From assembly GCA_965197855.1 (NCBI GenBank), contig OZ240230.1:1259950-1323949 (forward strand): DNA of 64,000 bases, in the 5' to 3' direction. The notes beneath the pieces are model-generated. The model did no database searches. It was not told the origin of the DNA and worked only from the letters and a program-made list of their open reading frames with translations. This stretch comes from Bdellovibrionales bacterium. Its GTDB lineage: Bacteria > Bdellovibrionota > Bdellovibrionia > Bdellovibrionales > UBA1609. This document shows, piece after piece, positions 1 through 64,000 of the stretch (position 1 is the first letter of the stretch; each line of letters opens with the position of its first letter). Position numbers and translations under genes: made by a program.

Positions 1-608
1 AGGCCAGTAAACAATCTTTTCGGCAAACTTTTTAGCTTATTATGGCTCAAGTTAAGAATCCCGAGAAAATGAAGACCGGCAAACAAACCTTCGGGTAAAG
101 CCTCTAACTTATTTTTCTCAAGGTGAAGCTCTTGTAAAGAAGAGGTCCCTGAAAACAAGCCTTCCGGCAATGTCTTCAACTTATTTTTCTGCAAATGAAG
201 TAATATCAGAGAAGAGAGACCAGCAAAAAGATCCTTATCCAAACTCCCTTTTAATTTATTATTATTAAGCTTAAGCCATTTTAGAGAAGAGAGACCAGCA
301 AAAACACCTTTCGGCAAAACCTCTAACTGATTATTATAGAGATAAAGCCATTTTAAAGAAGAAAGATCTGAAAAATCACCAGATTTAAGAGATTTTAAAT
401 TTTTATTTTCCAGTTTAATTCGCTCAATAGATTTTAAATCCTGAAGTTTTACTTTTGAACAATCTGTTGCTCCTACTTCTTGCATTATAACTTTTTGAAC
501 AATATCCGTTCTTTGACAGATATTCACTATTCCCACTATTTGAGGCTCTTGGGAAAAAGAAGAATTTGTTAATAGAAAAATAGTTAAAAAAAATAGCTTA
601 TTTCTCAT
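1..608 (-). CDS. Secreted leucine-rich-repeat protein, 'typical' 24-aa LRR (partial; runs off window start)
   Basis: Manual translation from ATG at 608: MRNKLFFLTIFLLTNSSFSQ (signal peptide), N-cap ICQRTDIVQKVIMQEVGATDCSKV, then LKWLYLYNNQLEVLPKGVFAGLSS-type repeats. Absent from the ORF track because it is open at the edge. Confidence 0.9.
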   Translation of the reverse strand, partial: MRNKLFFLTIFLLTNSSFSQEPQIVGIVNICQRTDIVQKVIMQEVGATDCSKVKLQDLKSIERIKLENKNLKSLKSGDFSDLSSLKWLYLYNNQLEVLPKGVFAGLSSLKWLKLNNNKLKGSLDKDLFAGLSSLILLHLQKNKLKTLPEGLFSGTSSLQELHLEKNKLEALPEGLFAGLHFLGILNLSHNKLKSLPKRLFTG

Positions 609-844
609 CTATCCCGATCCCCTTTTTTAAAGGCTCATAACCTCTTTTAGTTATAATGTGTTATTCTAAATTTCGTCAGTGTGATAAATACAACAACATA
701 TTTTTCATTTTACCATTATATTAAAAATATCAATAAACAATAGTAAAACACACCTACCATTTACTTTCTATTCCCGCGTGCGGGTGAAACTTAATTTAAA
801 GGAAAAACAGGGTTTTTCAGTAAATTTTGATATTTATTAAAAAC

Positions 845-879
845 ACTCATTTGACATTATTGAGTTTATTTGATAAATT
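845..879 (+). promoter_or_regulatory. Sigma70-type promoter of abiE operon with overlapping short inverted repeat
   Basis: TTGACA 851-856, 17-nt spacer, TG-n-TAAATT 871-879; ACTCA...TGAGT inverted repeat flanks the -35; ATG at 886 lies at the expected start site (leaderless). Confidence 0.6.
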
Positions 880-885
880 GAATTT

Positions 886-1488
886 ATGAAGAAAATCAAG
901 AAAAAAAAATCTATTCCTATTCAGAAGCTTCTGAACAAGTCCCTTATTTATTCAAGAGACTTTCGGGATAACGGCTATTCTTCCAGCCTGCTGAGCTATT
1001 ATCAAAATCAAGGGCTTATTCAAAAAGTGGAAAGAGGGCTTTACTATAATGTCCAAAAACCTCCCAAAATTGATTTTAAATGGGAAGACCTTGTATATGC
1101 TGTTCTCAGTATCCCTAATGGAGTGATAACAGGAATATCTGCTCTTGATATTTATGATCTTACTGATGAAATTCCTCGTTTCCATTGGATTGCTATACCT
1201 AATAACACTTCTATTGGTTCCCGACCTTCTGTGACAACTATCCGCACCCGTAATCATGAGCTGGGTCTTTCTTCCATTAAAATAGGTGATGTAGAGGTTC
1301 CTATTTATGAAAAAGAACGAATACTGCCAGAAGCTTTTAAACTGCTATCGAGGGAGACAGCTATCAAAGCTCTTAAAGAAGCCTTTAGCTCACAAAAAAA
1401 ATACCCAGATGTTGATAAACTCGTTGATTATTCAAAGAAGCTAAGAATAAATATTATACCTTACCTTGAGGTTGTTACCACTACATGA
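886..1488 (+). CDS. abiEi: Type IV toxin-antitoxin antitoxin, AbiEi family
   Basis: wHTH-like N-terminus (GLIQKVERGLY), GVITGISALDIYDLTDEIP and IYEKER motifs; ATGA overlap with downstream toxin. Confidence 0.85.
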   Translation: MKKIKKKKSIPIQKLLNKSLIYSRDFRDNGYSSSLLSYYQNQGLIQKVERGLYYNVQKPPKIDFKWEDLVYAVLSIPNGVITGISALDIYDLTDEIPRFHWIAIPNNTSIGSRPSVTTIRTRNHELGLSSIKIGDVEVPIYEKERILPEAFKLLSRETAIKALKEAFSSQKKYPDVDKLVDYSKKLRINIIPYLEVVTTT

Positions 1489-2348
1489 AAACTCTATCAG
1501 AAAATGCAATAAAAGATCGCTTAAAGAACCTTGCTTTTGAACAAAAAAGGGAATTTAATAATCTTCTGAAACAACTTTATTTAGAAAGATTTCTTGTCCG
1601 CTTAGCCCAATCAGACTTTGCCGATCATTTTATTTTTAAAGGCGGACAACTCTTAAGTTATTATCTGAAAATCGGAAGAGAAACAAAAGACTTGGATTTT
1701 CTGGTTCAACAAATCAAAACACAATCAGCTGATATAAAATCTATTTTTAGAAATATTTGCAATATAAATATTGAAGACGGATTTAAAACAATTTTTTCCT
1801 CAATCAGCCTTCTGAAACAGCCTCATATGATACATCATGGGTTTCGTATAATAATAAAAATCCAACATATCAAAGGCACACTTAAGGATAATCTACAAAT
1901 TGATCTTGGAGTTGGTGACACAGTTATTGCAAAAAGATTAGCTATTCCACTTCTCATGTATAATTCTGAACCCTTTTTTGAAAATCAGATATCCCTTCAA
2001 GTTTACCCTCCTGAATTTATTTTTGCAGAAAAATTGACGGCGATTATTTCAAGAGGAAAGACTACTAGCCGAATGAAAGATTTTCATGATGTGATTCTAA
2101 TGATCCGAAAACCTAAGTTATTAAAAATAGACCCATTAAAAAAGGCCGTCAACCAAGTATTCCAACATAAAAAACTAGAAAAGAAATTTCCAATCGAGTT
2201 TGATGATCCTAGTTACCAGAGATTAGAAGAATACTGGAAACAGCATCAACGAGGACTAAGGGAATTAACTAAGGATTTAAAACTACCAGATAGTTTCAAA
2301 GATCTAATTTCAGAGCTAAATACTTTTCTTTCAAAAACAAGCTATTAA
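1485..2348 (+). CDS. abiEii: AbiEii/AbiGii nucleotidyltransferase toxin
   Basis: LERFLVRL, FIFKGG, RETKDLDF, AEKL, SRMKDFHD motifs. Confidence 0.9.
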   Translation: MKTLSENAIKDRLKNLAFEQKREFNNLLKQLYLERFLVRLAQSDFADHFIFKGGQLLSYYLKIGRETKDLDFLVQQIKTQSADIKSIFRNICNINIEDGFKTIFSSISLLKQPHMIHHGFRIIIKIQHIKGTLKDNLQIDLGVGDTVIAKRLAIPLLMYNSEPFFENQISLQVYPPEFIFAEKLTAIISRGKTTSRMKDFHDVILMIRKPKLLKIDPLKKAVNQVFQHKKLEKKFPIEFDDPSYQRLEEYWKQHQRGLRELTKDLKLPDSFKDLISELNTFLSKTSY

Positions 2349-2349
2349 A

Positions 2350-2497
2350 TTAAATAGGGGCTACGAGTTCCCCACCATTTTCTACGGGATACTCTGGGTA
2401 TTAGAGGTTATGAGCAGTTACCAACAGGATGCAAGAGTGAATTTTTGTTAAACGATTCAGTTATTTCAACCTTTTGAACTCCTATCTTTTCACTTCT
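2350..2497 (+). repeat. Direct repeat copy 1 (att-like end)
   Basis: TTAAATAGGGGC..CCCACCA..TACGGGATACTCTGG..GTTACCAACAGGATGCAA.AGTGAATTTTTGTT.AACGATTCAGTTATTTCAACCTTTT.AACTCC.ATCTTTTCACTTCT, matching 4519-4687. Confidence 0.9.
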
Positions 2498-2510
2498 AAA
2501 CAGAGGCAAT

Positions 2511-2662
2511 AAAGTGGCGGCAATACAAGGTTAAGATGGCGGCAAAAAGTGGCGGCAATATAGGGTTAAGATGGCATCATAAAAACAACTAAAAGTGATA
2601 GCTTTATACTGCCACTTTTGTTACTTTATATTGCCACTTTTGTTACTTTATATTGCCACTTT
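2511..2662. repeat. Two facing short tandem arrays sharing an AAAGTGGC-AATA core
   Basis: About 35-bp unit x2 (AAAGTGGCGGCAATA..GGTTAAGATGGC) at 2511-2575; 22-bp unit CTTTATATTGCCACTTTTGTTA x~3 at 2602-2662 in the opposite orientation. Confidence 0.85.
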
Positions 2663-2674
2663 ATACTTAATATA

Positions 2675-3052
2675 TCATTGATTTGAATATTCCAGTTTAT
2701 AAACATACCATGTTGCTTTTTCAGGTCTCCTTCCGCCTAGATGTGCTTCACAATTTTGGTTTTTAGCTTCTCTTGTTTCAAAGGCTTGGGCTACAGATTT
2801 TGATTCATAGGTGTCAAGTACATTCCAGCTTATTATATTTCTTCCTTGCTTTCTATATTCCCGCGTCCATTCTTTCTTACGTCTTTCTGGATTAGTAGTC
2901 ATTCCAATTCTACAAGGTACATTTTCATCTTTTATATTAAAAAAATCAGGATTATTAACATATAAATAAGAAACTAACACAAGAAATACTAAAGATAATA
3001 TTGATTGGATAATTTTATTCTGATATTTTTTTCTTTCAATCTTCTTATTCAT
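2675..3052 (-). CDS. Membrane-anchored small protein with GIY-YIG-like motif
   Basis: N-terminal TM helix, then RIGMTTNPERRKKEW and AQAFE, resembling the GIY-YIG YIGxTxNxxRRxxEH and conserved Glu helix. Confidence 0.55.
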   Translation of the reverse strand: MNKKIERKKYQNKIIQSILSLVFLVLVSYLYVNNPDFFNIKDENVPCRIGMTTNPERRKKEWTREYRKQGRNIISWNVLDTYESKSVAQAFETREAKNQNCEAHLGGRRPEKATWYVYKLEYSNQ

Positions 3053-3098
3053 AAGGACAAATGCTCAAAGTCAATAGATGTACTCCCAGCTACTAATT

Positions 3099-4337
3099 TC
3101 AAATCCATAAAACATTTAAGGGAACAGCAAAGAAACCATTGCCAAAACTAACACTTGTTTCACCATTGTAAAGTATTACGCCACAAGCAAAATGTTTGCC
3201 CACAACCTTCTTCAACATACGCAATCCTTTGAAATCTGCTAAATTCAAGGTAGCGGAAGATTTAACTTCCACACCAGCTACCAAGTGATTCCTTTCTATC
3301 ACAATATCCACCTCAGCTCCTTTTTTGTTACGATAATGAAAAAAAACATGTCTTTGTTTGTGATAACTAGCTTGTCGTCTCAACTCTTGAAATACGAATG
3401 TTTCAAGAAGTTGACCTAATAATGGACGATTTTTTTTCAGAGATACATCATTGACACCAAGAAGAGTACATGCAAGCCCTGTATCACATAGATGAAGCTT
3501 AGGTGTTTTAATAAGTCGCCTGAAACGGTTGCTATGCCAGGGAGGTAACTTTTCCAGAAAAAACATTTGCTCAAATAAAGCAATATAATCAAAAACTGTG
3601 GGTCGGCTTACCTGAAAAACAGAAGCAAGATTAGTAAAATTCACAAGCTGGGATGTTTGAGTTGCAGATAGAGCTAAAAGCCTTGGAAGTATATCAACAG
3701 AACGAATTTTTGATATATCTAATATATCCCGTTGAATTAGAGTTTCTATGTAATTTTGATACCAATTGATTCTTCGTCTTCCAGAGGGACGTTTAAATAC
3801 TTCAGGGTATCCTCCTGTAACGATTCGTTCAATCAGCTTATTGAATGAGAATTCCATTTTCTTAGTTTTAAATGCACCTTTAAAAAGAGTATCAAGAAAA
3901 CGTGATTTATGTTGCTCCAACTCTCCTTGTGATAAAGGATGTAACCTTAAAATTTGCATACGACCTGCAAGTGAATCTGAAAGTTTTGGCATTCTTAAGA
4001 TATTTGCTGAACCAGTTAATATAAAGCGACCAGGTATTCTATTGCTATCAACCTCTTTTTTAAGTGTAGAAAAAATATTTGGAACTTTTTGGACTTCATC
4101 TAAAATAACCTTCTTTGATAATCCTTTTACAAATCCAATAGGATCTTCCTTTGCTGCTTTAGTCACCACATCATCATCAAAGCTGATATATTCATATTTT
4201 TTAGGTGTTCCCACCATACGAGTCAAAGTTGTTTTTCCACACTGCCGGGGACCGTGAATCAATACTACTGGTGAATCTTTTAGTGCCTCCAACAATAGGG
4301 GTTTAATATAGCGTGGATATAAAGCTGTATTGGACAT
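3099..4337 (-). CDS. AAA+ ATPase with DUF4143 and C-terminal PD-(D/E)xK-like domain
   Basis: GPRQCGKTT Walker A, ILDEVQ Walker B, LTGSA, DSLAGR, TPKLHLCDTGL, EVDIV..GVEVK. Confidence 0.9.
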   Translation of the reverse strand: MSNTALYPRYIKPLLLEALKDSPVVLIHGPRQCGKTTLTRMVGTPKKYEYISFDDDVVTKAAKEDPIGFVKGLSKKVILDEVQKVPNIFSTLKKEVDSNRIPGRFILTGSANILRMPKLSDSLAGRMQILRLHPLSQGELEQHKSRFLDTLFKGAFKTKKMEFSFNKLIERIVTGGYPEVFKRPSGRRRINWYQNYIETLIQRDILDISKIRSVDILPRLLALSATQTSQLVNFTNLASVFQVSRPTVFDYIALFEQMFFLEKLPPWHSNRFRRLIKTPKLHLCDTGLACTLLGVNDVSLKKNRPLLGQLLETFVFQELRRQASYHKQRHVFFHYRNKKGAEVDIVIERNHLVAGVEVKSSATLNLADFKGLRMLKKVVGKHFACGVILYNGETSVSFGNGFFAVPLNVLWI

Positions 4338-4384
4338 AATCTACTTCACTCTATCCGAATAATCAGTTGAGCGTCAAGTGGAAT

Positions 4385-4480
4385 TGGGGCTAATCGTAAG
4401 GTTGACATGGGGCTAATCGTAAGGTTAACATGGGGCTAATCGTAAGGTTAACATGGGGCCAATTGAAAGGTTGGCATGGG
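4385..4480. repeat. 23-bp tandem repeat x4 upstream of AAA-DUF4143 gene
   Basis: TGGGGCTAATCGTAAGGTT(G/A)ACA x3 plus degenerate TGGGGCCAATTGAAAGGTTGGCA; no spacers. Confidence 0.9.
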
Positions 4481-4518
4481 ATTATAAGAATGATAATTTC
4501 TATTTTAAACACAACTTA

Positions 4519-4698
4519 TTAAATAGGGGCGATTTGCCCCCACCGTTTTTAAGAATTTTTTTACGGGATTTTTACGGGATACTCTGGTTATGAGGGGGTA
4601 TCAGCGGTTACCAACAGGATGCAAAAGTGAATTTTTGTTGAACGATTCAGTTATTTCAACCTTTTAAACTCCCATCTTTTCACTTCTCAGGCCCACCA
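4519..4698 (+). mobile_element. Direct repeat copy 2 ending in tRNA-3'-like core; putative attR of an integrated island
   Basis: Matches 2350-2497; contains TTACGGGAT twice at 11-bp spacing; ends CTCAGGCCCACCA (4686-4698), resembling a tRNA-Ile acceptor end plus CCA. Confidence 0.55.
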
Positions 4699-4730
4699 TT
4701 TCATTTATAAGTCTTTGAAATTACTGGTGG

Positions 4731-5699
4731 TTATTTTTTTATTGAACTAAAAACTCTTCTGCAAGGTGCAATTAAAGGATTTTTGGATTTTTTATCTTTT
4801 GTGGAATTTTGAATTTGTTCCCCATTTTGAATAGTTTCATTAGCTAATTGTAATGTTTGTTCTGTTTCTTCTAACAATTTAATCATTCTATAATTTGTAT
4901 TAAAAAAGGAGAAATGCCAATACCACCTTAGATTGAGTGTATCAGGGGGGAATATGCCTGCCATCAACTTTGCAACTTGCTTTGGTGTTTGTTTTTGATT
5001 ATTTCTAATATCTAATTGAACTGGATTTTGAAGCATCAGGTGAGCTGTGTCTAAGTCATGAAATTGACTTGTTGAGTGTAAGACCATATCTCCATTCTTA
5101 TTTTGAGCGTTGAAATCAGTTGTGTGATTAACAACTATTTGTATAAAACCTTTCCTATATTCCGGTATTTCTTTCCATACATGTAATAAAGCAATAAGTC
5201 TCATAAGAGTTGGATTGCCCTTGGGATCTCTTGCTTGGTCATCTAAACCGTATTCAAAGAGTAATTCAATAATATGTAAGGGAAAGCGAGGCCGTGCACT
5301 TAGTTGAGTAGCTTTTATAAGAAAATGTTGTTCTGTTTTATAAATTTTATCTTCAGGGAAAGGGATATTAGGATCAGCTCCATTATTTAGAAGAATTTTT
5401 ATAGTCATAATACTATAATTTAAAATATCTTGTTCTATTCCATTTATGTGTTCTAATTGGGAAATCTTATTTTCTACATAAGCGTTATTTACAAGAGCTT
5501 GATTAAGATAGGTATACCCATTTTCATGTATACGATTTAGATTGTTTGTTTTCTCTTTTATGATTTGTGTTATTTTATTAAAGAAGTCTTTTACAAGATC
5601 TTCATCGGCAAGAGGATGATGTGAATCTACCATCATTAAATCAGCATGAGTGTACAGATTAAATAAAATACAAATTAATGCGAATAATCTTTTTAACAT
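4731..5699 (-). CDS. Secreted ankyrin-repeat protein
   Basis: Signal peptide; LLNNGADPN, DFNAQNKNGDMVLH, LDIRNNQKQTP; C-terminal CRRVFS. Confidence 0.8.
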   Translation of the reverse strand: MLKRLFALICILFNLYTHADLMMVDSHHPLADEDLVKDFFNKITQIIKEKTNNLNRIHENGYTYLNQALVNNAYVENKISQLEHINGIEQDILNYSIMTIKILLNNGADPNIPFPEDKIYKTEQHFLIKATQLSARPRFPLHIIELLFEYGLDDQARDPKGNPTLMRLIALLHVWKEIPEYRKGFIQIVVNHTTDFNAQNKNGDMVLHSTSQFHDLDTAHLMLQNPVQLDIRNNQKQTPKQVAKLMAGIFPPDTLNLRWYWHFSFFNTNYRMIKLLEETEQTLQLANETIQNGEQIQNSTKDKKSKNPLIAPCRRVFSSIKK

Positions 5700-5940
5700 A
5701 ATAAATTTATTGGTTGTGAAATGAGCTGTGTAACATATTTATCATCTTAATAATAGAAGTAAATTCAATTTTGAAATTTATTAATATATTGTGAAAAAAA
5801 TACATATAGGAGCTAATCTAATTGGAAATCATAGTGTTTAAATACAATATGCTTCCTTCAAGGGGCCGTTTTATATGGCGCTGGATAATTTGTACAGTTT
5901 ATTTTGGATAGGTGTTTTTAATGAATTTATTAAAACTCAA

Positions 5941-6336
5941 TTATTGTGCTTTACGAGATGGAGTCCAGCTTAATTCTGCCATTTCTTTTTTTGTTAAATG
6001 GCGTGTAACGCTTTTATAAGTCGCATCTATATTATCCATGTTACCAACAGAGTATCCCATGCTCTTATGGTGTAGACTTGCATAGATCGACTGTCCAATT
6101 ATTCCTCTATAATGAGGCTTGACTTCCCCAGATTTATTTAAGATTCGTTTTCTGATAATGCGCCTTTGTATTGGGAAAACAGTTGCTCTTTGAGTCGCAT
6201 GAAAAATTGTACTGGTGATAGTTTGTAATGTGCTTGGGTGTGAAAGTGATTTTTCACAACTTTTATCGCTAAAAGAGTTAAAACTAATCAATGACAATGA
6301 AAAAAGTAAAAAAAGTTTCCTCACGGATGACTTCAT
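5941..6336 (-). CDS. Secreted hypothetical protein (start moved to ATG 6336)
   Basis: MKSSVRKLFLLFSLSLISFNSFS signal followed by DKSCEKSLS. Confidence 0.6.
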   Translation of the reverse strand: MKSSVRKLFLLFSLSLISFNSFSDKSCEKSLSHPSTLQTITSTIFHATQRATVFPIQRRIIRKRILNKSGEVKPHYRGIIGQSIYASLHHKSMGYSVGNMDNIDATYKSVTRHLTKKEMAELSWTPSRKAQ

Positions 6337-6563
6337 CCTCTTTTTGTTGATGTTGGATTGAGTATATACAAAAAACGAAGAAAACACAGAGGATTTTTTA
6401 TAGAGGGGAGTAATACATATTTTCATAGTATGAATGTGTAATTTTACTGGACCTATATGAATGTATTTTTATCAATTTTGAAAAATATTCACTACTTCAA
6501 AAATATGTTGACACAGTTAGTCTTTTGAATGGAAATAGAAATGTTTTTTAGGAGGTTAGAGTT

Positions 6564-7145
6564 ATGAGGTTTTTAATACTTTTTGTTTTGTTTGGCTTTG
6601 GTTTTTCTATAGGGGCTAATGAAAGAGTTAACTTAAAAAATGCTAACGAAATAATATATGGTATTGATGGTGCTAATTATAGACTCAATGAAGATGGAGT
6701 TTTAGTGTCAGCTGGGATGGTTGTGATAGGAGAGGAAAGCCTTAGAGGAGCTTGCTCAGCTGGACGTATTTTTGATCTTAAAGATGCTCAATATGATGTT
6801 GAAAGAGAAGATTTTTATTATACTATTACTAATAACACGGATTCACCGGTTCTTGTGTCCAGAACCAGTGCTGACATGAGAGGTTTATTTTGTGCAACAC
6901 CCTTTAATAGCTTGGAAAAAGATGAGTGTTTAAAGATTTATGAAGATGATCGTTTTCATTCTTTAGTCAGCATTACTGTTAATGACGAAGTTCTATGTGA
7001 TGGTTGGGTGAATAATCATCTGCCTTTTTGTGAATTGAGTAAGAGCTATGAGATTACAAATAAAGGAGAAGAAAACTTTAATGGTTCTCAATATGACATA
7101 AACTTTGTCAGCGCTTCAACTAGAGCTGATTGTACAGAGATGTAA
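6564..7145 (+). CDS. Secreted Cys-rich hypothetical protein
   Basis: AGGAGG RBS, signal peptide, six Cys. Confidence 0.7.
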   Translation: MRFLILFVLFGFGFSIGANERVNLKNANEIIYGIDGANYRLNEDGVLVSAGMVVIGEESLRGACSAGRIFDLKDAQYDVEREDFYYTITNNTDSPVLVSRTSADMRGLFCATPFNSLEKDECLKIYEDDRFHSLVSITVNDEVLCDGWVNNHLPFCELSKSYEITNKGEENFNGSQYDINFVSASTRADCTEM

Positions 7146-7178
7146 TATTTCGATATTTCATAGGTTTTACGGACGATC

Positions 7179-7845
7179 ATGAAAACATATCTTTTGAAGA
7201 ATTTCTTGTATGTATTTTTTTCTTTTTAGTTTTTATTCACATTCCAGTGGGAGGGATGATTTAAATGAAGTGATGCGTAGGTATAAGGAACTTAATGAAG
7301 CTAGAGACAGATATACAAAATCTGTATACAGAATGATAGACGCGCAAGAGGTAAGAACTTTACGACAATACTGGAAAGAAGAACAGGAGCGAATAGAAAA
7401 AACTCAACGTGATGATAAAGAAGCACGAAAAGAACTTCTTGAAACTCTTAAAAATCATATAGGAGAAAGAGAAGTACTCTCACTTATGATCCTCATAGAG
7501 AATTATATCTACTATAGTCATGTTATTAATCTAACTTATGATAAACATGATGGATATGAGTTTCCTATGGTTTTGCATGTGGAATATGATGAAGCCAATT
7601 CATTAGTGCAGTTTTTTGCAAAATACTTTCTCGATAGAAGAGAATTGAAAGCAATGGTTTTACGAACATTCCAACACTTGCAAAGCTCACAATTATCAAG
7701 AATACCAATGAGTGAATTAAGACAGCTGGCCGAACAGTGGGGACCTCTGAGGATGAGACAAAATCTTTATAAGTATCAGTTAACAGATTCAATATTTACG
7801 GATTATTGTGAGAACTCTTTTAGTGGTGGAAGGGATCGCATGTGA
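7179..7845 (+). CDS. Secreted helical hypothetical protein; signal peptide split by a T7 tract
   Basis: ATG 7179 gives MKTYLLKNFLYVFF; removing one T from 7215-7221 fuses it to ORF 7210-7845; C-terminal CENSFS. Confidence 0.6.
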
Positions 7846-7939
7846 TATCTGCTTCAATTTGAAACAGAAAAATTACACTTAAAGAGCATTTGTTGAGCTA
7901 TTTATTGAGAATAGTCATAATGGTCATTGTGTGTGAAGG

Positions 7940-7964
7940 AGATCCCTGTCTTCGCAGGAATGAC
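7940..7964. repeat. REP/RPE-like palindrome
   Basis: AGATCCCTGTCTTCGCAGGAATGAC, same family as 16231-16312. Confidence 0.7.
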
Positions 7965-7981
7965 GAGGGTGTATAAATCCT

Positions 7982-8329
7982 ATGAAGTTATTTGTTTTTA
8001 TATTATCAATGTGCAGTACTTGGGTTTTTGCAGACGTTATAGATGATCAGGTGGATGCTTTAAAAGCTCACATGCAAAAAGCTTTAGATGTTCAAAATCT
8101 TAATGAAGAGAACATACAAAAAAAGATGGAGGAGATGTCAGAAAGTTTATCTGATGCTGATCTTAGTCAATTAAATAATCCTATCACTGAGCCCCTTGAA
8201 GGAATGTCTCAGGAAGAGTTTCGTAAAACGGAGGAGCTTGTTCAGCAAACACTGGATGAACATGGAGTGACTAAGGAAGATTTGAATCAACTCAAACAGG
8301 AAATTTCAGATTTCACTCAGTCCCAGTGA
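7982..8329 (+). CDS. Secreted acidic helical hypothetical protein
   Basis: Signal peptide ending VFA-D; E/Q-rich. Confidence 0.7.
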   Translation: MKLFVFILSMCSTWVFADVIDDQVDALKAHMQKALDVQNLNEENIQKKMEEMSESLSDADLSQLNNPITEPLEGMSQEEFRKTEELVQQTLDEHGVTKEDLNQLKQEISDFTQSQ

Positions 8330-8349
8330 TAATCCTGTAGGTCAAAAAA

Positions 8350-8736
8350 CTAGCTGGAAGGAGTGTTATCCGGGTCCTTCATCCATTTATCAATGCGATG
8401 AAGTGAGTTTAAAATATGGCGCATTTCTGTATTATCTTGTTCCAGCCATTGAACTAGATTTTTTAAATCCTCATATTCAGATTGAAGTTTAGTCAACTCT
8501 TGATTTTTCTTATTTAAAATTGAAATCAGCTCTTTATTTTTCTCCTCTAAATTCATAATAGGAGAGTCGAGAATATCGTTATCAAAAGGATTTTGTTCTG
8601 ACAAAGGTTGATCTTTGATTAGATATTTTGATGAAGAAAGTTGATATTCAATGTCACCTGACTTAATTTTTTTATGTAAAGAAGAAAGGCTGACTTTATG
8701 ACGATGAGCATACTCTTCTATAGTGATCCATTTCAT
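8350..8736 (-). CDS. Excisionase/MerR-like HTH plus coiled-coil protein
   Basis: WITIEEYAHRHKVSLSSLHKKIKSG HTH; heptad C-terminus; last gene of nuo run. Confidence 0.65.
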   Translation of the reverse strand: MKWITIEEYAHRHKVSLSSLHKKIKSGDIEYQLSSSKYLIKDQPLSEQNPFDNDILDSPIMNLEEKNKELISILNKKNQELTKLQSEYEDLKNLVQWLEQDNTEMRHILNSLHRIDKWMKDPDNTPSS

Positions 8737-8758
8737 TTTTTGCCTCTTTTATTATTTT

Positions 8759-10207
8759 TTACATCCATAATTGAGTCATCCAGTCATGAATAAGCCCGGC
8801 TCTAAAAGATAAATCCAGACTGATCAATAATAAAATAATTATCAAACTGCTCACCCAAGGAAGTTTTTCAAATGGAGGTTTATCTTCTGATGGAGTGAAC
8901 ATGAGTATAATGGGTTTTAAATAATAGGCGAGACCGACTATAGATCCAATCACAGCCCAGAAGAGCATCCACCATAAACCTTTTTGCACCAAGGTTTCAA
9001 ATACAAACAGTTTTGCAAAAAATCCAGCTGTGGGGGGTATACCTGCTAAATTGAGTAAAAACCAAGTGAGAGATAAGGCGTAGAAAGGCTTATGGTTGAA
9101 TAAACCTTTTAAGCTTTGTATGGAGTGTCCAGTGGTGTTTTCCCCTTCAAAGAACATAATATGAGCCATAGCTCCTATTTGAATAACTCCATAGGATATA
9201 AGGTAGTAGAACAAACTGGATACGGAAAATAAATCTGGGATTAGCAAGTTCATTATAATATAACCGGCATGTCCAATACTGGAGTAAATTAATAAACGTT
9301 TGAAGTTATCTTGAAATAAAGCAGAAACATGACCCACAATTAAACTTAAAATAGCAAGCCATTGAAAGAGGATCATGAGGCTTTGGCCGGAATGAGTAAT
9401 AAATCCGCCAAAGAAGACCAATTTAAGTAATAAAACCAAAACAGATGCTTTGACTGCTGTAGACATAAAAGCGGCTAATGGAGTGGCTGAACCTTGATAC
9501 ACATCAGGAAGCCAAAATTGAAAAGGAAAAATCGCTACTTTAAACAGGAGAGCAATACATATGCAGGAAAGCCCTAATACAAAGAGGCGGTTGTTTTGTA
9601 TCAGCAATTGTGAATGATGGAGGATCACATTGAAATCAAAAGAGCCTGCGGCAATATATATAAATGAAAGACCGAGTAGCAATATAGCGGCGGCTACTGA
9701 ACCTAATACAAAATACTTCAGTCCAGCTTCTATAGAAGATACGCGGTCTTTGGCTAAAGGAATCATCAGGTAAAAGCAAAGTGAAATATACTCGATAGAG
9801 ATAAAAGCTGAAATGAGATTGTTAGACCATGTTATTAAACAAAGGCCTAAAACACTATTCATAAAAAGAAACACAAATTCTGAAAAAAACTTATTGTTTA
9901 CAACATGGTTCTCTTTGGCCAATAGCAATGGTAAGGTCATGATTCCCATGAGTAAAATAGCTATTGAGAAAATCCAAGCCGGTTGATCCAATCGGAGTAA
10001 ATTGGAAAATACCAATTGATTTTCATATCCGATAGAGATCATAGCGATGATAGAAAAACAAAAACTGACGAAAGCCACAGATGCCACCCATAAGGACTGC
10101 ATTTCTTTACCTTTCGCAATAGCTTTTATCAGTAGGGGCAGGAAGGAAAACAAAGCAATACTCCATAAAGGAGTGGTGTAAAGAAAATCAAGAAAAGAAA
10201 GTTTCAT
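8759..10207 (-). CDS. nuoN: NADH-quinone oxidoreductase subunit N
   Basis: EAGLKYFVLG, FPFQFWLPDVYQG, KRLLIYSSIGHAGY, LAGIPPTAGFFAK. Confidence 0.95.
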   Translation of the reverse strand: MKLSFLDFLYTTPLWSIALFSFLPLLIKAIAKGKEMQSLWVASVAFVSFCFSIIAMISIGYENQLVFSNLLRLDQPAWIFSIAILLMGIMTLPLLLAKENHVVNNKFFSEFVFLFMNSVLGLCLITWSNNLISAFISIEYISLCFYLMIPLAKDRVSSIEAGLKYFVLGSVAAAILLLGLSFIYIAAGSFDFNVILHHSQLLIQNNRLFVLGLSCICIALLFKVAIFPFQFWLPDVYQGSATPLAAFMSTAVKASVLVLLLKLVFFGGFITHSGQSLMILFQWLAILSLIVGHVSALFQDNFKRLLIYSSIGHAGYIIMNLLIPDLFSVSSLFYYLISYGVIQIGAMAHIMFFEGENTTGHSIQSLKGLFNHKPFYALSLTWFLLNLAGIPPTAGFFAKLFVFETLVQKGLWWMLFWAVIGSIVGLAYYLKPIILMFTPSEDKPPFEKLPWVSSLIIILLLISLDLSFRAGLIHDWMTQLWM

Positions 10208-11754
10208 TTTTTATTTCCTCTTATGTGGGATGAAATTTGATTATTTGTTTTTTTTGTAGAAGATGAATAAATAGTCAGAGTGTAGTTTCCTCTATTATCT
10301 ATAAGTGGATCCAGGCTTTGTTGAGAGTATTTAAAAAATAGATTGGGCCAGAGGCCTGTTATAAAAATTAAAATGACAATGGGGATGATCACTGATATTT
10401 CTTTCAGATTTAGATCTGATATATTTTTCATTTTCACTTCTCCAAAAAAGACTTTTAAAATTAAGAGAAGCATATAACCTGCTCCCAGTACAACTCCTGT
10501 CAGAGCTAGGGGAGCCCACTGCATTTTTGCCAAAAATGTTCCAAATAAAACCAGGAATTCAGAGATAAAACCCCCTGTTAAGGGAAGGGCGATAGCAGAT
10601 AAAGACACGATAAAAAACAAAGCGCTGTAAATAGGTGTTAAGTGAGCCAGTCCTCCATAGTGATCCAGATTTTTAGTGTGAGTACGTGAAGAAATCATAC
10701 CTACAAGGAAAAATAAACCTGCTGAACTCAATCCATGAGTGAGCATTTGATAGTAGCCGCCAGATAAAGAATAGTGATTAAAAACAAAAAAGCCGAGTAT
10801 GGAATAACCTATATGTGAGACAGAAGAATAGGCAATTAGTTTTTTGAAATCCGATTGAGCTAAAGCCATTAAAGCTCCGTAAATAATTCCAAAGACAGCC
10901 AAGAAACAAAGCCAAGGGGAGTAATATAAAGAGGCGTCGGGAAATAAAGGCAGAATAAATCTTAAGAATCCATACACTCCCATTTTTAAAACGATAGCGG
11001 CTAGAAAAACAGAGCCGGCAGTTGGAGCTTCTACGTGGGCTAAAGGAAGCCAGGTATGGAAGGGGAATAAAGGAGCTTTGACAGCAAAAGCAAAGAAGAA
11101 GGTAAAAAATAAGAGGCTTTGAGTGCTTAGAATATAACCGCCGACGAATGGAATTTTCAGTTTGTAAAAATCAAGAATATTTGCGCTCAATTCTCCCGTC
11201 TGTTCTTTTACAAGGAACATTAAGGTCAGTAAACCCACCAGCATAAAAAGCGAGCCTAAGGCTGTATAAATAAAAAATTTCAGGGAAGCATAAACTCGAT
11301 CTTTTCCGCCCCATAGCAGTATGAGAAAAAATAGAGGGAGCAGGGAGCCTTCAAAAAAGATATAAAATAAAATACCGTCTAAAGCGAGGAAAGATCCCAT
11401 CACAAATCCTGTCAGAAGAAATAAGCAGGCTAAAAATCCTTTTGTGTTTTTATCTGTACTGAATGCAGAATAAAAAATGCATAGTGGAAATAAAAAAGAT
11501 GTCAGCAGTACCAGCCAAAAAGAGATACCGTCAATACCTACAAAATATTGAATACCAAAGGAGGGAAACCACTGTATTTGTTCGGAGAGCTGGATCGCGG
11601 AACTTTTCGAGTCAAACAGGGTAAATAGAGATAAACTAAAAATGAAGTAAGCAATAGAGAGTATCACTGCTGTATAGCTTGCTTTCTTTTCAGAAAGGCA
11701 GAAAATAATTAAGGCGCCAATAAAAGGCAAAGTAATTAAGCTGGTTAAAATCAT
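10204..11754 (-). CDS. nuoM: NADH-quinone oxidoreductase subunit M
   Basis: GIDGIS, VKAPLFPFHTWLPLAHVEAPT, KKLIAYSSVSH. Confidence 0.95.
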   Translation of the reverse strand: MILTSLITLPFIGALIIFCLSEKKASYTAVILSIAYFIFSLSLFTLFDSKSSAIQLSEQIQWFPSFGIQYFVGIDGISFWLVLLTSFLFPLCIFYSAFSTDKNTKGFLACLFLLTGFVMGSFLALDGILFYIFFEGSLLPLFFLILLWGGKDRVYASLKFFIYTALGSLFMLVGLLTLMFLVKEQTGELSANILDFYKLKIPFVGGYILSTQSLLFFTFFFAFAVKAPLFPFHTWLPLAHVEAPTAGSVFLAAIVLKMGVYGFLRFILPLFPDASLYYSPWLCFLAVFGIIYGALMALAQSDFKKLIAYSSVSHIGYSILGFFVFNHYSLSGGYYQMLTHGLSSAGLFFLVGMISSRTHTKNLDHYGGLAHLTPIYSALFFIVSLSAIALPLTGGFISEFLVLFGTFLAKMQWAPLALTGVVLGAGYMLLLILKVFFGEVKMKNISDLNLKEISVIIPIVILIFITGLWPNLFFKYSQQSLDPLIDNRGNYTLTIYSSSTKKTNNQISSHIRGNKK

Positions 11755-11758
11755 TTCA

Positions 11759-13582
11759 TCACCTAAAAAGTGTTACTAAAATAAAAATAAAAAGACCTAT
11801 TCCCATAAATAAAACATAATGTCCCAGGACACCACTTTGATAAAATCCCTTTTTTATAGGCAGGAAGTATTGTTTGCTGAGTCGGATTCCTTTTTGGATG
11901 ACATCTGTTTCCACAGAGCGAAACAAAGCTGTGCTTACATTCATAATGCCTTCAGCAAAATATGTTTGATAAAATTGATCCAAACTCCAGTTGATTTTAA
12001 AAATCCATGGATTGGTGAGACGACCTTTTTTCAGGAAATAGACAGTAAATACAGCAATAGCCGCTACAAACAATACAGATATGACAGCCAACAATATTTC
12101 AGAAAAAATATCTCCAGATACTTTATAGTTTGGATCTACAAAACGGCTGAGTAAATTTCCAGGTATTATATGAGGCATGAAGTGCGGCCAGTTTAAAACG
12201 CCGGCTGTAATGCTGAGAAAAGCCAGGACACATAAAGGAATATTCATCATCCACCCTCCTTCATGTGCTTTTGAGTGATCTTGATTGGATGCTTTCCAAA
12301 ATGCATAATACAAAGTTCTTGTGGTGTAAAAGGCAGTGAGTCCGGCTCCCAGAAAAGCTATAAACCAAAGGATATAGTGTCCTTCATGGAAAGTGTGATA
12401 TAAAATTTCATCTTTACTAAAAAAGCCGCTTAAAAAAGGCAAGCCCATTAAAGCTAAAGATCCTATTAGAAAACTGATAAATGTGTAGGGCATTTTTTTT
12501 CTTAATTGTCCCATGTTTCGAATATCCTGTTCTCCATTTAAACCATGAATCAAACTACCTGCAGATAAGAACAAACAAGCTTTAAAAAAAGCGTGAGTCA
12601 TTAAGTGAAATAAAGCAGAAGAAAAAGCTCCAACACCTAAAGCTAAAAACATATAGCCTAGTTGTGAAATGGTGGAGTAAGCCAGAATTTTTTTGATATC
12701 CCAGTTTTTACAGGCTAAATAAGCGCCTAAGAATGCTGTAAGAACTCCCATCACGGCCAGGATATTTAATGCCAAAGGGGAAGCCAGCCATAAAGAGTTG
12801 GTTCGAATGATCAAGTAGACCCCTGCAGTGACCATTGTAGCGGCATGAATCAAAGCAGATACAGGTGTGGGTCCTGCCATGGCGGACGGAAGCCAAACAT
12901 AAAGAGGAAGTTGAGCTGATTTTCCAGCCGCTCCCATAAACATCAATAAACAAAGAACAAGAAGCCATGAAGAGGGAATAGCTTCTGTTACTGTTAAATT
13001 TGAAAAATCCAGGGAACCAAAAAAAGAAAAACATAAAAATAAACATACCAGAAAAAAAGTATCACCGATTCTATTCACAATAAAAGCTTTCATTCCGGCA
13101 ATAGCTTTTTCCTTTTTTGTAAACCAAAACCCAATAAGCAGGTAGGAGCAAAGGCCCACTCCTTCCCAACCGACAAAGAGCAGAAGTAAATTATTCGCCA
13201 ATACTAAAATCAGCATATTAAATAAAAATAAATTTAAATAAGAAAAATAACGTCCAATTCGTTTATCATTCCACATATACTCCACACTAAAAATGTGAAT
13301 GAGAAAGCTTACTCCAGTAATAATTAAGGTCATAGTCAGACTGAGTGAATCCAAAAGCACAGAGAAATCAACTTCCAGTTGATTCAAGTAAATCCAAGGA
13401 GCTAAAAAGACTTCCTGAGCTTGCCCGGAATAAGTAAAGAATAAATAAAGTGCAGATACGAAAGGAATAAAACTGGCCATACAGCCAAGCCACACAGTTA
13501 GATGTTTATTCCAACGTATAAAAGAGTTGGCTAAAAAACCAATGAAAGGGCTTATCAATAAAATACAAACAGCTAACATCAT
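11759..13582 (-). CDS. nuoL: NADH-quinone oxidoreductase subunit L
   Basis: GWEGVGLCSYLLIGFW, GKSAQLPLYVWLPSAMAGPTPVSALIHAATMV. Confidence 0.95.
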   Translation of the reverse strand: MMLAVCILLISPFIGFLANSFIRWNKHLTVWLGCMASFIPFVSALYLFFTYSGQAQEVFLAPWIYLNQLEVDFSVLLDSLSLTMTLIITGVSFLIHIFSVEYMWNDKRIGRYFSYLNLFLFNMLILVLANNLLLLFVGWEGVGLCSYLLIGFWFTKKEKAIAGMKAFIVNRIGDTFFLVCLFLCFSFFGSLDFSNLTVTEAIPSSWLLVLCLLMFMGAAGKSAQLPLYVWLPSAMAGPTPVSALIHAATMVTAGVYLIIRTNSLWLASPLALNILAVMGVLTAFLGAYLACKNWDIKKILAYSTISQLGYMFLALGVGAFSSALFHLMTHAFFKACLFLSAGSLIHGLNGEQDIRNMGQLRKKMPYTFISFLIGSLALMGLPFLSGFFSKDEILYHTFHEGHYILWFIAFLGAGLTAFYTTRTLYYAFWKASNQDHSKAHEGGWMMNIPLCVLAFLSITAGVLNWPHFMPHIIPGNLLSRFVDPNYKVSGDIFSEILLAVISVLFVAAIAVFTVYFLKKGRLTNPWIFKINWSLDQFYQTYFAEGIMNVSTALFRSVETDVIQKGIRLSKQYFLPIKKGFYQSGVLGHYVLFMGIGLFIFILVTLFR

Positions 13583-13896
13583 CCGCGAAACCTGTTAAAT
13601 AATTGGATGTCAATAGTTTGAGATCTTTTGTAAGCTTGTACAGCCAAAGCCAGGCCTACACCGGCTTCTGCCGAAGCAATGGTCATTACAAAAAAAGCGG
13701 TAATCTGTCCGTCGAGATTAGCGTAATATTGACTTGTGGCAATCAATATTAAGTTGACTGCATTGAGCATTAATTCGATGCACATTAAAATAACCAGAAT
13801 ATTTCTCCTAAACAAGACTCCAAAGAGGCCAATAAAAAACAAAGCCAGGCCCAGGTAAATATGGTGATGAATAGTAATATGAGCTAATGTAATCAT
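13579..13896 (-). CDS. nuoK: NADH-quinone oxidoreductase subunit K
   Basis: RRNILVILMCIELMLNAVN, AEAGVGLA. Confidence 0.95.
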   Translation of the reverse strand: MITLAHITIHHHIYLGLALFFIGLFGVLFRRNILVILMCIELMLNAVNLILIATSQYYANLDGQITAFFVMTIASAEAGVGLALAVQAYKRSQTIDIQLFNRFRG

Positions 13897-14384
13897 GGGT
13901 CCTCACTTCGGCTTAACAGCACGACACCTACGGCGACAATCATCAGCAACACACCTATCCATTCGAAAAATAAAACATAATCGGTAAATAAAAGAGTGGC
14001 TAAAGACTTTGTAGGTGTTACTTCCGGAGTGACAATATTATTGGTAAATCCTGTGGAATGAGGAATCACTCCGGAGAGAACACCTAACATAAAAACGGAG
14101 ATAAAAACTTTAGCGGCCAAATGTCGATGTTCCTTTGGTTCAGAATTTTTTTTGTTGTCAAAAAGCATCACCACCATCACAAAAAGAACCATGACAGCGC
14201 CGGCATAAACCACTAGCTGTACGCCAGCCACAAAGTAGGCGCCAAGATTAAAAAAGAGCCCTGCTAACGCCACCATAGTAAGCGCCAAATGAAGAGCACA
14301 GGTAATGGGATTTTTTCTGAATATAGTATTTAAGGCTCCATAAAGAGCTAAAAAAGAGAGAACATAAAATAGAAAAGGAGTCAT
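13893..14384 (-). CDS. nuoJ: NADH-quinone oxidoreductase subunit J
   Basis: QLVVYAGAVMVLFVMVVML; position between nuoH and nuoK. Confidence 0.93.
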   Translation of the reverse strand: MTPFLFYVLSFLALYGALNTIFRKNPITCALHLALTMVALAGLFFNLGAYFVAGVQLVVYAGAVMVLFVMVVMLFDNKKNSEPKEHRHLAAKVFISVFMLGVLSGVIPHSTGFTNNIVTPEVTPTKSLATLLFTDYVLFFEWIGVLLMIVAVGVVLLSRSEDP

Positions 14385-15547
14385 TAAGATACCATCCCCC
14401 AGCGAACAAGCCAGATCATTACAGCTGTAGCTATAGCATTAAACAAAGACCATGGCAGTAGAGTTTTCCAGCCTAAATCCATTAACTGGTCGTAGCGAAA
14501 ACGCGGCAGTGTCCAGCGCACCCATATAAATACCCAAAGGAAAAAGAGGACTTTTAAAAAGAAACATAGAAATAAAATCAGAGAGCTTAAAAGGCTTGTT
14601 GCCGTTAATGAGAAATGCGGCAGGAGCCATGATTGAAGGTTTTCTTCGTTGAGAAAAGGATAAAAATTGTAGCCTCCAAAGTAAAGGATCACCATCAATG
14701 AGGAAGCTACCAGCATATGCCCATATTCTCCCATATAAAAAATAATGATTTTAATTCCTCCATATTCTGTATGATATCCGGCTACAAGTTCTGCTTCAGC
14801 TTCCGGAAGGTCAAAAGGCAGTCGGTTGGCTTCTGCAAATAGAGCTACAAATAATAAGAGTGCTCCCAAAGGTTGATAAAAAATACCCCAATTGGGGAGA
14901 AAACCAACACTGACTTCTTTGGAAAAGAATTGAAAATTCAAAGGTTGGTTTTGTATTTCAATAATTTGATCAAAACTAAAAGTATTAAAGAGGATGAGTA
15001 CCCCCAGCAAACTTAAACTTAAAGCCAGTTCATAGCTAATAGCTTGAGCTGAAGCTCGGAGAGCTCCCAGAAGCGAAAATTTACTGCCGGAACTCCAACC
15101 AGCTAAAAGCAGGGAATAAACAGCCAAAGATGAAATTCCAAAAACAAAGATAACTCCAATATCCATTGGAAAAGAACGCACTTCAAAAATATAAGGCCCC
15201 AGGGAGTGTCCAAACAGTTGAAAGTTATCAATATAAATAGGTGAAGAAAGAGGAAGGGCTCCAAAAGCTATAGCTACAGGGATGATGGCTAAAATAGGAG
15301 CTAGATAAAAGTAAAATTTATTTGTTTTACTGCTTGCGAAGTCTTCTTTAAATATGAATTTTACAAGGTCTGCCAAAAGTTGAGTAAGCCCCAAGGGGCC
15401 TACTCGATTCGGGCCAAAGCGATTTTGCATAAAGGCTGAGGCACGTCTTTCCACCCATACCAGGACGGGCACCATCTGAACCATAAATAAAAATATTAAA
15501 ATTATTTTTACAGTGTTTATGACACTGGAGAAAATATCTTCTCCCAT
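14384..15547 (-). CDS. nuoH: NADH-quinone oxidoreductase subunit H
   Basis: QNRFGPNRVGP, NRLPFDLPEAEAELVAGYHTEY, RWTLPRFRYDQLM. Confidence 0.95.
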   Translation of the reverse strand: MGEDIFSSVINTVKIILIFLFMVQMVPVLVWVERRASAFMQNRFGPNRVGPLGLTQLLADLVKFIFKEDFASSKTNKFYFYLAPILAIIPVAIAFGALPLSSPIYIDNFQLFGHSLGPYIFEVRSFPMDIGVIFVFGISSLAVYSLLLAGWSSGSKFSLLGALRASAQAISYELALSLSLLGVLILFNTFSFDQIIEIQNQPLNFQFFSKEVSVGFLPNWGIFYQPLGALLLFVALFAEANRLPFDLPEAEAELVAGYHTEYGGIKIIIFYMGEYGHMLVASSLMVILYFGGYNFYPFLNEENLQSWLLPHFSLTATSLLSSLILFLCFFLKVLFFLWVFIWVRWTLPRFRYDQLMDLGWKTLLPWSLFNAIATAVMIWLVRWGMVS

Positions 15548-15561
15548 TTTTTACTCCAAAT

Positions 15562-15951
15562 TTATTTCCAGTTAAGAGCCTTGATCCGAATTTCCCAAAA
15601 TAAACCCAGGATAAACAATAGTAGAAAAATAATAAAAGCCATCAGATAACTATTGCCATGTCCTCTGTCTAAGAAATCTCTGTAAGCTATAGCCCAAGGA
15701 TAGAGAAAAATAATTTCGATGTCGAACAAGACAAATAAAATAGCTGTTAAGTAATAACCTGAAGAGATTCGAGAGCTTTGAGCCGGAGTGCCGATTAAAC
15801 CGCACTCATAGGCGATATCCTTATCTGGATCGGTCTGAGTATCTGTAGATTTTTGAGTGTAACGGGTGATTAGATGAGCCACGGACATCAGCAAGCCAAC
15901 AACAGTGACAGCAACTAACGTAACAACTCCAATAGCCAATAGAGAATTCAT
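15562..15951 (-). CDS. nuoA: NADH-quinone oxidoreductase subunit A
   Basis: YECG, YYLTAILFVLFDIEIIFLYPWA. Confidence 0.95.
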   Translation of the reverse strand: MNSLLAIGVVTLVAVTVVGLLMSVAHLITRYTQKSTDTQTDPDKDIAYECGLIGTPAQSSRISSGYYLTAILFVLFDIEIIFLYPWAIAYRDFLDRGHGNSYLMAFIIFLLLFILGLFWEIRIKALNWK

Positions 15952-16230
15952 AAAAATCCTAGGTTATTTTTAGAAGATATAATACTCCACTGTTTCTGTT
16001 ATTCCAAGAGGGATTAAACTGATATTGAATGAATCCTTTGCAAGGCGTTATGTTTATTCTTCTTTTGGAAAAAGAAGCAAAATTTTAGCTTCTCTTCGTG
16101 ATAGGGTTTTATTATTGTATTTTTTGAGTTTGTAGTAGGTAGGAAATACTTTGTATAAGTGACTCAAAGCTCAGACACACAACTTATTTTCGCCTCTATC
16201 TAGAGTATTTTGCTTCGACCCTACGAATAC

Positions 16231-16346
16231 GTCATTCCTGCGAAAGCAGGAATCCAGTGTGCGAGAAACGAGTTGTATGTGCAAGGTGGATCCCCGCCTT
16301 CGCGGGGATGACGTAAGTGTGGGGATGACGTTGTTGCGGGGATGAT
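16231..16346. repeat. Inverted pair of REP/RPE-like palindromes with decaying GGGGATGAC tail
   Basis: GTCATTCCTGCGAAAGCAGGAATCCA (16231-16256), TGGATCCCCGCCTTCGCGGGGATGAC (16287-16312), then two partial G(C/T)GGGGATGA copies. Confidence 0.85.
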
Positions 16347-16465
16347 GTGAATACGTGCCAGATAAGGACTTAAAGCTCATTGAAATGCACGATGGATGAG
16401 TGTATATTGAACAAGTGCTCTTTCCTTAAGTTTAAAACTATCTAAAAAAGATATGATATATTCTG

Positions 16466-17560
16466 ATGTTTAGGTTTATTTTATTTTGTTTAATTTTTTA
16501 TACAACTCTTGCCTGTTCTCAAGTTAAGAATAGTGATGTTTCCAACTTAGAATCAAAATTGCAAATGATCGTTACAGACTTGGAGATTCCATGGGCTTTT
16601 GCCTTTCTCCCTAATGGAGATCACTTAATTACTGAAAAAAAAGGCAGGATTTTATGGCATAAAAAAACAGACCCTCCCCATAAAATCACTGAAGTTCAAG
16701 GAGTTCCAGAAGTGTATGACGGCGGCCAAGGTGGTCTGATGGATCTTGTTCTACACCCTGATTTTAAAACCACTCCTTGGATTTATTTAACTTATAGTAT
16801 TTTACAAAAAGGGAAAAAAACCACAAGAGTCAGCCGGGCTTTGTGGAATAATGGAACACTTGAAAACCTCCAAGTTCTTTTTACAGCTCAACCTTCGTTT
16901 AACCGCAATATTCACTTTGGCTCTCGTTTGGTTTTTGATTCCAAAGGTTATATGTTTTTTACTGTGGGAGATCGGGGCAATAGAGATTTGGCACAGGATT
17001 TAAGCACTCATAATGGAAAAGTGATGCGTCTTCATGCAGATGGAAAAATTCCTGAAGATAATCCCTTTACATCTCATAATAACTCAATGAAAGAGATTTG
17101 GAGTTACGGACATAGAAATCCTCAAGGTCTTGTCTTTAAAGGCGAAGAGCTGTGGGCCCATGAGCATGGCCCGAGAGGAGGGGACGAAATTAATCTTATT
17201 AAAAAGGGAAAAAATTATGGATGGCCTATTGTCACTTATGGCAAAGAATATATTGGAGGCAGTATAGGGGAAGGATTTACAAAAGAGGGAATGGAAGACC
17301 CAAAGAAATATTATATTCCATCTATTGCGCCTTGTGGGATGGCTTACTATGATGGGAACTTATTTCCTCAATGGAAAAGAAGTTTTTTCATCGGAGCTTT
17401 AGTCTTAAGACATTTGAATCGAGTGTCTGTTGAAGATTTTTCAAAGGAAGACAGGTTGTTTCAAAGTTTGGAAAAAAGAGTTCGGGATGTACGAGTGGGA
17501 CCAGATGGTTTTATTTATTTTTCAGTTGAAGAAGGTTCCTTATATCGAATAACTCAATAA
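16466..17560 (+). CDS. PQQ-dependent sugar dehydrogenase (GSDH/YliI family), lipoprotein
   Basis: TLAC lipobox; GQGGLMD, HFGSRL, SYGHRNPQG, EHGPRGGDEIN. Confidence 0.92.
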   Translation: MFRFILFCLIFYTTLACSQVKNSDVSNLESKLQMIVTDLEIPWAFAFLPNGDHLITEKKGRILWHKKTDPPHKITEVQGVPEVYDGGQGGLMDLVLHPDFKTTPWIYLTYSILQKGKKTTRVSRALWNNGTLENLQVLFTAQPSFNRNIHFGSRLVFDSKGYMFFTVGDRGNRDLAQDLSTHNGKVMRLHADGKIPEDNPFTSHNNSMKEIWSYGHRNPQGLVFKGEELWAHEHGPRGGDEINLIKKGKNYGWPIVTYGKEYIGGSIGEGFTKEGMEDPKKYYIPSIAPCGMAYYDGNLFPQWKRSFFIGALVLRHLNRVSVEDFSKEDRLFQSLEKRVRDVRVGPDGFIYFSVEEGSLYRITQ

Positions 17561-17566
17561 AATAAT

Positions 17567-20500
17567 ATGAAAAATTCAATTAAAAATTTTTATGGATTCA
17601 ATCATCCTTCGTCTATAGCTGTCTATTTGAATGAACATCCTCAGGATGGACCTCATATTATAGAGACAGATGAGTCTTTATTTGATTCTATTGAGGAAAG
17701 TTTTCTTTTTTTTAATCCTGAGCAAAATATTTATAAACTGCCGGCCATGGACCCTTGGTTTCCTTCACAAGTTCTGACACTTAAGAGGCTCAGATGGCTT
17801 TATCAGGCGCTTTCTCCAAAATCTCAGGATGTTTTTCTTTGTTCACAAAAAAGTTTGAGTCAAAAAACTCTCCCTTCCGAAGAGTTTCAGAAGAATTTTA
17901 TTTTAATCGATCAAAATGCCAGACTTCCTTCTAATCAAACTTTATCTCAGTTAGGATATTTTCCCTCTGCACAAGTTGAAGAGTTAGGTTTTTTCAGCCG
18001 CCGCGGTTATATTTTGGATATATTTTCTCCCTGTTATTCTCACCCTGTGCGTATAGAGACAATAGGAGATGAGGTTAAGTCGATTCGTTTTTTTTCTGCA
18101 CATACAGGGCGCAGTCTCAAGAATACGTCTTCTGTAAAGATTATTCCGGCTATGGAGCTTATCTTTGATTCTGAATCCAGATTTCAGGCCATTCAACAGT
18201 TAAAGTCCATTCAAAAAGATGTTTATGATTTCCCTGATCACTTTATAAAGAAATTAGCGAGAGGCCAATTTTTCCCTGAGGTCTCTTTAATGGCCGGATT
18301 TTTTTATAAATCTCCTGCGGTGGCTTTGGATTTTTTTAAAATCCCTTATACATTGTGGTCAGATGAAAAGACAATCAAAGAAGATCAAGGTCTTCTTCCT
18401 GGGTCTTTCGAACATGCCCCTGAAAAAAAGAAAAATTTCGCTGTTGAGCAAAAAAACTTTCATTCTGTTCTCATTGAAAATTTTTTTAGTAAAGAATTAA
18501 GAAATTCTCCTTCAAAAATTTCTTTATATCCGATCATTCATGAAAACAAAAATATATGGCCTGTAAAAATTTTAAAAAATTTGTCATGGTCTTCTTTAAA
18601 GAAAATAAAAACCTGCATTTTTATTGGATTTTCCCATGAAGTACAGTTAGAAAGAATTCAGTTTTACTTAAATAAGGAAGGTTTTGAAACTTGTGTGATG
18701 TCCGGCCAGGAAAGATTTTGGAAAACATGGCAGGAAGAGCAATTTCAAAGTTCTAAGATTTATCTTATTCCTGCATTGATTCCCTATCATTTTGAAATGG
18801 GCTCTTCTTGTTTTTTAAGTGGAGGGCTTTTGCTTGGTAAAGTTGGCTCTTCTGTTTCCAAACAACGTGTTTTTACATCTTTTAAAGCAAATGCTTTAAA
18901 CTTTTCTGACATAAAAGAGGGGGATTTATTGGTAGATCGCCTCTATGGGGTGGGCCTTTATAAAGGTTTGAAAAAACTTACTTTAAGTATAGTAGAGGGT
19001 GAATACATTGAGCTGGAATATAAAGATAAGAATAAACTTTATATTCCCGTTTCTCAATTGGGGCGTCTCTTTCATTTCAAATCCAGTCTTTCCACAAAGA
19101 TTTTAGATTCACTGGGAAATTCTCAGTGGATTCAAAAAATGGCACAAGCCAAGAGAACTCTTCAACAAATGGTGTTAGAGCTGTTAAAGCTTTACTCGGC
19201 AAGATCACGTGCCCAGCGTCCTCCTTTTCTCGAACCTAGTGCAGATATGAAAAGTTTTGAAGATCAGTTTCCTTTTGAAGAAACTCCGGATCAGTTAAAA
19301 TCTATACAAGATGTTTTAGGGGATATGAGAAAACCTCAACCTATGGAGAGATTGATTATCGGAGATTCCGGGTATGGAAAAACAGAAGTGGCAATAAGAG
19401 CGGCCTTTAAAGCTGTGGAGGATGGTTTTCAGGTAGCATTTCTGGCTCCCACCACTATTTTAAGTTTACAGCATTTTGAAAATTTCAAACAAAGATTTTC
19501 CAATTGGCCTATGCGGATTGAACTTGTCAATCGCTTAGTACCTCCTTTAAAAGTGAAAAATATTTTGAAAGATTTATCTCAAAATAAAGTTGATATTTTA
19601 ATTGGAAGTCACCGACTGTTAAGCTCGGATGTGCAGTTTAATAAACTAGGGCTTTTAGTTATTGATGAAGAACATCGGTTTGGTGTCAGACAAAAAGAAA
19701 AATTAAAAAAGATACGAACAGGGGTGGATTATATTTATATGTCTGCAACGCCTATTCCTCGCACCCTTCATTTAAGTTTAAGCGGAATGAAAGATATAAG
19801 TATTATCAGTACTCCTCCTAAAAATCGTATTCGTCCGGAAGTGTTTGTTCTTTCTTTTCAACAAGAGAAAATAAAGCGTGCTATTGAACAAGAATTAAGC
19901 AGGGGAGGGCAGGTGATTTTTGTACATAATCGCATTCAGAGTTTAAATGCTGTACAAGATAAATTAGAAAAAATTCTTCCTGGTATTCAAATGACCGTGG
20001 TTCATGGGCAAATGGAAGAACGGGTATTAGAGGAAAATATATTAAAATTTTTCAATCATAAATGTGATTTACTTCTCTGCACCACTATTGTTGAAACAGG
20101 TATGGATTTTCAGAGAGCTAATACCATTATCATCAATGATGCGCATCTTTTGGGTTTGAGTCAGCTTTATCAATTAAGGGGGCGTGTGGGGAGAAGAGCG
20201 CATGTAAAACCTTATTGTTATTTTGTTGTTCCGGAGCCTTTACTTTCTGATTCTTCCATAGTGGACCGCTTAAACTTTCTACAAACTCACAATCAATATA
20301 ATAGCGGTTATCAGGTGGCTCGCTATGATTTGGAGACTCGCGGGGGCGGGGAGTTTTTGGGGTCCAAGCAGTCAGGACATTTACAAAATATTGGATATGA
20401 TCTTTACTTGGAAATGCTTGAAGATTGTATTCATCCACAGGAAATGGCATGGGAGCCGGAGCTGAGGCTTCCCTGGCCGGCTTTTATTCCTGCGAACTAT

Positions 20501-20827
20501 ATGCCGTCTGATAAAATACGTTTAATGTATTACAAATATTTATGTGATTTACAGGATATCAATAAATTGGAAGAGTTGGAAGTGGAGTGGCAGGATAGCT
20601 TTGGCCCTTTTCCTCAAGAGGTGAAGAATTTATTAGGTCAAATTCGTATTTTACAAAAATGTAAAGAGCTTAAGATTAAAGAACTAAAAGTGTTAAGTAA
20701 TTTTGTTTATGTGACTTATGTAGATCCTTCTTTAAAACAAGAAAAATTTAGTTTGGATAAGGATTTCTCATGGCTAGACGTCTACGATATTTTATCCCAG
20801 TTGGGTAAAGATACACATGTTACATAA
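17567..20827 (+). CDS. mfd: Transcription-repair coupling factor
   Basis: [11 protein letters not shown], CarD-like [42 protein letters not shown] tail. Confidence 0.93.
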
Positions 20828-22886
20828 GGTTTTTTTTGATGGACTCAGGCAGTATGTCGTAGCCGGTCATTTCCATTGAAAAACTGGCGCGACCCTGAGT
20901 GAGTGAGCGAAGTTGAGTGGCATAGCCAATTAAATGTAATAAAGGGGCTTTGGCCTGAACCACTTGAAGATTGTTCTTGTTATAAATTTCTCCAATTTGT
21001 CCTCGTCTGGCATTGAGGTCGCCAATAACGTCACCAATAAATTCTTCCGGAGTTAAAATTTCTATTTTAAAAATGGGTTCAAGCATTTGCCCTTTGGCTT
21101 TTTTAGCTCCCATATGGAAGGCTTGCGAAGCACAAACTTTAAAAGCTAATTCTGAGGATTCACCTTCTTTATATTCCCATTGAATAATGTTAATTCCCAC
21201 ATCTTGTAAGGGGTAGCCGGAGACAACACCTACAGAAGAGGACTCCATAATACCTTCTTTTATAGAATCTAAAAAGTTTTTAGGAATATCTGGAATTTTA
21301 TTTTGAATTTGAATTCCTTTTCCTCTTCTAATAGGGTAAACTTCCAAATTGAGCCTGGCATATTGTTTTTTTCCGGCAACTTCTTTCTCAAATGTATGCT
21401 TCATTTGGCTTTTGTTAAGAAGTGTTTCTCTAAAGAAGACCTGAGGTTTACCTACATTTATTTTTATTTTAAAATCATTTTTTAATCGGTGAATAAGAAC
21501 TTCCAAATGTAGTTCACCCATACCTTCGATAAGAGTTTGTCCCGTTTCCGCATTGGATCTTACTGAAAATGAAGGGTCTTCTTTTCGTAAAATATCTAAA
21601 GCTGTTGTCATTTTCTTCTGTTCAGATAAAGACCCCGCTTCCACAGCTATGGAAATAACAGGTTCCGGGAAATCAATAGATTCCAATAAAAGAGGTTCTT
21701 CCTGACTGCAAAGGGTGTCTCCTGTGCGTGTCCATTTCAAACCTAAAACAGCACCAATATCTCCGGCTTTTAAAACAGATACTTCTTGTTTGGAATGAGA
21801 ATGCATTTTAACTAACTTGCTGATTCTTTCTTTTTTATTTTCTCTGGAATTAAAAAGAGTGGCCCCTGTCTTTATTTCACCTGAATACACTCGTATATAA
21901 GTCATTGTGCCGGTAAAAGAGTCCACTTCAATTTTAAAAGCTAAGGCTGTAGGAGTTTCTTTAAAACTTGTTTTCTTGGATATGTTTTGGTCATTAGTTG
22001 TTCCTGATACAGGTGGGACATCCAAGGGGCTTGGCAGGTAATCTGAAATGGCATCCAGAATAAGTTGCACTCCTTTATTTTTAAAGGCGGAGCCACATAA
22101 AACAGGGGTTATTTTAAGTTGTAGGGTGAGTTTTCGAATAGATTCTTTTATTTCCTGCTCAGAAATAACTTCTTCCTTAATAAATTTTTCCATTAAGAAC
22201 TCATCCAATTCACATAAATTTTCCAGCATTTGTTCGCGTAATTGTTTTACTTTTTCTTGGTATTCTTGAGGAATCTCATCTGTTTTTATGGAATCACCCA
22301 GCTCTGTGGGCCATGTGTAAAGCTGACAGGAAATAAGATCAATAATACCTGAAAAATTTTCACCTCCAAAAGGGTATTGGATCATAAGTGGATTGGCTCC
22401 TAATTTCTTTTGAATCGATTGGACACTAGATGAAAAGTCAGCTCCGATTCGATCTAGTTTATTAATAAAACAAATTCGAGGCACTTGATGTTTATCTGCC
22501 TGTCTCCATACAGTTTCTGATTGAGGTTCCACTCCATGCACGCCATCAAACACAGCAATGGCTCCATCCAAAACACGGAGGCTTCGTTCCACTTCTACAG
22601 TGAAATCAACATGGCCGGGAGTATCTATAATATTAATCATGCAGTTTTTCCAGGAACAGGTTGTGGCGGCAGATGTAATAGTGATTCCTCTTTCCTGTTC
22701 TTGTTCCATCCAGTCCATCACGGTATTTCCATCGTGTACTTCTCCCATTTTGTAACTGCGGCCTGTGTAAAATAAGATACGTTCGGTCAGAGTGGTTTTA
22801 CCCGCGTCAATATGAGCCATAATGCCAATATTTCTGGTTTGTTTTAAATCTTCTTCAGTTTGAATTTGAAAAATAGGTACAGCCAC
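20820..22886 (-). CDS. fusA: Elongation factor G (stand-alone paralog)
   Basis: [38 protein letters not shown]. Confidence 0.95.
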
Positions 22887-22974
22887 TTTAAAGGTCCGTT
22901 TTTTAAGAAAATATATATTTTGATGAACGAGGATACTTTATCATTGAGGATCTTTTCTTGCAATATCAATAGGA

Positions 22975-23772
22975 TCAGCGGTTTCTTTTATAAGACCGCA
23001 CATCTCTTTTATGTCCTTCGAAGTCTGTATTAAAGGCATGTGTTCCATCATTTTGGCTGACAAAATAAAAATAGGAAGTTCTTTCTGGCTCTAAAACAGC
23101 TTCAAGGGAGCTTCGATTAGGGTTGGATATGGGGCCTGCAGGAAAGTCTGCTACAGTATAGGTATTGTAAGGGTTGTGTGCTTTAAAATCGCTTTTGTAA
23201 AGGCGGGATGGTTTAACACCTGTTGTTACTAAAATACCATAGGAAACAGTGGGATCACTTTGAAGTTTCATGCCTACTTGAATTCGATTATGAAATACAG
23301 AAGCAATACGTGGCTTTTCCCAGTCTTTTAAACTTTCCTGTTCTACAATACTGGCTAAGGTGACCACTTCATGACGGGAAAAATCAGATTGAAAATAAGA
23401 CAGTTCCTCGTAAACTCTTAAAAAATTTTTTACCATTATTCGTAAAAGTTCTTTCGCATCCATATCTTCGGTAATGGTATATGTTTTAGGGTATAGATAA
23501 CCTTCTACACTTTCGACATTATCTCTCAATACAGAAAAAACGAAGTTTTCGTTAGTGGCCGCATCTAAAAATTCATCTTTGGAAAACAGTTGTTGACGCT
23601 CTAGTTGATTTGCAATTTCAAACATATTTGTTCGATTTGCCAATGTATAAGTTCCTAGAACTTTTCCTCTTGGTTGGGTTCTTTCTATTCTTGAGCTATA
23701 ACTGCCTACGTATGTATTTCTGGCACAGTGACAGAGAAAGAAAAGAATCAATAAATATCCACTTATTTTCAT
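22975..23772 (-). CDS. mltG: Endolytic transglycosylase MltG (short form)
   Basis: EGYLYPKTY, LASIVEQE, LQSDPTV, PYNTY, PAGPISNP, YFVS. Confidence 0.88.
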   Translation of the reverse strand: MKISGYLLILFFLCHCARNTYVGSYSSRIERTQPRGKVLGTYTLANRTNMFEIANQLERQQLFSKDEFLDAATNENFVFSVLRDNVESVEGYLYPKTYTITEDMDAKELLRIMVKNFLRVYEELSYFQSDFSRHEVVTLASIVEQESLKDWEKPRIASVFHNRIQVGMKLQSDPTVSYGILVTTGVKPSRLYKSDFKAHNPYNTYTVADFPAGPISNPNRSSLEAVLEPERTSYFYFVSQNDGTHAFNTDFEGHKRDVRSYKRNR

Positions 23773-23942
23773 AACTAGGACTTTAATCGGTTTTTCCAGA
23801 CCTTTTTGTTAAGTTTTAGGGATTTATGAGATGTCAAAAATACAAAAGAAAAATGCTTGTTTGTGGAGTGAAAAAATATTCTTTTTTTATTAAATAAAAC
23901 TAAAGTTTCTTATGTTATTATTCCGAAAGGAGATATTCTGTT

Positions 23943-24404
23943 TTGAGAAGATGCTTTTTTCTATTTATTTTGATAGGTTTGTTCATAGGTTGTAGTTCAG
24001 CGGTAGAGCTTGAATATCCTTTGGCGACTCCAGAGGATCCCCCTAAGGGTGAGGAGACTACTCCGGTAAAAGCAGATGTTTATCTGGGTCGATATAAGAC
24101 TTGTGAAATGTATGCTCAGTATTTTAAATCTCAAGTTGGTTTTTTTGCCCGGGTGTTTATTATGAGTTGGGCTCAGTATTTACAGGATTTTTCGACAGTC
24201 AAATGTAAAATGGCTCATACATGTCAGTGCGAATCCAACCAATATTTTGCAGAAGATTTTGGAGGCATCAGAGATCCTATTTATAGATGTATTGAAGCTC
24301 CTTCAGCAGGTGTGGAATCAGAGGAAATTTATGCTCCTAATGAGAGTTTTTCTAATGCTGGCGTGATTAAATTTGCACTGCCTCGCTCGTATTGTGAAAA
24401 GTAA
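23943..24404 (+). CDS. Hypothetical lipoprotein
   Basis: LFIGC lipobox; Cys-rich. Confidence 0.65.
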   Translation: MRRCFFLFILIGLFIGCSSAVELEYPLATPEDPPKGEETTPVKADVYLGRYKTCEMYAQYFKSQVGFFARVFIMSWAQYLQDFSTVKCKMAHTCQCESNQYFAEDFGGIRDPIYRCIEAPSAGVESEEIYAPNESFSNAGVIKFALPRSYCEK

Positions 24405-24623
24405 AGTTTTTTTTAAGTAAGTGATTTTGTGGATTTTTTTGTTTTAGAGAAATGAATAGGCTTGTAAAATAGAAAAGTTGCTATGTACTTTTTACTTTAT
24501 TTTGGTACAATTATTTGAAGTAAGCGTGTAAAATTTACACTTTTGAAAATAAATCTGGATTTTTTTATCTATTTATATCAAAGTGAACTGGTTTTTTATT
24601 ATTAAAGATAAGGCAGGTGTGTA

Positions 24624-25667
24624 ATGGACAGGAGTCAAGTTCTTATATGGTTATTGTGTTTCAGTGTTGCTCCTTTCTGGGGTGTTTCTGAAATAGAAGA
24701 AGTTTCTTCTGAATTATTGGAGATTTCTGAGGAGGGATTACATTCAGCGTTTGGTTCATTGTCAGAAGAGGTTCAAAGTGAATTGAATTGGAAGCGAAGA
24801 GTGATTGACGCTATAGATACAACCAGGGAAGTCAATGAAGCTTTAGGTTTTCATGATCCAGATTTAGGTATAGGGGACAAGACTATTGTAATGGGTACTT
24901 GGGCTTTAGCAGCAGGGAGTGTTTATTTTACACAAAGGGGTTGGGCTTCTGTTGTTAGACGGGTAACACCTGATCATTTACGTCCTAGAAATACAACTAC
25001 ATACAATAATATGAAAAAGCTTACTGGAGAATTATTTGATAAAGAAGTTGCATTAAAAAAGGCAGTGGAAGAAGCTGAGCCTGAGTCTTCTATACAAACT
25101 GAAGAAGGCAGGCAGTCGGCTACTGATACTGGGAAAGATGTGCCAGCTAAAGAAGGTGCAACTGCCGGTGCGACTGAGCAAACAGCGAAGGCAGAGGAAG
25201 CTAAACCAACAGGTGCGACTGAGCAAACAGCGAAGGCAGAGGAGACCAAACCAACAGGTGCGACTGAGAAACCTGCACAAGCTGAAGAAACCAGAGAAGC
25301 AGGGAAAAGGGCAAGAAAACAGAAGCCGCCTGTTTCTGTTACAAGTACAGACCAGCTGATAGACAATCAAAGAGCAGTTGTGAGTAATCTGGAAAAAGAT
25401 ATCGCTGGTATTAAAGCAAAATTAAAAAAGACTAGATTGGTAAACTTTAAAGGGCTTATGTCTAAAGGGTTTTATGGAACGGGACATTTGATTCGATGGG
25501 TTTCTATTGGTGGTTTATACTTGGGTGGCGTACTCGTACAAATTGCACTTGCTGGAGACGCTGTATTGATTGTCTTTGATACTATAGAAGATATAGATGC
25601 TTTAAGAGAACAATATGTAGCAGATATTGAAGCAGTGGTGAGAGAAGCTGCTTCTTATCAGCAATAA
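24624..25667 (+). CDS. Secreted/membrane hypothetical protein with internal 15-aa repeats
   Basis: Signal peptide, hydrophobic segments, GATEQTAKAEE(A/T)KPT x~3. Confidence 0.7.
   Translation: MDRSQVLIWLLCFSVAPFWGVSEIEEVSSELLEISEEGLHSAFGSLSEEVQSELNWKRRVIDAIDTTREVNEALGFHDPDLGIGDKTIVMGTWALAAGSVYFTQRGWASVVRRVTPDHLRPRNTTTYNNMKKLTGELFDKEVALKKAVEEAEPESSIQTEEGRQSATDTGKDVPAKEGATAGATEQTAKAEEAKPTGATEQTAKAEETKPTGATEKPAQAEETREAGKRARKQKPPVSVTSTDQLIDNQRAVVSNLEKDIAGIKAKLKKTRLVNFKGLMSKGFYGTGHLIRWVSIGGLYLGGVLVQIALAGDAVLIVFDTIEDIDALREQYVADIEAVVREAASYQQ
25167..25290 (+). repeat. 45-bp coding tandem repeat
   Basis: GGTGCGACTGAGCAAACAGCGAAGGCAGAGGA..CTAAACCAACA x2 plus a diverged third copy. Confidence 0.85.
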
Positions 25668-25697
25668 GCATCATTGATTTAAATTATTGAATGTTTA

Positions 25698-25729
25698 AAA
25701 AAAGGGTGCTCTTTCAGGCACCCTTTTTT
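25698..25729. terminator. Rho-independent terminator
   Basis: AAAAAAGGGTGC-loop-GCACCCTTTTTT. Confidence 0.85.
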
Positions 25730-25789
25730 AAAAGTATTCAGGGCTTTCTAAAAAGTAATTTGATACATATTTAAGGAAGGATTCGAATT

Positions 25790-26737
25790 ATGTATGGACA
25801 AGGAAAAATTCTCACCGGCTTATTTATATTCTTAAGTGTTTACGTGTATCCGCTATTTGCGGAAGCTCCTAACTATGTGAAGAACGCTTCGTTTTTAGTT
25901 CAATCTGTAGAAGAAAAAGTTCGTAAGCAATTTGGTGATGATACTTTACAAAGAATTCATGATTATGGCATAGAAATTCAAAAAAATGCTTATGAAATAA
26001 CAATGCAACTTTGTCCCGCTTATCGTGTGGCTATAGGTATGGGACTTCCTGATTATCATAAAAAATTCAACAATTCTTATTATGTTCACCATCAGTCACC
26101 TGAGGTGAGGAGTTGGGCTTTACAAATGAACAATGAATATGGTGAAGATTTGTCTTCATCTCTTCAGGCTTGGTTGTATGTAATGTATGAAGGAGGAGTG
26201 CAGTCTTTCTTAGCTCTTTTTGAAACAGGAATAAAAGGGGATTATATCAATGTCACGCACAAATCTTTTTTTGAGGTGAGGCGTTGGTTTCAATCTATGT
26301 ATACTCTCTATCTTGTAGATTCTTTAGGGTTTTCACAGGCGGCTATGCATTGCTTGAATACAGTAACAGATGCAGATGCTATTAATCAATTTACATATGC
26401 TGTGTTGGGTGTAGATATCTATATGAGTACAGTTGGATATGTTGCGATGATTTGGACCGGAGAACAAGTTTTTGGAGTTATAGTTCAAGGAATCCGATGG
26501 GCTTCTCGTCCTTTGGCAAGAGGGTTTGTAAAGTGGTTGCATCGTATGAATATATCTACGAGTACTGTTAAAAGATATGCTGTTATTTCTGGTGTTACTG
26601 CTTTAGGAGGTTTGGGTATTTGGACTGTTGATTCCATTCAGGAATCTCAGGAATCTCAAGAGCATGCGAATTTGTTGGGGGATGGGATGCAGGAAGAAGT
26701 TCGTCAGAGAAAAGAAGAAAATCATCAAAAGGAATAA
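25790..26737 (+). CDS. Secreted hypothetical protein with C-terminal hydrophobic helices
   Basis: Signal peptide ending LFA-E; two hydrophobic segments; RBS AAGGAAGG. Confidence 0.7.
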   Translation: MYGQGKILTGLFIFLSVYVYPLFAEAPNYVKNASFLVQSVEEKVRKQFGDDTLQRIHDYGIEIQKNAYEITMQLCPAYRVAIGMGLPDYHKKFNNSYYVHHQSPEVRSWALQMNNEYGEDLSSSLQAWLYVMYEGGVQSFLALFETGIKGDYINVTHKSFFEVRRWFQSMYTLYLVDSLGFSQAAMHCLNTVTDADAINQFTYAVLGVDIYMSTVGYVAMIWTGEQVFGVIVQGIRWASRPLARGFVKWLHRMNISTSTVKRYAVISGVTALGGLGIWTVDSIQESQESQEHANLLGDGMQEEVRQRKEENHQKE

Positions 26738-26754
26738 TAAATAATTCAAAATTC

Positions 26755-27270
26755 ATGTACGATTTAGAAATGAGTGTTTTAAAACCAGCTTTTCATTATT
26801 TATTGGCAATTATTTTAATTTTCTGTTCTTACAGCAGTACAGCTTGCGAATTAGAATTTTCTAAAATCACAAATAAAAAAAATATAGTAGAAAGAGCAAA
26901 AGATCAAGTCATCAGATCCCAAGAGAGTCTACAAAAATTTAAAAATAGAAGATTTGGTTTTTTTGCAGGTATTGTAAAAATTTTTGAAGAAGAACCACAA
27001 ATGAACGATCTGGCTATTCGTGTCTCTGGTGAATTTGAAGGCGACATTCGAGAGCCAACGAAAATTTTAATTATTGAACCTGCAAGTCGGGTGAAAGGTG
27101 ATGTTGATGTGCAAACTCTCATACTTCACGGGTATTTAGAGGGTCATGTCAAAGCTTCTGAAACAGTTGAAATGTCTTCTTCAGCTTATTTTAAAGGAAC
27201 TTTGGAAAGTCCTTCATTAAGTATTGAAATAGGAGCTGTTTTTAGAGGTGTCAGCCGTGTTTCAAAATAA
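26755..27270 (+). CDS. Bactofilin (polymer-forming cytoskeletal) domain protein with signal peptide
   Basis: IRVSGEFEGDI..LIIEPASRVKGDVDVQTLILHGYLEGHVKASETVEMSSSAYFKGTLESPSLSIEIGAVFRG; N-terminal hydrophobic peptide plus CELEFS. Confidence 0.85.
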   Translation: MYDLEMSVLKPAFHYLLAIILIFCSYSSTACELEFSKITNKKNIVERAKDQVIRSQESLQKFKNRRFGFFAGIVKIFEEEPQMNDLAIRVSGEFEGDIREPTKILIIEPASRVKGDVDVQTLILHGYLEGHVKASETVEMSSSAYFKGTLESPSLSIEIGAVFRGVSRVSK

Positions 27271-27464
27271 GCTTTTAATGCTGTTTTGTAATTTTAAAAA
27301 ATAAATCTTTTTTAGAAAATATTAAAAAATGTAGTTTTATAAAAATTATTACATTTTTTGCATGATTAAAAACTTCATTTTATTATTTAAAAAAATAACA
27401 AGAGCTAAAAAGAATTATTCTTGTGTTTTAAACGTGATTGTTGTAGTAATACAAAGGGTGAACT

Positions 27465-27890
27465 GTGTTTTTTGGTCTCAATTTAAAACAATTTTTATTG
27501 TTATTCATTTTATCTATTTTTTCTTTTTCTTCTTATAGTAGTGGCGGGGATAAGTGTGAGGAAGGATTATCTGGTCATTCTACAAATAATAATTCTGAAG
27601 GCAATTCATCGAGAGATGCAATAAATAAGGCTATGGCTGAATCTCTTTCTAAACCTGTTGAAGATTTGAATTCAAGTGAAATGGTCATTGCTGTGAAAGT
27701 TATAAATACCTTTAAAAAGGATGGTATTCTTACTTATGAAGATTTGGTTCGTAGAACAAGAGAGTATCTTTTAAGCATGCCAAATGTGGGTCAAAAATCT
27801 GTTAATAATATTGAAGAAGTACTTGCAATTGATGGTCTCTCTTTAGGAATGATAGATACGGAGCTTAATTTCATAATGTCATTTTTATAA
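27465..27890 (+). CDS. Signal-peptide protein with RNA polymerase alpha C-terminal domain
   Basis: KPVEDL..AVKVINTFKKDGILTYEDLVRRTREYLLSMPNVGQKSVNNIEEVLAIDGLSLGM aligns by eye to RpoA CTD. Confidence 0.85.
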   Translation: MFFGLNLKQFLLLFILSIFSFSSYSSGGDKCEEGLSGHSTNNNSEGNSSRDAINKAMAESLSKPVEDLNSSEMVIAVKVINTFKKDGILTYEDLVRRTREYLLSMPNVGQKSVNNIEEVLAIDGLSLGMIDTELNFIMSFL

Positions 27891-28023
27891 ACCGTGAAAT
27901 ATTTACATGTATTACATTTCAAGTATTGAAAGTATTTCACAAAGGATATTTTGTTATTGTGGTTTATCACTATATTGTGGTAATTAAATAGAGCATTTTC
28001 TTCATTTTCTAGGAGGGTGAACC

Positions 28024-36575: not shown

Positions 36576-38162
36576 ATTAAAACTATTGCTCTCTTTCTTT
36601 TTTCTTTCTCACTTTGGGTATACGGAGCTTCACCAGGTTCTATTTTTGTCTATTGTTCTGAAGGTTCTCCACGCTTTTTGAATCCACAATTAGCTACAGA
36701 TGGCACTTCTTTAGATGCTCTTCATGATGTCTTTGATGGTTTGATTGAGTTTAAGAGAGGCACCCATACTGTAGTACCCGCACTAGCAACATCCTGGGAG
36801 AGGTCTAAAGATGGTCTTCAGTATACATTTAAACTTAGAAAGGGAGTTTCATTTCACACTACTAAGGATTTTACACCGACACGTGAATTTAATGCAGATG
36901 ATGTTATTTTTTCATTTGAAAGAGCTTTAAATAAAAAACATCCTTATCACAAAGTCAGCGGCGGCAACTATATGTACTTTTCTGCAATGGGTTTTAGCGC
37001 TTTAATAAAAAGAGTGGTTAAGGTGGATGACTACACTGTTCGATTTGAATTGAATGAGAAAAGCGCCACGTTTTTAGTTAACTTGGCTATGAACTTTGCT
37101 TCTATATTATCCAAGGAGTACGCAGATCAGGCATTGAAAAGTAAGACACCAGAGATGATTGATCAAAAACCAGTGGGCACAGGACCCTTTATTTTGACTG
37201 ATTACAAAAAGGATAGTTTGATACGTTATAAGACCAATAAAAAATATTTTAAAACTCCTTCTTCCTTGGAGGGTATGATTTTTTCCATTACACCGGACGC
37301 TTCTGTGAGACTGCAAAAATTAAAAAGAGAAGAATGTCATCTTATTAGTTTTCCTTCACCAAGTGACTATGAAATTATTGCTAACCACGAAAAACTTCAA
37401 TTAATTCAGAATCCAGATGTTTTCACTATGGCTTATTTAGGAATGAATGTGGAAAAACCTCCTTTGGATAAGTTGGAAGTCAGACAAGCTATTCGTCATG
37501 CCTTAAACCGTGATTTGTATGTTCAAGCAATTTACTTAGGAAATGCCAGAGCTGCAAAAGGGGCTCTTCCTGATGTTATGTGGTCTTATGATAAAAGAGC
37601 GAAAAGATATAAGCATGACATTAAAAAAGCTAAGGCTTTGTTAAAAAAGGCAGGATTTGAAAATGGATTTGAAATTAATTTGTGGTATGTACCGGTTTCC
37701 CGTCCTTACAATCCTGACGGCCAAAAAATGGGTGAATTAATGAAAGAGGATTTAGAAAAAGTTGGTATTAAGGTGCGTTTGGTCACTTATGATTGGACCA
37801 CCTATTTAAAAAAATCGGAAGTAGGAGAACATTCACTAGTTCAAATGGGTTGGACCAGTGATAACGGGGACCCGGATAACTTTTTAGCAACTTTATTAGG
37901 TTGTCGAGGTGTTCAAAGCGGTACAAATCTAGCAAGATGGTGTCATCCGGAATATGAGAAATTGGTTTTACAGGCAGTAAAAACTTTAGATCAAAAAGAG
38001 AGAATTCGTTTATATAAAAAAGCACAAGCTATTTTTGCGAAAGAAAGTCCTTGGGTTCCATTGGCTTACACACATGGATTCCGAGGGGCTAGTAAAAAAG
38101 TTAAAGGTTATATTTTAGCTCCGCACGGCAGTGAATCTTTCTATGGTGTTTCATTAGAGTAA
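36576..38162 (+). CDS. dppA: Dipeptide ABC transporter substrate-binding protein (start uncertain)
   Basis: Frame extends upstream of the track start through YCSEGSP and a signal peptide (IKTIALFLFSFSLWVYGA); FNADDV, PVGTGPF, RPYNP, GWTSDNGDPDNF. Confidence 0.9.
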   Translation: MKTIALFLFSFSLWVYGASPGSIFVYCSEGSPRFLNPQLATDGTSLDALHDVFDGLIEFKRGTHTVVPALATSWERSKDGLQYTFKLRKGVSFHTTKDFTPTREFNADDVIFSFERALNKKHPYHKVSGGNYMYFSAMGFSALIKRVVKVDDYTVRFELNEKSATFLVNLAMNFASILSKEYADQALKSKTPEMIDQKPVGTGPFILTDYKKDSLIRYKTNKKYFKTPSSLEGMIFSITPDASVRLQKLKREECHLISFPSPSDYEIIANHEKLQLIQNPDVFTMAYLGMNVEKPPLDKLEVRQAIRHALNRDLYVQAIYLGNARAAKGALPDVMWSYDKRAKRYKHDIKKAKALLKKAGFENGFEINLWYVPVSRPYNPDGQKMGELMKEDLEKVGIKVRLVTYDWTTYLKKSEVGEHSLVQMGWTSDNGDPDNFLATLLGCRGVQSGTNLARWCHPEYEKLVLQAVKTLDQKERIRLYKKAQAIFAKESPWVPLAYTHGFRGASKKVKGYILAPHGSESFYGVSLE

Positions 38163-38168
38163 ATAAAA

Positions 38169-39185
38169 TTGTTTCTTATATCTCTTAAACGTCTCTTTTA
38201 CTCCATACCGACTTTATTTTTTATTTCTTTGTTGGTTTTTTTATCTATACGTCTGCTTCCTGGAGACCCTATTGATTTTATTTTAGGTGAAAAAGGTAGA
38301 AGCCCTGAAGCTCGGGCACAGCTGGAAGAAAATTTAGGTTTAAACAAACCTCTATATGTGCAGTATTTTATATTTGTATCTCAAGCAGTGAGAGGAAACC
38401 TAGGCCGCTCTATTGTAACAGGTGAAAAAGTCTCAAAAGAATTTTTTAGTCTTTTTCCAGCCACTTTGGAATTGGCTATTAGCTCTGTATTTTTGGCACT
38501 GATATTTGGAATCCCCTTAGGGATATTGTGTGCTCTTTTTCATAATTCTGTTTTGGATCGTTTGGTTATAGGGCTGTCTTTAACAGGTTATTCCATGTCT
38601 ATTTTTTGGTGGGGATTGATTCTTATTTTATTTTTTTCCATTCAATTGGAATGGACACCTACTTCCGGAAGGATTGGTGTGTTTTATGATGTTCCCTATT
38701 ACACGGGTTTTATATTAATTGATGCTTTGAAAATGGAAAACCCTTGGCCGTCAATTAAATCTTTTCTCTCACACTTGACTCTTCCAACACTTACTTTAGC
38801 AACAATTCCATTTGTCTCTTTTGTACGTATGACCCGTTCTAGTCTCATTGAAGTTTTGCAGGAAGATTTTGTTCGAACCGCTCGAGCCAAAGGGTTAAGT
38901 TTTTATACTGTTGTTGTTAAGCATGCTTTTCGAAATGCCTTATTGCCGGTTGTGACAGTTATAGGTTTTATGTTTAGTTCGCTCATAACTGGAGCTGTTT
39001 TGACAGAGACAGTATTTGCCTGGCCTGGTATTGGAAAATGGTTGGTTACAGCCGTTTCAGCCAGAGATTATCCGGTGCTTCAGGGAGGAGTGTTGATTAT
39101 TGCTATTCTTGTGGTGTTTATTAATTTGTTAGTGGATCTAAGTTATATCAAGTTGGATCCACGAGTGAAGAAGAATATGGGTTAA
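38169..39185 (+). CDS. dppB: Dipeptide ABC transporter permease
   Basis: PGDP, FPATLEL, RTARAKGL EAA loop, RDYPVLQG. Confidence 0.92.
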   Translation: MFLISLKRLFYSIPTLFFISLLVFLSIRLLPGDPIDFILGEKGRSPEARAQLEENLGLNKPLYVQYFIFVSQAVRGNLGRSIVTGEKVSKEFFSLFPATLELAISSVFLALIFGIPLGILCALFHNSVLDRLVIGLSLTGYSMSIFWWGLILILFFSIQLEWTPTSGRIGVFYDVPYYTGFILIDALKMENPWPSIKSFLSHLTLPTLTLATIPFVSFVRMTRSSLIEVLQEDFVRTARAKGLSFYTVVVKHAFRNALLPVVTVIGFMFSSLITGAVLTETVFAWPGIGKWLVTAVSARDYPVLQGGVLIIAILVVFINLLVDLSYIKLDPRVKKNMG

Positions 39186-40028
39186 ATGATGAAATATTTC
39201 TTAGATCTTATAAAAAATGATCGAGTGACTTTACTTTGTGTCTTTCTATTTTGTTTTTTTATTCTTATAGGGTTTGTTATATCTTATTTTTTATCATCTC
39301 CTTATTATGGACATGGTAAAGATTTTTTAAGCATTCCTCCTTTTTGGATGGAAGGAGGTTCTTTTCAATTTATTTTAGGTACAGATGATTTAGGGAGAAA
39401 TTTTCTCAGCCGTTTAGCCTATGGAGCAAGATTATCTTTGCGTATTGGTTTGTCCGTTGTTGTTTTATCTCTTTCTGTGGGAACTGTTTTAGGTCTCTTA
39501 GCTGGGTATTTAGGAGGATGGGTGGATCGCTTGATTATGAGATTTGTAGATACTTTAATGTCTTTTCCAAGTATTTTAATTGCCATACTTATTGTTACTT
39601 TTTTAGGGCCTGGCTTATGGAATGCCATTATTGCAGTCAATGTCACAGCGTGGCCGGCAGTGATTCGGGTGGTTCGCTCAGTTGTATTAAAAGAAAAAGA
39701 AAAAGATTATGTACAGGCCGTACGGAGTTTTGGAGCTTCTCAGTGGAGAATTTTATTAGGCATCTTGCCTAATTGTATGGGACCTTTGATTGTTCAGGCA
39801 ACTTTGGGTTTTAGTGAGGGAATTTTAAATGTGGCGGCTTTAGGTTTTTTGGGTTTAGGTGCAGAGCCTCCTCTTCCAGAGTGGGGGGTCATGATTAAAG
39901 ATGGCCGAAAGTTTATGGAGACAGACTGGTGGCTGATCACTTTACCTGGTTTGTGTTTATTTTTACTGGTGTTAAGTGTGAATGTAATAGGTGAAAAACT
40001 TCGGGATGTTTTAGATCCTAAATCTTAA
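39186..40028 (+). CDS. dppC: Dipeptide ABC transporter permease
   Basis: LGTDDLGR, LGFLGLGAEPPLPEWG, LRDVLDPK. Confidence 0.92.
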   Translation: MMKYFLDLIKNDRVTLLCVFLFCFFILIGFVISYFLSSPYYGHGKDFLSIPPFWMEGGSFQFILGTDDLGRNFLSRLAYGARLSLRIGLSVVVLSLSVGTVLGLLAGYLGGWVDRLIMRFVDTLMSFPSILIAILIVTFLGPGLWNAIIAVNVTAWPAVIRVVRSVVLKEKEKDYVQAVRSFGASQWRILLGILPNCMGPLIVQATLGFSEGILNVAALGFLGLGAEPPLPEWGVMIKDGRKFMETDWWLITLPGLCLFLLVLSVNVIGEKLRDVLDPKS

Positions 40029-40064
40029 TTTTTTATATTTGAGATATTCTAAGAGGAATAAGTT

Positions 40065-41096
40065 TTGTCTTACAATCAAGAACAGTTGTTGGAATATTTA
40101 AAAAAATATCCTTTGCTATTAGCTCCTATGGCTGGAGTCACTGATTATCCTTTCCGTTCTTTTATGCGTGAGATGAATGGGGGTATTTTTACAACAGAAT
40201 TAGTTTCGGCTATTGCTTTGGTGCGTGAACCAGACAACCGCACTTACAAAATAGCTTCTATCAGTCCGGAGCAACAGCCTATTGGGATTCAGGTTTTTGG
40301 AGAGGATCCGGATATTTTAGCTCAAGCCGCTTTAAAAATAGAAGAAATGGGAGCAAGTTTTGTTGATTTGAACTTAGGCTGTCCAGTTCATAAAATAGTT
40401 AAAAAAGGAGCCGGTTCAGCCATCTTAAAAGATTTATCACAGCTTTCAAAAATTTTAAGAACTATTAGAAGTAAAATTAATATTCCTTTAACAATAAAGG
40501 TAAGAACAGGTTGGGATAATCAAAGAAATGCTTTAGAGGTTTCTCGTGTTGCCTACGATGCGGGCTGTTTATGGATGACTATACATGGGCGCACTCGTTC
40601 TCAGGGTTATTCCGGAAAAGCGGATTGGGATTATATTGCTGAAATCAAAAATCAGGCTCCTTTACCGATTATTGGAAATGGGGACTTGGTGAATCCTCAA
40701 CATATTTGTCATATTTACAAGATAACACAGTGTGATGCTTTAATGATTGGTCGGGGAGCTTTGAAAAATCCATGGATTTTTAACGATACTTATAAGCTGT
40801 TAGGTAAAAAGCTTCCTAGTAATCAATGTCCGCAAAGTGCTAAAGAGGTATTAGAGGTTTTATTTCATCATTTAAGTCATTTTCATAATGAAAAGATGGC
40901 TCTGCTTCAGTTTAAAAAGTTTGCTGTTTGGTTTTCTTCAGGTTATCCGGAGAGTTCCCTCTTTAGAAAATCCATTTTTCAAATCAAAGAAAAACCTTTG
41001 GTTCTCGACTATGTCTTTAATTATTTTGAACAATTAGGCAAAGTGAAAAAAGAAACTATCCCATATGAATCTTTTTTGATGCAGGGGCATGGGTAA
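40065..41096 (+). CDS. dusB: tRNA-dihydrouridine synthase (DusB-like)
   Basis: LAPMAGVTD, DLNLGCP, IHGRTR, IGNGD, MIGRGA. Confidence 0.9.
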   Translation: MSYNQEQLLEYLKKYPLLLAPMAGVTDYPFRSFMREMNGGIFTTELVSAIALVREPDNRTYKIASISPEQQPIGIQVFGEDPDILAQAALKIEEMGASFVDLNLGCPVHKIVKKGAGSAILKDLSQLSKILRTIRSKINIPLTIKVRTGWDNQRNALEVSRVAYDAGCLWMTIHGRTRSQGYSGKADWDYIAEIKNQAPLPIIGNGDLVNPQHICHIYKITQCDALMIGRGALKNPWIFNDTYKLLGKKLPSNQCPQSAKEVLEVLFHHLSHFHNEKMALLQFKKFAVWFSSGYPESSLFRKSIFQIKEKPLVLDYVFNYFEQLGKVKKETIPYESFLMQGHG

Positions 41097-41103
41097 TTAG
41101 TTT

Positions 41104-41814
41104 TTATTGTGTGTAGAATGTAAATGATTGCTGGCAATGAACTGGTCTTGTCATTGTCATTTGATTTACTTTTCCATTTGTTTGTTTTTTTAAATTATTT
41201 ATAAACCGCATAATTTTCGTATAGGTATCCGGATTTTTATTTCTATACTTTCGTGCATAATCCAGAGGGGTTTTTCCATGAATATCTCTTTTATCCAGAG
41301 CTTCTGGGTGCAGTTTTATAATGAATTTCTTTACATCCAGATCATTTCGATATCTGAATATGTAGTGTGCAGGGAGTCTGCCATCATTGTCTGGGATCAT
41401 GATGGCTTCAGGGCGCAGGCTATAGGTAAACTGAATAACATCTAGAGGATGTTGATGTCTGAGTCCAAGAAGAAGAGCATGTTTTCCCAGATAAGTGCTT
41501 ATATAGATAACTTGGGGATCCTCTTTTGACATGAATTTAATAGTTTCTAGATCAACTCGATATATGTATCCAGAGAGAAAAGGGGTTTCCCCTTGTCTGT
41601 TTTGAGCACTCAGATCTGCTCCTTGCATGACTGCGTTTTGGATCTCTTTTAAACTACCTCCATTTTCAATAATCTTGTGAGCAATCCTGTTTTTATCTGG
41701 AAATATAGGAGCATTAATTCCTTCATCAGTATCTAGAGTATCTAGCTCGGCACAGATGCCAGCAGATAGATCAAAAAGGAGCATAAGTAATAGTAATACA
41801 TGTATCAATTTCAT
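41104..41814 (-). CDS. Secreted ankyrin-like repeat protein
   Basis: Signal peptide; GADLSAQNRQGETP, DNDGRLPAH, RDIHGKTPLDYA; C-terminal CQQSF. Confidence 0.8.
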   Translation of the reverse strand: MKLIHVLLLLMLLFDLSAGICAELDTLDTDEGINAPIFPDKNRIAHKIIENGGSLKEIQNAVMQGADLSAQNRQGETPFLSGYIYRVDLETIKFMSKEDPQVIYISTYLGKHALLLGLRHQHPLDVIQFTYSLRPEAIMIPDNDGRLPAHYIFRYRNDLDVKKFIIKLHPEALDKRDIHGKTPLDYARKYRNKNPDTYTKIMRFINNLKKQTNGKVNQMTMTRPVHCQQSFTFYTQ

Positions 41815-42120
41815 AAAAAATCCCTTTCACTTGTTGATATTGAATTTCAGTATAATTAAATATTTCCAAGAAAATTTTCAGGCCAAGTTATCAAAAGAAT
41901 CTTTTTTTGTAAAGAATTAAAGAGGCACTGTGTATTTAATACAATATTGAATAGACTTATGTTTATAAACTAAAAATATCAAAATATTATTATATTGAAA
42001 ATTTTACATTGTAAAAGCTCTATTCTTGACACTAGAATGTTATCTTAATATTATGCGTCATAACTGCAATAAGGGTATCTATTCAGTAAGCTTCTATGCT
42101 TGTTTTTACAGGGATGTCTT

Positions 42121-43161
42121 ATGAAATTTTTGTCTATTTTCTGTGTTTTAATATTTGTTTTCCATTTGTCTGCTATGGAAGATGTAGAGTTGGAATCTGG
42201 GGGGAGTTCTTTTCCTATCAATGCAAATGAACCTATGCCTGCTCACACAGTTGAGGAAGATATAATAGCTTCAGAAACAGAAGTGGAAACCGAAGAAGTT
42301 TCAGAGGAAGAAGCTTTAATGCAGTTTCTCTTGCAAGAAGTGATTCCTGCCTTTGGAGGTTTTCAGGATATACTTTTTTCCAATAAACCTTCCTTTGATA
42401 TTCATTGGACGCTGGAGGGAATGCAAATCAGGAATTGTTCTTTCAAACTCCAACTTAAACAACTTAGAACTATACAATATAATCTGGCAGATATGGAGTT
42501 TTATGGGTTTCGATCAGATGCTGAAATTGGCGATTCCAGATTGTTATTTGTTCAGGTTTCATGCGGTGAAACAAATCAGATTGAAAATAAACAAAACTTT
42601 AAAATTAAATTTTTTGTTACAGATGAAAATTTGAAATCTTCTTTTTACAGTTTAAAAATTAAAACAATGGATAAAGAACAAATTGATATAAAATTAGTGT
42701 CTATTGAAATGGATGTAGATGTTGAAACTGTGGATTATACTCTCGTGTCTGATCACTATGGTCATATTGAAATTCTCCCTAATAACTCTCCTTTTTTACA
42801 ATTTTTTGAAGAAGATAAAGCCTATGCAGAAGTTGTAGAAGCTGATGAGGGTTTGAGAGATGATTCGAATCTGGAGGATGGTGAAGAGGCGCCTATTAAG
42901 AATATGTATGATATTAGTTTGGCTGTATGGAATCAAATAAAAGGAGTCACTGAAACTCAATCCAACGATAGTTCTCTTGTGCCTTTGAAAAAAATGAGAG
43001 TAGAGCAGGCTATTACTTTAAAAGGCTCGACGGAACTATTGCTACCTGTGTATAAGGGTGGGGCAAAGGAGGATGCTCCTGTTGTTATGCCTATTACTGG
43101 CAGTATTTTTTCATCTGTGGATGGTGAGATGGTGCCGGTTATCGATATTTCAACAAATTGA
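42121..43161 (+). CDS. Secreted acidic hypothetical protein
   Basis: MKFLSIFCVLIFVFHLSA signal from ATG 42121. Confidence 0.7.
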   Translation: MKFLSIFCVLIFVFHLSAMEDVELESGGSSFPINANEPMPAHTVEEDIIASETEVETEEVSEEEALMQFLLQEVIPAFGGFQDILFSNKPSFDIHWTLEGMQIRNCSFKLQLKQLRTIQYNLADMEFYGFRSDAEIGDSRLLFVQVSCGETNQIENKQNFKIKFFVTDENLKSSFYSLKIKTMDKEQIDIKLVSIEMDVDVETVDYTLVSDHYGHIEILPNNSPFLQFFEEDKAYAEVVEADEGLRDDSNLEDGEEAPIKNMYDISLAVWNQIKGVTETQSNDSSLVPLKKMRVEQAITLKGSTELLLPVYKGGAKEDAPVVMPITGSIFSSVDGEMVPVIDISTN

Positions 43162-43165
43162 TCCA

Positions 43166-43918
43166 ATGAAATATTTAATTTTTTTTATTCCTTTATTTTT
43201 ATTTGCTGGAGAAAAGGAAAATCAATTAAAGTCTTCTGATCCTGTTCTTGTGAGTTCTGAAGTTTCGTCTCAAGTCTACGGTAAGTCTTTTGGTTATGAA
43301 TATTTGGTAGAGCCTTTAATTTCTCTAGATGAAGAATTAGGTCATATAGTCACTCATTGTAGTATCGTGGGAGAGGATTTATCTCAAGTGATTCAAACCT
43401 ATGATGGTTTAGGGTCTTGTATCTTTGAACAAGTGGATGTTCTCTCAGATGAGGAAAGGCCTAGAAAAAATATTATATTTCATACAACAGTAAATGATCA
43501 GTTATTTGATTTATTGTTTCAATGGGAAGGTTTAAATGTTCAGGATATACTCAATTCTTATACAGAGAACAACCCTCATAAACTCTCCAGTCAAATCACT
43601 CTCGATTTACTTAGTGATAGCCAGTCTCTTTCTGACTCTCTATCTTATTTAATTTTATCTGAATTGTTTAAAACATCTTCATCTGAAGGAGCTCATTTAT
43701 TTCAGACAGCATCTTCATTACTTTTGCAGAAAGAAATTGATGTTATTCGCTTGGATTTAGCTTCTTATGGAGAGGGTTTACTGAAGGTCACTTTGAGTTT
43801 TGTTGATTCAATTGATGTTGAGTTTTACAAATTGGAATTTATTACAAATTATTATGCTGGTGCAGATGAGTATTTTGTAACCTCTGTAGATCAATATCAA
43901 GAGGAGTCTTATGAATAA
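43166..43918 (+). CDS. Secreted acidic hypothetical protein
   Basis: Probable start MKYLIFFIPLFLFAG just after the upstream stop. Confidence 0.65.
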   Translation: MKYLIFFIPLFLFAGEKENQLKSSDPVLVSSEVSSQVYGKSFGYEYLVEPLISLDEELGHIVTHCSIVGEDLSQVIQTYDGLGSCIFEQVDVLSDEERPRKNIIFHTTVNDQLFDLLFQWEGLNVQDILNSYTENNPHKLSSQITLDLLSDSQSLSDSLSYLILSELFKTSSSEGAHLFQTASSLLLQKEIDVIRLDLASYGEGLLKVTLSFVDSIDVEFYKLEFITNYYAGADEYFVTSVDQYQEESYE

Positions 43919-45086
43919 TAAAATATACATTTTTTTTATTATTTGTCCCTCTTTTTTATTTGCTGGAGAGTTTTGTGAATTACAGCCTGAGGGATTTTCT
44001 GACACCAGAGAATCTGTTTTGGCTTTTGAGGAAAATATTGAAGATAAAATATCTGAAATTTACCGTGCTCAATACCCATTGGTCATTGAAAAAGTAGAGG
44101 CTCTTGAAATATTACAAAAACAATTAACAAAACTCGAGCAGAAATATAGTCGAAAATATACAAGATCTTCTCACAGACACCCCAGAAGCCGTGCGGTGGA
44201 TCATTCACGCAGAAGGAAGAGAAAAGAAATATTTTTGCAATTAGCAGAACAAAACATTCATTCTGAATCAGAACTTAATGATTATTTGGAAAGAGTAAAG
44301 GTCATTCGCCCTATGTCTTTTAATGTTTACAGGAATTATTCAAGTACAGTCCATGAACTGAAGGAACAAATTAAAGAGGTCAATGCATCACTTTTGGAGA
44401 TACAGTCTTTTGGATTTCTGCAGTCTCCGGATTTTGGATTTTCATTAAGGGGTGATCAATCTTATGGGCATTTTAAGATGGAGGGTTTATTTCGTATACC
44501 GAAAGATGATTTATTAAAATTGCCTTTTTTAAAAATTGGTTTTGAAACAAGTCCTAATACTATTATATATTCTTGTGTTCATTTGGATGAGTTGAGGCCG
44601 GATAAAAATCGTATTTATATTTATTTTTTAAATACGACAAAATTGTATACTATTAATTGGAAAGATTTTTTTATGCGTCCAAATTTAGCCATTCGACATT
44701 TGTTGACGTTTAATCAAGAACCTCAAGCAGTCATTTCTCCCTTGCCTTTTGTTTTAAATCCTTTAGCGGCTACATCAGAAGCATTGGATAATTTGGGTCA
44801 ATTTCAGCAATTGAGCAGTCATGCTTCTTTTAGTCAAATTATGAATACAGCTGGTAGGTTTAACTTTTTGGATTTTTCAGCTAGTTTAAATCCCATTTTA
44901 TTAGTTATTAAGAATAATGTGCAAATAGGTATCCAGGGCTTTATGATTCGACCAGACAAGCTTCAAATTAGATATGCTGGAACTACTTTGTATGGTTTAA
45001 TTAATTTTAATTTAGCTGTGCAGAATCAAAGTGCGGATTTTTCATCTTTTATGAATATTATGACCTTGAATGAAGATGGTTTATAA
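43911..45086 (+). CDS. Secreted hypothetical protein
   Basis: Signal peptide ending FLFAG; coiled coil with basic patch HSRRRKRK. Confidence 0.7.
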   Translation: MNNKIYIFFIICPSFLFAGEFCELQPEGFSDTRESVLAFEENIEDKISEIYRAQYPLVIEKVEALEILQKQLTKLEQKYSRKYTRSSHRHPRSRAVDHSRRRKRKEIFLQLAEQNIHSESELNDYLERVKVIRPMSFNVYRNYSSTVHELKEQIKEVNASLLEIQSFGFLQSPDFGFSLRGDQSYGHFKMEGLFRIPKDDLLKLPFLKIGFETSPNTIIYSCVHLDELRPDKNRIYIYFLNTTKLYTINWKDFFMRPNLAIRHLLTFNQEPQAVISPLPFVLNPLAATSEALDNLGQFQQLSSHASFSQIMNTAGRFNFLDFSASLNPILLVIKNNVQIGIQGFMIRPDKLQIRYAGTTLYGLINFNLAVQNQSADFSSFMNIMTLNEDGL

Positions 45087-47571
45087 CATGAAATTTTTAA
45101 AAGGCTATTTCATTTTCTTCTTTTGTTTTGTTTATGTGGTGTCTGTTGCGGCAGAAACCACTGCTGATTTTCATATATGCTATTTTTCTTTGAATAATGA
45201 AAAAGAATTTACAGAGATGCAAAAATTCACGGATAAGTTAAATCAGTACTCTCAATATTCATTTTCAGTAGACGAGTATATGCCAGAAAACGGAGATCCT
45301 GAAGAGTCTTTTCAAAAACTAATTGAAAGCGGGGTGCGCTGTGATGGATTGGTGCTTTCCGGTCATCATACAGGGTCTTTTGGAGGGGATAGAACAATAG
45401 GTTCTTTAGGAATTAATTTTTTAGAAACTCTTTCTTGTAATGATCAATACAGTGAGTGGTTTGAAAATATTAAAGCTTTATGGCTTCAAGGTTGCCGAAC
45501 CCTGGGTACGGGAGATATTGTACATGCGGAAGATGAAAATGCTGACCATCATACCACACGAGTTGGCAGAGTATTGGACGAAGATGGTTTGGAGCAGTCT
45601 TTTGCAGATTTAAATGTAGAGTTTTCAGCAACATTAGATCCGGACAATCCCTTAGCTTCCAGGTACTTAAGAGTTTTTCCTTTTGCAACTACTTTTGGTT
45701 GGACTAAAACTTCTCCTGGAGAGTTAGCAAGAAGTGAGTATTCAATTCCTTTTCATATCGCTCATGTCTCTCGTTTAATAAACCATCAGAGACAATTTCC
45801 AGAGGATAGTCCGATAGAGGATGATTGGACAATAGAGTCCACGGCTCAATATAGGACAGCTCTCTTGAATTTGTTAGATGGAGGGAGGCAAGATAATGAT
45901 CAAAATTTTATAACCAGAGCTTGGAAAAACCATGGAAGTGTTATGGAGGGGTTAAGTGGGTATGGTTATTTTAATACAGACTTAAATTCTTATAAATCTT
46001 TAACCAGTATAAATGATGAAGTGCTTAATACAGCTAAACTTTATGTTTGTTTATTGCAGAATACAGAAGAGGAGGAGTTTTTTGAATCATTGGATTTTAT
46101 TTTACAGGATCCAATACTGATTCGTTATACATATAACTCTTTGTTAGGCAGACTATATAGTTTGGAATTTCAAAATCCGGATTTTCACTCTCAAGTTATT
46201 CAAATATTACAAGAGAGTGAAAGAATGCGAGATTTTCTTTCCCAAAAATTTGGTCAAAAGAGTTTGGGTGTCATTATGCAGATTGATTATTTTGCTTTAT
46301 ATGAGGAAATATATGGTGAGAATCACAGAATAAGATCGATAATATTAGAGAAAGTAAATGAGGCTTTTACAAAAATTCCTTCTGATTCTTATGATGAAGT
46401 GGATTATAAGAAGACCTTAATATCTTCTCTTTCAAAACATGGTTATTTAAATAGTGAAGGCGGTATTCAATTATTAAGTCAGGCTATTGAAGATTCAAGC
46501 TCTGATATACGTTTTAAGGCAATCATAGCTGTCAGGGATATGGGCGAGGTGGGATTGCCTATTGTGGAGAAAGCTTTTAATGATTCAAATCCTGATATAC
46601 GTGTAAGAGCAGTTGTAAGAGCAGGTAGGATAGGACAAGCAGGTTTGCCAATTATTCAACAGGCTATTGAAGATTCAAATGTTTCTGTACGTTTACAGGG
46701 TGCACTTTCAGCACCTGAAAGTATAAAGGAGCAGGCCTCTTCCTCTTTACGTCAAACTCTGGAGCAAGTGGCTGAACTATCTCCTTTTGAGAGGCTTGGG
46801 GTGCTGTCGGCATTTGCTAAAATGGGGGAATCAACTTTACCCATTTTGGAGGAAGCTTTTAAAAATTCTAAAACGAATGGTGTAGCAGTAATGTCAGCTG
46901 GGATGATAGGGGAGGCGGGGTTGCCTATTTTAAGAGAGGCTATGAAGGATTCAGATTTTCGTATGCGTATGACAGCTGTTCAAGCGGCAAGATATCAGGG
47001 TGAAAAAGGTTTACCCATCTTCAAGCAGGCTGTTAAAGATCCAAATGATGAGGTACGTTTAACAGCAGTACGGGAAATCGATCACATCAGTCATCAAGCT
47101 TTATTGACTGTCAGGGAGGTTTTTGAGAATTCTGAGGATTCTAAAAGACGTTCAAAAGTATTGGAAACAGCGGCAGGTATAGGGGAAGAAGTCTTATCTA
47201 TTTTAAGACAGGCCTTTAAGAGTTCAAGTTCTGCTGTACGTATGGAAGTAGTCAGACAAACTGCTGGTGTTATTATAGAAAAAGGTGAAAAGAGGGGTGG
47301 AAGTTTTGACGAGATAGGGAGAGATGATCCTTCTGATTCTTTGTCTATAAGATTTGGATGGGATATTCAGAAAAAAGGCCTATCCATTTTGAAGAGGGGT
47401 TTTGAAGATCCAAATTTGGATGTACGTCAGGTCACTTTAATAGCAGTAGACAGGAAGGTGGGTGCGCTGGCTTTACCTGTGCTCAAAAGAACTTTAAGAA
47501 GCAGAAAAGTGGATGATCAAACTAAAGAAGATATTCGAAATCTTATTCAAACTTTAGAACAGCACTCTTAA
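45070..47571 (+). CDS. Secreted protein: caspase/CHAT-like N-terminal domain plus HEAT (PBS-lyase-like) repeats
   Basis: GLVLSGHH and LWLQGCRT; repeats of GLPIxxxAxxDSxxxVRxxAV. Confidence 0.7.
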   Translation: MKMVYNMKFLKGYFIFFFCFVYVVSVAAETTADFHICYFSLNNEKEFTEMQKFTDKLNQYSQYSFSVDEYMPENGDPEESFQKLIESGVRCDGLVLSGHHTGSFGGDRTIGSLGINFLETLSCNDQYSEWFENIKALWLQGCRTLGTGDIVHAEDENADHHTTRVGRVLDEDGLEQSFADLNVEFSATLDPDNPLASRYLRVFPFATTFGWTKTSPGELARSEYSIPFHIAHVSRLINHQRQFPEDSPIEDDWTIESTAQYRTALLNLLDGGRQDNDQNFITRAWKNHGSVMEGLSGYGYFNTDLNSYKSLTSINDEVLNTAKLYVCLLQNTEEEEFFESLDFILQDPILIRYTYNSLLGRLYSLEFQNPDFHSQVIQILQESERMRDFLSQKFGQKSLGVIMQIDYFALYEEIYGENHRIRSIILEKVNEAFTKIPSDSYDEVDYKKTLISSLSKHGYLNSEGGIQLLSQAIEDSSSDIRFKAIIAVRDMGEVGLPIVEKAFNDSNPDIRVRAVVRAGRIGQAGLPIIQQAIEDSNVSVRLQGALSAPESIKEQASSSLRQTLEQVAELSPFERLGVLSAFAKMGESTLPILEEAFKNSKTNGVAVMSAGMIGEAGLPILREAMKDSDFRMRMTAVQAARYQGEKGLPIFKQAVKDPNDEVRLTAVREIDHISHQALLTVREVFENSEDSKRRSKVLETAAGIGEEVLSILRQAFKSSSSAVRMEVVRQTAGVIIEKGEKRGGSFDEIGRDDPSDSLSIRFGWDIQKKGLSILKRGFEDPNLDVRQVTLIAVDRKVGALALPVLKRTLRSRKVDDQTKEDIRNLIQTLEQHS

Positions 47572-47707
47572 CTAACGTAAAACTTTAATATTGCGATCTT
47601 AAAGATTTCTTAACAATACATTTTTGTAATTAGAAAAATAATTTCCATTCAATAAATGGAGAAAATTATTTTACCTTTGTAATATTTACACGAAATATAC
47701 AATCATC

Positions 47708-48643
47708 TTGCTAAAAATATTCTGTTCCAATATATGTAAAATAACTTTTATATCTCTATCGGGATGGAGATTTATTATGATAGACTTGGATTCAGTCAGT
47801 ACAGTAGAAGTGCAAACTTCTCATTTGCAAAAAAAATATTTCAATACTTCAAAGCAGTTTGCATCCTGTATTTATTATTCTACCTATTCTGATGATACAG
47901 CAATTGTTATGGCAGAGTGCTCTGAACTTGCTTACGAAAAAGAACATATCTTACAACAGTACTTAAAAGAGGGTCAGATGGAACTCAAGTTGATAAGAGA
48001 TGAGGATCCTCAGTTCTTTTTGGCAGAGCATGCTCATTATGTAGTTTTGGCATTTCGGGGTACAGAATCAGATAATATTAAAGATATAATAACAGATCTT
48101 GATATTAGGAGAAAGTCTACAAAACAAGGGGAGATACACACTGGTTTTTTAAATTCCTATTGTCGTGTTCATAAGGAGTTATCTTCTTATTTGAAAAATA
48201 TACAAAAACCTATTTATATTACAGGACATTCTCTGGGAGCCGCTTTGGCTGTTATAGCAACTGCTCAATTAAGTCGTTATACGTTAGCCGCATGTTATAA
48301 TTTTGGTTCTCCTCATATAGGGTCTCTGGATTTTGATACGCGCCTTAAGGTGCCGGTTTATCGTATTGTGAATTTTGGTGATATTATTCCAAATTTATTG
48401 AGTTGGCATGTAGGGTATTATCATCCAGGATATACGTATTATCTGACTAAAGATAATCAGCTTACACGTTCATTAGGTGTTGCTCAAAGAGTTTCCAATT
48501 TTGTTACACAACAAAAGTATAAATTTGTTAACAGTAGTCAAAAAGGGTTATTATCAAATCATTCCATGTTAGAATATTTAGAAAAATTAAAAAAAATTGC
48601 TATATCGAGAAGAAACTTTATTCATCAAAGTTTATGTGAATAG
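47708..48643 (+). CDS. Lipase class 3 family protein
   Basis: LAFRGTE, IHTGF, ITGHSLGAALA, NFGSP, VNFGDIIP, NHSM. Confidence 0.9.
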   Translation: MLKIFCSNICKITFISLSGWRFIMIDLDSVSTVEVQTSHLQKKYFNTSKQFASCIYYSTYSDDTAIVMAECSELAYEKEHILQQYLKEGQMELKLIRDEDPQFFLAEHAHYVVLAFRGTESDNIKDIITDLDIRRKSTKQGEIHTGFLNSYCRVHKELSSYLKNIQKPIYITGHSLGAALAVIATAQLSRYTLAACYNFGSPHIGSLDFDTRLKVPVYRIVNFGDIIPNLLSWHVGYYHPGYTYYLTKDNQLTRSLGVAQRVSNFVTQQKYKFVNSSQKGLLSNHSMLEYLEKLKKIAISRRNFIHQSLCE

Positions 48644-48675
48644 GGTATAAGAGTTGTCCGGAAAGGGAGGTAAAA

Positions 48676-48981
48676 ATGAGACTTCTAGGGGTGTTTTTAT
48701 TGGTATTTTTGACTGCTCCAATATTTGCTAATGATTCTATAGGCGTAGAGTCTGCAGAGGACAAATATGTGATTTGTGATTTGGAGGATCGTTGTTGTGA
48801 AATAGACTCTTCTGTTGCGGAGGGTTTGGAATGGAGATTTGGAGCTAAGCAATTTTTTAAATGTAGCTTTAGTTATTTTTTTGGGACTAATGAAGAAGAT
48901 TATAATGAATGTAGAAGGATAGTCGGCAACGAATTTTGGGGAGCACTTGCAGAGCATGTAAATCAATTTTGTGATTTTTGA
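48676..48981 (+). CDS. Small secreted Cys-rich protein
   Basis: GGGAGG RBS, signal peptide, six Cys. Confidence 0.7.
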   Translation: MRLLGVFLLVFLTAPIFANDSIGVESAEDKYVICDLEDRCCEIDSSVAEGLEWRFGAKQFFKCSFSYFFGTNEEDYNECRRIVGNEFWGALAEHVNQFCDF

Positions 48982-49425
48982 TTATTCAATTGGCTCTTCT
49001 AAAAAAGGCTCTTCTAAAAAAGGTTCATCCATATTGTCGGATGAGCTTTGAGCTAATGAGTTGTTTTTTGGTAGAAGATCTAGTATATCGACTTGGAAGG
49101 CAGTACAGAACCCATTGTGTTGTACAGTATCAGTCACCCAAATCATAATCTGATTACCTGTCATGGCAGCTATGAGTGCGTCATTCCGCATTCGTTCACC
49201 ACCTTCTTTTGAAATTTGATCAGAGTCACATCCTAAAGATACCCAGCGGGATGAGCGGCACTCTAATCCGAATTCAGCAGGATTTTGCTGTATAAGGACC
49301 ATGCAACCCCCATAAGTTTGGCGAGCATTTGCTCGTGTTCTGCCAACATATGTACGTATGCGCACATGTGCCGCATCAGCAACGTATGGCAACATAAAAC
49401 ATAATATTAATAGTAGTTTTTTCAC
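48982..49425 (-). CDS. Secreted hypothetical protein
   Basis: Signal peptide ending ADA; GGCM..C..WVSLGC..HNGFC; EPFLE repeat tail. Confidence 0.7.
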   Translation of the reverse strand: MKKLLLILCFMLPYVADAAHVRIRTYVGRTRANARQTYGGCMVLIQQNPAEFGLECRSSRWVSLGCDSDQISKEGGERMRNDALIAAMTGNQIMIWVTDTVQHNGFCTAFQVDILDLLPKNNSLAQSSSDNMDEPFLEEPFLEEPIE

Positions 49426-49560
49426 TTTAGAGCTTCCTAGTTAGCTATCCATAAATTTAGTGTAAAATATTATAAAATGTCAATTATTTTGTCAGTTGTA
49501 AGACATTTCTTATGAATTGCTGTACTTTTTACAGGCTTTCTTTAAAAACATAAGAAAAAG

Positions 49561-49647
49561 ATGTCCACAATATTTAAAAAAAATATTCGTAAAGAAATCC
49601 CTGTAGAGATTGTTTATGAAGATGATTTGTGTCTGTTTATCGTTTGA
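49561..49647 (+). pseudogene. N-terminal fragment of HIT (HinT-like) nucleotide-binding protein
   Basis: MSTIFKKNIRKEIPVEIVYEDDLCLFIV* matches the HinT N-terminus; no HxHxH motif follows. Confidence 0.75.
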
Positions 49648-50685
49648 TTATAAACAGTTTAGTTTTTCAAGAAATTCTTCTAATCTATTTGCAGGAGGGT
49701 ATAAAGTTAACCAATCCTTTTCCCAGATTTTTTGTGCAGTTTTATGATCAAAATTACCTCCTGATAATATAATAAGTACAGATTGTGGTTTTTTTTGAGT
49801 CATGAGCCACCTGAATGCGGCACACATACCTAAGGCACTTGTAGGTTCTATATGAGCTTTAAGTAAATGTGACACCCATTGAGTCCAATAAATAATTTCT
49901 TCTTCCTCGATTTCAAATATTCCATCGATTGTTTGTATATAAGGATAAGCGACTTTGGTAATACGAAGTGTTGCCACTCCATCATTGGCTATTATAGGCT
50001 CGCTTCCAAAAATTTTTATATCAGGATTCAAGTCTCTGGAGGTAATAATAATTCCTGAAAGAATACTGCCACCTCCCAGAGGAGCAAAAATAGCGGATAT
50101 ATTTTCATTTTGTAGTTGTTTGAGAGCTTCGTAGCAAGCTGTCCCCTGACCTTGAATGATATATTCATTGTCAAATAATGAGATGAAAACTCCTTCTCCG
50201 GCTTCTTCCGCTTTTGCAGAGGCCTCTTCTATTTCCGGACGTGTTTTCTTAAAAATCACTTGAGCCCCAAGAGCTTGGGTAGATTGTACTTTTGCTTTAG
50301 ATGTGTACGAGGTCATATATACATCAATGGGTATGGAAAATTGTTGAGCTGTCCAGGCCATAGCCTGTGCATGGTTTCCAGAACTATATGTAATAAGTTT
50401 TTTTGGCAGGTTGTTTTGTTCTTTCATTTGAGATAAGGCATTCATAGCTCCTCTGACTTTAAAAGAACCTGTTTTCTGAAGATGTTCAGATTTAAAATAA
50501 AGACGGTGACCAAGAAATTTATTTAAACGATCAGAAGACAGTATAGGTGTATGATGAATAAAACTTTTAATTCTTTCAAAAGACTTTTCTATATCTTTTA
50601 AAGAGGAAACTGCCATATGACCTTTTAAAGGGTGGGAGTAAATAATCAGCTTGTGGAATTTATTATAACTGTAAGAGGAAGTCAA
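49648..50685 (-). CDS. Serine/threonine dehydratase or serine racemase family PLP enzyme
   Basis: HTPI, KSEHLQKTGSFKVRGA, SSGNHAQA, GQGT, EPTSA, SGGN. Confidence 0.88.
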   Translation of the reverse strand: MTSSYSYNKFHKLIIYSHPLKGHMAVSSLKDIEKSFERIKSFIHHTPILSSDRLNKFLGHRLYFKSEHLQKTGSFKVRGAMNALSQMKEQNNLPKKLITYSSGNHAQAMAWTAQQFSIPIDVYMTSYTSKAKVQSTQALGAQVIFKKTRPEIEEASAKAEEAGEGVFISLFDNEYIIQGQGTACYEALKQLQNENISAIFAPLGGGSILSGIIITSRDLNPDIKIFGSEPIIANDGVATLRITKVAYPYIQTIDGIFEIEEEEIIYWTQWVSHLLKAHIEPTSALGMCAAFRWLMTQKKPQSVLIILSGGNFDHKTAQKIWEKDWLTLYPPANRLEEFLEKLNCL

Positions 50686-51251
50686 AGTACTTTAGCTAAA
50701 AGTCTTATTCCAATAAATTCATATATATTAATAGGATATGAAGTGGCTTTATATTTGTTTTACTTCCGTATATTAAAATCTTGGATGAGGTATTTTAAAA
50801 ACTTTAGATGACAAACAAATAATAATATTTAATGGGATCAAAGGATTGATCCCGAAGAGATTGATTGTATCTATTATATGTTTTCGATTTATAGGTTTTT
50901 ATTGGTCTGTGAGGATATTTAAGTGTATTTGGGTTTTTTAATTTTAAAGATGTATGGGCATCTGACATGAAGGGCTCCTTTTAAAAGTATTTATGAATTG
51001 TTTGAATACTTTAAAAAGTTTCGGATAAAATTAAGAAAACATAAGTATTAAATTTCTTTTTTTAACATAAAAAATATTGTATTTCATAATGAAACAAAAA
51101 ATATAAATTATGAAATAATAATTTGGTTATAAGGATAAAAGCATGGTACTTTACTTCGCATCAATCATTAAGAAACGTGGCTTTCCAACAACTAGTTGGT
51201 ATTTTTGATCTGGACAGGTCATTTTATTTGTAATTTTCTCTGTTTTGTTAC

Positions 51252-52040
51252 CTAGGAGTATAGGTGTTTGTTTCTATAGAATTCCCCAATTATGTAATAC
51301 AGTCCCTCTGTTAAGCTGAATTCAGATTTCTGGGTGATTTTTAAATAATATTCAAAAAATTTAATAAATTGGTCATAAGATTTAAGAGGAGATTTGAGTA
51401 AAGTAGTGTGAAGCTCATGTGAAGCTTGTTCAATCTGTTGGAATATTTGTAATACTTCCCACTCGATAGCAGACCGGTCTTCGGGTTTTTTACTTAAGAT
51501 GTTATCAATAGCTATATCTAACTCTATCACATGATAAATTCCTATACTGGGAAACAATTGCTGGGCATGTTGTATAAATGCATCTAATGGTTTAAGAGCT
51601 AGGAGGATTTGTTGCCCCTGCTTGATATATTCTTCAAATTTTTCATGACTTATTTTTTTAAGAACCCTAAGGGCCATATGCTTAATATAGGGTATAGGTT
51701 CAACTTTGATATGAGCATTTAAAGTCGCTATAACTTCTATATATGTGACATTATATTTTTCAAGAATTTCTAGAAAACCCATTCTCACTTCAGGGACAGG
51801 ATCTTGCAAGAGTGGTAGAAGTGCTATGTAAATGTTATCTATGGGGTTCAGTTTGTTGATCATTTGAAGAGCTTCTAAACGTTCTTGTGGTTTTGCACTG
51901 TAAACTTTTCTTTGAAAAACATTATGGAACGTAATTGCTTGTTGTTTGATCTCAGCCATCACTCTTTCACAGGTACTGCTATAAGAAACAGCAGGTAAAA
52001 TTACCAGAATTAGTAAGTACAGAAGCTTAATACGTTTCAT
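51252..52040 (-). CDS. Secreted HEAT-repeat-containing protein
   Basis: Signal peptide plus STCERVM; LLPLLQDPVPEVRM. Confidence 0.65.
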   Translation of the reverse strand: MKRIKLLYLLILVILPAVSYSSTCERVMAEIKQQAITFHNVFQRKVYSAKPQERLEALQMINKLNPIDNIYIALLPLLQDPVPEVRMGFLEILEKYNVTYIEVIATLNAHIKVEPIPYIKHMALRVLKKISHEKFEEYIKQGQQILLALKPLDAFIQHAQQLFPSIGIYHVIELDIAIDNILSKKPEDRSAIEWEVLQIFQQIEQASHELHTTLLKSPLKSYDQFIKFFEYYLKITQKSEFSLTEGLYYIIGEFYRNKHLYS

Positions 52041-52376
52041 TCCTGATTAATATACTATCGTTTGGTATAAAATTATATATACAATGCGTTTATTGAATCT
52101 GTTGCATTAATGCTAAGAGTAATGAGTATATTATTTGACATAATTAAATATTTTTAATTTAAGGCTTATGGTCCCAAGCAAGAAAAAGGATTATTTTATT
52201 AATGAAATATCTAGTTGAGTAATTTTTATACACAAAAAATAGCTAGTAAGATAAAAGTCTAGGATATTTATATTATTTTTTTATTTTTCTAAAAACATGT
52301 TACCCTTTTTTTAGAGATTTCTACATTATTTTAGAAAGAAATTTATCTATTCTATATTTGTTGAGAGGTATTTTAA

Positions 52377-53174
52377 ATGTATCGGATGTATAACTATTTT
52401 TTAATTCTACTTATAAGTGTTTTCTGTGTAAGCTGTGGGAAAAAAACTCCACCAGGCACTCCTCCTGGTGAAACACAGCCAACGGTACCACAAGAGGTAA
52501 CAGAGATAGATCCTTTGGAATTTGAAATGATTGTTCACGATGAAGGTAATGTCAGTGATGGTGAAGAGCTTGGAGGGGAAAAGTTTTTTGTTGTTCAACA
52601 AAAGCTGTCTAATGGTAAGATAGCTTTATTTGTTGCTGATAATCATACATATGATTCATTTGTTCCTGATGTGCTTTTAAACTGGCTAGGGGGTGATACC
52701 CTGGCAGATAAGGCGCAAGCTCGTATTAAGAAGATATTAAAGGATCATGGAGGTGCTTTAAGGGCAAGAGTATGTGGAGAAGATTCTGTGCAGGATAGAC
52801 GTAGTACTCTTATCAAGGAAGGATTAACTAAAGGCACCTTGGTGATAGTTAGTGGAAATACATGGACAACTTATATGGAAGATACTCTTTCAGATGGGTT
52901 TTTTGATGGCTTTCAGGTTTCCTCTGTTGAAAGAGGCAGTGAGGGTCTTTTAGAACAAATGTGGTTAAGTAGGTTTGATAGATTCAGTTCCACTACCATT
53001 GAAGCAGGAAGTGATGTTAATCAATCACGTTCGACAGAGGATAGATATGATATTACATTGTTATTCTCTCCCAATGCTTCAATTAAAAAATCTTTGATTG
53101 ATCTCAACCAATACATTGGCATTCTAGATAATATTCGTGGTGCAGATGACCAATTTTCTTCCTGCCATCAATAA
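52377..53174 (+). CDS. Hypothetical lipoprotein
   Basis: CVSC lipobox followed by Pro-rich linker. Confidence 0.7.
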   Translation: MYRMYNYFLILLISVFCVSCGKKTPPGTPPGETQPTVPQEVTEIDPLEFEMIVHDEGNVSDGEELGGEKFFVVQQKLSNGKIALFVADNHTYDSFVPDVLLNWLGGDTLADKAQARIKKILKDHGGALRARVCGEDSVQDRRSTLIKEGLTKGTLVIVSGNTWTTYMEDTLSDGFFDGFQVSSVERGSEGLLEQMWLSRFDRFSSTTIEAGSDVNQSRSTEDRYDITLLFSPNASIKKSLIDLNQYIGILDNIRGADDQFSSCHQ

Positions 53175-53370
53175 AAATTATTTATAGAAATCTATTTACT
53201 ACTCTGATTAGAGAAGCGTTCCTCTGAGTGTGTTTAGACGCCAGTCTAAACATACGAAGTCCTCTTATTATCAAAGAAAAAGGACTCTGACTATGAAAAT
53301 TGTTTCTTACAAAAAAGAGTCCTGTGGACTGTTTTTTGCACTTTGACGCTTTTTTGTTTTTTTAAAAAAG

Positions 53371-53442
53371 CGTTCCCTACGGGACTCGAACCCGTGTCTT
53401 CACCGTGAAAGGGTGATGTCCTAACCGCTAGACGAAGGGAAC
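53371..53442 (-). tRNA. tRNA-Glu(TTC)
   Basis: GTTCCCTTCGTCTAGCGGTTAGGACATCACCC-TTTCAC-GGTGAAGACACGGGTTCGAGTCCCGTAGGGAACG; CCA not encoded. Confidence 0.96.
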
Positions 53443-53446
53443 AAAG

Positions 53447-53519
53447 TGACCCGCCTTGGGCTCGAACCAAGGACCCTCTCCTTAAAAGGGAGATGCTCTA
53501 CCAGCTGAGCTAGCGGGTC
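53447..53519 (-). tRNA. tRNA-Lys(TTT)
   Basis: GACCCGCTAGCTCAGCTGGTAGAGCATCTCC-CTTTTAA-GGAGAGGGTCCTTGGTTCGAGCCCAAGGCGGGTCA; CCA not encoded. Confidence 0.96.
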
Positions 53520-53572
53520 GTCGTTTGCCAGCAAAATATCATAAAAACATAAATAATAGTCAATGATCAATA

Positions 53573-54868
53573 CTAAAACAAAGAAGACCTTTCAATGACT
53601 TCTTCTCGATTTGGTCCCACTGAAATAATATCTATCGGGATTTTTAGCTCTTCTTCAATAAAATGAATGTATTGACGAGCTGTCTGAGGCAGATCTTCAA
53701 AAGAAACAACCTTACTGATATCTTGTTTCCATCCGGGAAACTCTTTGTATATTGCCTGGCATTGATTCAGTTGAGTAAAATGAACAGGGTATTCATGGAT
53801 GTCTTGGCCATTCAAATGATACGCTACACATACTTTAACAGTGTCTAAACCTGACAGTACGTCCAGCTTCATTAAAGAAAGACAGTTGATACCGTTTAAA
53901 CGAATGGCATATTTTAAAGCCACTAGATCCAGCCAGCCGCATCTTCGCCTGCGATTGGTTGTAGATCCTCTCTCCTGTCCTTTTTCTTCTAAGTATAGTT
54001 GCTCCTGTTGATCGCATTCTGAAGGAAAAGGGCCGTGACCCACTCTCGTAGTATATGCTTTGGAAACAGCTAAAACTTTTTGTATATTTGACCAGCCAAG
54101 ACCTGCTCCTGTGAGAGCAGAGCCTGCTGTGGTGGAAGAGCTAGTTACATAAGGATAGGTCCCTTGAAAAATATCCAATAAAGTACCTTGCGCTCCTTCA
54201 AACAAAACTTTTTTTCCTTCTTTTAGAGCTTGATCAATGACTAATGAAGTATTGGGGTGACGATAGGGGGCTAAAATGTCTCGAGCTTTTTTTAATTTTT
54301 CCCATAGTGAGTCAATGGAATAGGCTTCTTGTTTATAGTAATGGGTCAGCAGAAAAAGAGCTTCCTTTGAAGCTTTCATTAGTTTTTCTTTTAATTCTTT
54401 ATCATCCAGAAATAAATCTCCAAATAAGAGAGCTTTTCTGGCAATACGTTCCTCGTAAGCAGGTCCAATCCCCCTTCCTGTAGTGCCAATTTTTTGAGAT
54501 CCAGCTTGATTCTCCCGGGCTTGGTCTAAATATTTATGGTAATCAAAAAGCATTGCAGAGGAGTCAGAAATTAAAAGTTGGTGCTTATTCTTAAGGTGGC
54601 CAGCTTGTTTTAAGCTTTCGATTTCATCGATCAATGAAAAAACATCCAGAACCACACCGGAAGAAATAATACATTGTACATGTGAGTGTAAGATTCCTGA
54701 AGGGATCAAGTGTAAAATGGTTTGTTTGCCGGAGACATTCAAGGTATGGCCGGCATTAGCTCCACCTTGATAGCGAACCACATAATCAGCGCTAGAGGAA
54801 AAAATATCAATAATTTTCCCTTTGCCTTCATCGCCCCATTGGGCCCCTATGACAACAATTCCAGACAC
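53573..54868 (-). CDS. purA: Adenylosuccinate synthetase
   Basis: GAQWGDEGKGK, QGGANAGHT, IGTTGRGIGPAY, EGAQG, AYTTRVG. Confidence 0.97.
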   Translation of the reverse strand: MSGIVVIGAQWGDEGKGKIIDIFSSSADYVVRYQGGANAGHTLNVSGKQTILHLIPSGILHSHVQCIISSGVVLDVFSLIDEIESLKQAGHLKNKHQLLISDSSAMLFDYHKYLDQARENQAGSQKIGTTGRGIGPAYEERIARKALLFGDLFLDDKELKEKLMKASKEALFLLTHYYKQEAYSIDSLWEKLKKARDILAPYRHPNTSLVIDQALKEGKKVLFEGAQGTLLDIFQGTYPYVTSSSTTAGSALTGAGLGWSNIQKVLAVSKAYTTRVGHGPFPSECDQQEQLYLEEKGQERGSTTNRRRRCGWLDLVALKYAIRLNGINCLSLMKLDVLSGLDTVKVCVAYHLNGQDIHEYPVHFTQLNQCQAIYKEFPGWKQDISKVVSFEDLPQTARQYIHFIEEELKIPIDIISVGPNREEVIERSSLF

Positions 54869-55039
54869 AAAGAGTGATTAAGCATATTTTTGCTTTATAA
54901 GGCAAGCTGTAAGTCTGGAATTTTTCTATATCAAATACCTTGATTATAAAACTTAGACCAATGTCTATAATCCAAATTATGAGTTTTAGTCTTTGAGGTA
55001 ATTTGTCGATATGAACAAAGAGTAAAAGGTGTCTGTTTT

Positions 55040-64000: not shown

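Follow-up and report, generated by a model that had tools for sequence, protein, structure and literature searches.

Several apparently unrelated exported proteins encoded in a 64,000-nt window of a Bdellovibrionales genome carry a short peptide with one cysteine, placed either just behind the signal peptide or close to the C-terminus. Is this peptide a tag, and if so, what might its thiol be for? A preliminary description of the window had proposed the pattern C-x-x-x-[FL]-S and quoted eight peptides, all of which we located in open reading frames (ORFs) where it had placed them (Table 1). NCBIfam sorting-signal models gave no match to the eight proteins, and a literature search covering article text found no description of the motif.

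Table 1. Proteins of the window that carry the cysteine peptide, and the codons of each peptide. In the text the proteins are called by their lowest coordinate.
Coordinates	Strand	Feature	Details
4731..5699	-	Ankyrin-repeat exported protein, 322 aa	C-terminal CRRVFS, Cys 10 from end; Pfam Ank_4 27.4 bits
4746-4763	-	CRRVFS codons	4731 protein
5941..6336	-	Exported protein, 131 aa, no known family	N-terminal CEKSLS
6241-6258	-	CEKSLS codons	5941 protein
7210..7845	+	Helical protein, 211 aa, single Cys	C-terminal CENSFS, Cys 12 from end
7807-7824	+	CENSFS codons	7210 protein
26755..27270	+	Bactofilin-domain protein, 171 aa, signal-peptide-like N-terminus	N-terminal CELEFS; Pfam Bactofilin 65.6 bits
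26845-26862	+	CELEFS codons	26755 protein
27465..27890	+	Exported protein, RNA polymerase alpha-CTD-like domain, 141 aa, single Cys	N-terminal CEEGLS; Pfam RNA_pol_A_CTD 45 bits
27555-27572	+	CEEGLS codons	27465 protein
28024..30003	+	659-aa paralogue of the 27465 protein	N-terminal CSKSFS; 1 Cys in 659 residues
28114-28131	+	CSKSFS codons	28024 protein
41104..41814	-	Ankyrin-repeat exported protein, 236 aa	C-terminal CQQSFT, Cys 10 from end; Pfam Ank_5 31.2 bits
41119-41136	-	CQQSFT codons	41104 protein
51252..52040	-	Helical-repeat protein, 262 aa, weak HEAT match, single Cys	N-terminal CERVMA
51954-51971	-	CERVMA codons	51252 protein

The enrichment of the motif was measured on the 1319 proteins of G000, the genome to which the window belongs (greedy longest-ORF calls), of which 382 were signal-peptide-like by our own hydropathy rule, not SignalP. 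Within the 28 residues after the h-region of these 382 proteins, strict C-x3-[FL]-S occurred 10 times, compared with a mean of 1.7 and a maximum of 7 in 2000 shuffled controls; alternative spacings and the reversed motif gave 1–4 occurrences in the same region. We also counted residues around cysteines without presupposing a motif. For cysteines 2–17 residues after the h-region, F, L or M stood at +4 in 37/103 cases in G000 (7–19 at other offsets) and in 24/96 in the congener G002 (4–21 at other offsets). For cysteines 7–14 residues from the C-terminus of signal-peptide-like proteins the corresponding counts were 16/55 and 18/48, with 2–12 at other offsets, whereas the remaining proteins showed no peak, their +4 counts (21/98 and 35/143) being close to baseline.

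The conserved core is C-x3-[F/L/M], with I sometimes at +4 and E frequent at +1. Of the pattern first proposed, the Cys and the hydrophobic +4 residue thus stand, while Ser at +5 was too narrow: it occurs in 12/34 N-terminal and 3/19 C-terminal tags, being frequent in G000 and replaced in orthologues. The word “amphipathic” comes down to the hydrophobic +4 and a mild rise at +7 in the motif-free counts. The tag is found on ∼2% of called ORFs, either ∼1–9 residues from the predicted mature N-terminus or 5–14 residues from the C-terminus. The C-terminal tags are preceded by a variable polar linker, and in some proteins the tail beyond +4 is down to 0–1 residues. As had been suggested, the position is flexible, since homologous Sel1-repeat proteins are tagged at opposite ends. 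We conclude that Sec-exported proteins in a small-genome relative of Bdellovibrio share C-x3-[F/L/M/I] as an end tag that is modular and specific to the lineage.

Could such a pattern arise without any function, through chance, composition or common ancestry of the leaders? Some tagged genes are paralogous, among them 27465 and 28024, which the preliminary description had listed separately, and Ser is abundant just behind the signal peptides. The shuffle, spacing and non-signal-peptide controls speak against this explanation, as do the number of independent carriers and their conservation at 21–54% identity. By sequence, the core tagged proteins group into 18 clusters in G000 (24 proteins) and 22 in G002 (29 proteins), so most of the cargo is indeed unrelated. 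The codons of the motif differ between instances, which also rules out an origin in a DNA repeat. We consider a functionless pattern extremely improbable.

Conservation was followed at both ends. In G000/G002 orthologue pairs with 22–54% identity, C-x3-[FLM] was present at the matching end in six N-terminal and six C-terminal cases. The 4731 protein retains C-x3-[FL] in 11/14 homologues, after a linker that is hypervariable in both sequence and length. The linker of the 41104 protein has likewise diverged, yet its orthologues in G002 (53% identity) and G001 (42%) have both the C-terminal Cys and F/L at +4. The 41104 protein also has a Cys where its signal peptide ends, and this one is not conserved. 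For the N-terminal form, the G002 homologue of the 27465 protein has CSEEFS at the equivalent site. A search for proteins homologous to 27465 and 28024 recovered the query alone, and deeper N-tag conservation was therefore drawn from alignments of the 51252 family. Cys24 of the 51252 protein is among 15 invariant columns in five homologues at 21–24% identity, and the Cys is present in 16/16 family representatives that include the N-terminus, with F/L/M at +4 in 12 and I in 4. Retention in orthologues at 21–54% identity, while linkers diverge, indicates that the tag is under selection. Small residues at +3 and +5, considered as a signal peptidase I site, were enriched in G000 only (44/103 each, compared with 30 and 27/96 in G002) and are not conserved in orthologues; this candidate was rejected.

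Two window proteins require comment. The 7210 protein, which has no homologue in G002, had been listed as secreted and lacks a convincing signal peptide: a stop codon lies 5 codons upstream of its short hydrophobic start. The longest ORF of the 5941 protein extends to 6426, and its signal peptide begins at the Met at 6336.

Tagged proteins mostly contain no further cysteine, in line with the Cys-poor character noted at the outset. This is unusual for exported proteins. Among untagged exported proteins the Cys counts form a sawtooth: 91 proteins have none, 36 have one, 69 two, 9 three, 38 four, 6 five, 25 six and 3 seven. According to a passage of PMC7678975 that cites Dutton (2008), an even-Cys bias is taken as a sign of disulfide formation. 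Oxidants are encoded as well, namely a VKOR-DsbA fusion (CPLC, CPHC) and a lipoprotein DsbA (CGFC). The periplasm is accordingly oxidising as judged by its DsbA and reoxidase genes and by the even-Cys bias of the exported proteins. Exported proteins with a lone Cys carry it in a terminal tag in 24/60 cases in G000 and 29/51 in G002, so the tag accounts for about half of these otherwise anomalous proteins. Overall, 40/60 and 34/51 of the lone cysteines lie at a protein end, where 11.6 and 10.1 would be expected. F, L or M follows at +4 in 24/33 and 29/33 terminal lone cysteines but in 3/20 and 4/17 internal ones (Fisher 5.6e-5 and 1e-5).

These observations lead us to propose, tentatively, that the lone thiol serves in covalent tethering, most simply through an intermolecular disulfide made by DsbA/VKOR. 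Sec export followed by signal peptidase I cleavage would leave the tag thiol exposed. The DsbA/VKOR system could then oxidise it to an intermolecular disulfide without any new enzyme, and the partner might be a common carrier, an envelope protein or a second tagged protein. The partner or the oxidoreductase would recognise the hydrophobic +4 residue (and the Glu at +1), and reduction of the bond would free cargo that had until then been retained at the cell or in complexes. The AlphaFold2 (AF2) model of the 4731 protein has a confident ankyrin core and a tail (residues 293–322) with pLDDT of ∼30; this low-confidence tail on a confident core, together with the use of either end in homologous cargo, suggests a tether-like architecture. 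Prediction of a 51252 homodimer (two copies, residues 21–262) returned no support, a result that speaks neither for nor against the tether. No cognate enzyme, carrier or partner for the tag was found. We know of no precedent for family-wide tethering of unrelated proteins by a single disulfide tag. Against a disulfide, the conserved +4 hydrophobic and +1 Glu would suit recognition by an enzyme or receptor specific to the tag no less well, and if the cargo works in the reducing cytosol of a host, the thiol could instead be a host lipidation site. Six membrane-anchored proteins of 87–88 aa that end in C-L were considered as candidate tag partners; they have just two G002 homologues, in which the Cys is shifted, and are kept here as a lead.

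Lipidation, or another covalent modification of the thiol, is the most probable of the alternatives. On this view a bacterial enzyme so far unrecognised would S-acylate the lone Cys or modify it in some other way, or host palmitoyltransferases would do so once the protein has been delivered, and the cargo would thereby be anchored to a membrane. Like the tag, lipoprotein tethers have a terminal Cys with a flexible linker, the residues after the tag Cys are often basic and hydrophobic, and the ankyrin, Sel1 and HEAT-like repeats of the cargo are typical of host-interacting proteins. Bacterial effectors that are palmitoylated near either terminus are known, which also counts in its favour. The ordinary lipoprotein pathway can be set apart from the tag. 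Both place a Cys shortly behind the signal peptide, with a flexible tether after it, and Lgt (one per tag-bearing genome) and canonical lipoproteins are both present; yet just 3/34 N-terminal tags resemble a lipobox ([LVI]-[ASTVI]-[GAS]-C immediately where the h-region ends). In 29/34 there are polar or charged residues between h-region and Cys, K, E, D, N or P being common at −1, and 33/34 have an AxA-like signal peptidase I site ahead of the Cys. C-terminal tags cannot enter the Lgt/LspA pathway at all. The preliminary description had allowed that the motif might be no more frequent at the ends of secreted proteins than background, or that the N-terminal cases might be ordinary SPII lipoproteins; neither is so. 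A CaaX box has its Cys exactly four residues from the C-terminus. The tag shares with CaaX and host lipidation of effectors a Cys near the terminus of repeat-rich putative effectors, but in the 19 C-terminal tags the Cys lies 5–14 residues from the end (Cys counted), off the CaaX position, and the proteins have Sec signal peptides. MBOAT (PF03062) was found in G010 and in none of the three tag-bearing genomes (G000, G002, G008). Moreover, a motif-specific lipidating enzyme alone would give no reason for the loss of all other cargo cysteines. We regard lipidation as possible but somewhat unlikely.

Sorting systems built on a short Cys tag are known from other lineages. MYXO-CTERM and the other Cys-bearing C-terminal signals processed by myxosortases, JDVT-, Synerg- and CGP-CTERM (Haft, 10.1101/2023.06.07.544157; PMC11980579), show a clear likeness: a short invariant-Cys tag, lineage-specific, on dozens of unrelated signal-peptide proteins. 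MYXO-CTERM-type signals combine three parts, a Cys motif, a transmembrane helix and an Arg cluster; they are strictly C-terminal and need a CPBP/Rce1-like protease, the myxosortase (10.1101/2023.06.07.544157). The tag described here differs in having 5–14 residues after the Cys, no helix and an N-terminal form too. The enzymes of known Cys-tag systems were not found in tag-bearing genomes. In all five genomes (G000, G002, G008, G025, G010) TIGR03901 (MYXO-CTERM) was without a match at E<=0.1. Sortase PF04203 and AgrB PF04647 also had no match in the five, nor had the CPBP/Rce1-like family PF02517, which was positive in 11/14 control genomes and whose absence also counts against lipidation. The CFI-box model NF041763 gave nothing above its curated cut-off in G000, G002 and G008, where weak matches lay in tiny ORFs.

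The missing AgrB bears on another reading, in which the tag is a processing site with a thioester intermediate. In the staphylococcal AgrD precursor the leader is removed by signal peptidase I, and a short tail comes before the C-x3-hydrophobic ring. Cleavage after +4 would here likewise yield a five-residue thiolactone, as in the AgrD autoinducing peptides; ring size and hydrophobic last residue match the pattern of those peptides, and the AxA-like site lies 1–9 residues before the N-terminal tags in 33/34 cases. In the present proteins, however, the “tail” is the entire protein, with no sign of cleavage, the residue past +4 is not conserved, and some C-terminal tags have almost nothing after +4. 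To our knowledge, large proteins have no precedent as leaving group in thiolactone processing. We consider such processing very unlikely.

The tag might also be a non-covalent address label, a hexapeptide that machinery for export or loading, such as a secretin-based system, would read for passage across the outer membrane, with the Cys forming part of the recognised surface. A tag on so small a share of ORFs, portable between ends, would resemble other sorting tags, and the genome has four secretin-domain genes. Secretins were found in 5/5 genomes, however, including relatives without the tag in the samples, and a mere label leaves unexplained both the Cys-specific invariance and the near-absence of other cargo cysteines. 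We think this reading unlikely.

A tether by disulfide remains, in our judgement, the best explanation. DsbA homologues (Thioredoxin_4) also had matches in 5/5 genomes, including relatives in whose samples the tag is absent, and thus do not explain its distribution. The tagged proteins may be effectors, as their repeat domains suggest. Short end tags on unrelated exported proteins have repeatedly led to new sorting enzymes (sortase, exosortase, rhombosortase, myxosortase). Here such a tag, working at either end and without the membrane helix of the catalogued Cys tags, occurs in an uncultured, reduced-genome relative of Bdellovibrio. Used as a sequence rule, it allows the proteins that are probably directed at host or prey to be listed, and Cys-to-Ser and +4-to-Ala substitutions offer a simple handle for finding the partner.

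Outside the genus, distribution was assessed in 400-kb samples of G008, G025 and G010 and in 200 kb of G003. A broader scheme, which we put forward as a conjecture with perhaps a modest chance of being right, is an undescribed covalent addressing system. In each genome ∼25–50 exported repeat proteins, unrelated to one another, would be attached through a six-residue lone-Cys tag at either end to a shared carrier or to the cell surface, by disulfide or thioester, and contact with the reducing interior of host or prey would release them. Sister lineages would have their own dialects, possibly including C-Y-end in G025. In G008, another small-genome genus, a variant of the form C-x-x-L-L-x-x-end was observed.

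The genome that contains the window (G000) is a single contig of 1.40 Mb with 35% G+C. The best named match of PurA from the window is in a Pseudobdellovibrio sp. MAG (54% identity), no other match exceeding 50%, which agrees, though weakly, with assignment to the Bdellovibrionales. ORF calling with a 60-aa minimum gave 2483 ORFs, which were greedily thinned to 1319 covering 91% of the genome; our own hydropathy rule classed 382 of these as signal-peptide-like. As both the ORF calling and the signal-peptide rule are crude, the conclusions rest on internal controls and not on absolute counts. All eight peptides quoted in the preliminary description, which proposed a terminal C-x3-[FL]-S tag on secreted proteins, were present in their named ORFs. 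Across the ORF set (426,404 residues) the strict motif was counted 96 times, with ∼70 expected from residue frequencies, and the surplus lies near protein termini. The 28-residue segments that follow the h-region in the 382 signal-peptide-like proteins contain 10 strict matches, compared with a mean of 1.7 and a maximum of 7 in 2000 within-segment shuffles. Control patterns in the same segments (spacings of 0, 1, 2, 4, and 5, and the reversed motif) gave 1–4 matches.

We also tallied the residue at each offset from every Cys, with no motif presupposed, in G000 and in the whole genome of a congener (G002). F, L or M peaked at +4 near both ends of signal-peptide-like proteins; at any Cys of non-signal-peptide proteins its background frequency at +4 is 0.19 and 0.18 in the two genomes. 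The binomial P values of the scan, which are rough, were 1e-9, 3e-4, 8e-4, and 9e-6. A weaker increase is seen at +7 (18 and 21), suggestive of one side of a short helix.

F, L or M at +4 from Cys
Class of Cys	G000	G002	Other offsets
2–17 residues after h-region	37/103	24/96	7–19 and 4–21
7–14 from C-terminus, signal-peptide-like proteins	16/55	18/48	2–12
7–14 from C-terminus, other proteins	21/98	35/143	no peak
Terminal lone Cys	24/33	29/33	
Internal lone Cys	3/20	4/17	

The core tag set from both genomes comprises 34 N-terminal and 19 C-terminal tags. The +4 residue is F in 34, L in 12, and M in 7; Glu occupies +1 in 20, and +3 is frequently Ser. The Cys and the hydrophobic +4 residue of the original motif thus stood, while the Ser at +5 did not: it is present in only 15 core tags and is freely swapped in orthologues. 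As the family of window gene 51252 also permits Ile at +4, the core is better written C-x3-hydrophobic. An AxA-like signal peptidase I site precedes 33 of the 34 N-tags, which by our crude rule puts the Cys at about position 1–9 of the mature protein; in C-tags it lies 5–14 residues from the end. A few core calls are probably false, among them a beta-strand-like conserved CF[IV]HLE segment in both genomes and a 69-aa ORF. Separately, three small signal-peptide-like paralogues, one in the window and two outside, share an invariant CRIGMTTNPERR segment, also kept in G002, which fits C-x3-M but seems to belong to a folded domain and not to be the tag.

Untagged exported proteins of G000 show a marked preference for even Cys numbers (0 Cys, 91 proteins; 1, 36; 2, 69; 3, 9; 4, 38; 5, 6; 6, 25; 7, 3), and G002 is similar. 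Such a preference is taken to mark periplasmic disulfide formation in PMC7678975 (citing Dutton et al., 2008). Both a VKOR-DsbA fusion and a DsbA lipoprotein are encoded in G000. A single Cys downstream of the h-region is found in 60 signal-peptide-like proteins of G000 and 51 of G002; in 40 (11.6 expected) and 34 (10.1 expected) of them it is no more than 18 residues from the h-region or no more than 15 from the end. Terminal and internal lone Cys differ in their +4 residue (Fisher P = 5.6e-5 and 1e-5), and from these counts the tag accounts for roughly half of the exported proteins with an anomalous lone Cys. The tagged proteins are exported, and the remaining exported proteins of the organism obey the even-Cys rule. 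The thiol of the lone Cys would be the working part of the tag, quite possibly through an intermolecular disulfide that makes a tether or a dimer; this requires only the Dsb system, which is already encoded, and would explain why the cargo has lost every other Cys.

The tag is conserved, modular and terminal, and centred on a lone Cys. Among 39 loosely defined G000 instances, 12 (6 N-terminal, 6 C-terminal) have a G002 homologue, at 22–54% identity, that retains C-x3-[FLM] at the same end; conserved instances in cytoplasmic housekeeping proteins, which sit within highly conserved sequence, were left out of this count. For the C-tagged ankyrin protein 4731, alignment with 14 homologues from a large protein database is good across the repeats; next comes a linker of ∼40 residues that varies in sequence and length and then, in 11 of the 14, C-x3-[FL] and 1–9 terminal residues. 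Of the three exceptions, one is a truncated sequence. Syntenic orthologues of the C-tagged 41104 in G002 and G001, another relative, show the same pattern. Five members of the N-tagged 51252 family, at 21–24% identity, have only 15 invariant columns, the tag Cys among them. A profile search with this family against 1.84 billion representatives gave 626 matches at E ≤ 0.001, mostly long repeat proteins; the 17 inspected comprised 15 full-length members, a 119-aa fragment and a protein truncated at its N-terminus. The Cys lies a few residues past the signal peptide in 16/16 proteins that include the N-terminus and is the sole Cys outside the signal peptide in 15/15 full-length members. We consider it highly improbable that a tag with this record has no function. 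A DNA-repeat origin was rejected because codons differ among instances.

As proposed, the cargo is unrelated: clustering divides the 24 core G000 proteins into 18 clusters and the 29 core G002 proteins into 22. Position flexibility was borne out too, with two clusters mixing N- and C-terminal tags; in G000, two Sel1 proteins are C-tagged and a trypsin-plus-Sel1 protein is N-tagged. Pfam domains in 18 proteins scanned were ankyrin (3), Sel1 (3), bactofilin, RNA polymerase alpha-CTD (2) and a weak HEAT match; 8 of the 18 had no Pfam family. An AlphaFold2 model of 4731 has a confident ankyrin core, pLDDT ∼30 for residues 293–322, and a four-residue helix exactly on C313-V316. The window, 4.6% of the genome, holds 6 of the 24 core G000 tags and is a hot spot for them. 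Alpha-CTD-like modules are an odd choice of domain for an exported protein. The W-x-G-W/F-L-G repeats, matched weakly by Pfam INT_rpt in 28024 only, recur in tagged proteins of G002 and a further relative, G003.

Features in the window and elsewhere in G000
Location	Strand	Feature
Window 2675-3052	-	Small signal-peptide-like protein, CRIGMTTNPERR segment
Window 8759-15951	-	Consecutive membrane-protein ORFs
Window 26755-27270	+	Bactofilin domain behind signal-peptide-like segment; best G002 match a 114-aa bactofilin without this N-terminal extension
Window 27465-27890	+	Alpha-CTD-like (helix-hairpin-helix) module behind signal peptide
Window 28024-30003	+	As 27465-27890; internal repeats of ∼80 residues; W-x-G-W/F-L-G repeats
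G000:C1:1077686-1078996		Tagged, W-x-G-W/F-L-G repeats
G000:C1:1155006-1156430		Tagged, W-x-G-W/F-L-G repeats
G000:C1:462125-462391		87-88-aa paralogue
G000:C1:469869-470132		87-88-aa paralogue
G000:C1:492373-492639		87-88-aa paralogue
G000:C1:1176178-1176441		87-88-aa paralogue
G000:C1:1222275-1222541		87-88-aa paralogue
G000:C1:1246611-1246877		87-88-aa paralogue

The tag can be placed in a broad category of short terminal tags that have an invariant Cys and occur on Sec-exported proteins. It lacks each of the defining features of the catalogued members and, unlike them, is usable at either protein end; no description of the motif was found in the literature searched or in family libraries. 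It is not an ordinary lipobox, to which only 3 of the 34 N-tags are similar. MYXO-CTERM-type signals are defined, in the Haft preprint (10.1101/2023.06.07.544157), by a Cys motif, a membrane helix and an Arg cluster. The MYXO-CTERM model, Rce1-like/CPBP proteases and sortase were each found in 0/5 genomes and MBOAT in 0/3 tag-bearing genomes; CFI-box gave no match over the cut-off, and none of the NCBIfam sorting signals matches the eight tagged window proteins. A CaaX box was rejected, as the C-tags do not have their Cys where that box requires it. AgrD has a leader, a short tail and C-x3-hydrophobic. AgrD-like cleavage with a thioester at the tag would fit this likeness, but is very unlikely given that AgrB was found in 0/5 genomes. 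Modification of the thiol, by a lipid or otherwise, through an unrecognised bacterial enzyme or a host enzyme seems somewhat doubtful. Among the families named here, in up to five genomes, neither a partner nor an enzyme for the tag was found. Lgt, DsbA-like proteins and secretins, each present in 5/5 genomes tested, tag-bearing or not, do not discriminate tag-bearing genomes. That the tag is a non-covalent export or loading signal we regard as unlikely.

The tag was found in G000, G002 and also G001. Figures for the other relatives refer to 400-kb samples (200 kb for G003) and not to whole genomes. In G003, two paralogues end C-E-Q-V-[LF]-N-Q, and there is one member of alignment A1. In G008 (another genus of the same family, 1.6 Mb, 49% G+C), 8 of 18 near-C-terminal Cys of signal-peptide-like proteins have L/F at +4, 7 of the 8 also having L at +3; the variant, typically C-x-x-L-L-x-x-end, lies on unrelated proteins, and three N-terminal cases were seen. 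Two G008 paralogues of 484 and 512 aa with this ending share about ten residues upstream of the motif. The 400-kb sample of G010 (same family, 3.1 Mb) gave no clear signal, and the tag was not seen in that of G025, from another family. There, 6 of 11 lone-Cys exported proteins have the Cys 2–5 residues from the end, four ending in Y, which may be a different dialect of terminal Cys tag. Outside the window, six G000 paralogues of 87–88 aa carry a membrane helix at the N-terminus and just one Cys, in penultimate position; five end C-L and one C-T. Several adjoin pilin or pilin-cassette genes, whose products likewise end in Cys, and two homologues in G002 carry the Cys a few residues further inward.
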